NCBI GenBank assembly: GCA_001949185.1 | Contig: BDGG01000011.1 | Span: 703,552-767,551, forward strand | Source of the DNA: Ramazzottius varieornatus | Lineage: Eukaryota > Animalia > Tardigrada | Direction of reading: 5' to 3' | DNA: 64,000 nucleotides | Shown here: positions 1-64,000 of the stretch, piece by piece | Layout: each line of letters opens with the position of its first letter | How positions within the stretch are numbered: position 1 is the stretch's first letter | Program-made: the position numbers and the translations under genes | Notes under the pieces: model-generated | Databases searched by the model: none | What the model saw: the letters and a program-made list of their open reading frames with translations, nothing else | What the model was told of the DNA's origin: nothing

Positions 1-418
1 GCTCATCTGCCCGCCGCCTTAGCCAAAGCTCTAGACTATCAAGTCCGAGGCTTGACCAGCTAGGTTAGTCCTCCAGCTTTGGACCTCTTGTCCAGTCGCG
101 TCTTGAGGTACCTCCGATGCGGAGTAGAACGACTGTCTGCCTTACATCGACACACTCAACCTTGTCTTGCTATCAGTCTGCATCCTCTGATATCTCCTTC
201 AATCCCTCTGGATTATCCAATGTCTCAGCGCTACGTCTGTCTACAACAGAATGACCACACTCTCTGACGGATAGAAAGTCTTGTGGTGATCCTTCTCCTG
301 TCGTCATTCAAAGGCCCTTTTGTCTCCAGTTGTGTGCCTTCTTGGAGGACTCTTGTTGGGGCTCATAGGCCACACAACCCTACCCCCACAAGTCCGCCCA
401 GTGTTTTCTGTTGGAAGA

Positions 419-2125
419 ATGAAGCGCCGGTCGAGGGATAACCTGTTGGTATCGGTGGCGCTGCTGCTGACGTTGAGCTCCTTACTTCCCTTGTCGGAAG
501 GTGCTAGTCTGCTGAATGCTCTGGGCTCCAAAGAGTCTTTCCTCCTTCGCCTGTTGTATGGACCATCGTGGGCAGCCCTGACACATCTGCACAGCTTCCG
601 CATGAACTTTGTGGGCTTTCAGTGCGACAAAACGGAGGACTGCATAACTGGCCATTGTGCCGACGATGGCAAGAATGTCAAACGTTGTGTCTGTGCGCCG
701 GACGAGGTCGACCATCCCGTGGCCGTCATACGCGGCGTCCAGTTTGAATGGAAAATCTGCCTTAAAAGTAAGATTGGTTGGAAAGTCGGTCGAAACAACC
801 CGACCAAAACGTCTTCCCCAAGTGGCGCACGATTCCAGTCTTTTTGGTCGAAACCATGCGCCACTTGCAATAAAGTTTTTATCGAGTTGTTCCAAGTGGC
901 GCACGGTTCTAAATTATTGATCTGGAGCGTGCGTCACCTGGGGAAACAATCGTGTGGATGCTTTCTCAGGTGGCGCAGGCTGTCGGTCTCGTTGAACGAA
1001 AGTCTGTGCCACTTGGGACACAAATCTCCTTGAGCCCCGCCTGAAGGAATACGTCCCTTTCTTATCCTTCGCTGCTAACCATGGCTTTTCCCCATTTTGT
1101 AGAGCGTTCGTACGGACAAAAGTGTCTGGTAGACAAGCAGTGCTCGGCGAAGGCCGGCAACAGTTTCTGTGAGGGCGTGTCGGCGGCCAGTGCCGGACAG
1201 TGCGTCTGCGAGGATTACTTCAAGCCCATCAACATCAACGGAGTCCTGGCTTGTACACCCGGTAAGTGGACGACTATTACACCCGCCATTTCACGCTCTT
1301 GACACCGATTACAATACCAAGTGCTATAATATGTACAAGCTGGCTCAACTGGATCTCTTGACAGATCGCTTAGGCGGGCAGTGTGCTCAGGATGACGATT
1401 GCTCGGCAATTAAAATATTGAGCGACGAGGGAAGAGTTATTAACGTGCCAACCATCCATTCAGTCTGCCAACGCCCCGACAATGGGACGGACCAGAGCAC
1501 CCGCTGTACGTGTCCGCCGGGCTTCGAGAACTCCACAGACGGACTGGCCTGCCAAGGTAATTAAAACATACAATCTCACAAGACCCCACGGCCTTTGCTC
1601 TAACCTCCTTCTCATCCAGATATCAACGAGTGTGCTTCGCAATATCCGGACGGACCGTGTGCGGTGAATGGGCGAGACAACCCAGCGGTCCTGTGCGTCA
1701 ACCGACCTGGGTCCTACGAGTGTAAATGCCAGTACAAATTCGGTATCCAGAATGGTAATGGCGATCACGGCATTTGTAAGTGGGACGAGTACAACATCCT
1801 GTCCAACTTACAGCACAGAAGCCAATTTCAGGTCTTTCTTATCAAAACAGGTTGCGAAGCGGGCTTCTTTCCCTGCCGTTCGGGATCGCGGTGCTTCCGG
1901 CTAGAAGAGTTCTGTAATGGTGTGCCCGACTGTTTGGACGATTGTTCAGATGAGAAAATGTACTTTTGCAATTTCAACGACGTCTATCCGGCACCGGACT
2001 ACAGACTCTACCCTCAGTGAGTCGCTCCCCAATATATTCAAAATTGGCGCAAAGTTCTGAACTTGCTCTTTCGCAGGTGTTTGTTGGACAATGTCGCTCC
2101 ATTTACTTCAAACATCAGACAATAA
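419..2125 (+). CDS. Secreted cysteine-rich protein with EB/EGF-like modules, a calcium-binding EGF domain and an LDL-receptor class A domain (about 6 exons)
   Basis: ATG at 419 precedes a hydrophobic signal (LLVSVALLLTLSSLL). GT-AG spliced exons at ~419-767, 1103-1261, 1365-1556, 1620-1774, 1851-2015, 2077-2125. EGF_CA signature DINEC...CVNRPGSYECKC and LDLa signature CEAGFFPCRSGSRC...FCNGVPDCLDDCSDE. Confidence 0.75.
795..1030. repeat. Three-unit palindromic array in intron 1 of the EGF/LDLa gene
   Basis: Left arms at ~819, ~893 and ~967 (74-bp period), each followed by an inverted arm. Confidence 0.9.
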
Positions 2126-2344
2126 CGTTTGCTTGATCAGCTCTTTCAGAAGGCAAACGGAGTTTGTGATGAGAGGAGAAATCTTATGCATGGAGATCAA
2201 GTTTTTTTATCCCATCGCTCGGAATTTGAGCGAGCAGCGCTTGTGATCGCATGGCTTCATGGGCTGGTTTCTTCATCGAATAACCAGTGGGCAGGATCAA
2301 ATCATTCATCGCGATGTCTTATGTACGCTGCCTGCGTGTATTGC

Positions 2345-5062
2345 TCAAAGTCGTTTCTGCTTTTGTCTTTTTGCCGTAATGCCCATACCAGTAAAAGTAA
2401 TCAACATCTGAGTCCACGGAGTTACGAGTCTACCCAGTTGGCCTTTGGTTCTTGTCCAATCCAGATCCTTTAGTACCATTCCGACACCTCCTGCAAACGC
2501 CATAGCCACACCAGCAAGCTCCACGCTCGAGGCTTGTCGACCAGCGAAAACTCTCTCCCACCCTAAAAATAACTTGCACATTACACAGTCCTGGCTTATT
2601 AGCCAGCAGTAGGAGCTCGGCACACAAACTCGACAACACTGTATCGCAAATGGCGCGCATGTTCACTGTTATTAGCTGGAAGAGTGCGCCACTTGGGCAA
2701 GGAATAGTGTTGAGTTTTTCCAAGCGGCGCACGTCTTCAGCGCTATTTACCAGATGAGTGTGCCACTAGGAAGAAAGATATCGACGAGTTTCTTTGCTTA
2801 GCCTCCCACTTAATTACAGCCCGTTCCAGCCAAGTTGTCCCTCGCGAATTTTCACTACTGTTTCAAAAATTTAGATCCATGCGTTTCGCCCCATCCCAAC
2901 CCGTTTTCAACACTTCGACTTGTGCTCTGTATGATACAATTGGTTTGAGAGCATTCATGTAGAAGACCACTTTGAAAACCCATCTTGAAACAAGGTCGTT
3001 TTGACACGTCCACTCTGCTTGTTGCCGTAGAATAAAAATCTCAGTTCTCACTCCGTCAAAACAACAAAATTTCGTGTTCGCAGGTTGAAAACAGATTGTC
3101 GTAACAGTGCTTTCAAAGAAAAGTTCTCGTTAGGAATTCGAAAATGACGCGAGATGTCAAATTAAGAATTAGAATTGAAGTGTCACCCCAACCAACTGGC
3201 GCGCATGTTTTTGCGACAGGCAGAAAAACAGATGTGGGACTCTTCTAACCCACGATAGCTTTTCGGCCTTTCTTGTTGTCAAACGGTTCCAAATTGCCGA
3301 AGTAACGACAAAAATGTTTGACACAGGCAGAAACATTATTTGGTCAGAAGAAGCAAATTTCCGATCGAACGGGGACAACTTGGCTGGAACGGACTGAAGT
3401 TTCTGCAAAAACTTCCATAAAACTATCGTTATCTTACAATAGGCGCTTGGAATGATTAGAAGCATGTGGAGAGACGTGAAGGCTTGGGGTAGATGCACTA
3501 CTGCCGCGTTGACGATCGAGATCACCGCTAAAATATACAGATTTTCCTTCCGCGCCTTTTTGTTCTCTAAAAAAATAGTTTCGGTTCTTACACATTGCCA
3601 TTGTGGATGTAGTGATAAGTTGGCCCCATGGTAGACTGCGAACATCCCAGTATTCAATTCCTGTCCACTTGAGGTACATGACAAGTGGCCACATCAAGAG
3701 CACCATAAGGGAGGCAGCCAGCGAGACGTAGAAGTAAAGTCCAGCCAAACCGCCTCTTCCTCTAAATTTAGCTCTGAACGCTACCTGAACGAAACATTTC
3801 ACATTTCTCATTTCTAAAGAGAACTGGGGAAACCGCAAGTCTTACCTGCAGCGACGCAGTGAAAAGTCCACCAACTAGCATGACTAGAGCTTCCCGCCAG
3901 CGTGGGTTCATGTTTATCTCGACTAGGCAGAGCAAGGAGACTCCGGCGAGGTTAAGGATGGCGGGTGTCGGCAGCTGCAACAATGCAGCACTCCTACATG
4001 TACCGTTACCTAATGCTCCTAGTTTTGGTATTCGGGAGCACAGCAAACAGTCTTGGCACTATCGCTTTTTCAAATGGGCCACCATTTCACCCAATGAACA
4101 CTGAGGCGTGCGCCACTGGGGAAACTATCTCATGGAGTCTTTCAAGTGGTGCACGCTGCCGAGTAGTAACACTGGAAAATTGCGCCACTGGCGAGAATAA
4201 TATTGCATCGTTTGTTCGCGTTGTTCTGATTTACCTTGGCGCTTGAAAGACCGTTGCCAAAGACAAGAGTCGAAATAAGGTAGAGGAGAGGGATGCTGAT
4301 GGTAGAAAGGGCAGCGAGGACCCCGGGTTCCCGAGCAGCAAACATGGGGAGGAAGCTGAGCCACTGTGACCCGATCATCAAGGATACGCAGAATATCATG
4401 TCGCGCCAAAACTTCCTCGTGGGTCCTTGTGAGTCTCCATACAATTTCTCACCGTCTCTACGAGTATACCATGTTACAGACTTCGCCGAAGAAAGAAGCG
4501 CACGAGACGGATGGTTATTACCGTATTACGGCAGACAACGAGTCGCCTGCAGAAGCTTTATCGCCGCCAGGGAAAACTTTCCACCTCAAGAGGGCGTAAA
4601 TTGGGAAAACGAAAGCACGGAAGAGGCAACGGAACCATATGACGAAAGCTGGTGCGTAAAATGTTGGCGTAGCGGAACGCTTGACAACGTTGAAAAGGAA
4701 CCCTTGAAAGAGTGCGACAGAGACGGTGTAAACGCAACCGATCCCAAATTTCCAGGAACTCAGACTTTCCGTTTGCGGCTTCCTCCGACCTGTACAGGTA
4801 GATTTTTTCCGAGACGTGTCATTTATTTGACTGCATATGCATGCAACTGGGTAGCCTGCATACCTTCCTTGTTAAATATCGGTTTGTCAGAGCGTTTAAC
4901 GGGTTTCTCTTCCGACGTCGTAGATCTGCAAAAATGCATCACACAAACCCGCACAGTAGTGTCAGAGTCTTTACAGTGGACCAGCTACTTTATAGGCGAC
5001 AAGCACGCATGTTCTCACCTGTTGAGCTTTTTCGATCCTTTTCGCGAGTTTGGCATTTCCAT
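2345..5062 (-). CDS. SLC35F3/F4-like drug/metabolite (DMT/EamA) superfamily transporter, multi-exon
   Basis: Spliced minus-strand exons encode many TM helices. TFYAPAFVIWFRCLFRAFVFPIY and LMWPLVMYLKWTGIEYWDVRSLPWGQL resemble SLC35F3/F4 segments. Start inferred at MEMPNSRK (5062); stop at 2345. Confidence 0.7.
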
Positions 5063-5581
5063 GCCGGCTAGGCGCGGTCCGTTCCTCAAACGCGGTGTTT
5101 CAAGTGGATAATGTCATGGCGCACCTTCCCGATACTTTGCAAATGGTGGTGCCGCGATATTTGTCCAAGAACGGAGCGACAAGCTCTGCAAATATGGAGT
5201 CACTCTATTTAGACCTGCACCTCATGGCACATGCTTTCCTACTGTAAATCGTACTGTTGCGCATTACATCAGAAATTCATTGCTGGATTAACGACTTTAG
5301 AAATGACTGTCTGATTACGGATATGCTAACGTGCTCTCGAAATCGACTCACCTAGTTTGCCTCTAGGCGGCGCCAGCATGCTTTCTAACAGCTGTAGCCT
5401 GTTCGGCTTTTGTATCTCGAACTTTCATGATAACGATCCGTACCAAGAAACCGGTATTTGCAGCTTTATCTCCTGGTCTAATTTCTCAAGCTTTTTCTTC
5501 GGAAATTTTTGGCAGCTATATCTTATTTTAAGGCTGCTCAAATGTATCGACGCGTGATGGTGGATCTTGTTTTCTTAAAAG

Positions 5582-8133
5582 ATGCGTTATGAGGGTTTTC
5601 GGATAATTTTTCTTTGCATCTGCTTTTCGTTTGTGGTCGGGAAACCACCTTTGCAACTACCGAATATTGCCGTTGTTCTCGCGGATGACACAGTAAGGGA
5701 AACTTTTGCGAAAAAACACAGGTGGTGGTCCTGCAGCACACTATTTGACTTTCAAAGTGGCGCACACTTCTAGCCAGTAACTTTGAGCGCGTGCGCCACT
5801 CTGAAGACCCATCTTGTCGAGTTTTCCAAATGGCGCACGCTGTTAGCAATTGAAAGAGCTTGGGGAATTGACTTGGTCGAATTTTTTTCCGTGCTCCCAT
5901 TTGTATAATAATGGTACAGGGACATGCGGACATTGGCTATTCGGAAGGGAACCTGCAAGCATCCACCGGCTTTATTAACAAGTTGGCTTACGATGGCGTC
6001 ATTCTGGACTCGATGTATACCAACCCAATCTGCTCTCCCAGGTATCACGCGAACATGCCAAACCCTTAGCCTCACAATCAAAACTACGCACTTTATATTA
6101 TTATTATTATCATGTACCTCTTGTACAGCCGCGCCGCACTTCTTACCGGAAAGGACACCATCCACACCGGCATGCAAACGGATGCCATAGGTCCCGGACA
6201 GCCATGGGGTCTTCCTACTCACTTCAAGCTCCTGCCACAGTTCCTCAAAGACCTCGGGTACTACACGGCCCTTCTCGGAAAGGTACTGCCATCTGACCAT
6301 AGAGCAACCAGTTCACCGTCTCTGTTTTTCCGGATATCCAAGCATCAGTATGCGTTCGTATGCATTTGCAGTGGCATCTTGGATCGTTTACTCGCGCGCA
6401 CTGGCCCAGTATGTTTGCCTTTCTTCGCGTCCCGCCAAAAACAGGCAACTATAACAATGTTGCCGTTATTCTTATTTTATTTTTGGCCACGTGATGTACA
6501 ATGTGTAAGGATTACCGTGAGTCTTTCCAGTTGGGTGCGCGGGGAGCCAACAACGAATTTCAGCATGGCCGAGATTTCTACGAAAACGGAAGGAAGATTC
6601 CTGCCGACGTCACGAAAAACCACTTCCTCCCCGATCTGCTTGTTGAGAAAGCCGAACAGCTCATTCGCAATGCCGATCTAACAAGACCCTTTTACCTGCA
6701 GTTTGCGACGCCGCTCACCAGACTTTTCGACGATTACGGCAAAGGCGTCCAATACTCCATGTCCCGGTATTTGCAGAGAGCGCCGCTGAAATTCCTAAAC
6801 GACAGATGGCACAAGCGGAAACTGCAACTGGGTAAATTCAGTGTTCTTTGCATGATAGAATTTAATGTTGAACAACCGGCCACCTGGGAGGCCAGTAACG
6901 AAATGTACAAGCCAGTTATGTCAAGTGGCGCACGATTACAGCACATAGCATCAGGAACGTGCGTCGCTTGTGCGAATAATCTGATCGAGTTTTCCAAGTG
7001 GCGCATGCTAACAGTCAATGACACTAGAAACGTGCGCCACTTGAGATATCGTTCTTCCACGTTTGAGTTGCCGACCTCTCATTTACAGTAGAAAGGAAAA
7101 GTGTTTTGGAATTCCAGCCGCTCTGGTCACCTTGGACGATCACGTGAGACGCATCTACGAAGCCTTGTTACACAAGGGACCTGCTGTGCTGAGTAATACC
7201 ATCATTCTTTTTATGAACGACAATGGCGGTTCAGACATGACTGCTCCAAACAAAAACCACGTAAGACTACCATCCACTCAGTAATCTTTGCCGTTCCCAA
7301 CGTACAACACCCAACCTGCGGTAAATTTAAAGGTGAATCAGGCCAGCAATGGGCCGCTGCGGATGGGGAAACTGAGCTTGTTCGGAGGCGGTGTGCGAGT
7401 TCCCTGTTCCTTTGGTCCAACTTACTGAACAAACGTGGGTACATTGGCAAGCGTCTCATACATATGAGCGACTGGCTCCCCACGTTGTACGAAGCCGCTG
7501 GTGACCCCCGCGGTGATTTACGTCTTTTCAACGTCACTGGGCTCAGCCACTGGTCCAACTTCCAGGAAGGAACGGACCACCCAGTCCGCACAGAGCTCCT
7601 CAACAACATCGATCCCCTCAGTAATGTTTACGCCATGATTGACCAACAGCAGGGCAGAACGTACAAGTTAATTGGCGGGAACACGTACGGTCGAACCATT
7701 CCAACGTGGTAAGCACCGTAAATCATTGTGGGCAATATCATTGTAAGCTCGCTGTAGCTCTTAATCCCTCCAAGGCAACGTACTGAAGGGACTAGCGAGA
7801 AGAATCCTATGAAGAAATGGACGCCAACCTCAGTTGAGTGCCTGCACACTCCGGGAATCGAGACAACAGCCTGCATACCGTGGGTCGCCAATTGTCTCTA
7901 CGACTTGACCGCAGACCCATGCGAGCAGGCAAACATAGCTGCTATTGCTCCCTGGATCCTTTATCGGATGGAAAGGAAGCTGGCGGCGTACAACCAGACT
8001 GCGGTTTGCCCCGGAATTCAGGGTTTACGACCCGGCATCTGCGCCAGACAAGTGGGGTGGCTGGTGGGTACCTTGGCGTGATCCTGACCCTCATTTGGAC
8101 GAAGTACCTTATCGGCCTTTCGAGTCTCCGTAA
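5582..8133 (+). CDS. Arylsulfatase B/I/J-like sulfatase, multi-exon; possibly damaged (apparent +1 frameshift near 8005)
   Basis: Signal peptide, then PNIAVVLADD|GHADIG, the sulfatase signature CSPS|RAALLTG split by an intron, LKDLGYYTALLGK|WHLG, NTIILFMNDNGG, WPLRMGK..LFGG, HMSDWLPTL, CLYDLTADPCEQAN and a C-terminal DP...WGGWWVPW. Confidence 0.85.
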
Positions 8134-8221
8134 ATCGTACTCAACCGGTTCCTACCACCAAAATGCTGCGCATTGGCCTGTCGATGTATCCATATAGCTT
8201 TCTTCTGTGATAAGTTTGATC

Positions 8222-8378
8222 GTAACGATCCCAAGTGGCGCACGTTTCTGGTGCTGTAGGCTGGCGGGGCGCGCCACTTGGGAAAACGATCTTGTCGAGT
8301 GTTCCCAAGTAGCGCACACTCTCAGTATTACTGGCTAACAGCACGCGCCGCTGGGAAACCGATCTTGTAGAATTTGCG
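8222..8378. repeat. Two-unit palindromic array between the convergent sulfatase and cwo 3' ends
   Basis: Exact 12+25+12+25 geometry: CAAGTGGCGCAC-25-GCGCGCCACTTG-GGAAAACGATCTTGTCGAGTGTTCC-CAAGTAGCGCAC. Confidence 0.9.
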
Positions 8379-8788
8379 TGTCAACTTCCGATACCGTCGG
8401 CACAGATGTCTTTTCGCACTCAACAATGTTCGACTATACAAAGTGAAGGTAGAAGCCCACACTATGAGGATAAGACATGTCAAATGGTTTCGAATCGGAA
8501 ATAAATACAAGGTTTGAACATTGGGGATGTGGAAAAGCAACTTGTAGCAGGTGGCGCTGAATCAATAACGGTACTGTATGTAGTGTATTAAGAGTCAAAA
8601 ACTATGTACAGCTTGGTGCAGAGACAAAGGACAAGACGCTAAACTCAACCCGGAGACAAATCTAGAAAAACCAGAACACGAGAAACAAACAGAAAAGAAA
8701 AAGAGGAAACTTTGATATATCAGGAAAGATCGCTCAGTGTTGCACCGGTGTTGCATCTTTTGGCATTACGACGTCACACACTCTGGCT

Positions 8789-11700
8789 TCATGAACGCGA
8801 ATGGGACTGTGACAGGTTTAGTACGTGTGACGAAGTGGCCGATGCCGGTGCGGTGGAGGAGGTAGCGCTGCTAGGCGGCCCATGTATGATGGTCATCGGT
8901 CCGGCAATGACTGGTCCGCCATAGCCGTAATGCAGACCGTGATGGTGGGTGGTGTGGCCGTCTCGGGAGGAACTAGCGGCGATATTGAGGGAAGCCCGAC
9001 GTGGCATCAGGATGGCGTGACCACCGTTCATGTTGTTATGCACTTGGATATTACCTGCGGTTAGATTGGGGCCGGACATGGTGGTGTGGTAGGGCTGTAA
9101 CAGCGTGCTGCCACCATTACCACCCGCCACCGAAGTCGTGAAGGGTAAGACTGAGGGAAGAAGCAGCGCCGGCTGACCTGCTGCTGGCGACTGTTGGGCG
9201 TGGAAGAGAGGTCGCGGGAAAATGCTGGCCGGAGTCAGAGCAGAAGGAACTGTCAAGGTATTGCCGGAAGCGGCGCGCGTGCTGGCGCTGGCCGAGAAGT
9301 TGACGTTGATCGTTACTGGGTGACAGATGGCTGGCCCGCCTGTGAACGACATACTCGGTGGAACACCCGGCTTGATGTACTGAGAAGTTGTAAGATGGCG
9401 GCGCACGTTTCCGAAGTTTTCGGATGGAAGCCTGCGCCACTTGGGAAGAACAAACCTGTGGAGTTTACCCCGGTGGCGCAGTTTATCGGAGTTATTGGCT
9501 AGAAGCGTGCGCCACTGGAAAGAAGGATTTCGGACGTACCTTTGGTTGACTCTTGGTCAAACTCGATGAGGTGGACGTTGATGGAGGAAGGAACGTAGTA
9601 CGCGCCGGAGGAATGGAGAGCAAAGATAGGAACGGTGCCGGCCATCGGGGCTAAACCGGTAACGGGTGCCGGCTCGGAAGCCCGACGTTTGTGGCTGGCA
9701 CCAGCCGGCAGGGACTCGAAGGACCCTCCCATGTCGGAACAATCGTTGGAGCCGGAAGAGCGCGAGTCGGGACGACGCTTACCCATCAAACCACCGCGAC
9801 CCGTTTCCGAGTCGACTTCCACCTTGATGAAGTCTGGGTCGCAGCTGCCTCGTCGCACATCCGTGGCGAATCGTTCCTACAACAGACGGCAAGTTTATTC
9901 CGAGTCTGGCAGCAGATAAAGATTAGAATTCAGTCCGGAGCCAAGAGTCATTTATGTTCGTTTCTGCAAGAGCAGCCTGTCAAGTTTGTGCCCGGCACGG
10001 CTTTGACACGCATCGAATGGTTCTTAGGAAATGGCGGAAATTACGCCTTGACCTTGACAGGCAATTCTCGTAGGAAAAGGGCAGAATTCACTGGACCGCC
10101 GTGAAACTTCTCACCACCAATATTACCGACTCGATCGGAATTACCTTGATGGTACGCTTGAAGCTGTACGAGTTGGTGCTGGGGCTGGTGGAATCGCTCA
10201 GGTCTTTGGTGGAAGTAGAGATGGGTGATACATCACCGCTATCGAACATGGGCAACGTGGCTTCCGGCTCGGGAGTGATGGCTGTTTGGCCCTTGGTGTC
10301 GCTACTGGGACCACCATTGACCGGACGATAGTTTCTGCTCCAAGTATTGAAAGGACTCTGTAGCATTTCCCGCAGTTGACTGGACGAATGTGCGTCACCA
10401 GCGTGGAGTGTACTGGCACTGCCCGGTGTAGAGTTGGGGCTGTTGCAGCTATTGTGACTGCTGGTGCCGCTCTGCTGCAGCTCGGCTTCCGAATCGTAGT
10501 CGCTGGTAATGCGAATACCACCAATGTCCGACTGTGACAGGGCGCGCCCTCGATGACCACTGTTCTTGGGGGAAACAACCTGTCGGCTGCCTTCCTTGTC
10601 ATGCTGACGTCCTTCTTGCTCTTTTCGCAGTGTCGAACGGGACTCACTTTCTAGCGACCTGTCTCGCATGTGCTTCAGCGGGTTCAGTAGATCTCGCGGT
10701 AGGTGTTCTCGTAAATCTGCAAACAGCAAACGATGATTACAAAAAAGAATCCCAGCGGAATTTAGGCACACAAATCAAATCAGTTTTTTCAAGTGGCGCA
10801 CGCGTTTCGCTAACCGTAACGAAACCATGCGCCAGTTGGGACAGCAAAATTGCTGAGCTTTCAAATCGCGCACCCATTCGGCAAATAACATTGAGTACGT
10901 GCGCCACTTGATAGAAACGATCTTGTCAAGCCCGAGTGGCGTACGCTAACCGCTAATTGCACTGCTGACGTGCGCCACTTAGGAAGAACAATTACTCAAG
11001 AATCTATTGGTGTTCTGCTGTATACTTACCGATATCATGGCCCATTCGATCGATGGTATTCTGTGTATGGTTAATGAGACGCGCACAGATGCCTTCGCCG
11101 GCAAAAAACCCTTCGACATCGACCAAGTACTGTAGCACCTCGACAAAGCAGTCCTTGTAGCCGTCGGCATAGCTGCGACTAGTACTATGCTGCGTGGGAT
11201 CCTTCAAGTCCTGTTCGCCTTGTGGACTGTCGGGCGGACTCAGCTGCTCCACATCTATAAGCAGATCGAAACAAGTTTACTCTTTGGAAAGTTCTTTTTT
11301 CGAGAGGATAACTTGCTTTGGTATCGAAGAGGTAGCTTGCTCTGGATGTAGCGAATATGCTTGATGGCCATCTCGATAATTTCGGTCTTTTCGATCCTGC
11401 CACGCCCTTGCTGCAACAGTGCATAAAAACATCAGCCCCTTCTGGCCAACTCATCTCAGAATTAACTACGCCCATACCTTTCGAAGATACGAAGCAGGAA
11501 TGAGCCGACTAAGGTCTGCGAGACAGTTATTCATGCGGTCCCGGCGCCGTTTCTCGATTATGCGATGCGACATGGGATCCTGCAACATCGAAAAGCAGAA
11601 CGTTATTATCAATGATCCCAGGTTACTGATAGAATCCGCTACTCTAAGATACACTTGACACTGTACAACTATATCTGCGCCAGGCTGCGGCAGCCGGATA

Positions 11701-14700
11701 GGCAAACTGGACTCTGAAGAGGATGCATTTTTTTCGCAATTCGCGCAGGTTTCTACATTGTAGTACTGATAGCGTGCGCCACTTATGAAGTCAATCTTGT
11801 CGAGGTTCTACCACTGCGTATTTTCCTGTTTTGGGGACGTAGTATGGTGCCTCGAGCCACGTGCGTCTAACGTGGTTTTGTTCAAGGATGAGAAGCACGC
11901 TAGGAAGTTGTTTTAAGTCTGTCGAGATATCAATGGACGATCAGATTGTTCGAGCTTTCACATATCGCAACTCTGTACTGAAAACAAATGCGTAACTTGA
12001 TCCGGGCAACAAAAATTTCTTTCTCGCAACCGCAACGTAACGCAGTGGAAATGTGTGGCCTATAATCTTTTGCCTCCTTTGCTCGGCCTTCCCAGTGGTC
12101 ACAACCGCTAGCTAGTTATCAAAAGTATTTCAAAGGTTAACTGCAGGACGAAGATCACACAAAGCTGACGGGTTGTCACGCGCCACTCTCATGGGGAACC
12201 ATCGTTTGAAGTAAACAAGGTTCTCTACGCGTTTCCGTCTGCCGATACGAGATAGGCATGCGCGCATTCGAAAGTGTGGAAGGAAGGTCCGCCGCTGCTA
12301 CAGAGTTAGCATCGATCGGCTGATGCTGACGCATGCATGCAGGATGATAATAACGAGTTCTGACAACTGTTTTCCCCTTTGCAAACACAGCGTACCCTAT
12401 AGCGAGCTGCCACAGTAAGCACGCCTGTAAGAGCTGGCTCGACCTTCCCGGAAATGTTGACACATGAGGTTGCGAACGTGAACAGAACAGCCGGGGCTCT
12501 TTAGCCACGTCGTACATCCTAACCTTTTCTCTGAACCCTAAACAGTCTTCGCCATGTGACCCAAACGACGCAGGCACATGCTCCACTCAAGAACGTTTTA
12601 AAATGCAGCTGGGGACTTGTACGGCCCAAAATGAGTCCGACCCCATTCAACTTTTCGCGGTTCTTAACAAGATGCATCGCCCTGAAGGAATCCCACCAGA
12701 TGGCAAAAACAGGATTGCCCGTTGCGGGCGTAAACCTCAAAAGTTTCTCGTGCCAGCTAAAGATCTGATGTCGAGAGGTCGGAGAAAAGGTGGAAGAAGC
12801 TACTAGGGAAATGCCTCGATGCTCTATAATTTTTCCTAATACCCTACATCCGCGTGACTAGCGGGGATCTCCCTCCTAGTGCAGGTTGGGCTTCCGCCTT
12901 GTCCACTCGACCTTCGAAATAATTGCTCTGAAAGCCAGGCGCACGTGCTTTGTACATCCGCGATCTTTTCTTCATATTATCGTTCCATTTCCCCTCACTT
13001 GCGTCATCAAACACGGAAGAACCGATCCATCACCTCATCTCTAAACAACTTCTTACTAGACACCGACCATTCCAGAGTGCAGGGAAACAAACTGGGCACA
13101 AAACTCAACAAGATTTTCGTGATTGACGCGTGTTTCCGGTGTTTTCAGCCGGAGTCGTGCGCCACTTCGAAACTCGACAGGATTGTTTTCGCAGATGGCG
13201 CACGCTTACCGTTCTATTGGCTGAGTGTGTGCGTCACTTGCGACAGCCGTTTTTTCGACTTTCTTAGCCTATCGTGGGTGCTCAAAACCGCGGCGGAATA
13301 TTGACAGAAATGCGCGTGACGCTAAACAGTGATGGCTGTAAATGAGGATGAGAACGTGCTGCATGTGGCGGTGCGACTACCACGATCCATTCTTCGGCAG
13401 ACTTGCAAGCTCGACACGCTAACAGTTCAAAGTGTTCCATGAGCGAGTTCGTTGTTCCACTTTTGTTGGATTGAGTTACTTCACTGCCCGGCCATGAGCC
13501 ATTTTCAAATGGTGTCTCGAATTGGCTGCAAAGACACTTCAACTCTAGAGGTAAATGTCTGCACTCCATACAGCAAACTGGCCTGCTTGATAGTACATTT
13601 TCCAGATATCGACAAGCATGAGCTATGCCTCTTCAGTAGCAGGTAACCAAGCTGAACTGAGTACAGTGGCACATGACAAAAGCTTCCTGACGTAAACCAC
13701 GGAATCTGACCAAATGTGGTTAACAAAGAGAGCAAGGTCTAGCCTGACACGTTCAGCGGTATAATGCAATTCATGGCGGATGACGATTGCATAAGAGCTA
13801 TTGGAGGTCAAAGAGGCGGTCATCTCGTTGCATAACATCGCGCACTACTGTACGTAAGGTAGGCTACCTTGACCAGCCTTCAATTTCACGCAGCTCTCAA
13901 GCGTTCATCCGATCAGTTGTTATGTAATTCAACGTGACAGTCTATCTAACCTCGTTGTGCTGTGCAGCACTTCAAGTGCTCAAATACCGGTATATCTGAA
14001 CACGAGGGAGCTCGAGCTTACGCGATTTTCGCAGCTGAAGGTCATCTACGAAACCCCGACAAGGAAGTACAGTACATGGCCGTTGCGATGTGTCGGAGCT
14101 CTGTAAACAAACTCGCAAGACTCTTAAAGCGGCGCACCCTCCCAGCCGACAACACCGGGAAAGCGCGTCCCTTGGGAAATGCGGTGAGATCGTTTCTCCA
14201 AGCGGCGCATTCGTCCAGCCAATAAGACCGAAAATGTGCGCTACTTGTGAACTCGACAGGATCCCTTTCGAAGTGGCGCACACTCCCAGTCGATAACAGA
14301 AGAGACATGCGCTGCGGCACTTGGGAAAAGAGCTCGCGCAGCCAGGTTTTCAATTAGGGCTGGTACGCCGATGTTTACCCCGACTCCTCTTCACAATAGC
14401 GGGGAAAGCACTAATATAATGACGTCCTTGAGAAGGTGGTCATTAGGCGTCGTGCGCCATTTCAATGCCATGATCACAACTTGCTCATGGTCATCCTCAA
14501 TGGACGTTTACTACCGTCTAGCGATTATCGAGCATAATGACAGCTTCTAACACCATCGCCATTACGTCAAACCAGACGCCGCTCTGCGAACTTAAAGGGG
14601 CGTCTTTGACGTAGTTAAACACATGCCTCTCAACTTTTCTGCGAAGTTCTAACTTTGGGGATGTCTGTGTACACACTGTTTTGAGCCAGAATGTGGGAGC

Positions 14701-16744
14701 GGAGGCGGAAGTGTCAAGCCCGACGCAAATGAGAACAGTCTTGTACTTACGCGAGGTGCCGTCTTTTTCTTGCCATATCCATATTCATCATCGTGTGGCG
14801 ATGTGGAAAAGTTCAATGTTCTGCAAAGACAAGGACACATTCAAGATTATATTTAGCCAACGCCACCGATTACGCGCGATGCCATAACGTCTTTACTTGA
14901 TTTACGTAAGCAGACCTTAAAAGCTCAGCCCATTCTTGAGTTCACTATCGAGGCCAGCCACGTGTTTGTCCTCCACACAAAACTACCATATTGCAACCCT
15001 CTGACGGAAACTACACACATTATCGGCATGATAGTGCCTCTAACCATAAAGGTTCTTTCGTTTTGCCCTACGCGACTTACACGTGTCAGGTGATGTACAG
15101 CTTTAACTACAATAATTTACTTTTTTGCCGTAAATGTCAGCTCGATACTTGTACGGCGTTGTTTATATCCAAATTTCCCGCACACCCTCAATGTTCGCAT
15201 ACAAAACTGTACCGTATGCTGTCTTTGACACCTCGGGGACCCAGGCGAACGAACTCGGCTTGATCATAATTTTTTGAATGGCGCACACCTCCGGCCAGTA
15301 ACTTCGGACACGTGCGCCACTTGGAAAGCGATTTTGCCGAAATTGTTATCCCAAGTGGCGCACAAGTATGGTGTTACTGGCTGGTGGCGCGCGCCACTTG
15401 GAAAATGGATCTTTCCTCCCATTGCTTCCAGACAATTCTATGATACGAAGTACCCACGTTTTCTAGGCTCGAAGTCTTTTCGACAACGCGTTGGAATACA
15501 TTGGTCTCAACCACATAGGGAAAGACGTTCCGGGTTGTTGACGTAATAACAGCCGGTGCATGACCGCAAGTCGTGCTGGCTTTAGTTACCTAATAACCTC
15601 CGTATAGCGACAAGGTGAAATATGGTTCAAACATAGAGTGAAGACAAGTGCTTGATGCTTTCAGAGCAAAGAGTAGAAACATGCGCATACAGTCTTCACT
15701 GAAGGTGCCTACGGAGCGCGCCAACTTTGGTTAGCGTAACAGTCGGAAACTATAAAGGACCTTTGCCAAGATATGCGGGCTTATTCCGAGCGCCAAAGTC
15801 TTCTACCTTCCAACTGTTATACAATTGTTTACTCAGTCCTTACGCGACATCTTCCAGTAGTTCTAGACAATCACCCTATCCTTTCTTCGCTCAGAACGGA
15901 AGATTGCATGGGAAAAAAACTCCACTTGAACTTCCGCGCACCCCTCGCCTTTGGGTTCGAAAGTTCACAGATGCTCAAAGGTTCCAAGGAGAACAAGATA
16001 TTCGAGCATTCGCGTCCAAAGTTCGCACGTCATGTGTGACCGATCACGCATCAGAAAAAAAATTGTAAGATGACCCCGAAGAATTTCCCCAATAATCATA
16101 CAACGAAACCTTGATAGTTTTCCTAAAGGTATCAATATGTACAATCTATTCTCCTGCTGTGTTTCCCACGTCCATTATGATTCTTACCATCATACCCTAT
16201 ACAGCCTGCCACACCCTGTTGTTCCAAAGTAGCGCACGCTTCCAGCCAATAACCCCAAAAAAATGCGGCACTTGGGAAAACGAAATTGGGCCAGGTCGCT
16301 TTTCCAAGTGACGCACGCTTCGTGCCAGCAGCAGTGGAAAAGTGCGCCAGTTGGGAAAACAATTTTGTCGGGTTCATTTGTGGAGCTCACATATATAATA
16401 TTCTCGGAGACCATCAGCTTCACAAAAGAGGACAGCTACAGACTGGCTCACCGTTCCATAGAGTCTTTGCGGTGTCGTTCACTGAGGGGACTAGAATCGC
16501 GACCCGACCACTGCGGTGTACTTGAAGGTCCATAAGACGCTTCGGACATGGTCAGACCTTGACTTTGAGCGGTGGCGGGATGACTGACCAGGTTGACGGC
16601 CTGTTGGGCCACCATCAGTGAGGACATATGGGCGATGGTGGGACGCCGCAGCATTCCGCCGTTGGCCGAGGAGTAATCCATCGACATGGAAATTGGCATG
16701 CCGCTCATCAAGGACGGGCTACTCTGTACGCTACTAATCGACAT
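8789..16744 (-). CDS. cwo: Clockwork orange (cwo) bHLH-Orange transcriptional repressor; 5'-most coding exon (16452-16744) tentative
   Basis: b[37 protein letters not shown]|[19 protein letters not shown] (11330-11580). Orange domain [21 protein letters not shown]...RLINH. C-terminal cwo motifs [23 protein letters not shown] and HPVTINVNF. Confidence 0.9.
10780..11000. repeat. Three-unit palindromic array in a cwo intron
   Basis: Three CAAGTGGCGCAC-like / GTGCGCCACTTG pairs with GATCTTGTC-type linkers. Confidence 0.88.
14105..14340. repeat. Three-unit palindromic array in the long cwo intron
   Basis: AAACAAACTCGCAAGA left end; three units with CCAGCC(A/G)AYAAC-like loops. Confidence 0.88.
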
Positions 16745-19644
16745 CACAGCCCAAAAATTATTCACTGCTCGGCTTCAAATTCAAAACATTCGAAGATGAG
16801 TGTTTGTCGGATGTGTGTAATCAGGCATTCTAAGGAGGGGAGAAAAGTTTGAAAAGAAAGACAAAGATATCTCGAGTAGGCGTTCGGCCTTGGCCAAGGT
16901 TATCCACAGCGCAAATGAGGTCGTCCCTCCTAAAGATTCGTTTGTGGAACGAAGAGATGGGAAAGAGTAGGGTTGGAGATCAAGCTTGAGCTTGTCACTA
17001 ACCACATGGGGAATGACGAGGAAGAAAAAGGATACACATTTGAGGCAAAAGCTGGATAGATGGATGGATGCAGTAATGTGTAAACTGAGTCACGGTTACA
17101 GAGAGTGTGTGAGTTACTGGATTGAAGGCCGATCACTGTTACAGTTGCGTCACATGGCTGTGTCGTACCATCTCCGGTTGAAGGTTCTTCGCCTGACGTA
17201 CATACGCGAGAAATATGTAGAACTCTGGCCAGATTAATGGCTCGTACTGTATGCGATGTGAAACTTGACTGGCTATTAGCTCGGTTATGCTTGGTGAGCG
17301 ATGGACTAGATTCTTGGGCGGTTGTATGCACGAGAATCGTGACTGGCAGCTGGTTTGCTGCATGACACACTAGGATATCGTACGGTGCGTCAGTCAACGT
17401 GTGGAAAACACGATCGATTTAGCTGAGGGACCTGTGGAACCAGTGCAGCTTCTGTACAACTATGCCTCGCCGGAGTACCTTGTCACAGAACGTGAGTCGA
17501 GCGTGCGTGCATGGCCCAGCTAGGCAGTGCGGGCACAATACTTTGACCGATCGATGGGCGATCGCACGTCCCTTCGTTTCGAGACCCAAACATGCTTGCT
17601 GTCTGCAAGGTTCGCCGAAGTTGGGGAGCTCGGCAAACAAGTGGACAATATCGGTTTTCCAAGTGACGTACGCATCCAGCCACCAACAGTGATAGCGCGC
17701 GCCACTTGGAAAGCTCGACCACATTGTTTTCCCGAATGGCGCACGTTTTCTGTGTTTTCGGCGGGAGGCCTAGAGAAAGTCAGTGAGCTTCAGGTGCAAG
17801 GCGAAACACGCTCGCGCCACACTAACGAAATTTTTCTGAATGTTTCGGGATTATGAAAGGTGGAAGTTCTCCGCGATTGTTCGGGTACGGCAGTTAGCGG
17901 ACCTCTTCATGAGAAAGGTAACTGACGAGGCGGACTGATGGTAACTTGCCTTTAAGCGCACTTCGTCACATCATAGCATTGTGTACCGGAATGCTGCCAT
18001 AGACTTCGGCACGAACCATGTTTTTGCAAGGCCGGAATGACAAACTCGCGGCATGCATGGCCCACATGTCTGGCGCATCGCATGATCTGAGCGTATGACC
18101 TGGCTTGTTTTGCACTTTATTATCGGTTAAATTCACGAAGCTTGACGAACTTTGTCCAACCGACCACGCGACAAGGACCAACAGTAAGTATCGCCTTTGC
18201 AGCGATATTACACTGATCTTTGATCAACAATTGACACGGCCATTAATGAACCCACCCCCCCCCCCCCAACCTTGGCAAAAACTCGACGGGAGAGCCACAA
18301 CACGATTGCCACTCCCAACATACACTATTATGAAATAAACTAAAACTTCATGAAAAGATACCATCCGCATATCCGATGGTATCTTTCTCCCAACATAGAA
18401 GGGTTGTCTTCGGTGAACTTGTGACGTAGCTCATTGCCAAGACCTGGCGCCATCTGTACGGAGCTCGGCGAAGGGACAAGTTCACTGGTTCACCAAGTGG
18501 CGCATGCTTACAAAGTGTTATTGAACGAAAGCGTGCGCCACTTGGGGGAAAACACATCTTTGTGGAGTTTGCTTGGCGAGCGAGCTCCATCTGGTGAGGC
18601 AGAGCTGCTCGAGCCACAAAATTTCTTATGCAAGTGGGCTGCGGACAGTTCCAGGTCCGCAGATTCCCCACGACCAGGCAGTACTCAGTTCGGCTGGCTG
18701 GGGAATTTAAATTTTGCTTAAAAGCACCTGCCTCTTCCACAGTACAACGCTATTGCCTATTTCAGATTTATGTTTTCAGTGGTGTTTACACTACCGATTT
18801 GACCTATGCACTTACCCAAAAACAATACAGCTACTGCTCTATTCGGAAGACGACGGGAGCTTCACAAATATCCGTACGTCCGGAATAGCCTTCCCGAACC
18901 GCGCATTCGTCGTTTCCGCGTGCCATGCGATCTTGGTCTCGAATGATGCGTACTTAGTCCGCCTGCTAGTCCGTTCCAGCTTTTCCTACAACGAAATCTG
19001 CCGTATTACTTCAAGTCCGAACTCTCGACCGAGCGAGTCTAGGTATTCACAAATTCAGAAGAAAATACCGTCCGAATCTGACCAAGGCGCATATCCTTTC
19101 TTGCTCCTTTCTTGAGTCAAAATTTCTTGTGAGACAATATGCCATAAGCTCCGACTTACCTTCTCCTTTCCATCTCCTGATCCCCCCTAGACTCAGATGG
19201 CATACAGCAATCCAGCTGCTGTCTTTGGCCGAAACAACTTCCTGGAAAGCAAGTCGACACAGGATGAGTATCATATGGGAGTGGTGGTAAAGTTAGGAGG
19301 AAGAAAACAAAAGTAACAAAACTGAGAAATAGCCCCGCGCAAAAGGTAGCGGTCCTACTACTAGCGGAGCCCTCCACCCGTGACCCGTCGTTCAGTTTCT
19401 GCCCTGGGGGTTTGGTCTGTGGAAATTTTCGGATTCAAACAAAAATACGAGATAATTATTTCGTTTGAAAAAAATTAAAATAGTACTTCTCAGGCCTTCC
19501 GCTTAGAATCTACGGTACTCGAAGGGAAATCAACGATGAACGATCAACGTATAGTTGCAGGTGCAATCCGGAGTAATCTTCGGAAGATCGCCGTGTGAGC
19601 AGGCGAAACGCGGGGGAAGGTTCCGAAGAGCGGAAGGGGGCCAG

Positions 19645-22600
19645 ATGGCTCGGACACGACTCACGCCGAAGGAATTCCTGCAAGAATGTTTCCCTCCACG
19701 GCTGCTGTGTCTGATATCAGAAGATGCTCAGGAGGTATGTCAGAAAAACAACCTGGATTTTATCCAGCTGATTCGGCCGTTCTGTCGACCGACGAACGAC
19801 TTAATCTCGTCCGACTTGACGAATCGACGTTTTTACATGAAGAATTTCTACCTCCACGTCTGCTCGCTGGAGCAAGCCTCTCCGTGTAACCCTAATATCA
19901 CGCGAAATCTCTTCAACGACCATGTTACCCAGTGCGTCGAAAACTTTGACCCTCATCACTCTCCGCAAATCGACATTGCCCTCAGCGACAATACCTCCGT
20001 TGCCGTACCCGGTAAGCTTGAACAGTCCATTGATTGAACGGAAGTTGATTTGTTGTTTTATCATGAAGATTTGAAACGGTCACGTGCTTCCTGTTATGCG
20101 TATGAGTACGCCACATGATCGGAAGTTGTAACGTTGTGAAGCCGGTCAAGGTTTTTCAGCCGGCGCACGCTTCCTGACAATGACACCTTTAACTTGCGCC
20201 ACTCAGGCAGACGATCTAGTCGAGTTTTCTAACTGGCGCACGGTTTCGGCTAACGATACTGAAGAGGTGCACCGCTTGGAGTAACAATCTGGTTTCTTGC
20301 CAAGATCCGATTTTCATCCTTTTTTTGCTTCCGTTGCAGCAACGACGCCTTGGTACGAAGTTTTCCGGGATGACTACATTCGCTTTTTCCCGCCGTACGA
20401 CTACGAATGTATTCGAGACCTGCTAGGTTGCCTCTTTGTCGTATCGACGTCGATTGCCGATCCAGTGGGGCGAGCCAAAGCCTTGATCGAGCAACAGGTC
20501 CAGCTGCAAGCAAACCAGAAGAACCCACGTTGGCTTGGGCCCAATATTCTCAAATACTTTGTCGTGCTCGACGACTTGTCGACGTCTTCTCCCGACACCA
20601 AAGTGCGAGGCGAAAGCGCATTGCATTACTTCACCACGACCTATGGTGAAACCAACTGCTGCTTGTTGGGTATCAACAGCGGCACTGGCCGTAACATTGA
20701 CGAAGCGCCCTTCAATCCATGGGAGAATTCCATGACTTATAGTACACCAAGCAATGACGACATGGCCAGTGCGGCTGTCGCCGAAACCTTACCAGAAGTC
20801 AATGGAGCGAATGAGGCAGAAGGTATGGACCATCCTTTGGCTATTACACCACACCGGACAGTGACCAACGGCCCAGACGCCGAGGAGAAGCGTGTCGGAA
20901 TGCTGTTAAGCCAAGAAGACGGACGAAGAATAGAAACCTTCATCACCGACCTGGTCAACAAATGCCTCGTGCCGTACGCCGAACGACAGATAAAAATCCT
21001 GAACGAACTGGTAAGCTCGTTTTCAAGTGGCGCATTGGCCATTCTAATTATATCGAAAATGTGCGCCACTTTGCAAACTCGACAAGATCGATTTCCCAAG
21101 GCGCGCACTCTCTGCCAATAACACGGAGGAAGCGCGCCACTTTTAAAGTAGTCCTGTCGAGTTTGCGTGCCGTGATCCCTGATACAATAGCTTTCAAAAT
21201 TCGATCGGAAGAATTCACGCTGCTCCTCTTTCAGATAATATCGAAGAAGGGTATTCACCGGACATTAGTCAACGCCACCAAGAAGATCTTCGGACCAAGC
21301 GGACCACCACGTCCAGGTGCTGCGTCTTCCCGGTCGTCCACCAGCTCGTCGTCCTCGTCGACCAACGTCAGTCAAGTGGTGTACATGACAGAAGCCGTCG
21401 AGATGCACAATCGCAAAGCGGGCGACCTCTCCCTTATCCTCCAACTGTATGATCAGGCTCTGGGCTTCTATCAGTCTGCCAGACGTGATTACAGCAGCGA
21501 CCAGGCGTGGAATTACTACGCTGCTGCTTCCGAGATGTGTGGTTGGTACTGCCTCCGCCTTTTTTTCCTTCTCGTAATGATCACTCGGCTAACGAATAGT
21601 CTTTGAACAATGTTGGTTGTCTCTTCAGGACTGTGCGTCTTTCTTTCGCCTGCCACTGCATTTTCCACGGTTAACGCCAAAGCCTTTCCACTGCAGTTCT
21701 TTGAGGCTGCTATCAAGTCATACTCCGAGTATGGACCAACCAAGCAGCAGGTAAGAGAGCGTAGCACATTGAAAGACTCGTTCCAATGATGCAATCGTGG
21801 TTAGTTATCTGGCGCTCCTCTTACCTCGGCCATTTTTCTACGAGATGCCTGCCAAGGCCGTGCTCGACACAAATTTGTCAATCTTACCATAAAAAAAGGC
21901 ACAAAAGACATTGACTGTTTTGATATGATTGAATTGTGACTGAAATTTTTCCGTAGGCTTCGCAGAGCTTGAGTGTACGGTCGACCTTCTTCGCCACGGA
22001 AGTTTGTAAAGCACTAGGGCTCTTCGACGAAGCCGCGGCATTCTTCAAGACGCACACGGAAGAGTTCGACCTGCTATCCGGGCTCTTTCTGGAGCAGGCT
22101 GGTCACTGCTACCTCAAGAGCAGTCCGCGCAAATTCTCATTCCAGATGATTTTTGCCGGATACCGTTACTTCAAAGCAGCCCAGAAGAAGTTGGGTATCT
22201 TGGCCTACAAGCAGGCTTTGAAGGTCTTCGAAGGCCGTCAGTGGAGCATCGCCGAAGACCACATTCGCATGAATATTGTCCGACATTCCATGTTGTTGAG
22301 ATCTTACCAGGAAGCCTTGCCGCATTTCGCCTTCCTCCTTACCGGTATGAGAGTCTCCCATATCGCAATATGTTTTTTAGTATATGGAAGCTTGGCAAAC
22401 GAAGCCAACACGATTGAAGTGGCACGCGTTCCCAGTGTTAATAGATGATAGCGTGCGCCACCTGGGAGAGTAATCTGGTCGAGTTAGTCGAAGTGACGCA
22501 CATTTTCGGCGTAACTGGCTGGAACTGTGCGCCAGTTGAGAGAGTAGCCTTGCCGAGTTTTTCGCCTGGGACTCTATTATGGTCTCGTTCATTTCCAGGT

Positions 22601-25528
22601 GTGCGTCGCCAGGTCGCTTCACAGCAGCTTCTGATCCTCAAAGATTTCCTCACCTGTCGGCGCTCTGTTCAGTCTTCCCCCGACGAACGTGTGATCAACC
22701 TCGACATTCCTCTCATCAAGGTCCAAAAAATCCGCACTATTACCGCACCCGCTAACGATAGTTTTCTGGTCGAGTCTGTCGATGAAGAATGGCTAGCTCT
22801 AGAAGAGAAAGCGGTCGAAGCGAAAGGCCACGCGCACCCACATTTCCGACACCAGCAGTTTGTCTTCTCGGACAAGACAGACAACCGCCATTCTCCTATG
22901 ATATCAGCCGGTGAAGTCTTGACAGTGGAAATACCCCTTCAGAACCCTTTAGGGTTGCCTGTCACTGTAAAAGCACCGAGGTTAACGTTTCAACCCGGTA
23001 ATCTTGAAGAGACGCTTGTGGTGGAAGCAGTGGATGATGTCACTCTGGCAGCTGAGGAAGAAACGGTCCTTAGGTTCAGGTTAACGGTGAAAGAGACGGG
23101 AATGTTGAAGATTAATGGGATCGAACATGTAGTGTATATCCAAGTCGAGAACGATACGGAGGAAGGGCCCTTGTGCATCAATGCCAGAAAAAGCTTCGAA
23201 ATTACCGGTATGAAGTATATTTGAAGTTACACCATTTTCCCGAATGGCGTACCTTTTAGAAATTACTAGCTGTAGGCCTGCGCCACTTACAAAACCAACC
23301 CGATGATTTTTCCACGTGACGCACGTTTCTTGCTAATATTAACGGAAACGTGCGCCACGCGGGATAAGATCTTGCCGAGTTTGCATCAAAGTTTTATCTT
23401 TGCTGTTTTGTTTATCGGTATCTTTGTGCATGATTAGGTAGGCGGTTGAACGTTTCGAAAGCTGACAAAGCCGGCATCGTTTATACACCAGACCGCCGCT
23501 TGGACATTATCGTGACCGAGCCAAGAGGGAAGGTGGTGGGCAACTGGGAGAACTTCCCGCGGGGAGTGCTGTCGGGACAAGTGGTCCGTCTGGGTCTGAC
23601 CATCGACAACCAGGGCGGCAGGTCCGTCAATCACCTGGCCATTCTCTCTTCCCTTCCACACGTCCTCATTTTCTTCAACGCTCCCAAAGATGGCGATATC
23701 TTGACACTGCCACTTCCCAACGGTAAGAAGATTGTTTTCCCAAGAGGCGCACATGTCCAGTGTTGTTGGGTGGAAACATGCGCCACTTGGAGTAACCTTG
23801 GTTTATTTGCCGAGCTCCCTTTTGGGTCTTCCCTTTCGAGTCTGCGTATAATAAAGTTGTCAGTGCAGGGTCGTTGGAACCCAGGAAGAAAGTGTCCTTG
23901 TCAGCGGTGTTTGTGGCGCCTTCCGCTGCCGGCTCGTATACCATCAAATGCCTGCTGTACTTTCGGTCCACGCCAGATGGAGACAAGGCTCCTAAATACG
24001 GTATTTGGCGTATCCAGCACGACTTCCAGGTCCTACCGGGAATAACGCTCAAAGGCACGATCCAACCTAGTCTTTCCCCCTCCCAAAAAGAGCCAGAGAA
24101 TCTGATTACCTTACAAGCTGCTCACGTCAACGAGGTAGAACGTACTCGCATACTTTTGCGTACAGTTCGTCCATTCTTTAATCCGTAGGTACAGCTACAG
24201 AATATATCAATCAAGCTGATAGAACTGCTGTCGACCACGCCACATTGGACAATTTCTAACCTTGACGAAACTCTCCCTCCCGACCAGAAAGGGACGCTCA
24301 TATCGAACGGAAGTCTGAGCTACGGTGAAGAAGCCTTCCTTGCTCTTCTGGCTCGTCAGCGGTACCTTGTCGAAGGCGACTCGACGACCCTGAGTGCCTT
24401 CACTATCGGTCCAGAGCTGGACGCTACCGACCACAACTTCATCAAAGCCGCCCGCACCATCGCAGCCTTCGCTAACGAGGACGGTGGCCGTCGGGAGCAG
24501 CAAGATGCCATCCGGTTACGACTCCTGTGGAAAGTTACGCTGGTTACTGATGGCAAAACCAGCAATGTGTTTGGCATCCGTTCTATTGCGCTACCAATTT
24601 TCACAAGATCCAGGGAAGGTGTCGAGCAAGCCGTAGTGAGGTCTCCTCCAGGTGGAGATAACGCGGATGGTGCCGATCAAGTCAGGACTGTGCCGGTAAC
24701 TTCCTTAAATATTTGGAGGACTCAACAAGATCGGATCCTCAAGTGACGCACTCAACAGCCAGTTATGCTGAAAATGTGCGCCACTTGGGACACTAAATTT
24801 GAATTTTCCAAGTGGCGCACGCTCTCGGCTAATGACACTGGCAACGTTCGTCCCTTGGAATAGAAATCTTGGCGAACTGGTTTACCGAGTTCCCGTCTAT
24901 TCATATTTTTTTCGCTTACTGTAGGATATCGCGGAGATCCTGACGAAGGTGCCGGATGATCCGTTTGTTAGCTCGATACGACTGCAGTCACTCACTGCTG
25001 CAGCTGGCGTAGACGGTGCCACAACCCAAGAGGCTCAGTATGGCGTTGACATTATCAGCTGGAGTGTCCACTTACCGGTAATTATAACCATCAACAATAA
25101 CAACAGACGGTCAAAATTTATCCACTTGTATCATATACCTTCCGCTTGTCCCTGTTCGTTAAACTCGAAGTGCATAGAACGGTATTTTACAGGAAGTGGA
25201 GCCATCGGTGAACGACGAAGGCTTCTGCGTAGTCTCCCTGACGATGGAGCTCTCGTGTCGTTTGACGACCACTCACGACTCTTTCGAAGTGAGCGTGGAT
25301 CTACGGTCGGGCTCGCGGTGCTTCCCGGTGGGTGCCAGACGACACCAGGTAGTCTTACGGCCAGCGGAAAGCTGTCCGCTGGCCTTCCAGTACTGCTTCA
25401 CAACAGCTGGCACCTACAACATGGCCGAGTTCGTCCTAGTCAAAGCCATGCCGGTCAGGCAGCTACAACCCTCCACGGTCAAGCTACAACGCCCGGCCAA
25501 CAACCAAATGCTCATGCGTATCTTGTAA
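19645..25528 (+). CDS. TRAPPC8: Trafficking protein particle complex subunit 8 (Trs85), multi-exon
   Basis: N-terminus FLQECFPPRLLCLISEDAQEVCQKNNLDFIQLIRPFC; TPWYEVFRD; PRWLGPNILKYFVVLDD; RKAGDLSLILQLYDQALGFYQSARRDYSSDQAWNYYAAASEM; SGLFLEQAGHCY..RKFSFQMIFAGYRYFKA; WSIAEDHI. These match TRAPPC8 conserved blocks. Confidence 0.92.
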
Positions 25529-25985
25529 TTCTAAATTCTATGTATACAACTTCGTCCTGTCTATCGTGTCTCATCTGTGATTTTAGTCTGGATAAGTCTT
25601 TAACTTATTGAGAACTCGAAATGGGAGATTGAAAAACAAACTCGACAGGGCTTTTTCTAAGCGGCGTACGTTTCCAGTGTCACTGGATGGAGGCGTGCAC
25701 CACTTGGGAGCGATATTGTTGTACTAAGTGGCGCACTGTTGTGCGTTATTGCCTGTAAACGTGCGCCACATGATGAATGAAACTGCCGAGTTCGCTTGTT
25801 TAGGTCCCAAGTGAGCCAGAACGGTTTTCTACGTCACTTTTTCATTTCTCGGTGGTGAAATGTCTGTTTTGATTTTGGGCTCTAATATTCCGAAATATAC
25901 ATGTAATCAGACAAGGATGCAAAAAGTACAAAATTAATTATCTCAGAAGGACTGTGAAGAAGGAAGTGTTCAAAGGTACGAAAGT

Positions 25986-26916
25986 TTAGTAGCCGTATTG
26001 CAAGCTGTAGTATCCGTTGCCACCAGCCGATGAAGAACCCGTACTTCCGGCCCCGGCAGCGTAATTGTAGGATGGCTTGCCCATGTAAGCTCCATACTCC
26101 ATGGGGGCCGGATAGGCGGTGTAGGCTGCTGATGACCGATATTGGGGCTTAGCGTAGCCTGAACTGCCGCCGTAAGAGGGCTTACTGTAGGATGATCCGC
26201 CTCCACCATACGAATCTTGGTGGTAGTTAAAGTAGTTCAAGGGGAATCCGGCCAAAGAGTTGTCGTAAACCACATTCTGTCCGTAGTACCGTCTCTCATC
26301 TATAACACAGAACTTTCGGTCTAACATCCACATTAGCGTTCTGCAGGAAGGAGAACGGAAGGTCGGTAAGCAAACTAAGCCTGATCTTGACCAAGTGGCG
26401 CATGTTTGCTGTGTTTTTGACTGGAACTGTGCGCCACTGGCACAAACGACCTTGTTGAGCTCTTCCAAGTAGCGCGCGTTGTCGCTGTGATTGGCTTCAT
26501 GCGTGCGCCACTTGGATATACGATCTTGTCGAGTTTGTTTGCCGAGGTCCCAAGTAAGGGACCAGGGCCTTCTACTTACAGCCGAAAGGAAAACCAGCAA
26601 GTCCGAAGTGAGGTGTATCTCCGCGATCGAAGTAGCGAGGATCCACGCCGCCACCGTAACTTCCACCCGACCGATAGCGGTTGTAAGAGCTGGATTCTGC
26701 CGCCAGAGGCTCGGACGCGGAAGCTGCTGCGCTGGGACCTTCGGCAACGGTCTTGGCAGCTCCCTGTTGTGCCTGAATTATTCCAATCAGTCCAATCATA
26801 ACTACAGCCTGCAAAAGAACACCAACGAACATGAAACCCAGCGGAATAAGAAAAGAGCAAATCCGAACCAGGAAGGGAAATTCAGTTACCGTTATAGTCA
26901 ACAGGATGGTCGCCAT
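25986..26916 (-). CDS. Secreted Gly/Tyr/Ser-rich low-complexity protein (cuticle/structural-like), 3 exons
   Basis: MATILLTIT|AVVMIGLIGIIQA signal peptide; SYGGG/YGG-rich body; internally repeated LAGFP motif; GT-AG junctions; stop at 25986. Confidence 0.7.
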
Positions 26917-27047
26917 ACTATCGTGGAAGCTGGTTCGCTGGAGAGGGATGGTTCTTGAACGGGTAATTAGCACAGACGACGGTGTTGAAGAAGTTTGAGT
27001 AAACAGTAAGTGATCGCCGACGATGTCCAAACAGATGAGGTGGGAAG

Positions 27048-27055
27048 TTTATATA
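27048..27055 (-). promoter_or_regulatory. TATA box of the Gly/Tyr-rich protein gene
   Basis: TATATAAA on the minus strand about 130 bp upstream of the ATG at 26916. Confidence 0.5.
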
Positions 27056-27730
27056 GTGCGAAGAGGTAGAAACCCTTTACGTAACGCTAATGAGAAGTGG
27101 TCAACGGTGCGTGCGAGCACTTGGGACATGTATATAGATGAACGTTGACGCGCGACCAGACGTATTACGGAGCGCGGAGATGATATGGATGCTTGGGCAG
27201 GATGTGGCTGATCAGCAGGCGATGCGGATGGCGCAGCTTGACCATAAGGTACAGTACCTGGCTATCCATCTTTGTTTGATCTAACGGCCTTCCATCACTT
27301 GTCTCCTGCGCAAGCGGCGCAAGTACCCAGTCGTCACTTCAGTCAAGCCCTCAAATCTCATCATCGTACCCATTATGTCCTCATCAGATTATCCGCTACT
27401 TTTGCAACCAGCGATACAGGTTGGATTAATTGCGCATTACGCCATGTAACAACTTTGATATTTACATCACATAATCGTATTTTATGAAATCAAGACGGGT
27501 GTCATCTTGCACAACTAGATTCAAGGAGCTTTGATTCATTTGAGCATCTTGTGGAAGTAAAATCAGCGCAAAAACCGTCAAGAGAAACGGAAAGCAGAAT
27601 AAGACAAAAGGAAAAACTTCTTCGCAGAGAACTGTGACTAACTCAGCAAAACGGAAGAGCAGTCGGGCTGAACCTACCATAAAAAAGGTGCCAGCTTACG
27701 AAAGAAACTCGCTTCTTTTTCCAGCTCAAT

Positions 27731-30700
27731 TTACACTTCTCCTGGTTCGGAATGATCGTAGAACAACCTGACAGTCTTGATGGCTTCGTCAGTTGTCTTG
27801 TCTCGTTGATGGGTGTGGAGGTAGGCCAGTCTTTCTTCCAGTTGGGGGCGCGTCAGCTCTGTGCGCAGCATCAGATCATCAATGGCCGCTACGCCTTCCC
27901 GTAGCAACATACGATCCACCACGAAGGAATATGGTGTCTCCGGAGCTCTCTTGGTTATCTACAACAAAATTGAATATTTTCGTTAACGGGGTTTCAAACC
28001 AACAGAGAGCCAAATAGTAGCCCCCAAAGACCTAGCCAACAATCCAGAGCTCGACAAAAATCTCGACAAAATGGCTTTCCTGAGTGGCGCACATTTCCAG
28101 TGTTATTGCGTGCGCCGGTTGGGAAAACGGTCTTCTGGAGTTTCTCAAGTGGCGCACGCTTCCGGCCATTAACACAGAATATGTGCGCCACTTAGGGAAA
28201 CAATCTTGGTCAGATTGTTTGCTCCAAGCTCCGAAGTATCGATTTCACATTCGACAGAGATTAGCGAAAAAGATACAGCGACGCGATACAAAGGTTCCTT
28301 TACCTGAAGTGTGGAAAGAAAGTTGACAACGGCTTTGGGCAAGCCATTGCACGCGAAGAAGACGTAAAGGATGTAGGCTGGATCGCGCTGGAAACGCTTG
28401 CACATCATAGGCAGCATTTCGTTCAGCGACTTGGCTGGCTTGTTCTTCTTCTCACTCACATTAGGGCCACGACAACTGCCGCTGCTGTACGAAGCAGCAT
28501 CGACAACAATGGCATTTTCCTTGCTTGCAACTTCCGGCGCCTCTACTTCTACGACTTGAACTTGGATAATTTCGGCTGGCTTTCCCCGTTGACGAGTACG
28601 ACGCGGTACCATCGCGACTAGAAAGACACAAAAGAAATTCCTGGTTATCGCATCCCGAGGACGTGTGAGAGAAGGATAAAGCTTACTTTCAGGGGAGACT
28701 TGGTGAGCTTGACGAGACAGACTTTGCGAAGTGGAGGGTTTTGGGGAAGATCTTCGACGAGAGACAGGGTCCCTCTTCTCGACAGGTTTCGTTTCAGTTG
28801 AATGAGCTGGCTTGGTTTTTACGATCTGGCGGCTTTTGGCTCTGGTGGCGGGATGGACTTCAACCGCCGCTTTGACTGGCCTCTCTGCAACAACATTCGA
28901 TATTCAGATATCAGAATGAAAGGAAAACTCGGCAAACCAATTGGACAAGATTAAACTCCCAAGTGGCGCACGCTGCCTGCCATTAATACTATCAACGTAC
29001 GCCACTTGAAGAAACGTTATTGCCGACTTTATTTGCAGGGCTCTCAGACACGGTAGCAAAGTCTGAAAAAACGCCGTGCAGCTAATACCCTGCTGAACGT
29101 GCATCCCTTCCGGTGGTCACATGACATTGATTACTATTGATTGATGTTATACGATCACGTGAGCACCGGAAGGGATGCATTTTCAACACTCTACAAGAAC
29201 AGCAGAATTACCTGTATGGTCGGGCTTTCGAGGCGTGGCAAAGGGCACTGGTGAGGTCTTCAAGACACGCTGCTCTTGTTCAACTTCCTCCACGGGAATG
29301 ATTTCCAGCCCGATACCTTTCAACGCTCCGCGACGAGCTTCCAGTGAGTCAACCACCACATTAACCAAGTCCAGCTGTGGAAGAGATACAGCCGCAGCCG
29401 GCACAGCTGGAAAACCGACGCCATGAATACAGTACCATTCGACTAATACGTCAAGAACCAAGAGTACCTTCAATGACTGCGTTCGGTTCCGGACCTTGTG
29501 GTTCTTCAACATGAGCATCTTGTCCAACTACCATATCAACGCTGTACACCTCAGTTTGGACAGCTATTCCCTTCGAAATGTCGTAGCCTGCGTCCAGCAG
29601 CCGCGAATGTATGGGAGAACAGGCAGCGTCGCGGAAGGAAATGTCCGACCCGACGCAGCTGTCCACAGTCTCGGCCTTCTTCTCCCGCCACAGCATCGTC
29701 TGACATCCAACGCTTCCAGCTGACAACCCCTTCTCCTTCCGGCCTGCAGTACAACAAATTAGGAGGTTCTCGTGAGAGTTGTTTTTTCAAGTGGCGCACG
29801 CTTTCGGCCGATAACACCGAACCGTGCGCCACTTGGTAAACTTGGCAAGATTATTTCTCTCCAGAGTGGCGTACAGTGCATGACAAAATGCCTTCCAAAA
29901 ATGGGCGGAGCCTCTTAAATGCGAACGAGGAATCAAAATCATTGTTAAGTCAATGCGCAAATTTAATTCTCTGTGTCCAGCTGGCTCCATTCACACCCGT
30001 TTTGAAAGCATATTTTGACGTACAGTTGTATGATTTCGGTGTTACAGGCCTGAAGCCTGCGCCACTTGAGAAACAATCTTGCCGAGTTTATATGCCGAGC
30101 TGAGCTCCCACACGTCGCTGAACATGCCAAATTTACCTGATGAGTTACTCTCTGGCCTGTCTTCTTGCGGAAATGTCTCTACATCTTTAAGAAGATGGTC
30201 GTCCTCGTTGATGTCGAGGTAGATGGACGATTCGTTCGACTTGCTGGTGGCCGCTGAGGAGCGAACTCGGCGCGAAGGCGGACCTCGCATCTCCGGACGG
30301 AGATCTTCCTGGTTCCTTGCTGCCCGAACAGACTTGTTAGAGAGACGACTCTTCAGCGGTGTGGGTAGCGTTTCGTTGAGGTCCGTGGGCGACTTCAAGT
30401 TGGCCAACTCTTCGTCCACTTGCTCGTCACTACCAGCACTGGAACGCTTGTCCTTTACTTGAGGTGGCTTGGTCACGGGGACTTGCTCCTCGTCATCGTC
30501 ACTAACGATAACAAAGGGCTTCGTGCGTTTGACCACAGATACCGCGTCCTTCTGTCGTGACAGCGAGGACGGACGGCTGACTTTGTAATACTTCACGCGA
30601 ACTGGTCCTTCGTCCTCTGCAACGCAAACACACAGGCATCACCCTCTTGAAAGAAAATTCACAGCAGAATGAGACGAAAAACGAACTCCATGAGATTGTT

Positions 30701-31627
30701 TCCGAAGTAGCGCACGCCTGTGATTTTGTTGGCCGGAAACGTGCGCCACTTGGAAAATGATTACTTACCGCTGGTACTGAGATGGGTAAGACGGCGTTTC
30801 TGGCCGAGATTCTTCACGGGATGTAGAGAAGCCACTTCGAGCATGCCTGGAAAAAGGAAAACGAACAGTGGTTACACAATGGGCAAGATTTCAGACAGTA
30901 GGGAAAGGCATGTTACTGTACCCAGATTGTCGTAACGATCAACGGAGGACGCATGGGCTCTAGCTTTGGGCTTGCCAGGGACATTTTTGTTCCCAGCCAA
31001 GGCCCGGCAAGCATCTCTGGAAGGCCTGATTTGATTCTGCTGAACGGGCTGATGCGGGCCAGGCTTCTGTCCTGCCTTACTAGTGCCAGCCTCACTGCTG
31101 ATTCGACCCTTGGGTGTCACGCTGTATCGTGGTGGATCCAAGGGTGGCACAAAGTTTCCTCCACGGCCTTTGTTCCTGATCAATTCCTTCCATTCTGGAG
31201 GGATATTATACCCGTCAATGCCCTTCCGGATCTGCTTGCGATATCGCTCATGGACACTTTGCGCTGTGTGGTAGGGCAAATTCAGCTACCGAAAAGAAAC
31301 GGTCAGTTGATTAATGGTACTTGATTGTACGACTATTCCTGGACACAATTCTGCGCCGTGCATTCTCACCTTGGGGTGTGCTGCCACACAGTCAACAATA
31401 CCCGGCCAAGTTCCGATGTATCCATACTTGGGATAGGCCACTTGCACCATGTACTTGATGATATCCATGTCGTCCTTGACCGTGAACGACGTTTTAGCAC
31501 CTTTGCGATATCCCATGCCACATCCAGCAGCCTGTCGAGCGCTCAGTCCACGGCGATCAGCTGCGATAGTCTTGGCACGTGCTATGGGCTCATTGATAAA
31601 GATGGATTCGCTGTCCGAGCTATCCAT
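27731..31627 (-). CDS. Rap1/TERF2IP-like protein: N-terminal Rap1-type Myb domain, long disordered middle, putative Rap1 C-terminal-like helical domain
   Basis: GAKTSFTVKDDMDIIKYM...W...|LPYHTAQSVHERYRKQI parallels the Rap1 Myb pattern (FT..DD..I..Y...HSWQS.KDRY.K). The C-terminal exons (LPMMCKRFQRDPAYILYVFFACNGLPKAVVNFL|...DDLML...QLEERLAYL) resemble an RCT domain. Intervening exons are S/P/K/R-rich. Confidence 0.55.
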
Positions 31628-32493
31628 GACAGGCTTTGGCGGCGTCGCACCTCGGCAGCAGCCAGACTGGAAAGGAACGGAAACAGACGGTACAGCAGAT
31701 CACACCAGATGGATATTGAGCCTTCTCGTGCTCAGCCAGCTTGAGGTCTTACCACTCTTCTGACCGATACGCTTCTTCGCCACAGTCCTCAGTGAGCTTT
31801 CGCTCCGCTCCTGCGTTTGATCTACCGAGAAGAAAGCTGCGACTCAGATACAGAAAGAGCAACCTAAAGTCTGCTGAAGAAATGAGTGAAGATGAAACAG
31901 CGCACACTTAGAGCTACAGTACCTCGTTGTATATCAACGACGGCGTGCCAAAATGCGGGCTGAGTCAACAGCCGCTCTGGATAGGTGAAGAACATCCATG
32001 AGATAATTCTAGCTCTGGCTTTCATCTAATCTAATACTAATAAATATTCCGCCTCGGCCGAGGCATCAAAGAAATGTTAATGATATATTGGATGCAAAAA
32101 GCATCTAATACGGTTTTATTTAATATAATACTCATATATGCTTACATCACTATTGTCAACCGACAATTATCGACAATTGTGTCAATAGATTGAAGGCAAA
32201 ACTAGGGGGACACCGGGATAGAGGGGCAAGACTTAAGAGCCTTCGGCGTGAACTTCCCGCCGGGAAGTTTGACCTCGATACAGTATCTTGAGATGCAATA
32301 GGTTTTGACTTTGTGCCCGAAGAACAAGTCGTAATTCCCCTAACTGGTGGGCAGGAAAGGCCAGGAACCTGCAGCCCTGATCTTCGTTTGATATGCTGTT
32401 AGAAACTAATTTTTATTTTTATTCGAGATTGTAACTTCTATGGAGATGGATACATAATGAGTAAATCAGCATTCGTAATTCGTATGATCATAT

Positions 32494-33188
32494 TAAGCTC
32501 TATTTCACGAACTTGAGAAATGGCCTTTTTAATCTGTGTTCTCTCACAAAGAAGTCTGATCTGCCTCGAACTCCTTTCGGCTACACAAACCATTGCGGAG
32601 AAATGACTTTCCCATTTGGGCTACGCGACTTGAGTGGTCTTGGGGCTGGTCGGGAGCTGTCGGGCCAGTGTCGGCCATATTGGGGTTGCCACGGTTCGGC
32701 TCGGGTTTTTACGTCACAACATAACCCCCCCCCCACACGACAGTTTAAAACTAGCCTCGTGAAATTCGCACACACACACACACACACACATACACCCGCC
32801 TGATGTCATAAGAAAGAAAAAAATTTGTTTTGCACCGTATTTCGGTAAACGTATTCTCTGCGACGTCGTAAGCGTGTTTAACATTAAGCCAGGCCAGAAC
32901 GCACGGCCTTTGGCTGATCTAAAGCCTTTGCCCATTCGGTCCAATCAGACGCTACGCACGCCACGCCCTGTGACGTATCCGTGGTGTCACAGGACGACTC
33001 TGCACTTCCCATTTATAAGGGAGATGCGTTTTCTAGACTTCCGGCGCATCGCCGCACAAATCGGCTGATGCAGAAACATTTCTCCGCAATGGTTTACTGT
33101 TTGAGTTTTAAAAACGGAGGCGGTCGGATGATCGTGTGAAGAACGCGACCAGAAAAGGCCATTTCTCAAGTTCGTGAAATGGAGCTTA
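32494..33188. mobile_element. Degenerate ~700-bp inverted-repeat (foldback/MITE-like) element
   Basis: ATTTCACGAACTTGAGAAATGGCCTTTT (28 bp, ~32502) and AAACCATTGCGGAGAAATG (19 bp, ~32587) recur as exact reverse complements at ~33153-33180 and ~33077-33095. No convincing ORF inside. Confidence 0.5.
32768..32795. repeat. (CA)n microsatellite
   Basis: Run of about 11 perfect CA units followed by TACAC. Confidence 0.9.
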
Positions 33189-33497
33189 GATACTGTTCCC
33201 TCGATGGTTCTGCGAATTACGTCATCATGCCAGTAAATTACACCCGCACTGGTATCCCTGATTGTTCGATTGTCGCTCATCATTACACTTGACTGTGGGG
33301 CAGTCTTTGATCGAAGGTATAGATACTTTCTGTTCCCCGCCGGATTATATTTACCACGACAGTCACGTGATTCGCAGAACTCTCGAGGGAATACAGTGCT
33401 TACCGGGCTTTCTCCCAACTTTGTTCGATGCACCAATAACTGTTTCGAGGGAATATCAAAACTGGAAATATGACTGTCGTACGGCCTTGCAAAGAAA

Positions 33498-34307
33498 TTA
33501 GTGCGTGATGGAAATGTGACTCCCTAGGATGTCGGCTTGATCGTCATGGTCCGTGGAAGGTCCGTGATGTCCGATTGCGTGCATGAGATTGGTATCGTGG
33601 GAATGCACTGCCAAGTTTAAACAAGAAGACATTAGTACGCCCTTGTATTGTGGTACTATTAGAAAATCAGGATGAGATATCAGCAAGCAAACCGGACAAT
33701 ACGAATCGTTTAGTAGCGCACGTTTTCAATATTATTAGCCGGAAGTGTGCGCGATTCGGAACAGAGCACGGAATCTGGCTGCGTGCTATGCAGCACAACT
33801 GTTGCACACTCTTGGACATGTAGCCCAGTGCCTCTATACTGTATTCGGGACCACGTTCTTGTCGATTTTGTCTGCCGAGCTCCCATATAGTCCAGAAACG
33901 AATGTCCACTTACTCGCAGCATGGCTCGCCGCTGCCATATTCACTGGAAATGCAGAACTTTCGTATATTCGTGAGCAAGGAAGTGTGCTGATCGATGACG
34001 ACTTACTGTTGGAGTTTTGGACCCCGGAAGCATCCGGAAGACCGTGCAGTACATTCAAGTTACCATTCACCGGAACTGGTCGTCCAAACCCGGTCCCTTG
34101 GATGATGTCTCGCTTAGCTCTCATGGGGCGACCTTCTACATTGAGACAAACAGCCCAAAATACACTCGAATACTCATCTGGGGACAGAGGTATCACGTGT
34201 CAAATGCGCTGAATTCCCACATAAAAAATAATAAACGAGGACTCACCAGTGTAAGCTGAAGCTGCCATGATCAAAATCAATACGCAAAACAGGGAACCCA
34301 TTCTCAT
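33498..34307 (-). CDS. Orphan 109-aa secreted prepropeptide with RAKR cleavage site and His-rich mature region (4 exons)
   Basis: Exons 34247-34307, 34007-34135, 33914-33943 and 33498-33607 join through three phase-1 GT(A/G)AG..AG introns. The 330-nt ORF reads MRMGSLFCVLILIMAASAYTEGRPMRAKR-DIIQGTGFGRPVPV...HAIGHHGPSTDHDDQADILGSHISITH*. Confidence 0.65.
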
Positions 34308-36209
34308 GATATTCCTGGTCGACAATAAATCGAGAGAAATTCTTTTTCGGAAACTTCAAGTGACAACTTCCGGATCTGAACAAAACGCGAAGACTTGTAT
34401 GAAAAATGTACTTCCTTGTATACTAATGGACAGTGCAACGACTGGAATCGTGATTTGAATTAACTTCTTCGATGACATTTCCGCCAACCTTTAACATAAC
34501 TATGGCTTTGAGCGAAAAACGGTCGGCCACTTCCACGAGCTGTTGCCGTTTGATTGCAATTTTCTGCTGAAGGCACTGAAGTCGCCAGGTATCATGATTA
34601 TTTTATCGTGACTTCCTTGGCATCATGTCATGAGAAAACAGATTGTAACGCAAGCACAAAAGTTTCGGCATTTTCTATTCTGAGCTTGGCAAACCAACTC
34701 GACAAAGTCGGGTTTTCAAATGGCGCCAGCTTCCAGGCACTTGCACTGGAAACGCCGGCCACTTGAGAAACGTTTGTCGAGATTGCTCGCCGCGCATCCA
34801 CTAAGGCCGTGTTCATTTGGTGCACTTGTTCATTTGTCCTAGACTACTAGGTCGTTATGAAGATTATGATGAAGCTGCGTTCATGAAAGCGATTATTTCC
34901 AACCCAGAGGTGGGTAGCTCATAACAACCCGAAAATCGTTCACAAAGTCGAAAAATTATGAGATGAGTCAATTCAATCACGTTTCATCTAACCTCGTCGT
35001 CAACTACGTCGACTTTGTAAACGCATCAGGGCCAGCAACCAGCGTAGCCAACCAATCCCATTATAAAGCGCCTCCCACAGATACTATCCAAAAGAGCTAG
35101 TAGCTTTTAACCCAGCTTCCGGCTGCGACATCCAACATTTTGAACATAAATTCTCTCTGCATCACTGGCTACTCCATGAAAACTTTCCACTGTCAGAATA
35201 CAGTTTCTGGCTTCGTTTGGTGTGAGGAAAGTAAAAGGTGGACCGTGGATGGAACAGGTACATCTCAACTCCTCCTGCAGGGATAAGTTCCCATACTGCC
35301 CCACTACCGTTCTCGAAAACTGTCGTTCTCGAAAACTAGCTTCTCACTGCTCAGTAGCTCCTGAGACCTTCCCAATGTTTTCATCACCCGCAGCGGCTTC
35401 TCCATATAATGTAAACAGTACAGCTAAGGGAAGTCGAACTTCCACCAAACGCGCCGTGCGAGTTCTCAAATGACGACAGTCAGAGGGTAGCTAACCCAGT
35501 TGCCAATAATTCATTTTCGAACGGTAGTTGATCAAAATCAAGTAAGTCACTGCGTGGTTGCTCATAATTTCGTCTACCACACCAACTAGCTTTTCTGCGT
35601 GTTCACAAAGTCTACGTTGTTCTTCATAACGACCTGGTCGCTCACAACGGCCCAGTCGAGAAAATGAACACGGCCTAACTGTTGTGTTCGCAAAACCTGA
35701 CCGAAGGATGACAAAACGCGAAATACGAAGGCAAGGGCGTAGGGAAAAGAGCGGAACGGTTACATTGGGAGGGGGGACGCTGGTTGTCGGCAAAGGTTTA
35801 CTGGGAGAAAACAGAGGCTAAAGCAGTACAGTAATCTTATCAAGCAAAATCCACAGTGCACACTCGGTTACAAGCATTAGCAGCCGAGCTCGTTCAAACT
35901 GCGTCGAAAGCGTCGTCATAAAATCTGATGGGTAAACGTAATCGTCTGATGATGGTTCAAGTCGCACCGTCTCTATCGTCAATGGCTTCAAACGCATAAT
36001 AAGGCTGGCTGGATTAGGTAGAATAAACCAAAGGGCAAAAAAGTAGGAGACGGCAATGTATCGTGTACGAGAAGCTATCAAAGGCTAAAGTCCTGCAGGG
36101 TAAGGTAATGTGGGTAAGCCAAGAGCAGCGGCGGCAGCATCAGGTCGGTTCTTTTGATTGATTTTCTGTCAAGGTGACATCTGGGCCATTTTCCTGTCGG
36201 GTTCTTCTT

Positions 36210-38139
36210 CTAGTCGATGATGTAGTTCATGTAGTGGAAGCCGGCATTGTCAGGACGCAGCGGATGCTTTGGTGGCAAGAGTGTGAAACCACAGAAGCGC
36301 AGAGCTCGCATCCACGATGCTAGACAGCCACAATAATAGAAATCAACCACATAAATCAAGCGAGAAAACGAGCAAACTTACCAGCATCGGGTCGTTCCTG
36401 CTGGAAGAAAACGACCACATTGCTGCATCGCAGGTGCTCTTCGGCAAACTCAAGCAGTCGAATAAAGCTATCTTTGGAGCCTTCGCCATTGGTGCTGGTG
36501 GGGATATGTACGTAGAGCGATTTACCATAGAGAACGGTGGACCAGACGCCTGCAAAGAAGTCAAACGTGAAAGTGTGGATCGAACTACTAACTTCTCAGT
36601 TGGGACGTGCGAGTTCAAAAAACAAACGCGACAGGATCGATTTTCAAGTGGCGCGCGCTTCCGGCCAAATACACCAAGAACGTGCGCCACTTGGGCAGAC
36701 AATCCTAGTCAAACTTCACGGCGGAACTTACCTTCTAAGTTGTCGGTTAATTTGTACTTGAACTGAATGTGCACTGCAGCTGATACATTGGATGAAGATG
36801 GCGCTTTCTCAGTATGATGGAGTCCCTTGATGTTCTACAAACAAGCAAACCGTCCGGTGGTAAATCCGTTAGTTACTGTAATGCTGCATGAACTTCGCGA
36901 AGCACGTCATCATACGCGTACAGTAGAATACCGGTCCGAAAATTCTGCCCTACCAACGCCCTAAGGGATTTTCGCGCGTACGATGATGTGCTTCGCGAAG
37001 TTCATGAAGCATTACAGTACATCTCCGCTATAAGACCGTCAACTCAGGGCCGTGCACCATGCACAAAGTCAAGGCCGTGCACAAACTCGCAGTGGCGTCA
37101 GCAGTTGGGCACAGCCCTAACAAGCTGTAACTAGCAAAATCAAGCTTCACGTGTTCCACATACCTTTTTGCCAACAGAAGATTTCTCTTTCCCCACACCG
37201 TTGCCTTCTGACAACACAACGGTGCAGGGAACATCAAATACACCACTTGGGTCCCCGATCGGTCAGGGAGACGCTGTAGGACCTGAAAAGAGATAAGCGG
37301 ACCATGGTTAGCGCTCGTGGTTACTAGTGGGGATCGACAAGACTAAAGACTACAGCGAACTTATACAGCCACCAGGCTTGAAATACGCTCCCGGAAGGAC
37401 TATGGAATCAATTTACATAGCTAGAGTAAACACTCTTCATCAGCTATTCCTGTCGCACTGCGGGTTTTTACGCGACCTTGAAGGCCGAGAGGACAATCGA
37501 CAAAACACTGTACAAATGTCACTAAGCTGGCTCTTCCCCTTTCCTTCCATCACATTATGGATTTTTCTCAGAGGCTCGGCCATTCCCCCGAATCGACCCA
37601 GTCATTTTTATGTCCAGGCACCTACCAGCAGTCTGCCAGACATGAAAAGCCCATCAACAGACCTCGATGGGAACATCATGTTTGCGAAGGATGGAATGCA
37701 ATAATCGATGCTACTGACGTCAGCAATCGATAACCGTGGCCCAGTAAATCACCACCGAGGTATCAACTAGCATACGGCAGGACCACCCAGGGCAGCATTA
37801 ATGGACACGCCACGATGCCTGCGGGTTTTAAACGGACAACCGTAAAACATGCCCGTCGAGACCGCCTTGTTACAGCAACAAGGACCTGGGCATTTTTACG
37901 AATATAATTTTCACGTAGTAAGTTATGCCACCAGCCTTCTAACATAAGCTGGTTGCTCTTCACCATAAAAAAAACTTCATCCAACCTACCGAATCTGGGG
38001 GCTGGTGGCCTTGTTGTTGGAGGCAAGTTGATCAGCCATGGTCGTTTGGCTGATAGGAGCACTTATTAATGGCGATTTCGTCATTGTTAATGGACGAGAC
38101 AGCAGGGTCATCTAGACGTGTGTCCTGAACTTTCTTCAT
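36210..38139 (-). CDS. Oaz: Ornithine decarboxylase antizyme, requiring +1 programmed ribosomal frameshifting; first exon uncertain
   Basis: Exons 37164-37282, 36732-36834, 36382-36549 and 36210-36319 splice in phase. ORF1 ends ...RGPKWCI*. ORF2 in the +1 frame reads DVPC...FKYKLTDNLEGVWSTVLYGKSLYVHIP...EGSKDSFIRLLEFAEEHLRCSNVVVFF...MRALRFCGFTLLPPKHPLRP...YMNYIID*, the ODC_AZ domain. The 5' exon (ATG at 38139 or 38444) is a guess. Confidence 0.92.
36874..37019. mobile_element. ~142-bp MITE with ~43-bp terminal inverted repeats, flanked by TA (Tc1/mariner-like), in an antizyme intron
   Basis: TACTGTAATGCTGCATGAACTTCGCGAAGCACGTCATCATACGCG matches the reverse complement of the right end at 42 of 45 positions; TA on both sides. 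Confidence 0.75.
37169..37245 (-). other. Antizyme +1 frameshift cassette: UGG-UGU-AUU-UGA-U plus 3' RNA pseudoknot
   Basis: ATT at 37239-37237 and TGA at 37236-37234. Stem 1 is CCCUGCACCGUUG (37229-37217) paired with CAACGGUGUGGGG (37203-37191). Loop CAGAAG can pair with downstream CUUCUG (37180-37175). Confidence 0.85.
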
Positions 38140-41100
38140 ACACCCAGTTGGTGTCCGGTTGAGGGCTGATGGGATGGGAGGGATACTCGGGATATATCCA
38201 CGGATACACAGGAGGCTGGAGAGTTGTCTGCAAAACTGGAAGAAAAATCGAAGGGTAAAGAAAAGTGGTTTCGAGGTTTTCTCGTCTTTTCTACGCTGCT
38301 CTGCTTCTTTCTGATGGCAAAACAAGCAACAAGACAACGTGCTGTGGCTCCGCCCATGTCACATGCAGCCACGGCAACTAGGACAAAGGGCGAGACTGTA
38401 CGTACAACAAGAGGCTTCCCATCGTCCACAGGTGGCAGCATCATCGTAGATTCTCCGAAACTGCTTCCAGCACTAACGTAGGCATGCTCTCTTTTAGGAC
38501 TTCAAGGTCCTTCACGGGTTTTGTATCCTAGGTGAAAGAGTCGAGATTATAGACCTGGTTTTTGAAACCTACTGTTCTCGAATTTGACTCAGGGCCAACA
38601 GAAACGGGAAACGTTCTGAAACCTTCGCTGTTGTTTAGAATAGGCGTCGGCTATGGCGATAGTCGTCCGTGTTGAGGAGGTTCTTCCTTCTCCTGCTGTC
38701 CAGATGGCATTCCTGCTTGGAGACCTTCCTCACGTCTGAACGGAAAAGCACTATCAATACAGCAGACCGGGGAGCGATGTCTTCCACGAGAAGGATCCTT
38801 AATGCGGTTTGCGTGTGCCTGGTTGCATTACTGGCGCGATGCGGTTCCTGGTGGTGTCCTTAATGAGAAATCGATATACATACAGATCTTTTCGCTTGTA
38901 ATTTCTCTTGACGGATGGCATGTCGAGGAAAGCCTCGTTTTTCGTACTTACGACCCACCGTTAAATTCCCATACACTGCCTTTTCCCGTCTTCCCCTTTC
39001 CGCTGATGTGATCTTGTCTGGTGAGCCTTAAACAGGGAAGACTGAGCCTGCACTCTGGTGAGGATTATCGATCCTTGTCGAGGACTTTCCTTTGCACGCC
39101 TTTCCTTCCCCAAAATCCAATTTTCGGAAACACAATCGAGTGGCGTACCGAATTAAACAATGGAGGCATGCACGCTCGAGTGAAGTGGCGCGGGTGAGCG
39201 GAGGATGTACTGACGGTCTCCGCCCTTGCTATGCCTTAGCCAGTCACAAAGCACGTTTACTTGGAACAGCTGATTTTCACCCTAACTCATTGGTGCTCAA
39301 TCTCCTTGAACTGGCGCAACGTACAAGCTTGAGCTGCTCACTTATTCCGGTATGGCATCCAATGGCTTGCTATGCTGTAGTTCTCGTCAGGTCTTGGCAC
39401 GCCGTACGTATCTTGAGAGACGAGGGTCCATCATCGGTGGCGCACAGAAATCCTTCTCCAGTTTCTCTGCGATCTCTTCTTCCTTTCTTCATCCTGCAGA
39501 TAATCCTTCTCCGCTTTGCTTGTATTTTTTGCCCCTTCATTAGTCTCTCCACTCCTCCTTGCCTGTATTATTATCACAAGGGATAATTGCTGAATATTCC
39601 CAGGAGCTTTCGGTAAGTCAGAAGGAGAAAGAGATGAGTACATACCTGTCTCTTTCAGAGAAAGAGTGAGTCGTCCCTATTGCATACCTGTGGCTGCACC
39701 TTCGCTTTTCAACTGCCTGGGTCGATTGATGACGAGATGCTCGTACTCCATCACTGAACGCAATGATGTAATACAGTATGCACTGGGTGGAAAATCATTG
39801 GTGTATTTTGCTAGCCGAGAGCGATGTTGGTCAATGAAGCCATTCGCCGTTTCACCCGGCGCACTGCCTGAGCGAAGCTTCTACCAACACAGCAAAATCT
39901 GGTTTGTTCTTCTAACACTTGATTTCTTGCAGCAACATCACCCGAAATTTCCCGCGGATTCTTCTGAAGAAATCTCAGAGTGCTACGGAGGAATGTTTTG
40001 CGCTTGTCTGGAGGAATTTCTAGAATGAAAACAGTCGACGTTTAAGAATTCGTGGATTTCTGAATGGACGTTTTCGGATATTCGATCCAGCTTTACTTCG
40101 GCTGTGCGGCACGTTAGGCTGTCTGCTGAACATTCCAGGAGGTGAAGGTAAGAAGATAACGTTGAGTTAGAGTGATGGAAGGTGTCGACGAGAAGTTAAT
40201 GCTCAACGGTTCATCTGGCATGTTTGACTTTTTGGAGAGATAGCCGCGGAAACGGATGGTGAGAGAGCTTCCTACCTGTTTGAGGTTTTTGTAAGCTGTC
40301 TTATCATGGTCCGCCTTTTATCGGGCTCTTTTATCCCATCATGAACGGATAAGCGCTGATAAGGTTGGCCGGCTGATAATTATGGTTGCAGTGTACAAGT
40401 ACTCATCTGTCCATTTTCCTTATTTTTCCATCAGGCCATAGGTAGCCAAACGTTCGGACCTATCGCACACTCCACAGAATGAAACAGAAAACACTTCCAC
40501 ATGCTTGAGTTTCCCCCGATTAGCATTGGATAATGGATTGACTCGGATAGAGACGAAATCGATAATTATTCACTCAATTATTCATCTTGATGTCACCGAT
40601 TTCGTTACGATTTATTCAGTGAGGCACTTAATCCTGCCTGCATAATTTCAAAATACATCCTTGCTTCATTAAAAAGACGTTTTTCACATGTTCAATCATC
40701 AGTGTTCTTTTTGCTGATTGCAGGTGTGGGTTTCCGGCGGACTGAAATTATTGAATGAAAATAGCCGACAAGAAACCTTCCCTATATTTTACTGGTACGT
40801 TTTGGTCTTTTTGTAGCTTCAGTTTAGTCTGCAGAAAATAATGATATTTCGGGGGTATCAAGTTTGTGTGTTTTGGAAATTGATAGGGCAGTTATCTGTG
40901 TGATAGGAATGATGGCCTGTGAGAGCCGGCCAAACAGTGGACTTCCGGTGGTTCAATCTGTAATCGCTGGCTGATTATTATAATGCCATCAAAGCCGCCT
41001 TGTATCTCGCTCTCGGTGTGGAAGGTCGTGGCTGTAAACACTAGCCAGATTAACCTCGGTTGGAGATGAGAAGAAGTGACACTGTGTTGCGAAGTCACAA

Positions 41101-41744
41101 AGAAAGACGTTACACACGTTTTTTGCTGCCAAAGACCATTAAACGTTGAGCATGGCAATGAAACGACGAGTTTTAACGGGCTGGCTGTCGGAGGATGGGG
41201 GAGGAAAGAGCTTGGCGATGCGCAGTGAACGGCGTCATGACTTGAATCCACTCGATGACAGATTGTTCCCTCCGTTTATATATTCTGCTATCGGCCCTTC
41301 CGGCCAAGCTTCACCGACGTCTCTCATACTAACACCATCCGACACATAATCGATCCAACGGAAACCTTTTCCTCAAGGATATCTACGTAATTGATTTTGT
41401 GAATGTTACATAGCTAAAGATATGTACCTTTTGACTATGGAAAACGTGGAAGCTGGACAGAGTAATTCGATAAGACGGTTTTCCCAAGTGGCGCACTTTG
41501 CTATCCTTGTTGGCTGGAAAAGTGCATCACTTGTAGAAGCAACCTTGCCGAGTTGTGCCAAGTGGCGCACTTTTACAATGTGAGTGGCCGGAAAGATACG
41601 CCGTTTAAAAATGGTGGATGGTAACTTCTATTTGCCACGGTACCATTTGATCGAATGGGCTTGTTTCCAGACTCTGGAGTACTTGGATGAAAGTTATTGC
41701 GCCGGGAGGAATGCGAATACAAAGAATACGGCTAGTATGACGCG

Positions 41745-44700
41745 ATGAGCGGTTTGAAGTTTGGTCGCGCTTCGACGGGGACCGGTGGAGGAACCATCTA
41801 TGCTTCCTCTTCCAATAACGGTGAAGCGGTCACAGTTGGGTCGCGCGACAAGGTCTTCAACATCGCTGTGGTGGGACCAGTGGGCAACAGCCTGATCATT
41901 CATCACTCTTCCTCGGAGAGCAGCGGGACGCATAGCCAGGTGTCGGAAGATGGCGAGGGAGTTAGTGGTGGACCCGGCAAGTCTTGCTTGTGTGCGCGTT
42001 TTCTTCGGCCTGCCGAAGACGACTATCAACCCCGCGAACACGTCAGCGTCCTCTCTGCCGCCGACTTTGCTTCGCCAGCCATCAATAACGGTAAATTTGG
42101 TTTTTATTCTGCATATTACTTGGCGTATCGTGTTTGAAGAGCCGGTTGCCCTCTGTAGACCACTTTCTCTATTGGGGAGAAGCCAAACGAACTTCCGACG
42201 ATGGACAAGACTGCCGTTTTCAGCTGATTGAACAGACCGAGTTTATCGATGATTCCAACTTCCAGGTAAGTAACTCAGTATTGTAGTTTCGTGTTTCATG
42301 TTCATTGTGATCTTGAAGCTCGGCAAACAAACTTGGCGAAAATATTTCCCAAGTCGCGCACGGTTTTTTATTGCTTGCTGAAATCATGCGCCACTTGAGA
42401 AAATCAATCTTCGCAAGTTTGTTTGCTGAATTCACGTAGAGCAGATCGGAATCGGGATTCGTTTCTGTACAAGTCTGGGTTTATTTCATGTTTGAGTGTC
42501 ATGTGAAGGTTGCTTTACAGTGTTTATTTAGGATTGTCTGACAGCGTGTTTTTGTGTTGCAGCCTTTCCGGAGCGGTCGCGGCGACAAAGACTACGTCCG
42601 TCGCTCCACAGCCATCAAGATGCAGTCGCCCGGAAAGCTACAGTATTTCGGACGAAGTCAACTGGGTACGAGTATAGAGTAAACTATCACCCTTCAACAC
42701 ACCAAATTTGATTAGCAATCCTGCTTCGCATACAAACAATAGCCGCTCAGCGTCACGCTTGCTTGCCCATACAATGGTCTGATGACCTAAACGTCGATGT
42801 TCCTCACGCATCCAAACCTGTTTTTTCTTAGTTTATTGTAACCGTTTCTTTCGTTAACAAGTTTTGGATTGTGTGTTATTTCAAATTTTAAATTTGATTG
42901 GAAATACTGTAGAGTTCAACGACGAACTCGACAAGATCGTTTTCCAAGCGGCGCACGATTCTAGCTAATAACGCTGAAAACGTGCGCCACCCACGGAAGT
43001 AGTCTTGTCGAGTTTGTTTTAATTGTTTACTGAGCTCTCGATGATCCAAAAATCATGCTTCCGTATTTTCAATAAGTGTTTGGTAGCTTGATTTTGAAAT
43101 GCGAAATTGATTGTGGTGGTTCTTGTTGGATGCAGGTATGGAGCGCGAGTTTCAGATGGTGCCCATGTCGGATGGACGCTTCAACGTTGAAGGTTTCGTT
43201 TGTACGTTGGATGTGTCGAGTTCGACGGGTGCTTCCTGTGACGGTGCGTCAAGCATTCTGTCGTCGGCCACTTCTAAAAAGGCTCTCGGTAGCACTACCG
43301 GTCTTTCGGCAAGCCAGTCTAGCCAGATTGAAACAGTCTTTCAGCTGTTGTCGCACATTGTTCGACAAAAGAAACCCGTCGTCCTGGCTGCCACCAAAGT
43401 GGACCAAGCATCCCCTGCTCAATTAAGCGAAGCCAGCAAGCTTCTGCAACGAAAAGAACTCAAAGGTGAATCCTCTGTCCCAGTTGTCCGGAAGAAATGC
43501 AGGAAGAACAATTTGACAAGATCGTTTTCTAAAGTGGCGCACTCTTTCAGTTTACGGCACCGACAGCACGCGTCACTTTGAAATCTCGATCTTGTGAAAT
43601 TGCTCTTGCAAGTGGCGCACGTTTCCGGTTTGTAGCGCTGGACATACGCGCTATCTGATAAAACAATCCTGTCGATTTTGTTTGCTGGACTCTCAAATGG
43701 TGATGCTTATATATGACTCTAATGTAGGAAATGTGCAACTGGTAGAGACCTCCGCGCATCGCAACGTCAATGTTGATGCGGCATTCTGGCTGTTGGCGCA
43801 AGCGATAGAGCGAACTCGTTCCAGCCAGCAGCAAGGTCCGGCCATGATTCGCTATCGCCTGTCGCCTTATCAGGAAGCCGCTTCGATGCGCAAAGAAAGG
43901 ATGGAAACGGCGGCCAAAGCATTTGAAAGCCTCATTCGCACGCAAATCAAGGAGCGGAAACTAACGTGGCCCGAAGCGCAGCGCACATTCCATAATGACC
44001 AGGATTTCAAGTAAGACCCCCTCTTTTTCCACCACTTATCCCATTCATTCATCCATCGAAAAGGTTTCCTTCTCCCGCCCGCAGGTTTTACTGTGAGCTT
44101 TGGGGAACGGCTTCCGCCAAGAAGCTGTTCAACTCTTTCATGGGACAACTACGCGACCGTGAAGCACGTTCGCGCCTGACAATCTACCTGGCGAGACTCG
44201 AGCGTATCTTCCGTCAGCTTCTTACTGATGCCGCCCTCGTTAAATCCGGGTACGTGCCCTCCTTTCCCTACCATTCTCTCATATCCAACTGAGATATATG
44301 GAGATAAACTCGATAATTGTTCCACTGGCGCACTGCTCCAGCCAACAAGGCTAAAAACGTGCGTCACTTGGGAAAAATGACAAACTCGACAACATCCATT
44401 TCCCAACTAGCGCGAGCTTTCAGCTACGAAGATCAGAAGCGTGCGTAACTTCAGAAAACGATCTTGTGGAGCTCCGAGTTGACCATCCGTCATCTGCTTT
44501 ATCTTTTATAGGTGGGGTCCTTGTTTGGAGTACCTGCACGGCTTGTCAGACTATGATTCCTACTTTGCCGATCTCAGTTCTAGCAGCAACGTTCCGTTGA
44601 CTCCGCACAAACCCTCCGGTCTTTGCTCTTCCTCCACCGATTCTGCTTATGGGACCAGTAGCGTCTCGATGGCGTCGCTGGGTGGAAGTTACCAGCTGGA

Positions 44701-47700
44701 CGACGATGCCTTCTTCGAGGCAGGCGATGGCCGTGTTCCGTCGCGATTGTTGAACACCAGTGATGCTCAACGGGCTTTTGACGCTTATGCACTATCTGTC
44801 AAGCGCCGCGAAAGACAACAACGGTTCGTACTATCCCTGTACTGTGCACATATGCTAATGCCATGTAACCAGTGATAGGCGTCGATAATGACCGCTTTCG
44901 CCTTCGCTCGCCCACACTCTGCTCTCATGGCGTTACAGAGATGAACTAAGCAGCCGTGAAATAAGACAACGATTGATAGTTTTTTACTTACCCGCCCTCA
45001 TGCTGTGATGTGATGATGGCGGAAACGTGTCGATGGCTCAAGTGTGGGACGAATTATTCACGTGAGTCAGCAGAAAGCCAGTGAAGACAATTTGCAGACA
45101 GATGAATAAAGCACCCCGCCATCGAAGTTGACAGATTTATTAGTTTCCAAACTATAATTAACTTTTTTACCACCTCCATCAAGAATACATTGTAGAACAT
45201 ATCCGCGAGACGAAACGCATAATTCACTTCTCTTTGCATGTAGCCAAAGAAAGATAAAATGGAAGCTAGGTGAACGAGTTCGGTCATTTCCCGAAGTGGC
45301 GTACCTTCTCGGTGTTTTTTTCTGAAAGGATGCGCCACTTGGACCAAACATTCTTTCCAATTTTTGAAAGTGGCGCGCGTTGTCAGTGGTTTTGGTTAGA
45401 CACGTGCGCGACCTCAAAACGGTTTCTTCGAGGTTGTCTTGCCTAGGTCTCGAATCCCGCTATACAGTAGATAATTTTTGTTTCTTGCAGGCTGAAGGAC
45501 GACTTTGTAGCACTGCTGAAAGAAACACCTTATGCCCTGCCAGGTCGCTCCTACCGCGACCTGCTGGTTTTCCTGGCCAGTGAGCCCGGCTACACGGAAG
45601 AGCTGGCTCAGTTGAACAGCGCTGTCAAGGAAGAGGTCTACGCTGAACATCAAGCCGAGCTGACACAGCGAGCTGGCCTCAACTTTGTCCAGCTCCTCCT
45701 CGAGAACGTCAGTCTCTTCCAGCCCAAACCTCAGCTCATCAAGAACAGCAGCAGCAGCAGCAGCTCCTTCCCACGCAAGAAGCGGAAGGAAGCAAATAGC
45801 AATGAGGATAGGGAAGAGAGTGAGTTGAGAGACATTGAGGCAGTCTTGAGAGGCGATAAACGGTACCGAGCTATGGACCTTCTGGCTCCTCACCGCCACG
45901 TCCTCCTCACGAGGATGTATCGCTATTATCGCTCACCCTTCCCCGAAGCATGTGGTGACGGGACCAAGCCATGCTGTGATACTTCAACCATTCCCTCTTT
46001 CATTCAACAAAATATTCAAAGGTACTTTCATACACTCCTTCCAAAACGGAACTGAGGTTAACCGTTATCTCATTTTAGGACCGAAACACTGCCAGCGTTT
46101 TGGTTATACATGAAGCACAACTTTGAGAGCTCTGACTCTCCCTTGTCCGTTGTCTTGATCGGCGAGGAGCACCTAACCAGTAGCTTCAGACATTCCATCG
46201 CGGTATGTTATCTGGAAGCTCTGCAAACAAACCTGGCAAGTTATTTTTCACAAATGGCGCATACTTCCAGTGTTGATAGCTGGTAGTGTGCGCCACTTGG
46301 AATAGCTCGACGAGATCGTTTTGCCCACTTAGCGTAAACTGTCAGCGCTACTGGCTGGCAACATGCGCCACTCCCTAAATAGTCTTGTCGAGTGTGTTTG
46401 CCCAGCTGAACGAGGTCTCACTGAGAATGAAAGAATTGTTTCTTTGTCTCACAGAAAGTCTGCAAAGATTCATCGAGGACAACGAGAGGGAACGAAGCGG
46501 AGGAAGAAGTAGTACAAGTGGCAGTTGATGGGGTAGTTTATGCCATTAACTTGCCATCCTTCAACCCGGCAGATTCATCGCTCTGGAGCACCAACACGGA
46601 GCCATTCTGTCACGGTAAGTACTGCGTCCCTCTTTAGCCCGAAACTACCATCTGCAAGATGGGCGACTAGTCCATCTACGGCGGAGGAAACTAGGCTAAT
46701 GATGATGGTTATTCAATCCAATTTAAGCCCATGAATAAACAAAGAGAAATAATACCCGTTCGTTCTTTGCAGGCTGTGTATGCATTTACGACTGCAAAGA
46801 GGCATTGGAGGCAGTTGAAGTGGCCATTAGGGCGTCAGCCGATGAGGATGGACTGGCGCCGCGAAATGGGCTCCCGACCATGCTGGTCTTTGCGCCGGCT
46901 AGCGACGTCAAAGAGACACAAGTGGCGCGGCTAAGGGAAGCGGGGCAGGAAATAGCTAGCATCCAGCTGCAGTGCCTGTTCGTCGAACTGCCCAGAAGCG
47001 GAAGCGCGGTGGATAACCACAAGGAACAAGTCTGTGCGGACCATCTAAAGATGTTTGTCAGGCAGATTAACGGCAGGATCAACTTGGCGCGAAGCGTCAG
47101 CTTTTTCAGCCATCCAGAGAATGAAGCCGACACGTTCCATCACGATTTCATCGACTGCGATATCAGGTATGAACACGATCTGATGAGAGTTCGGTAAACA
47201 AAAACTCGACAGGATCAATTCTCCAAGTAGCGTACGTTTTCATTGCTATCGGTTGGAAGCCTGCGCCACTTGTAGAAACGATCTGGTCGAGTTTTGCCAA
47301 GTGGCGCACGCAGTCAGTGCTAATACCCGGAGGGCTGTGCCACTTGAGACTACGACCTTCTCTAGGCTGCTTGCCGGGCTCCCAGATGTTTTCTCTTGCC
47401 TAGTGTCGACTTGCTTTGGGTTCCTTACAGGTTGCGCCTATGCGTGATGTGTGATAGCGAAAGACCAGATGTTCAAAGCACCACGTTGTCGGTGGCTGTT
47501 GGGCCATTCACGCAGCATGTGCTGTGCTACCAGAGTCCCGAACGTTCTTCGGCCTTCCTGGTGGAGACGGCCTCTCTGACAAGCGAGGAAAGTATCTCGG
47601 ACAGCGGGCAGAGTCGAATAGAAGTGGACTGTCGTTCCTACCATGAGACCATCAGGGCCGTCAACAACACCAACACCGATGTGAGGAACGCTCTTACTGA

Positions 47701-50700
47701 TGGGTTCATTTTGCTTCTCGACCTGACGACCCAGCAGGCCCAGGCTGCTTTCAACCACGCCAAGTAAGAAAGGAAGAAGGCATTTAACAAGAAATCATTA
47801 AAACCGCTCCACCAGAGCACCAAGTCTTGATGATCGACTTGTTTGGCCATTTTTCCATGATTTGTCTGCGATGATCTCAGAAAGGTTGGGTCCGGAAACG
47901 GCCCTGTTAATGACCACTGTAGAAGAAAGGCAGGTTGCAGTGGCCAGCTAATGACTGTAGCTCCGCAGCTTTGGTTTATTATATTTTGTTTCAACTCTTG
48001 TAGGTGCGTGCTGGAAAGCTTGGCCGTAAAGTCGCTGGGTAGCCGGTCACAAGAACGAGCTTGCATGATCGTAGCTATTCTACACATCGAAGAAGACGAG
48101 GTAGCAGAGAAGGTGCTAGAGGTACAGGAGCGGCTGATGGAAGAGGTGCAGCGTCTGTGTCAGGAGCGCAAAGTCCTCTTAGCTCTCTGTCACGTCCCCT
48201 CCGATGACAGCCATGGTTCATCCCTTCCCCTCCACACCTACACACCTTTGCTGCAGCTGTGCCAGCAGTATAAGCAGCGAGCGCTGATGGAGAACAGTTA
48301 CGACCGGGCATCCACAGCCACACTCAACAGCACCATTCCTTCCTTGTCCGACGAGGAAGCCGTCCTCATCAACAACCGTACGCACATCCAGTCAAGTTAC
48401 TCTGAGTGCGAAGTGCAAATTGTATGTGTGTGTTTGTGACAGGGCATTACAAGAGTCGGTCGCTGGATAAAAAGTCACCCCTTTCCACTATCAAGACTGA
48501 CGGCAGTCGCGCTTATCAACGTCACGGAGCTTTCGTCAATCAGGTCAACTCGGCCGAGAGCAGTGGCGGAGAGGAAAGCCCCACTTTCGGGACCTTCGGC
48601 TTGAAACCCTTGCTCAATGGACGAGCCAACACGACCGCCACCTCCTTTATCCACCTGAAGTAAGAGACCCAATGTTTCAACTGGGAGCTCCACACGACTG
48701 TTCTTCAAGTGGCGCGATTTTTCATTTGGGGTAACTGGGAGCATGCGCCACTTAGCAAACTCGATCAGATTGTTGTTTTGAGTGGCGCATTTTTGACATG
48801 CTATTGGCGGAAGAGTGCGCCACTTGGGAAAACGCTGTTGTACGATAAGTTGGCCGGCCTCTTATACTTCGTACTATGGTTTCGGCTGGGAAGAAAAGGT
48901 GTTCTGACGTGGGTTGGGATGTTCTGATCGGGGCGCATGTACCTTGAAGCGTAGGACAACCTTGAACTTTATAACTCATTTAGCCGCGCACAGTGCATTC
49001 CCAAAATAGCGGTGATCGACCTGACCTAGCTTGCCTGACTTGCGTCGCGCACTCTGCTTGTTGACTTTATGAATATCGCTCACGACATGGCTATGTACGG
49101 TACATGTACTGGGTATGTATGTGTGAATTGCTTGCTTACAGGAGTAGCAGTAGCTCTTCAGGAGAAACGTCAACAGCTCTGGCTCGCCTGACGCTCGACA
49201 GTTCCTTCGGTACTAGTAACGGCCACTTACGCGCCAGTCGCAGTTCCGAAGACATTCTCTCAACTGTCCAGCCAACAGCAGCCGGACCAACGCCGAGGCC
49301 TCGCCATCTGTCACCGGCACCACCGCCTGTCCCTCCCAGAGACCCGTCCACCGTCAACCACACTGGCAGCGTCCCTTCCGGTAAGCCCATTAGACCTTTG
49401 AGACCTTTGTCGTGCGCTACTGCTTTGTTTTCGGGTGGAACTTTCGTCGAAAGCGTTTCCTCGAAGACGGTCAGGGCATCTAGATTCCGGGCCAATGTAG
49501 TACGTTAGCACAGGCAATAGTATCACAGTGTAGTGCTGGGCAATCAGGCTTAATTATTGCAACAAAGAAGTGAGAAGAAATTCTCCGTAGGGCCAGTGTC
49601 CACTTTTCTACATAATTCTTCCGATTTTACTCGTGGGAGGGTTCGCGTGAACTGTTTCCAGGCTGCTTCTAAACTTTCTGCGCGTCTAAAGTAGTTTACG
49701 GTTTACGATTCTGGTACCTGAAGCCTGTAACAGGAACAGGTGATTGGTAATGGGTTCTCTGAACGCTAACTGAAGTATCGCATGGTATGCAGATATCGGT
49801 GGTTACACGCCCGCGACACTCTCAAATGCTGGCTCTTGGAGTAGCGTTGTGTCGGTCGTTGAGTCGGCGGGTCAGCCGTCGCTCGCTCTCGGCCTTGAAA
49901 GATCAGCCACGGCGTCTCGACCATCAACGGGTCTTCGCGTACCCGAGCATGCGCCCCGCCAAGCCTTTTCACGCTCCTCCTCGGCTATGGAGATGAGCAG
50001 TCCTCCCCTTCCTTCCTCGCCTGCTCTACCTACCAAACGTCCTGTCCATCCTTTCATTCGCGGCCTAACTCTGGGTTGGTACTCTTTCTTTCTGCTCCTT
50101 GCATGTCTGCGTGCTTCTTCGTGGCTGTGAAAAGGGAAACTCGACAATGAACTCGACCAAATCGGTTTTTTGCAAGTGACGCACACGCCCAGCCAATAAC
50201 TTTTAGAACGTGCGGCATTTGAGAAAGCGAAACTCGGCCTGATCGGTTTTCCAAGTGGCGCATGTCTAAGTGTTATCGGCTGGAAGCGTGCGCCGCATGG
50301 GAAGATCATCTTGACGGGTTCTCCGAGTGGCGCACGCTTTCAGCTACTAACAGTGGAAAGGTGCGGCACTTGGGAAGACAATCTTGTCGAGGTTGTTTAC
50401 CGAGCTGCCCATTCAATATTCAGTACAGTCTGACACTTTCGTACTGTGCCGCTATATCGGGTTTCTCGTTAACGCTGCTTATCATATTCTTGTCGCTGTT
50501 TGTGTGTTTGCATGCGAGGTTCGTTATCACCGGTGCTTTATTTTCTCACCGTGTTGAATTTCGCCTCTCGTAATCGACAATCATGTGGTCATGAATGATT
50601 GTTCTGTCTTTTCACTCCGGACTAGGGTCTTTGCACAACCATAATTCCGTTGTATTACTTGCGGCGATCTACGTATTGTTTTCAGCCAGTGACATCCTAT

Positions 50701-53525
50701 ACTAATTTCACCGTAACTTCACTTTATGTTTTTTTGTTCTATTCCACATGGTTTGTCCCGTTGAATTTCTCAATGGTAATTTCTATTTGAAATATACATA
50801 GCAAGGCAAGACGTCGTAATGGCAATTCTCTTGCAGCTTGGCAAGCTCGATCAACGGAAGAAACTTCCTTCGGACCATCCAACATGCTGTCGTCCGTCAG
50901 CAGTCCCCGCGGTACTTCCGCTCTCAGCGACAAGTCTTCGGCTAACCGTCTCGTTGGTCGGTTGACTAGCGGTGGACGGTACACGGCCTTCATCGATCAG
51001 CTGAACGCCAACATTCACGCCGCCACTCGCGGGACTTCGCAATCCTCTCCGGCGCCATCGCCCACCGCTCCCTTGGCCTTGCCTGAACTGACGGAAGATC
51101 GGGTCGACGCTGATGGCGGTTCAGCACCTTCTTCGCAGGCCTGGTCGGCCTCGTGGCAAGAAGTGACGGATCGACACTTCTTGGGTGGACTGAAGAAGAA
51201 GAACAAGGAGCTCAAGCCGCCAGACCGCAGCGCTTTCCGAAGAATAGTAGCGCCCAAGCTGACTTCGGATAACATTCAGCACTGTCACAGCTTCTCCCAC
51301 GACACTGATGTCCTCTCTCCAACAGGTAATGTAACCATACTTTTGCTTCGGCTATGCTACTGCGCGCTTTCGACGCTTCATTTGAGTCTCGACAAGATCT
51401 TTTTTCCAAGTGGCGTAAGCTTACCGCCAATAACACTGGCAAGATGCGCCAGTTGGAATAACATTATCATCGAGTTTTCCAAGTGGCGCACGGACCCAGT
51501 TAATAACACTGGAAACATGCGCTGCTTAGGGAAACAGTTCAATCGAGTTCGTTCGCAGATCTTCCATTAAAAACTCACATTTCTTTTGACTTTTCCTTAA
51601 CAGCTGAAACGGTTCGCTATCCTACGCGAGCTTCGTTGCCTGACGAGTCGCACTCGCGGGACAACTCGTACAGTAAAGGCCCGAAAAGTGGCCATGCGCT
51701 CAGCCTGCTGCAATCACCGCTTGATGACAATGTGTTCTTTCCAGCGCCTCCTGCTGCTGCTGCTTGTGAGTAGTGCTCGATAGCTATTTTCATTTCATTT
51801 GCGCCATTTTATGACTATTATTTTCCTATTATGTTGGCTTTGCCCTTGAGCTTGTAATTTGGCTCGGCTGTCTTGCATATTAAACTGCCACTCATTGGTC
51901 TGTTCCTTTACTTCAGCCGGTAACGAGGACAACATGAAGAACGGCAGTAAAATCAACGTAAGTATCTTGTTCTTGTTGTCACTTTTGATAGTTTGATCAA
52001 CCAGTATTTTCCCTGTTACGTAGAAATCCGTCAAACCGAAACGTGAGAAGGAGAACAAGTCTTCCCTGAAGAAATCCAAAGAAGTACAAACAGAAATGGT
52101 GATGATTTTCTCGTTACAGTACGTGCAACCATTGCTTGTTGTCCTTGTAGAAGAAGAAAAAGGTAGAGCGAACCTTTGAGTCCTTTGCCCAATCGCCCGA
52201 TAATCCCGTGCCACTCTTTGTGGAACTTTGCACCAAGTTCATCGAAGCGAAAGGTGAGAAAAAATTTTCTTTATTACTTTTGATGGTAATCAAAGCGCAC
52301 TCGACTTCAGGTATCGAGACAGAAGGTATTTACCGGGTATCGGGTAGTCGCGTCCACGCCGATGGCTTGCTGGCCAAGTTCTTGAGCAACCCAACAGCCT
52401 CTCTAGACCTGGCTGCAATGGATATTCCCATCTACAATGTCACGACGGCCCTCAAGACTTTCCTGACTGACCACCTTCCACCATTAATTCCACAGTCCGT
52501 TGTTGACGAACTGCACGGCCTAGCCTGTAAGTATACACGTCCTGCACCAGTTTTGGGAGTGATTTATAACCTCGGAAAGATCGTTTACTCAAGTGGCGCA
52601 CAGTCGTAGCATAATTGGCTGATCTGGTGCGCCATTTGGAATGTCGACAAGTTTGTTCTCCTAGGTGGCGCACGTTTCAGTGGCCGTGAGCGTGCGCCAC
52701 TTGGCGTAACGATACTTATGTGTTCGCCCTTTTTCTACGCAGTACTCCGTACCAGTCGAGGCCGTGCTCGACACGCACTTGACGTGGTGTTCTAGCAAAA
52801 TGGCAGAACTGACTCCGCAATCAGAAAAAATCAGCACGATTGCTACCAACCATCGAAAGCTCGTTGCTTAATGTAGTCTTACCTGTTTCCCTTCTCCAGT
52901 TACCACCGACAAGGCTCAGCGCATCCACATGGTCAAATGCGCCCTTGCCCACCTTAGCGTTCCACACTTCCAGTGCCTCAAATACATCTTTGCTCACCTG
53001 CAACGGTAAGAAAGACTTACCTTTCTGCACAGCAGCTTTGCTTATACTTGTGAGCATGTTGTTGGCAGGATAGCACAGCACAGTAGGCAGAACAAGATGG
53101 ACGTTCACAACCTGACAGTGTGCCTCTGGCCGACCCTCTGTCCCATCGAGCTCCCTCAAGACATGGCCGGCTTCGAAGGTATCCGCATGGAAGTCTCGGA
53201 AGTCCTCTCCACCATCATCAGCGAACACGACCGTATCTTCTTTCCGTCCCACGCATTCTCTCCCACTTCGACCCTCGAACGCAGCGGTCCCCAGCTGAGC
53301 ACGGCCTTGGCTCAGGAAGCCGCGCAAGCAGTCCGCCAACGGTCCGTCGCTCGCATTCAGCCCAAGGCTGTGCCCGACACGGCCTCGTCAGAGTCCAGCA
53401 CTTCCTCCACGCCCCACCTTGGCATACCCGCCATGCTGCACGCTTCGTCAGCTTCACTACCGGGCCCCTCCTCTTCAGCCACCAGAGATGCTCTCCAATC
53501 TAGTCTCAAAAGCATGCAAGTTTGA
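41745..53525 (+). CDS. RhoGAPp190: p190 RhoGAP (ARHGAP35/ARHGAP5 orthologue): N-terminal GTPase-like domain, FF region, pseudoGTPase middle, RhoGAP domain
   Basis: FNIAVVG...GKSCLCARFLRPAEDDY..EHVSVLS.ADF...INN|DHFLYWG; KKPVVLAATKVD; LVETSAHRNVNVDAAF; GAP domain VPLFVELCTKFIE..GIETEGIYRVSG (Arg finger) ... NKMDVHNLTVCLWPTL. Confidence 0.93.
42924..43020. repeat. Monomeric (single-hairpin, MITE-like) copy of the palindromic family
   Basis: AACTCGACAAGATCGTTTTCCAAGCGGCGCACG...CGTGCGCCAC...TCTTGTCGAGTT: the whole element is an imperfect inverted repeat. Confidence 0.88.
50150..50410. repeat. Three-unit palindromic array with mixed internal orientations, in a p190 intron
   Basis: Loops read CAGCCAATAAC, GTTATCGGCTG (reverse) and CAGCTACTAAC. 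Confidence 0.88.
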
Positions 53526-53729
53526 TCCGCAAACGATTTCCGTTTTTATTCCTACAGCATTTCTCTTTTTAGTCTTTTATCTGTACAAACCCTTTCTACG
53601 TGGTTTTTGTACGGTACCGACCGAAGTTCAGACTATTCCACTTTCTGATTTTTATCTTTTTACGACTGACTATTCAGTTTCTTTTTTCACGAGCTTTCAC
53701 TACAAAGACAGTAGAGTTACGATATTCTA

Positions 53730-53940
53730 GCAGATCGTTTTTCACAGTGGCGCACGCGTCCCTCCGAAAACCTGCGCCACTTGGGAAAATAGTCCTGTTG
53801 AGTGTTGCAAGTGGTGCTCGATTCCAGCTATCACCACTCACAGTTTGCGCCACTTGGGAAGACAGTCTTGTCGAGTGTTTTCAGTGGCGCACGTTTCCAG
53901 TTAGTATCAATGGAAGCGTGCGCCACTTGGGAGATCAAGC
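53730..53940. repeat. Three-unit palindromic array between the convergent p190RhoGAP and RhoGEF2 3' ends
   Basis: Three arm pairs; the first loop is shortened. Confidence 0.85.
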
Positions 53941-54280
53941 TGATTCATTTCAGTAGACGGACAAAGTGACAAACTATGTCCATCGAATCAAAAGGAAGAG
54001 GCAGGGAATGAAGTTGAGAAAGAAGCTGAGACACAAAATGGAGAGAGAAAGAGAGAGATTGCTGGCTAGATCGCAAAAAGGCTTTGTCGGGTAAAAGGAT
54101 TTCCTTGCAGATCAGTCATAAAGCACAAACCATCGCTTCCCACCCAGCTGAGACTGGAAGTCAACTGCTGGCGAGAAACACTAGATGAAAACAGGAATAA
54201 TAATGGTCGTTTGACTCTTTCGCTTCGTATGTACAGATAAAACATAATTTTCAGGCACCCAGTGTCACAGGAGAAACCTA

Positions 54281-57200
54281 CTACAAGTGCTGGACTTGTT
54301 CCAGCGGACTGACATTGCCCACAACGTTCTCCGCCACTTCCTCCTTGCCTTCGGGTTCTTTAGGCGCATCTGCTTTCACACTGACCACCACTTCGTCACC
54401 GTCAAGGGGAACAGGTGTTGGCTGACTTACCACTTCCACTTGTTCCTCTTGGGTCATTTCTTCTTCCAGAGTGGAGCCGGAGGAGGTTGGGCGAGTGGTG
54501 GTATCTTCGTTGGACGAGGCTCGCGTTTCGGCCCGAAGCGAATCCAGCTCGTCCTTGGTCACTCGCAGCTGCCAGGATAGGCGGTCCTTCTCGTGCTCCT
54601 GTTCAGCCACCATGCGAAGAAGGGTGGTCAGTTGTCGGTGGAGGTGTCCAACGACGGGCTGCAGATCCTCGGCGGCGATCAGTGGGCGCTGACTGTGCGT
54701 TTGCACAGCCGAGTCCACTGTCGACGAGGACGTTGAAGGAGCATGGTCGACCTGGTCGATGGTGGTCGTGACCGAGAAGCTGTCCAGGCGTTGCCGTTGA
54801 ACGATCAATTCTTCTTCCTGGCTGACCGTCAGCGAGTCTTTGACTAGCCTGGTCAGCTGGGCGATGTTCTGCATCAGATGATGCATGACGCTCTTGACGC
54901 TTCGCCGACTCTGCTGTACTGCTTCCACTTCTTCGTCTTCATCGTCCAGGTTAGACGACGGACTGTCGACGGGGAAACCTAAAATACGAGAGACTAACCT
55001 GGACTTTTGTTCCAGTGCTTCTTCGAGCATGTCATCTCGACGCTTCAGCTCCTGCATGGGAGAGAAAATTAAGTGGGCGTCATCCATGACACAGGTGGCT
55101 TCTGTGACGATGATGTCGGCTGGTGTTAACAGCTGTACTTCCTCTTCCTCATCATCTTCATCGTCTTCAACGTCGCTAGGCTCTCTTTCTGTCCATGGAT
55201 GCTGCGGTCGAAGCCCACTTAAAGGGTCCAGGGCACCACCCTGTAGCATAACCTGAGGGTCCAAGGCACCGGACTGCGTGAAGCTCAAAGGGTCCACAGC
55301 ACCAGGCTTGCCGCCACCAACCGCGAGATCCAGGGGTGGAGCTAACTGCCCAGGGACAGCCAGCACGGATCCGACGGTGGAGGGAGTGGCCGTTACCGGG
55401 ATGACTTCCGGTATGGATTCGTAGCAGTTGGTGTTGCGGCTGACAGCGGCCAGGATGTAGCGCTTCCACAAATTCTTTTCGGTGGTGGAGTTGGCCACCA
55501 GCTCGTACATTTGAGCACCGTTGTCGGTGGAGAGAAAGAGGAAGAAGGCTTTGGGATCGGTGGCCACGTCGCGGACCGACAGGCCGTCCAGTGTCAGGAC
55601 AGGTGCCCAAGAACGGCTGGTGAAGCTCTCGCTGCGCTTGTTCTCGTTGATGCCAGCTACAGGGGGAGTGTGGAACTTGAGGAGAAGCTTGTCGTCTTGC
55701 TTGGTGACCAATAGCAGGATCTTGTTGAGAAGGATGACGTGTAGGTCGACCGTCTTGGTCTTGCTCAAGCGCCACGTCAGGTCGCCATCGTGCAGCAATC
55801 GGTATTGTGACAAGTCCAAACTCTGCAATAGGGTAATGATTAAAAATTTACCTCCAGTGTCATGTACCATGAAGAGAGTACGTATGATTTCGATTCACTG
55901 ATTGGTTTTCTTGACAGAGAAGGACGCAGCTGTGGGAAATTACTATTTCGACAAACGCTGGACAAATTGTGCCCTTTTTCTACGAAATAAAGTGAACGTC
56001 TCAAGGCCGTGCCCGGCGCAGACTTGATAAGTCTTGATCGTAGAAAAAGGGCAAACGTACGCAGCGCATAAACGAGCTCACGCCGACTGGGCCGAGGTGT
56101 TTCTTACCCTGTGGTCCAGAGCCAGTTTGTGTTGGGACTTGATGAAGGAAGTCATGTCGATGCGATCCTGCAGTTCTCGTAGACGGTTCTTGTTGTTTGT
56201 TTCGGAGATGGCTTGGTTGACGTAGTCCAAGGTCGTTCGACAAGCTGTCAGCGCGTCTTGAAGCCTCTGGTACTCAATCTTCTCTTCGTCCGTCTCATCT
56301 GAAGAAAAACACCTCGAATTTAGATCAAATTATTCCTATTTTTAAAACCACATTTCAGTCTTTTGAGAGCTCGGCCTTCAGATTCGATAAAATTGCTTTT
56401 CAAAGTGGCGCATGTCTGCGGTGTTACTGGCTAACACCGTGCGCCGCCTGGGAAAGCGATCCTGTCGAGCTTTCGATTGTCCAAGTCTCATTCGACAGTC
56501 TCATTCGACAGTCCCATTTGTTTCCACGTACTGGGGGTGTATTTGAGCAGGCTCTCCAACAAGAGCGGATACTTGGTGAGCCTCTGCATGCCGGTGGGAA
56601 TGATGTCTTTCAGCTGCAGTCGGCGACAAAGCGGGTTGGCCGCTGCTTCGTGCAGGAACTGAACCAGTCGGCCATTCTTGTGTTGACTATTCTTCAGGGC
56701 TTCCAGGCTGGCTGTTTGGTTGTGACAGAAGGCCGCGGCGGCAGTGCGGAAGGTGGAGCCGTTATCGCCGGCAAACCTGTTGAGCAGGATATCACCCACA
56801 CTGCCGATCAACCCTTGAGAACGCTTGAGGACTTTCATCTGACGATTCAGCTCGGAATGCAGCGTCGTCATCTCTTCCAGGTTGGCGAAGATCTGCGCGA
56901 TAAGCTCGTCGGGAAGGAGCTTCTCTTTTAGCATTGGCTGGTAGAAGACTTTACACAAAACCTGTCGAAAAAAAGAACGTCAAAAATATTCCGCAGCTGG
57001 GCGTACTAGCTAAAAAAGACTCCTCTCCCGAATTTGGGGTACGCTTTCGGGGAGCTGGTAGAATGCACGAGCCACTTAAAAAGCAACTTGTCAAGTTTGT
57101 CCGAGTGGCGCATAAACTCGAAGCTAGTAGCTAGAAACGTGCGCCACTTGGAATATCCGACAAGATTTTCCTCCCAAGTGGCGCCCATGTTCGAAGTTAC

Positions 57201-60200
57201 TGGCTGCAAGTATGCGCCACTTGGAGGAACAATCCTGTCGAATTTCTCCAAGAGCTACCATGTCGAGTTGGGCTGGAGTCGAGAAGAGAACCATACCTTT
57301 AGATTGCGAACATGGGTTTGTTCAGTGTGAAAGAGTTCAGCCAGAACTTCTTGGCGCTTCTTCTGTTGGGAAGTCAACCCCTGAACGGTGGCCGGTTCGA
57401 CGGAAGCTTGCCAAGAGGGAATGTGTTCCGGATCAGCTTCAAAGTCTGAATCGTCATCAGCAATGTCCATGGTGAAATGCAGGCTTCCGCTGTGGCTGGT
57501 GGACTGTGACAGCGACGACGAAGACATACCGATACCTGCAAGCACCCAATGTCCACATGACAGCGAAGTTCATGCACAGTTTTTACCGGACATACCTAGG
57601 TCGCCGCTGCTAGTTTCTCCGTTATCGTTACTTTCGCCGGAGCGATGGAAGTGTGCCGGGTCGGATTTCTTCCTGACACCGGCTCCTTTGGCCAAGTTGC
57701 TCTTGCGGTTGTGCGTCGACTTGAGTGATTCCGAGCGGCCAACGACGGTCAGTGGAGGCGCTTTAGACTGTTGGGCGGAAGTCGTAGCGGGATCTGGTGG
57801 TGGACCCATCTCGCCCACTTTGCCCGACTCGAACTGGTGGACCACCTTGTTGACGTACGAACCGACAGGTGCGTGACTTCCTTCCAGCTGTTCCGTCGAA
57901 CCCAGATGATCAGCTTTGTCGTCCTCTTCCTTCTCGTCGTGAGACTTTCGGGCATTCGATACTGCAAACGAACAAGATGGCGTTGACTACTTTGAGACCA
58001 GTGTCCTTTTCGGGCATGAAGAAAACGTCGAAAGAAAGACTGGGCACACCGGGGGCAAGACTCTTTTCCCAAGTGGCGCGTGCATAAACCCGAAAACACT
58101 GCAGCAGTGCGCCACTGGAAAAGCATCTTCGCGAACTTGATTTTCCAAGGGGCGCACGTCTTCAGTCTTATTGCCTGATAACGTGCGCCACTTGGCAAGA
58201 AAGATCTCGTCGAGTAGATGCTTGCCTAAGGTCCCCAAAGTCAAATAGATCATGATTGTACTAGCGAGGATTTGCATATCAATGAGAGGAAAGAGACATC
58301 AAGTCAAGTGGTGGTAAGACTTACTGGCAGTTGGGCTGTTGTTTGAGCGTTTGCGGCCAAAGAGGCCGAAAGAGTCCATAGAGATGAAGGAGCGTCGTAG
58401 TTCCTTCTTGTCTCCCACACAAGCCTCCTCAATGTTCTTCACACAAGCCCGGTGAGCCGTGTACTCACAGGCTATACACTGGTAACCTTGAGGAGCCACT
58501 CCCCACATGACATCGCCACATTGCGTGCAGTGGAGGATGGTTGTCGACAACGCCACCGCTGCAAACTGATGTCCGCTCACCGTGATGTTCTTCTTCCGAT
58601 CCTTCAGCTTGAACCTATAAAAAACCACAGATGCGCCGACATTTCCTCGAAGGACAGAAGACCTGATAAATTCTGCACGCTGTTCTGTTTTGAAGCTCGG
58701 CGAAGAAACTCGACAAGACTGTCTTTCCAAAGTGGCGCACACCTTCAGCCAACAACACCGAAGACGTGCGTCGCTTGGGAAAACGTCCTAACCAAGTCAG
58801 ATACGCCAACACAGAACAAAATTCTTCGAGACCACCTACACACAATTCCGTTCAGTCTGGCGACATGATTTTCTAAAACTAATTCAGGTTCAAATCAAGG
58901 CATCAAAAGTGGAAACGGCAAAATTCCGACCTGTATCCAACCTTTTTTCAAAGTGCACGTTGAACCGCAATGGAAGGCAAAGCTCAAAAATTCTAGGCTG
59001 TCGGTCACTGGCAAAATGGCATCGGATGCGCACTAATAAACTTTGCGACAGATATCTTCTGTACAAGCACGTTCTGCGTACTCTAGGGGAGAAACGTGTT
59101 TACAACGGTGCAAATTATGATGGAAGAGACCGCTCGATGCTGTCGGGTGCCGGCGGCGAAGAAGCGCGGCGATCATTTGACACTACGAGAGTGTTATACG
59201 AGACGGCTTACTCAGTCAAGCATAGCTTGGGACATTCTTGGCAAGCCACATCCCAAAATCTCGTACACAAGTTCACTGCACCAGAAATCAGCCCGCAGGA
59301 ATAATTAACACTGTCGGCCTTGTCAACTCCTCAGCACAACTAATACCGCCATCACATCCCGCGGGATTTGCTCTAAAGTAAGCCCACTTGATTCATGAAT
59401 AGAAAGCCCTTGAAGGAGGCGGGAAGCTTGCGTGTCTAATAGCCGCGTTATAAAAGGACGGACAAAAAACACTCAACATGTACTCTGATGAAACTTTGAT
59501 TGCAAAGCCATTATTATCGAAATACTTCTAGGAAGACACGCCACCCCTTCCATACGTCACACACGGACAACGTTCGGTAGTTTAAGATTCCACATAGCCT
59601 CTCAAGTTTCTTGCTCGAGTACTTCCTTACTTTTTGCTCTGCTTTTCGCTATACGAGTTTGAGCTTTCTGGACTTTTTGTGGAGAGAAAGTAGACTTACT
59701 TGGACTTGTCTTTTTGGAGAAGCAAGGGCCACTTGTCGACCAAGTAGGTCCCATCAGCTCTAGAGACGGCCTTAATGCCGTTGAATTTAAGAAAGGTAGC
59801 CAAGGCACACGCCAGCGCCGCCTCTCGGTCACAGCGATTCTCCGGCTCTTCTGGCGCTTTCATATCCGTCAAAGCTTCCAAGTGTGGTGCCAACAAGGTC
59901 TCTGCCACTTCTCGGGACTGGTCGGCAGAGTTGACTGCTTTGGCCAGCTCCGCTTCACTCGGTCCATACAGTCCTACACAACAAGCCTCGCTGGAAACTG
60001 AATAGAACAAGACCGCTTTTCCAAGTGGCGCACGCTTCCGGCTAGTAACGCTGGCAGCATGCGCCACTTGAAAGAAGGAAACTCGGCAAGATGGTTACTT
60101 CAAAGTGGCGCATGTTGTCAGCCAGTAACACAGGGACCTTGCGCCAGTTGGGAAAACGATCTTGTCGGGTTTCTTTGCCGAGCTCTAAACTGATGTGAAA

Positions 60201-62710
60201 GAGTACCTCCAAGGTTGGCTTTGAGTTTGTCTCTTAGCTCCTTTAGACGTAACTGAGCAGCGTCCAGTGCAAATGCACGAACTTTGGTAAAGACGTCGCG
60301 TAGAGCTTCTTCTCGTTCAGGTTTGGCCAAGACGACGTCGATAGCATGAATCAAGCTGTTACTGCTGCCGCACTGAACACTGCTACCGAAAATATCCAGT
60401 GGTGAGTCCGGAACGAGAAAGGTCGAATGCAGCTCCACAGCCCATCGCTGCATTTCCTTAAAGTTTCCTGCGTGAAGAAGAAGTTTCTCATCTCGAGTAC
60501 TGACATACAGCAAGTATCGGCAGTTGTGTACAGTACCTTTAGTGTAATGGTCTGTCAAGACATGGAAGAGTACGGGTGCAATATCCAGGCTCTTTTCTTG
60601 AAGCAGGAAGTTGATAAAGACGGCCAAGTGCGGCAAGTGTTTGTTGATTAAGAAATAAAAGTTGGAGAAGGGACCGTAAGAGTCAAGTTGTTGCAAGACC
60701 GACGATCCCGGTTGTAGAACGTCGCCGGAAAGATTTTGCAACCTCACAGATCCAACGGTCGCTCCTACAACAGACGAATTATAATTTTTGCAGTGGGAAT
60801 GTCAGGCAGGTATAAATGAAGCCCAAGCAAGCGACTCCACGAGAAGCTTTTGCCAAGCGACGCACGCCACCGGCTAGTAACTGCGAAAACGTCGCCACCT
60901 GGGAAAACGATCTTATCGAATTTTGCAAGTGGCGCACGCTTCGACCAGTCACACAGAAAGCATGCGCCACGTGATGAAACAACTTATCCACTTTGTTTAC
61001 CGAACTCAGATGTAAGAAAGGGTCGCAGAAAAAAGCCCGTACCTGCTAAGGCACTGAGAGAACCGGACTTTGTGACAGCATTGTGGTTGATAGGACGGAA
61101 GGTGGCAGGTTCGGGATAAGGCGGCGGCGGCGTACCGGAAGAAGGAGCTCCGACTTCCGTCACGTCGTGCAACGAGGCATTCCGGTACCTGGCAGACTGG
61201 TCTGACCGCTTCTTGACGGGCAGCGCCGGCGGCTGACTGTCAGGAATACTATTTTTGCGATGAACGCTAACAGCACTACTGGAACGGTTTAGGGAGGACG
61301 ACGAAGTGGGAGGCTGCTCCAACAGTGGCGCTAAAAATCAAAAACAGACTTCTGAGTGTTAACAGGAGGAAGCATTCAGGCGCTGTAAATACCTTGGTTA
61401 TTGGACGTGAGCGTCATGCGAGCCACACCGAGGTGCATGGCTTCGGGGTTGGAGCGACGACGATTGAGGCCGGCGGAAGCGGCAGCGCGCATTGACCGAG
61501 TGGCCATGTCCGAAGCCTCGTGAAAGCGAGGAATACGCTCGATGGGAGGCGGCGTGGGAGGCATTTCACGTAGCGTCGTACTATCACCTAAAATTCAAAC
61601 ACACAAAAAGTTACCAGACTGGTAAAAAATCATTGCAAGCTCCACGCTGTCCAGAGCCTCATTAATTCCTCACAAGTCTCTTTCCAAAAGTGTAACAATT
61701 ACCATAATATTCACATTATCCAGCAGCTGTCACTTGCTTGACAAGCTATTGCTGTCAACTACACGGAAAACCCACAAATAAGAAAGGTGAGGGCTCCTCT
61801 CACCACCAACACCACCGATCGGAAACACCGACCGGAAGCAAAAAACATGGACGCACGGCAAACACACTAGGCAAGATCATTTCAAGTCGCGCACGTCTTC
61901 AGCCAACCATACTGAAAACGTGCGCCACTTAGGAAAAACGATCCAGACGCGTTTGTTCAAGTGGCGCACGCTTTCAGTTTTATTGGCTGGAAGCGTGCGG
62001 CACTAGCGAAAAAACGGTCCTGCCATGTCTCTTTGCCAAGGTCCCATTCATCACGTACCTCGATTACCGTCGCCTCTTTGATACAAGACATTCTCCAGGG
62101 CTTCGGGATAGCTTCTTGAAGAAGGTAGGGAGTCGGATCTGCTTTTGCTTTCGGTTAGTTCAGCTATCCTCTCGTCTTCGGCACTGAACCTGTCCGATAA
62201 ATTCACAGCGGGAAGACTGACTTTTCGTCGAACCGGGTTTTCCATCCCATTGTTCTCATACATGCGTTCACCATTGCCGGAAGGACGAGCGTTTTCAGGG
62301 ACCAAGCTGTGGGCAGTTCGGACCACCGTCATGGCTACACAGGGTTGTGACTTGATCAGCTCCACAACTTCAAAGTGATTCTTGTCCGTCACCAGCTGAT
62401 TGTTGACTTTGATGATGCGATCACCTGGCCGCAGCCCCACCGAGTCGGCTGGACCATTCTCCTTGACAGTGTCCACAAAGACGGGGTTGTCACCGTAGAC
62501 TTTCAAGCCGTAGCCTTGCTCATCCCGACGGAAGACGACGTAACGCTTTTCCGCTGACGAAGAAGTCAGATGGTCCACTCGTGATGCAGTGGCCGCTCCT
62601 GTCACCGTCACCGTGGGCGAAGGGAACTTGTGATGGTTACTGCTGCCTTTCTTCTTTTCTCGTTCACCAGAGGGACGCTTTGGCACATCCATGCTTGATA
62701 CCGTCGCCAT
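54281..62710 (-). CDS. RhoGEF2: RhoGEF2 / ARHGEF11-12 family RGS-RhoGEF (PDZ, RGS-like, C1, DH, PH)
   Basis: PDZ RRDEQGYGLKVYGDNPVFVDTVKENGPADSVGLRPGDRIIKVN; RGSL HLAVFINFLL...ELHSTFL; C1 GHQF...HCTQCGDVMWGVAPQGYQCIAC...HRAC; DH KKRQEVLAELFHTEQTHVRNLK...CRRLQLKDIIPTGMQRLTKYPLL; PH LLHDGDLTWR...YELVANS. Confidence 0.93.
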
Positions 62711-64000
62711 GAATCACCTGCCATCCATTGATCTATCTTCCCGCATTCAAATTCCACAAGAACTCAGTCTCGTACATTATCCATACACTCCTAGGGCTCC
62801 CGTGATTATACTGCAATCGACCAGGCTGACGAGATCTTTTCAAGTGAAGTTTGGGCTGTAAGTAAGTCAGAAAGGCGACATGAGATTTTCGTTCCAGACA
62901 TATTTTCTAAACGATAGGGTGAAATTCGGTTGGCCGGAAAAGTCACGTGACGCGCCGCCCGCATGGCGCCGCCACATCGAAACAACATGCACTACTGGCA
63001 TGCACCACAATACCACGCCCACTCCTATTGCGTCAATCTAAAGGAATTCAAAGGCGCAGCACGCACGGTGACTTACCTTACTGTCAGGAAGTGTCTTTCC
63101 CTCCGGGCAGCAGTCTCCGTCTATCGCGCGATAAAACTCGTCAACGTTGACTTACCTGGATTTATGATTATGGTTATGAATTACAGTATCACACTTTGAG
63201 CATACAGACACGAGGAGGGCGATTATGCACCGTCAAAACTGTTGGGTAATAAACATTGAGCACTGAGCAGGTTGATCATCCACGCAACACAAAGCTTGTC
63301 TTTTGCACCTTCCCTTGCTTTCCACTTGACTCACCCACCGTCGTGTTGACTTTAAGGATTTGCGGAACGGAAGGCGATCTGGCTCTGTGCAGCGCAAAAC
63401 TCGCTTCTTGAACCGTACAAATTCGCTCCGCTAGAAATTCCACCGCTACGCAATTTGTCAACGGTGAGAGTGCCTAGCAAGTCCGTGCCAGGAGCCCTCC
63501 GATTTGCAGGATGGGCCCTTCACAATGTGACCTCATCGGCTCTGCCCGGTAAAAGCATTCCCGTACTCTTTTGCGACTCGACATTCTCTCGATCTACGCT
63601 CATCTTGGTTCACTTTCTCCGTGGATACTCTTCGAGTCTTGCTGGCCATTATGGATATACCTTCCGTATATTGACAAGCCACCATTCGATATCTGTGAGA
63701 GTACACACAATCTGGACACGATGCAGAACAACGATCAGTAAGTACTTGTTGAACCCAACACTACTTGGACCATCGTTTACTTTGAACTGGAGCTTCGGTG
63801 AGATACAGCCTATTTTCAGGGACTTGGTCTGGGCTGATGAGCTTGAGGAACGATTAGGTAGGTTGCAGACGGAGGGATTTGGGACCTCGGTGAACAAACT
63901 CGACAGACTGTTTTCCCAAGTGGCGCACGTTGCCAGCATTATTAGCTGAATGCGTACGCCACTTGGAAGACAGACTTTGTCGAGTTTGTTAGTCGAGATT

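Follow-up and report, generated by a model that had tools for sequence, protein, structure and literature searches.

Why does a 12-bp motif, CAAGTGGCGCAC, recur in alternating orientation throughout a 64-kb stretch of tardigrade DNA (the window), and are its copies still in use? The original prediction was that the motif forms a fixed 37/74-bp lattice occupied by a chromosomal protein. With up to one mismatch, the motif (termed the arm) has 97 matches in the window, where 0.34 are expected and the largest count in shuffled sequence was 2, and its repetition is therefore real. With up to two mismatches there are 162 matches in 56 clusters, 47 of which carry 2–6 arms in strictly alternating orientation.

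Arrangement of arms in the window

The family spans positions 790–64000, with 47 arrays of 2–6 arms and about nine single arms, and takes up about 12% of the window. Measured from first arm to last arm, the arrays reside at 819–1015, 2647–2769, 4108–4191, 5754–5838, 6922–7043, 8232–8317, 9432–9518, 10790–10981, 13157–13240, 14126–14323, 15312–15400, 16226–16353, 17660–17744, 18494–18544, 20106–20278, 21024–21143, 22453–22538, 23278–23361, 23741–23789, 24740–24820, 25695–25772, 26392–26514, 28081–28194, 28960–29008, 29788–29835, 30704–30752, 36645–36693, 41485–41570, 42350–42397, 43531–43620, 44322–44370, 45293–45378, 46251–46299, 47224–47346, 48706–48826, 50173–50372, 51407–51491, 52590–52703, 53744–53929, 56402–56450, 57102–57223, 58070–58194, 58729–58777, 60022–60150, 60854–60973, 61883–62006 and 63917–63965. 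Two further hairpins, near 33711 and 34718, are found at three mismatches.

In 53 of 66 pairs, a forward arm and the following reverse arm stand 37 bp apart. The linker from a reverse arm to the next forward arm is not constant, ranging from 30 to 43 bp with a mode of 36. Strict detection gives 58 one-unit, 23 two-unit and 2 three-unit arrays, and Tandem Repeats Finder reports a single array in the window, the three-hairpin array at 53744–53929 (2.2 copies, period 73, 77% matches). A long satellite or head-to-tail lattice is ruled out by these linkers and by the 1–3 units per site. Thus, the predicted lattice survives only as an inverted pair held at 37 bp. Given the fixed pair, the variable linker and the short arrays, the 37/74 pitch is the geometry of a single palindromic unit and its tandem copy.

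The consensus sequences of the loop (GCTTCCAG..CTGAAAAC) and of the linker (GGAAAAC..GTTTTCC) are both palindromic, which bears out the description of each as an imperfect palindrome. The loop centre, CCAATAACA, is asymmetric and is found in both orientations among copies, so that mirrored copies look unrelated and inflate the apparent variability of the loop. The loop is less conserved than the arms, but the spacer variability noted originally is partly an artefact of these mirrored orientations. Within multi-unit arrays, the loops share one orientation in 20 of 25 cases.

Anatomy and abundance of the element

The arms form the core of a palindromic MITE-like element, non-autonomous and no longer mobile, and we assign this relic identity with high confidence. 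Read from the outside inward, each half of the element consists of GG and a terminal motif, GAGCTCGGCAAAC, then a block with two CTCGRCAA repeats, a T-run and the 12-bp arm; a 25-nt loop separates the two arms. The sequence GG-GAGCTCGGCAAAC reads inward at both ends and constitutes terminal inverted repeats. Distances between terminal motifs fall into discrete size classes of 118–119, 190–196 (about 192) and 264–280 bp. The one-unit element is 118–119 bp, and longer copies carry one or two extra 73–74-bp units (hairpin plus linker) as direct tandem repeats, an internal duplication that alone produces the 37/74-bp alternation. In all size classes the element is too short for any gene.

Whole copies fold as one hairpin. 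Among one-unit copies, the full-length example at 28925–29043 has 119 bp between terminal motifs (hairpin fold z −2.5), and that at 42316–42433 measures 118 bp and retains an identifiable terminal motif at either end (DNA fold −28.2 kcal/mol, z −4.9). Two-unit copies are found at 47187–47381 (195 bp with four arms and two loops that point the same way) and at 61851–62043 (193 bp), and the longest size class is represented at 17626–17905 (280 bp between terminal motifs). The six-arm cluster at 50173–50372 has two oppositely oriented linkers, which points to a pair of copies, side by side or one within the other, and not to a plain tandem array.

Terminal inverted repeats, discrete sizes and about 10^4 dispersed copies agree with the MITE derivation proposed at the outset. 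The flanks of the element show an AT-rich, roughly palindromic preference, with TA 6–7 nt outside GAGCTC. The best direct-repeat register for a target-site duplication reached z ~3.2 among 125 tests on 20 copies, which is not significant, the copies being too old; for an 8-bp duplication (k=8) no register exceeded z 1.8, at low power. Both the arms and the terminal motif are absent from 12 pogo (DDE_1) and 12 Harbinger (DDE_Tnp_4) loci, which were searched for an autonomous partner with the same ends. As neither a target-site duplication nor, at these loci, such a partner was found, the evidence for a MITE lies in its structure and copy number.

There are 371 perfect 12+25+12 hairpins in the genome, on contigs C1–C9 and beyond, and one single-variant form of the hairpin has 139 further matches. 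Twenty random 10-kb genome samples gave a density of 0.18 arrays per kb, and we estimate that there are roughly 10,000 arrays genome-wide. The arm is also the top repeated 10-mer in a random 200-kb genome sample, and the family is the commonest repeat in the genome sequence sampled (264 kb in total). Transcript assemblies collapse into chimeric contigs at arms.

Slow decay of the paired boxes

The family is old and has a star-like history, with about 31% divergence at ordinary positions; one copy compared with the genome is 78–85% identical to its closest other copies, which also speaks for great age. The key comparison is based on 38 copies picked by a terminal 13-mer only, a sampling that is independent of the arms. 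In these copies identity is 0.85 and 0.88 in the two arms, 0.71 in the outer block and 0.64 in the loop; in the indel-free copies it is 0.87 and 0.88 in the arms versus 0.69 and 0.69 outside them. The divergence is thus not uniform (12–15% in the arms versus about 30–31% elsewhere in the element), and the 11–12-bp arm boxes have decayed 2.5–3 times more slowly than neighbouring columns. Of 37 copies, 33 retain the arm-to-arm gap and 20 the gap between terminus and arm (Fisher p=0.0016). The claim that the arms and their 25-nt gap are better kept than the rest therefore holds once detection bias is removed. Retention of the CpG in the arm is by itself uninformative. No protection of the termini is seen (identity 0.65 over 131 ends), and no hypermutation signature was found in the element.

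Arms and spacing that decay this slowly under arm-independent sampling fit a dimeric, sequence-specific DNA-binding protein, and the slower decay hints that thousands of protein-binding sites may still be in use. We lean towards an ancient relic MITE in which constraint on the paired boxes persists, probably through such a dimeric protein. The prediction of a domesticated MITE is in this respect sustained as to origin and as to paired arms suited to a dimer, while the binding itself is inferred. Taken separately, present-day constraint exerted through protein binding has roughly even chances of being correct. Selection on about 20,000–30,000 dispersed sites is a demanding claim, and this counts against the explanation that we favour.

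The strongest alternative is an ordinary dead MITE with no present-day function, in which the boxes look protected through history or through slower mutation of those 12 bases. Many sources might have shared intact transposase-binding sites, or old copies with boxes intact by chance might have been remobilised. In MITE families, ends and binding sites are commonly reported to be better kept than internal sequence. The arm variants are ordinary independent transitions, the sample is small (n=38 copies), and the 78–85% identity of one copy to its best non-self genome matches would also suit siblings of a late remobilisation. However, loop diversity shows no subfamily structure, as its pairwise SD is 2.52 versus 2.45 ± 0.10 in column-shuffled data (z about 0.75), whereas simulated coalescent lineages gave an SD of about 4, with z never below 4.9 in 15 runs. 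A remobilisation filter also predicts many leftovers with decayed arms, but at most 3 of the 38 terminal-anchored copies look like such a second class. Moreover, the termini, which a transposase also needs, are unprotected, and beyond the arms there is no better retention of either G/C or A/T consensus positions. We judge a functionless relic to be possible but on balance doubtful.

That the element is kept for its hairpin, as an RNA stem looping out the insertion for short-intron splicing, as a feed for small RNAs or as a DNA cruciform, is very unlikely. Copies retain a better fold than shuffled sequence (z −2.5 to −6.2) and are found in introns, nearer the 5′ splice site. However, at no stem position does pairing between mirrored bases depart from the product of the column frequencies, and 9 compensatory double changes were observed in the arms versus 11.2 expected. 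In 25 hairpins whose gene strand is known, the sense strand carries 22 wobble-compatible changes versus 21 of the mirror class, so that neither covariation nor an RNA-strand bias was found, and the loop stem and outer stem decay freely.

We regard as highly improbable the fixed, nucleosome-phased 37/74-bp lattice, bound by a CTCF-like zinc-finger protein and acting as insulator, condensin loader, pairing site or holocentric kinetochore seed. The protection of the boxes and of their spacing would suit it, as would the Mb-scale enrichment of hairpins in the distal thirds of the largest scaffolds. Nevertheless, linkers vary, each site has 1–3 units, no array spans two nucleosome lengths, and sites lie inside introns of ordinary genes. 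The proposed link to nucleosome size is not supported, nor is the identity of the motif as a CTCF site or E-box, and roles of the motif involving CTCF, condensin, CENP-A or the kinetochore, insulation or pairing are unsupported.

Elements within introns

RNA contigs define ten GT..AG introns in part of a TRAPPC8/Trs85-like gene (19509–25499, forward strand), whose spliced form is one open frame over 4.1 kb. Six of the ten contain the element. Intron 1 (20012–20339, 328 nt) contains the array 20106–20278, and intron 2 (21011–21234, 224 nt) the array 21024–21143, its 5′ splice site, GTAAGCTCG, adjoining a truncated element end. In intron 5 (22345–22598, 254 nt; array 22416–22538) the element begins about 40 nt past the 5′ splice site. 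Intron 6 (23208–23437, 230 nt) contains the array 23241–23361, intron 7 (23723–23868, 146 nt) a one-unit copy at 23741–23789 with about 50 nt remaining before the 3′ splice site, and intron 9 (24696–24924, 229 nt) the array 24740–24820. All six are on the forward strand. Introns with the element measure 146–328 nt and those without it 54–206 nt. Eighteen other arrays sit between coding calls on the same strand. Intronic elements sit nearer the 5′ than the 3′ splice site.

Introners are likewise small DNA elements that dominate many introns, but that this element generated its host introns is scarcely credible: although it occupies most of six introns, and in two the 5′ splice site GTAAG adjoins a truncated element end resembling GGGAGCTCG, splice sites lie outside it (by 15–95 nt on the 5′ side in 4 of 6 introns and 20–50 nt on the 3′ side in 6 of 6), its removal leaves 50–110 nt, the normal size of element-free introns in the same gene, and tardigrades go unmentioned in a broad survey whose introners came from only two groups of animals (10.1101/2022.06.06.494994).

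Relation to known systems

Palindromic MITEs such as Stowaway and Tourist, and human MADE1 from Hsmar1, are similarly short, non-coding and almost wholly palindromic, with terminal inverted repeats and thousands of dispersed, often intronic copies. Their transposase-binding sites lie within the inverted repeats. The tardigrade element differs in that it is best kept at an internal box 37 nt from its end, its termini are not kept, and it grows by internal 73–74-bp tandem units. In reports on primate SETMAR, the DNA-binding domain of a domesticated transposase continues to occupy the inverted-repeat ends of the dead Hsmar1/MADE1 family across the genome (PMC8327481, PMC9062482, PMC6326780), and on that account the mechanism is of the same kind as that proposed for the tardigrade boxes. 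There the protein is known and binding is experimental, whereas here the case consists of slower box decay and one P-type transposase-like locus. As expected of sites in such a network, the tardigrade arms do lose their sequence in situ at a lower rate than the rest of the element.

P elements and the MITE BuT5 carry verified THAP sites, TAAGTGGA and TAAGTGTA, inverted and tens of bases inside each end (PMC3698922). Compared with TAAGTGGA (TAAGTGKA type), the tardigrade box CAAGTGGC agrees at 6 of 8 positions, AAGTGG among them, a resemblance only; its termini are unlike those of P elements, and the 8-bp duplication gave no signal, at low power. The genome has a single P-type transposase-like locus (G000:C11:1441856-1442540) and at least ten THAP loci, all of them candidates for encoding a protein that binds the boxes. 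Bacterial REP/BIME sequences are also short imperfect palindromes of alternating orientation, with short linkers of few length classes, in small non-coding clusters. They are prokaryotic and mobilised by RAYT (HUH) transposases, and the analogy is architectural.

Origin and possible use of the boxes

The constrained-relic reading suggests the following history. A single ancient burst would have left roughly 10,000 arrays, which survive in short introns and other non-coding DNA and lengthen the introns that they occupy. Ordinary positions would then have drifted by about 31%, with the hairpin as such not maintained, while the inverted 11–12-bp boxes and their 25-nt gap decayed 2.5–3 times more slowly. 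The boxes may originally have been the binding sites of the element's transposase dimer and may still be occupied by a dimeric protein that recognises specific sequence, perhaps a domesticated transposase relative, being kept by purifying selection or by protection linked to binding. More tentatively, the 20,000–30,000 boxes might form a living genome-wide network of paired sites, 25 nt apart, that would bind a dimeric protein of THAP or P type, perhaps derived from a transposase, the sites being selected in introns, concentrated in distal chromosome domains and serving chromosome organisation or domain-wide gene regulation.

The family is of an ordinary kind, except for its slow-decaying paired boxes 25 bp apart, and it accounts for the length of many introns and the shortness of others. 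If the slow decay does not reflect selection, the family is a useful warning against reading function into conserved motifs of old palindromic repeats until the copies have been sampled independently of the arms and aligned with regard to orientation. If it does, protein-binding sites of fixed geometry that were brought in by a transposon would number in the tens of thousands in a compact animal genome and would be concentrated distally on its chromosomes. The family would then offer a directly testable example of how chromosomal or regulatory infrastructure can arise from a mobile element, here in an animal whose DNA protection and repair are under study.

Alternating boxes form a hairpin of fixed length

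The 12-mer CAAGTGGCGCAC, here called the arm or box, has 97 matches across the 64-kb window when one mismatch is permitted, compared with 0.34 matches (maximum 2) in the dinucleotide-preserving shuffles from which the expected count was taken. Allowing a second mismatch raises the number of arms to 162, grouped into 56 clusters, and strict alternation of arm orientation is seen in 47 of these clusters, which hold two to six arms each. The recurring, alternating motif that had been proposed from inspection of the sequence is therefore confirmed. The original prediction also placed the arms on a fixed 37/74-bp lattice, which does not hold. Of the 66 distances measured from a forward arm to the reverse arm that follows it, 53 are exactly 37 bp, whereas the reverse-to-forward distances vary between 30 and 43 bp (mode 36). 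As only the former distance is fixed, the fixed object is a 49-bp hairpin (12 + 25 + 12), and the arm pitch of ∼74 bp is approximate only. A lattice, nucleosome or CTCF reading of the arms is not supported.

When the clusters were aligned together with their flanks, the arms proved to be the core of a longer palindrome. From the outside inwards, each half of the element comprises GG, the terminal motif GAGCTCGGCAAAC, an outer block, a T-run (GTTTTCC) and the arm, where the block between terminal motif and T-run contains two direct CTCGRCAA repeats. In the 25-nt loop, short inverted ends, GCTTCCAG and CTGAAAAC, flank an asymmetric centre, CCAATAACA. Measured from terminal motif to terminal motif, copies come in discrete sizes of 118–119, 190–196 and 264–280 bp, corresponding to one, two or three units of 73–74 bp, and they still form a single long hairpin (fold z −2.5 to −6.2). 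In 20 of 25 cases the loops of an array share their orientation, which marks the arrays as one oriented unit repeated directly in tandem. Recent local tandem duplication is rejected, as loops within one array differ at 11.0 of 25 positions compared with 11.6 between arrays. Loop orientation is free relative to that of the linker separating hairpins, so that mirrored copies seem to have unrelated loop centres, and this is why the loop had earlier seemed hypervariable. At window positions 56484–56518, a 13-bp unit, AGTCTCATTCGAC, is repeated 2.7 times and directly adjoins an element end.

Genomic distribution and intronic locations

Searches of the genome (a eukaryotic assembly of 55,842,812 bases in 200 contigs) recovered 371 perfect 12 + 25 + 12 hairpins and 139 hairpins of one single-variant form. 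The arm is the top repeated 10-mer also in twenty random 10-kb samples, where its density averages 0.34 per kb (range 0–1.3), compared with 1.52 per kb in the window. Extrapolation yields roughly 10,000 arrays and 20,000–30,000 recognisable arms genome-wide, with a large error because arm density is so uneven. Element density is very uneven at the megabase scale as well, and among the sites listed there is crowding into the outer thirds of the largest scaffolds. By successive thirds, the listed hairpin sites number 12, 3 and 15 on contig C2 and 2, 2 and 16 on contig C3, and the listed perfect hairpins on contig C1 number 16, 5 and 29. The largest scaffolds, at 9.0–9.3 Mb, may be whole chromosomes. 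No Rfam family was found in the window, the family and its motif are described in no paper that we found, and two metagenome scans gave zero matches in one case and one chance match, in a bacterial contig of 65% GC, in the other.

The window, which is C11:703552–767551 of this assembly, has coding sequence for TRAPPC8/Trs85 and PH_16 domains. Introns of the TRAPPC8-like gene (19509–25499, plus strand) were defined by RNA-derived contigs from four runs, placed on positions 19,500–25,499. The gene has ten GT..AG introns, and its spliced form is one open frame over 4.1 kb. Six introns, 146–328 nt in length, carry one array each, and the four array-free introns measure 54, 87, 115 and 206 nt. Elements usually lie 15–95 nt from the 5′ splice site and 20–50 nt from the 3′ site, and an element-bearing intron without its element would be 50–110 nt long. 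With the splice sites outside the element and a short intron left over, these copies are insertions into pre-existing short introns, and a reading as introners is rejected. On a codon-usage map of the window, 18 further arrays fall between coding segments of the same strand and no array falls inside a coding call; the exon caller behind the map is crude and lacks the sensitivity to classify 25 of the 47 arrays. The clustered, alternating palindromes are like bacterial BIMEs in architecture only; a bacterial REP/BIME reading is rejected given the few long open reading frames in the window and the eukaryotic TRAPPC8 and PH_16 domains.

Several other observations concern this region. In the 206-nt intron counted as element-free (21751–21956) there are short stretches similar to the outer block (GCTCGACACAAA); either a copy too decayed to be detected or a different family may be present. 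RNA assemblies across 22514–24824 show chimeric joints and loose ends at intronic arms, running on into other element copies; retained-intron fragments of many loci collapse at the element in transcriptome assemblies. Contigs from the public RNA runs X9 and X17 share 30 exonic positions at which they depart from the window, in ∼4.1 kb (∼0.7%; 19500–25499), whereas those from runs X1 and X2 are identical to it. X9 and X17 carry the same organism label, and the shared differences indicate a second strain or lineage in the public data. The PH_16 domain is N-terminal in a single 529-aa open frame on the minus strand (54281–55870), whose product has two homologues: a protein of 490 aa, 70% identical, in an ENA assembly and a second, 37% identical, in a Logan assembly. 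Among named proteins, its nearest relative is a Rho guanine nucleotide exchange factor from a vertebrate, over 24% of its length.

An old MITE family with slowly decaying boxes

The element represents an old MITE family, undescribed but of an ordinary kind, with the structure by which MITEs are defined, target-site duplication and autonomous partner aside. Its flanks show an AT-rich, roughly palindromic preference and, in these old and diverged copies, no significant direct repeat; a test for a 4-bp target-site duplication did not confirm one. Neither arms nor terminal motifs were present at 12 pogo and 12 Harbinger loci of the same genome, and a search of the genome for Tc1 DDE_3 returned nothing at E ≤ 1e-25. 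Pogo-type DDE_1 and Harbinger DDE_Tnp_4 matches number at least 150 and 38, respectively, in the assembly, and many of them lie in stop-free open frames of 250–470 aa; these families may have been active recently, and their ends are not shared with the palindromic element.

The best genome-wide matches of one well-preserved copy are only 78–85% identical, so the element has had no recent activity, and its ordinary columns are ∼31% diverged from the consensus. For a sample independent of the arms, 38 copies were picked by the terminal 13-mer alone and aligned globally; 26 of these are indel-free. Identity to the consensus is 0.85 and 0.88 for the two arms (0.87 and 0.88 in the indel-free subset), compared with 0.71 (0.69) for the outer block and 0.64 (0.69 when oriented) for the loop, and the arms have accumulated ∼0.14 substitutions per site vs ∼0.40 elsewhere. 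The arm-to-arm gap is kept in 33 of 37 copies and the terminus-to-arm distance in 20 of 37 (Fisher p = 0.0016). Thus the earlier claim that arms and their 25-nt gap are better kept than the remainder withstands arm-independent sampling: decay of the paired boxes and of their spacing is about threefold slower than that of the rest of the element. The termini are unprotected, with a terminal motif identity of only 0.65 over 131 ends in copies sampled by their arms. One copy, near 33800–33882, keeps 18 of 22 outer-block positions and has no recognisable arms at the expected place. It adjoins the hairpin at 33711–33759 and is the only clear case of lost boxes among the 38 terminal-anchored copies.

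Explanations for the slower decay

A lower local mutation rate at the boxes, or a history that our models do not capture, could possibly lie behind these differences. Five explanations of arm conservation were tested. If source copies kept their transposase-binding sites through rounds of turnover and the rest of the element drifted, subfamily structure would be expected. Pairwise distances among 91 loops reveal none (SD 2.52, compared with 2.45 ± 0.10 after column shuffling); simulation of coalescent lineages at the observed divergences gave an SD of ∼4 with z ≥ 4.9 in 15 of 15 runs, whereas a star model gave z near 0. Nor does membership of one array make units more alike (11.0 differences in 25 within arrays vs 11.6 between them), and such lineage selection is rejected. 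Late remobilisation of old copies whose boxes were intact by chance predicts many leftovers with decayed arms, but these number at most three among the 38 terminal-anchored copies, and this scenario is likewise rejected.

Selection for the hairpin itself fails because pairing of mirrored positions equals the expectation under independence, with 9 compensatory doubles vs 11.2 expected, and because wobble-compatible changes in 25 hairpins of known gene strand (22 vs 21) show no sense-strand bias. Hypermutation of the non-arm parts by an ADAR-, APOBEC- or RIP-like process is rejected by a balanced, ordinary substitution spectrum, with ts/tv of 1.3 in loops and 1.5–1.9 in arms. Base composition is dismissed as a cause, since G/C and A/T consensus positions outside the arms are equally kept.

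A candidate role for protein binding

From this small sample, we infer that what remains after the five tests is sequence-specific constraint, in place, on the inverted box pair at its fixed distance. Inverted boxes so spaced are what a dimeric DNA-binding protein would be expected to leave. Verified THAP sites of the P element, TAAGTGGA and TAAGTGTA, are subterminal and inverted (PMC3698922); the element box CAAGTGGC, likewise subterminal and inverted, matches them at 6 of 8 positions, a resemblance only. The genome contains exactly one P-type transposase-like locus, outside the window on the same contig (C11:1441856–1442540, plus strand), with PF12017 (1441856–1442023, E 3.6e-6) and PF21787 (1442118–1442540, E 2.7e-24) both in open frame on that strand. 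Its single-copy state makes it a candidate domesticated transposase.

The proposed mechanism is like that of the SETMAR/Hsmar1-end network of primates, for which binding is demonstrated; here it is proposed from sequence. A dimeric protein would continue to bind the paired boxes, keeping both sequence and spacing, and such continued binding is probably the best explanation for the slower decay of the boxes.

Follow-up and report, generated by a model that had tools for sequence, protein, structure and literature searches.

A palindromic transposon family in a Ramazzottius varieornatus window with a minimum distance between copies

The bHLH-Orange gene and its repeat elements

The window analysed here is a 64-kb stretch of DNA from the tardigrade Ramazzottius varieornatus. 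Its 11.6 to 18.6 kb region holds a gene on the minus strand, "cwo" in the initial annotation, together with upstream DNA. Pfam HLH and Hairy_orange matches lie in the exons flanking a 3171-nt GT-AG intron (11580..14750; RNA joints in contigs X4 and X10, splice ends checked), and we refer to it as the bHLH-Orange gene. On the same strand lie a 70-nt exon (14751..14820; RNA joints), a 1631-nt intron (14821..16451; joint in X4, X7, and X10) and the 5′ exon (16452..about 17409), where the RNA contigs end at 17409 (X4), 17264 (X10), and 17089 (X7). The contigs come from runs presumed to be RNA and the joints are among the matches listed; unspliced RNA contigs cover 12945-14779.

Three elements are located in the longer intron: a monomer (one unit) with a degenerate left core (11699..11823; nhmmer 26 bits), a dimer with a period of 72 (13082..13278), and a trimer with periods of 73 and 71 (14088..14356). 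The 1631-nt intron contains two dimers, one with oppositely oriented spacers (15237..15438; period 77) and one positioned 60 nt from the 5′ exon (16188..16391; period 79). Upstream of the gene are a dimer with a degenerate last core (17622..17819), which together with the 16.3-kb element brackets the 5′ exon, and a monomer between divergent genes (18458..18582) that folds as a single hairpin (z = -5.1). The centers (11761, 13180, 14222, 15338, 16290, 17720, and 18520) agree with the cluster positions given in the initial annotation. The six gaps measure 800-1431 bp (mean 1127, CV 0.23), so the pitch of about 1-1.4 kb proposed there widens to 0.8-1.4 kb; the view that exons impose no constraint in this region was overstated, given the 70-nt exon and the 5′ exon. 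The similar pitch noted in the p190 RhoGAP gene is confirmed: four dimers (44284..44490, 45255..45453, 46213..46412, and 47186..47384; centers 44387, 45354, 46312, and 47285) are situated in its introns.

The p190 RhoGAP exons were mapped exactly, from protein P0017. Elsewhere the exon map is partly hand-drawn from RNA joints and open frames; the TRAPPC8 relatives found had at most 71% identity and were left out of exon mapping.

A curated palindromic element

The whole array (781..64000) comprises 94 units, which group into 52 clusters or 51 elements, and occupies 9,598 nt, or 15.0% of the window. Each unit consists of 50-nt arms flanking a 25-nt spacer, and its footprint was taken as the unit centre ±62. 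There are one to three units per element, mostly internal dimers (33 of the 51). Most copies are intronic, none of the 52 clusters overlaps a mapped exon, and introns without an element have a median length of 70 nt. The threshold for merging units into clusters is immaterial because no unit-to-unit distance falls between 82 and about 240 bp. The dimer at 29750..30106, where direct reading of the sequence revealed that about 160 nt of other DNA splits the second spacer, counts as two clusters unless merged and is the source of the only gap below 460 bp.

Sequence comparison identifies the clusters as copies of a non-autonomous DNA transposon, palindromic and 125 bp long, that has been curated as ramVar1-0/-8/-23/-39 (PMC11071193). 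A 125-nt consensus built from the window copies, compared by eye, matches ramVar1-8, and ramVar1-39 read on its reverse strand, except for a single position in each arm and no more than one in the spacer. The features of the ramVar1-0/-8/-23/-39 group, i.e., a 113-125 bp consensus, arms inverted over their whole length, and an identical spacer, were all recovered. In the curated repeat library (PMC11071193, Tables S1 and S3), the entries consulted class ramVar1-0/-8/-16/-23/-39 as #DNA and ramVar1-7 as #DNA/Sola, with the target site duplication "Unclear" for six families looked up and 4 bp for ramVar1-7. Dimer junctions are also present in the raw library entries ramVar1-10, -25, -48, and -50. 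The elements are short, non-coding, bounded by terminal inverted repeats, and present in many copies, as MITEs are. A structured RNA family was rejected, as no Rfam match was found anywhere in the 64-kb window. A tandem satellite, which would form long arrays, homogenized and head-to-tail, was also rejected: there are at most three units per element, TRF finds one such array, and spacers are 53% alike within an element vs 52% between elements. Recent in-place duplication as the origin of the dimers was likewise rejected, albeit weakly (p = 0.06). Metagenome scans for more such DNA returned 0 and 33 loci, none of the 33 scoring with the unit profile; a viral scan gave no match, and a prokaryote genome scan gave a single match, in Methylobacterium.

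The flanks read A-W-W-T in aggregate (p = 1e-5, 0.003, and 0.008 for three positions). The 35 arms with good ends show A at -4 (22 arms), W at -3 (27), W at -2 (26), and T at -1 (24). The AWWT target preference of Sola1 is thus present as aggregate evidence. In the portions of the Sola1 MITE study consulted (PMC3845634), these elements share with the window copies terminal inverted repeats, a lack of coding capacity, and AWWT flanks, but differ in that exact 4-bp duplications are seen in none of the ten window copies with both ends located (three of four positions match in two of the ten; the copies are old, with about 31% divergence). Among the library rows searched, no autonomous partner with the same ends was found; the rows carrying these ends are short entries or element-containing hAT entries. 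Together, the terminal repeats, the AWWT flanks, and the published classification point to a transposon origin of the window copies.

A minimum distance without a lattice

Transposon copies in animal genomes are usually placed at random or clumped. The initial annotation proposed that the spacing here is more regular than random and suggested the gap CV as a check; the CV is 0.59 vs 1.01 for random non-coding placement, which upholds the claim. Only three of the 51 gaps are shorter than 600 bp, compared with 21.2 expected under a non-exonic null (p = 0.0003), 15.9 under a uniform null, 17.9 if insertion is confined to AWWT sites, and 9.4-13.0 with one element per short intron (p = 0.0002-0.002 across these nulls). 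AWWT availability was therefore rejected as the cause of the spacing. The deficit also holds outside the coordinates where the pattern was originally noticed (p = 0.003), and at 41.7-62.8 kb with exons taken from protein records (p = 0.001-0.03). In the long introns of 11.6-18.6 kb the effect has p = 0.003-0.08, depending on the statistic. The seven elements of that region have a CV of 0.226 vs 0.77 for random non-exonic placement (p = 0.002; p = 0.003 with per-intron counts fixed), and the run was not cherry-picked, since a lower CV is seen in 13 of the window's 46 six-gap runs.

Under the strictest nulls only the short-gap statistics are significant; the CV alone is not (p = 0.12-0.33 for the whole window, 0.53 for 19.5-64 kb). 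These nulls bear on the improbable explanation that gene architecture or chance, i.e., no more than one element in each small intron combined with regular exon sizes, or an atypical window, produced the pattern: 37 of the 51 elements are single in short non-exonic compartments, and fixing one per compartment and the per-gene count gives a null CV of 0.60-0.64, close to the observed 0.57-0.59, but the same nulls expect 8.6-10.8 gaps below 600 bp vs 2-3 observed (p = 0.0004-0.002), and the effect persists in the two regions named above.

What the gaps show is a floor of about 0.45-0.55 kb and not a lattice. Over the window the gaps are right-skewed, reaching 3.0 and 4.9 kb. There is no long-range coherence in the window (p = 0.80), no lag-1 correlation between gaps (r = 0.04) and hence no compensation between successive gaps, and no quantization at 150-220 bp periods (p = 0.27 and 0.88; 47 gaps below 2.1 kb, low power). 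A strict period, lag compensation, and gaps in multiples of the nucleosome were rejected on these grounds. Of "evenly spaced", the floor on distance stands while a period does not, and the proposal of one site per 5-7 nucleosomes is not supported, for want of quantization and given the 3.0- and 4.9-kb holes.

The short-gap deficit applies to lengths of total DNA, with exons counted in, and it is physical distance rather than free DNA that counts: within gaps, exon and non-exon bases correlate at 0.08 vs 0.58 (p = 0.0003). The five nearly exon-free gaps measure 638-1258 bp edge to edge, the floor being unchanged. Decayed copies missed in the gaps were rejected by profile searches of the window: the outer-arm profile has 64 matches inside elements and one outside, which adjoins an element, and the spacer profile has 64 inside and three weak ones outside vs two in a reversed control. 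Other elements with inverted repeats are found in both of the longest gaps, as expected if these gaps were stretched later. Where no gene 5′ end falls within a gap, lengths vary little (CV 0.37, n = 43); the seven gaps with one are longer, a link that reaches only p = 0.09 after correction for length bias. The family itself, left unnamed in the initial annotation, is already published; a literature search found no published report of the spacing.

Conservation of the paired cores

Conservation is 87% in the paired 12-bp cores, compared with 69% in the intervening spacer, G/C and A/T positions behaving alike. Half-sites with at most one mismatch make up 51% of 188, vs 7% at the spacer rate, and at least one near-perfect half-site is kept in 46 of the 51 elements. 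This conservation does not stem from ascertainment, because detection by the spacer alone (60 hits) gives a median of three core mismatches in 24. Deviations are mirrored between the arms in 20 of 275 cases vs 29.9 expected, which points to reading of the sequence and not to hairpin repair; hairpin co-repair was rejected accordingly. Subfamily mixing as the source of spacer divergence was also rejected, no subfamily linkage being found among the spacers (p = 0.38). The core-to-core distance is exact in 67 of 80 cases vs 14 of 33 for an outer arm of equal length, a comparison confounded by the T/C homopolymer of the arm. A lower mutation rate of the cores may be an alternative to selection, from which it is indistinguishable here.

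Models for the origin of the spacing

A half-kilobase floor regardless of exons calls for interference at the level of insertion or for strong pruning. Sequential insertion in which each copy excludes others within 450-550 bp yields a gap distribution consistent with the observed one (KS p = 0.60-0.88); this model has one free parameter, which was fitted, and soft versions fit equally well. Copy density is reduced near an existing copy, which is one feature of target immunity. The insertion interference put forward in the initial annotation is thus compatible with the gaps, by a fitted model and not by demonstration.

We tentatively favor, as the leading possibility, a model in which a core-binding protein prevented insertion in the vicinity as the family spread, and still binds and preserves the cores. 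A putative sequence-specific binder, either the transposase or a host factor, would have occupied the paired 12-bp cores of existing copies. Occupied cores would have barred new insertions nearby, giving the minimum distance of about 0.5 kb, and continued binding would preserve the cores to the present. The spacing would then have been set at the insertion step.

A rather unlikely but serious alternative is random insertion followed by the pruning of close pairs while their copies were still young and near-identical. Neighboring palindromes would have recombined or broken, with one copy left after deletion, or would have formed pairs in pre-mRNA that span exons, and the alleles concerned would have been lost. 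Being palindromic, an element stands to every neighbor as direct and inverted repeat at once; four of the seven copies that were folded are still more stable than shuffles (z = -2.0 to -5.1); and collapse to one copy, if clean, would leave nothing behind, in agreement with the absence of relics between elements. Deletion-driven exclusion is also documented for close inverted Alu pairs in the part of that study consulted (PMC3215922). However, pruning leaves the core conservation unexplained, and 45 of 50 gaps hold at least 100 exonic bases, so that collapse would delete exons, while the floor does not differ between gaps that hold exons and gaps that do not. A variant in which neighbors fuse or are captured into multimers was rejected: it predicts 26-27% dimers vs the observed 33 of 51 (reached in none of 3000 simulations per distance, for six distances), and unit number is unrelated to the flanking gap (rho = 0.005).

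It is unlikely, moreover, that the elements are domesticated chromatin sites of which selection keeps roughly one per kilobase, redundant close copies being deleted and gap-filling copies favored. Core conservation in most copies (the 46 of 51 noted above), the retention of full length despite 31% spacer divergence when unoccupied introns are minimal, and the tight gaps away from gene 5′ ends are in keeping with such a role, for which the excerpts consulted of a Caenorhabditis study provide a precedent of MITE co-option (10.1101/2022.01.21.477252). Against it stand the lack of an upper bound, of gap compensation, of a lattice, and of nucleosome multiples, the absence of partial relics of discarded copies, and the p = 0.09, at best, for an association of long gaps with 5′ ends.

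Returning to the core-bound protein, its broadest extension, which we consider doubtful, is a genome-wide self-spacing grid. Tens of thousands of protein-bound sites from one MITE would then reflect short-range target immunity in an animal, its footprint domesticated as a chromatin element that recurs about every kilobase, within genes as well as between them. Repeats of all kinds account for about 16% of the genome (PMC11071193, Table 2), and this family alone makes up 15% of the window. Hypsibius is likely monocentric according to the section consulted of PMC13320866, which touches a holocentromere reading of the elements. Extrapolated from this one window to 55.8 Mb, the density would correspond to about 45,000 copies; if the cores are bound, an abundant, unrecognized chromatin element is possible in a radiation- and desiccation-tolerant animal.

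Comparison with known systems

Target immunity in Tn7, Mu, and Tn3, which are bacterial or phage elements, extends over many kilobases and depends on dedicated proteins; to our knowledge it is known only from bacterial and phage elements. The likeness, suggested by the exclusion model that fits here, would be that an existing copy lowers nearby insertion. Unlike in these systems, the range of the tardigrade elements is about 0.5 kb and the host is an animal.

The exclusion of inverted Alu pairs (PMC3215922) resembles the present case in that closely spaced copies of one repeat are depleted. As described in the part of that report consulted, the effect in Alu elements consists of an imbalance between inverted and direct pairs that extends to 350 kb, whereas nearly all close pairs of the tardigrade elements are missing, and their palindromic nature makes an orientation contrast impossible.

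Finally, a published precedent for the reading of a MITE by a protein is that of CERP2 and CELE2, bound by HIM-17 in Caenorhabditis, which according to the excerpts consulted (10.1101/2022.01.21.477252) likewise carry a fixed-spacing motif pair more conserved than expected. Those elements are germline promoters, whereas the tardigrade elements are mostly intronic, tend to have longer gaps at gene 5′ ends, and would be read by a binder that is putative. The curated R. varieornatus library (PMC11071193) gives only consensus and class, the portions of its text consulted being silent on spacing and core conservation.

Repeat family and gene context

Judged by sequence, the repeat of the window, which is itself already known, is the family curated in PMC11071193 as the non-autonomous DNA transposons ramVar1-0, -6, -8, -16, -23, -26, and -39, together with ramVar1-7 (Sola, 4-bp TSD). 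The 12-bp core motif gave no match in the second supplementary file of that paper and occurs 59 times in the main supplement. Two hAT consensus sequences of that supplement, ramVar4-518 and RV-B-P39.108, contain the same MITE, one apparently within an intron.

We used 58 seed units to build a profile, which detected 94 units in 52 clusters in the window and gave no match of at least 8 bits in the reversed window. The consensus of the window copies is 125 nt long: an asymmetric spacer of 25 nt separates two mutually inverted arms of 50 nt. Each cluster is a single element that has only one pair of outer ends and comprises one, two or three units (13, 33 and 5 elements, respectively, with one interrupted dimer merged), and the unit period is 72–75 bp in 29 of 42 cases. 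In the interrupted dimer, ~160 nt with imperfect inverted ends (29872–30030) are inserted in the spacer, so that one element is seen as two clusters. Elements cover 15.0% of the window. Spacer identity to the consensus is 69% with binomial spread and a maximum of 92%; from their sequences, the copies are old and star-like. The aggregate of the element flanks is AWWT, the target preference of Sola1 (PMC3845634, accessible part), and an exact target duplication is kept in none of the 10 copies with both ends located. Contigs of X4, a presumed RNA run that differs from the window by ~1–2%, span five elements completely, and all five are present there.

The window has two open frames with 100% matches to proteins of Ramazzottius varieornatus, namely RvY_14998 (RhoGEF) and RvY_14997 (p190 RhoGAP), and their exons were mapped by exact protein matches. 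TRAPPC8 and a bHLH-Orange gene, known here from its Pfam domains and named cwo in the initial annotation, are backed by Pfam matches. Splice junctions in RNA contigs (X4, X7 and X10, spanning 40 of 64 kb) were used where visible; the remaining exons were hand-drawn from splice signals and open frames, then checked. On this combined map, exons occupy 47% of the window and overlap none of the 52 clusters. The region 11600–18600 contains two introns, one 70-nt exon and one ~960-nt 5′ exon. The bHLH-Orange gene has a GC-AG intron (11255–11316); part of its long intron, two elements included, is covered by unspliced RNA contigs (12945–14779), which may reflect intron retention, an alternative end or DNA among the reads. 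The same intron contains a different high-copy repeat at 11910–12070, where DNA depth reaches 737 against a background of ~23 and a contig breaks. Three elements (8194–8392, 25620–25810 and 53706–53967) lie between convergent genes, at their 3′ ends, for which the UTR limits are partly hand-drawn.

Spacing of the elements

All spacing statistics come from this one 64-kb window. The 51 centre-to-centre gaps have a mean of 1236 bp, a median of 1035 bp and a coefficient of variation (CV) of 0.59. When collapsed elements were placed at random among non-exonic bases under an identical merge rule, the CV was 1.01 (p=0.0003), which bears out the initial proposal that spacing is more regular than random. 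Gaps below 600 bp numbered 3 against 21 expected, and 69% of gaps against 26% fell in 700–1500 bp (both p=0.0003). The minimum gap was not significant unmerged (p=0.20) and was so with the interrupted dimer at 29.8–30.1 kb merged (p=0.0003). By sub-region, the CV gave p=0.002 for 11600–18600, p=0.0003 for 1–11.6 kb and p=0.017 for 19.5–64 kb. Counted in non-exonic bases alone, gaps showed no regularity across the whole window (CV 1.31 versus 0.90), so total distance is the constrained quantity; within 11600–18600 they were more regular than the null (0.43 versus 0.84, p=0.036).

Stricter nulls, with one element per short compartment and the count per gene fixed, rendered the CV unremarkable (p 0.12–0.33). 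Short gaps were still depleted (2–3 versus 8.6–10.8 expected, p 0.0004–0.002), including in 19.5–64 kb (p=0.003) and the protein-mapped part (p=0.017), and also under an AWWT-restricted null (p=0.0002). No decayed copies missed by the profile were found between elements in the window. The observation is real and beyond chance in this window.

A sequential insertion model with hard edge-to-edge exclusion of 450–550 bp fits the gaps (KS p 0.60–0.88), whereas 300 or 700 bp does not; soft exclusion also fits. The seven gaps with a gene 5′ end have a median of 1684 bp versus 973 bp for the others (p=0.09 after length bias). Both the 3.0 and the 4.9 kb gaps hold other inverted-repeat elements: at 32494–33188 in the former, 36-nt inverted arms, 97% alike and ~695 bp apart, are likely another, younger element, and at 36855–37038, in an intron within the latter, lies an unrelated palindromic element. 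Smaller palindromes lie at 29091–29188 and 55970–56053. Midway along the largest gap, RNA-covered DNA at 39138–39435 carries four lone core-like half-sites, 45, 126 and 126 bp apart, without spacer or arms.

Conserved cores and possible mechanisms

Among the window copies, the paired cores are conserved at 87%, compared with 69% for the spacer and 64–68% for the outer arms. The contrast between core and spacer persists in both base classes and with units detected by the spacer alone; neither mirrored changes across arms nor subfamily linkage among spacers was found. The exact core-to-core distance is kept in 67 of 80 units versus 14 of 33 for equal outer-arm length (p=2e-5), a comparison confounded by homopolymer. 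DNA methylation is an unlikely cause, since DNMT2 is the only DNA methyltransferase type reported for two tardigrades (PMC8821070).

We tentatively favour a candidate protein that would read the paired cores and, by occupying them, would have excluded insertions within ~0.5 kb during the spread of the family. Such occupancy would account both for a minimum distance without relics and for the conserved cores. Pruning of close copies while young would likewise produce the minimum distance, but it leaves core conservation unexplained and strikes us as unlikely; a version in which neighbours merge into multimers was rejected by test. Selection for a pitch would explain the conserved cores. It predicts, however, an upper bound or compensation, and neither is seen: the 51 gaps revealed no lattice and no serial compensation. 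We consider it rather improbable. The gaps also lacked nucleosome-multiple spacing, and the earlier suggestion of one site per 5–7 nucleosomes is not upheld. Gene architecture or chance would account for the CV but not for the short-gap deficit, and is very doubtful.

Among the top-listed matches of full-text literature searches, with most subscription papers outside them, the family was found, with no description of its spacing or core conservation; supplements of the genome papers PMC5531438 and PMC5034306 may describe the repeat. A self-avoiding distribution with conserved cores appears to be undescribed. The single window limits the weight of this result, and exclusion by occupied cores is a mechanism that we only infer. 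Among known systems, target immunity is familiar from bacteria.
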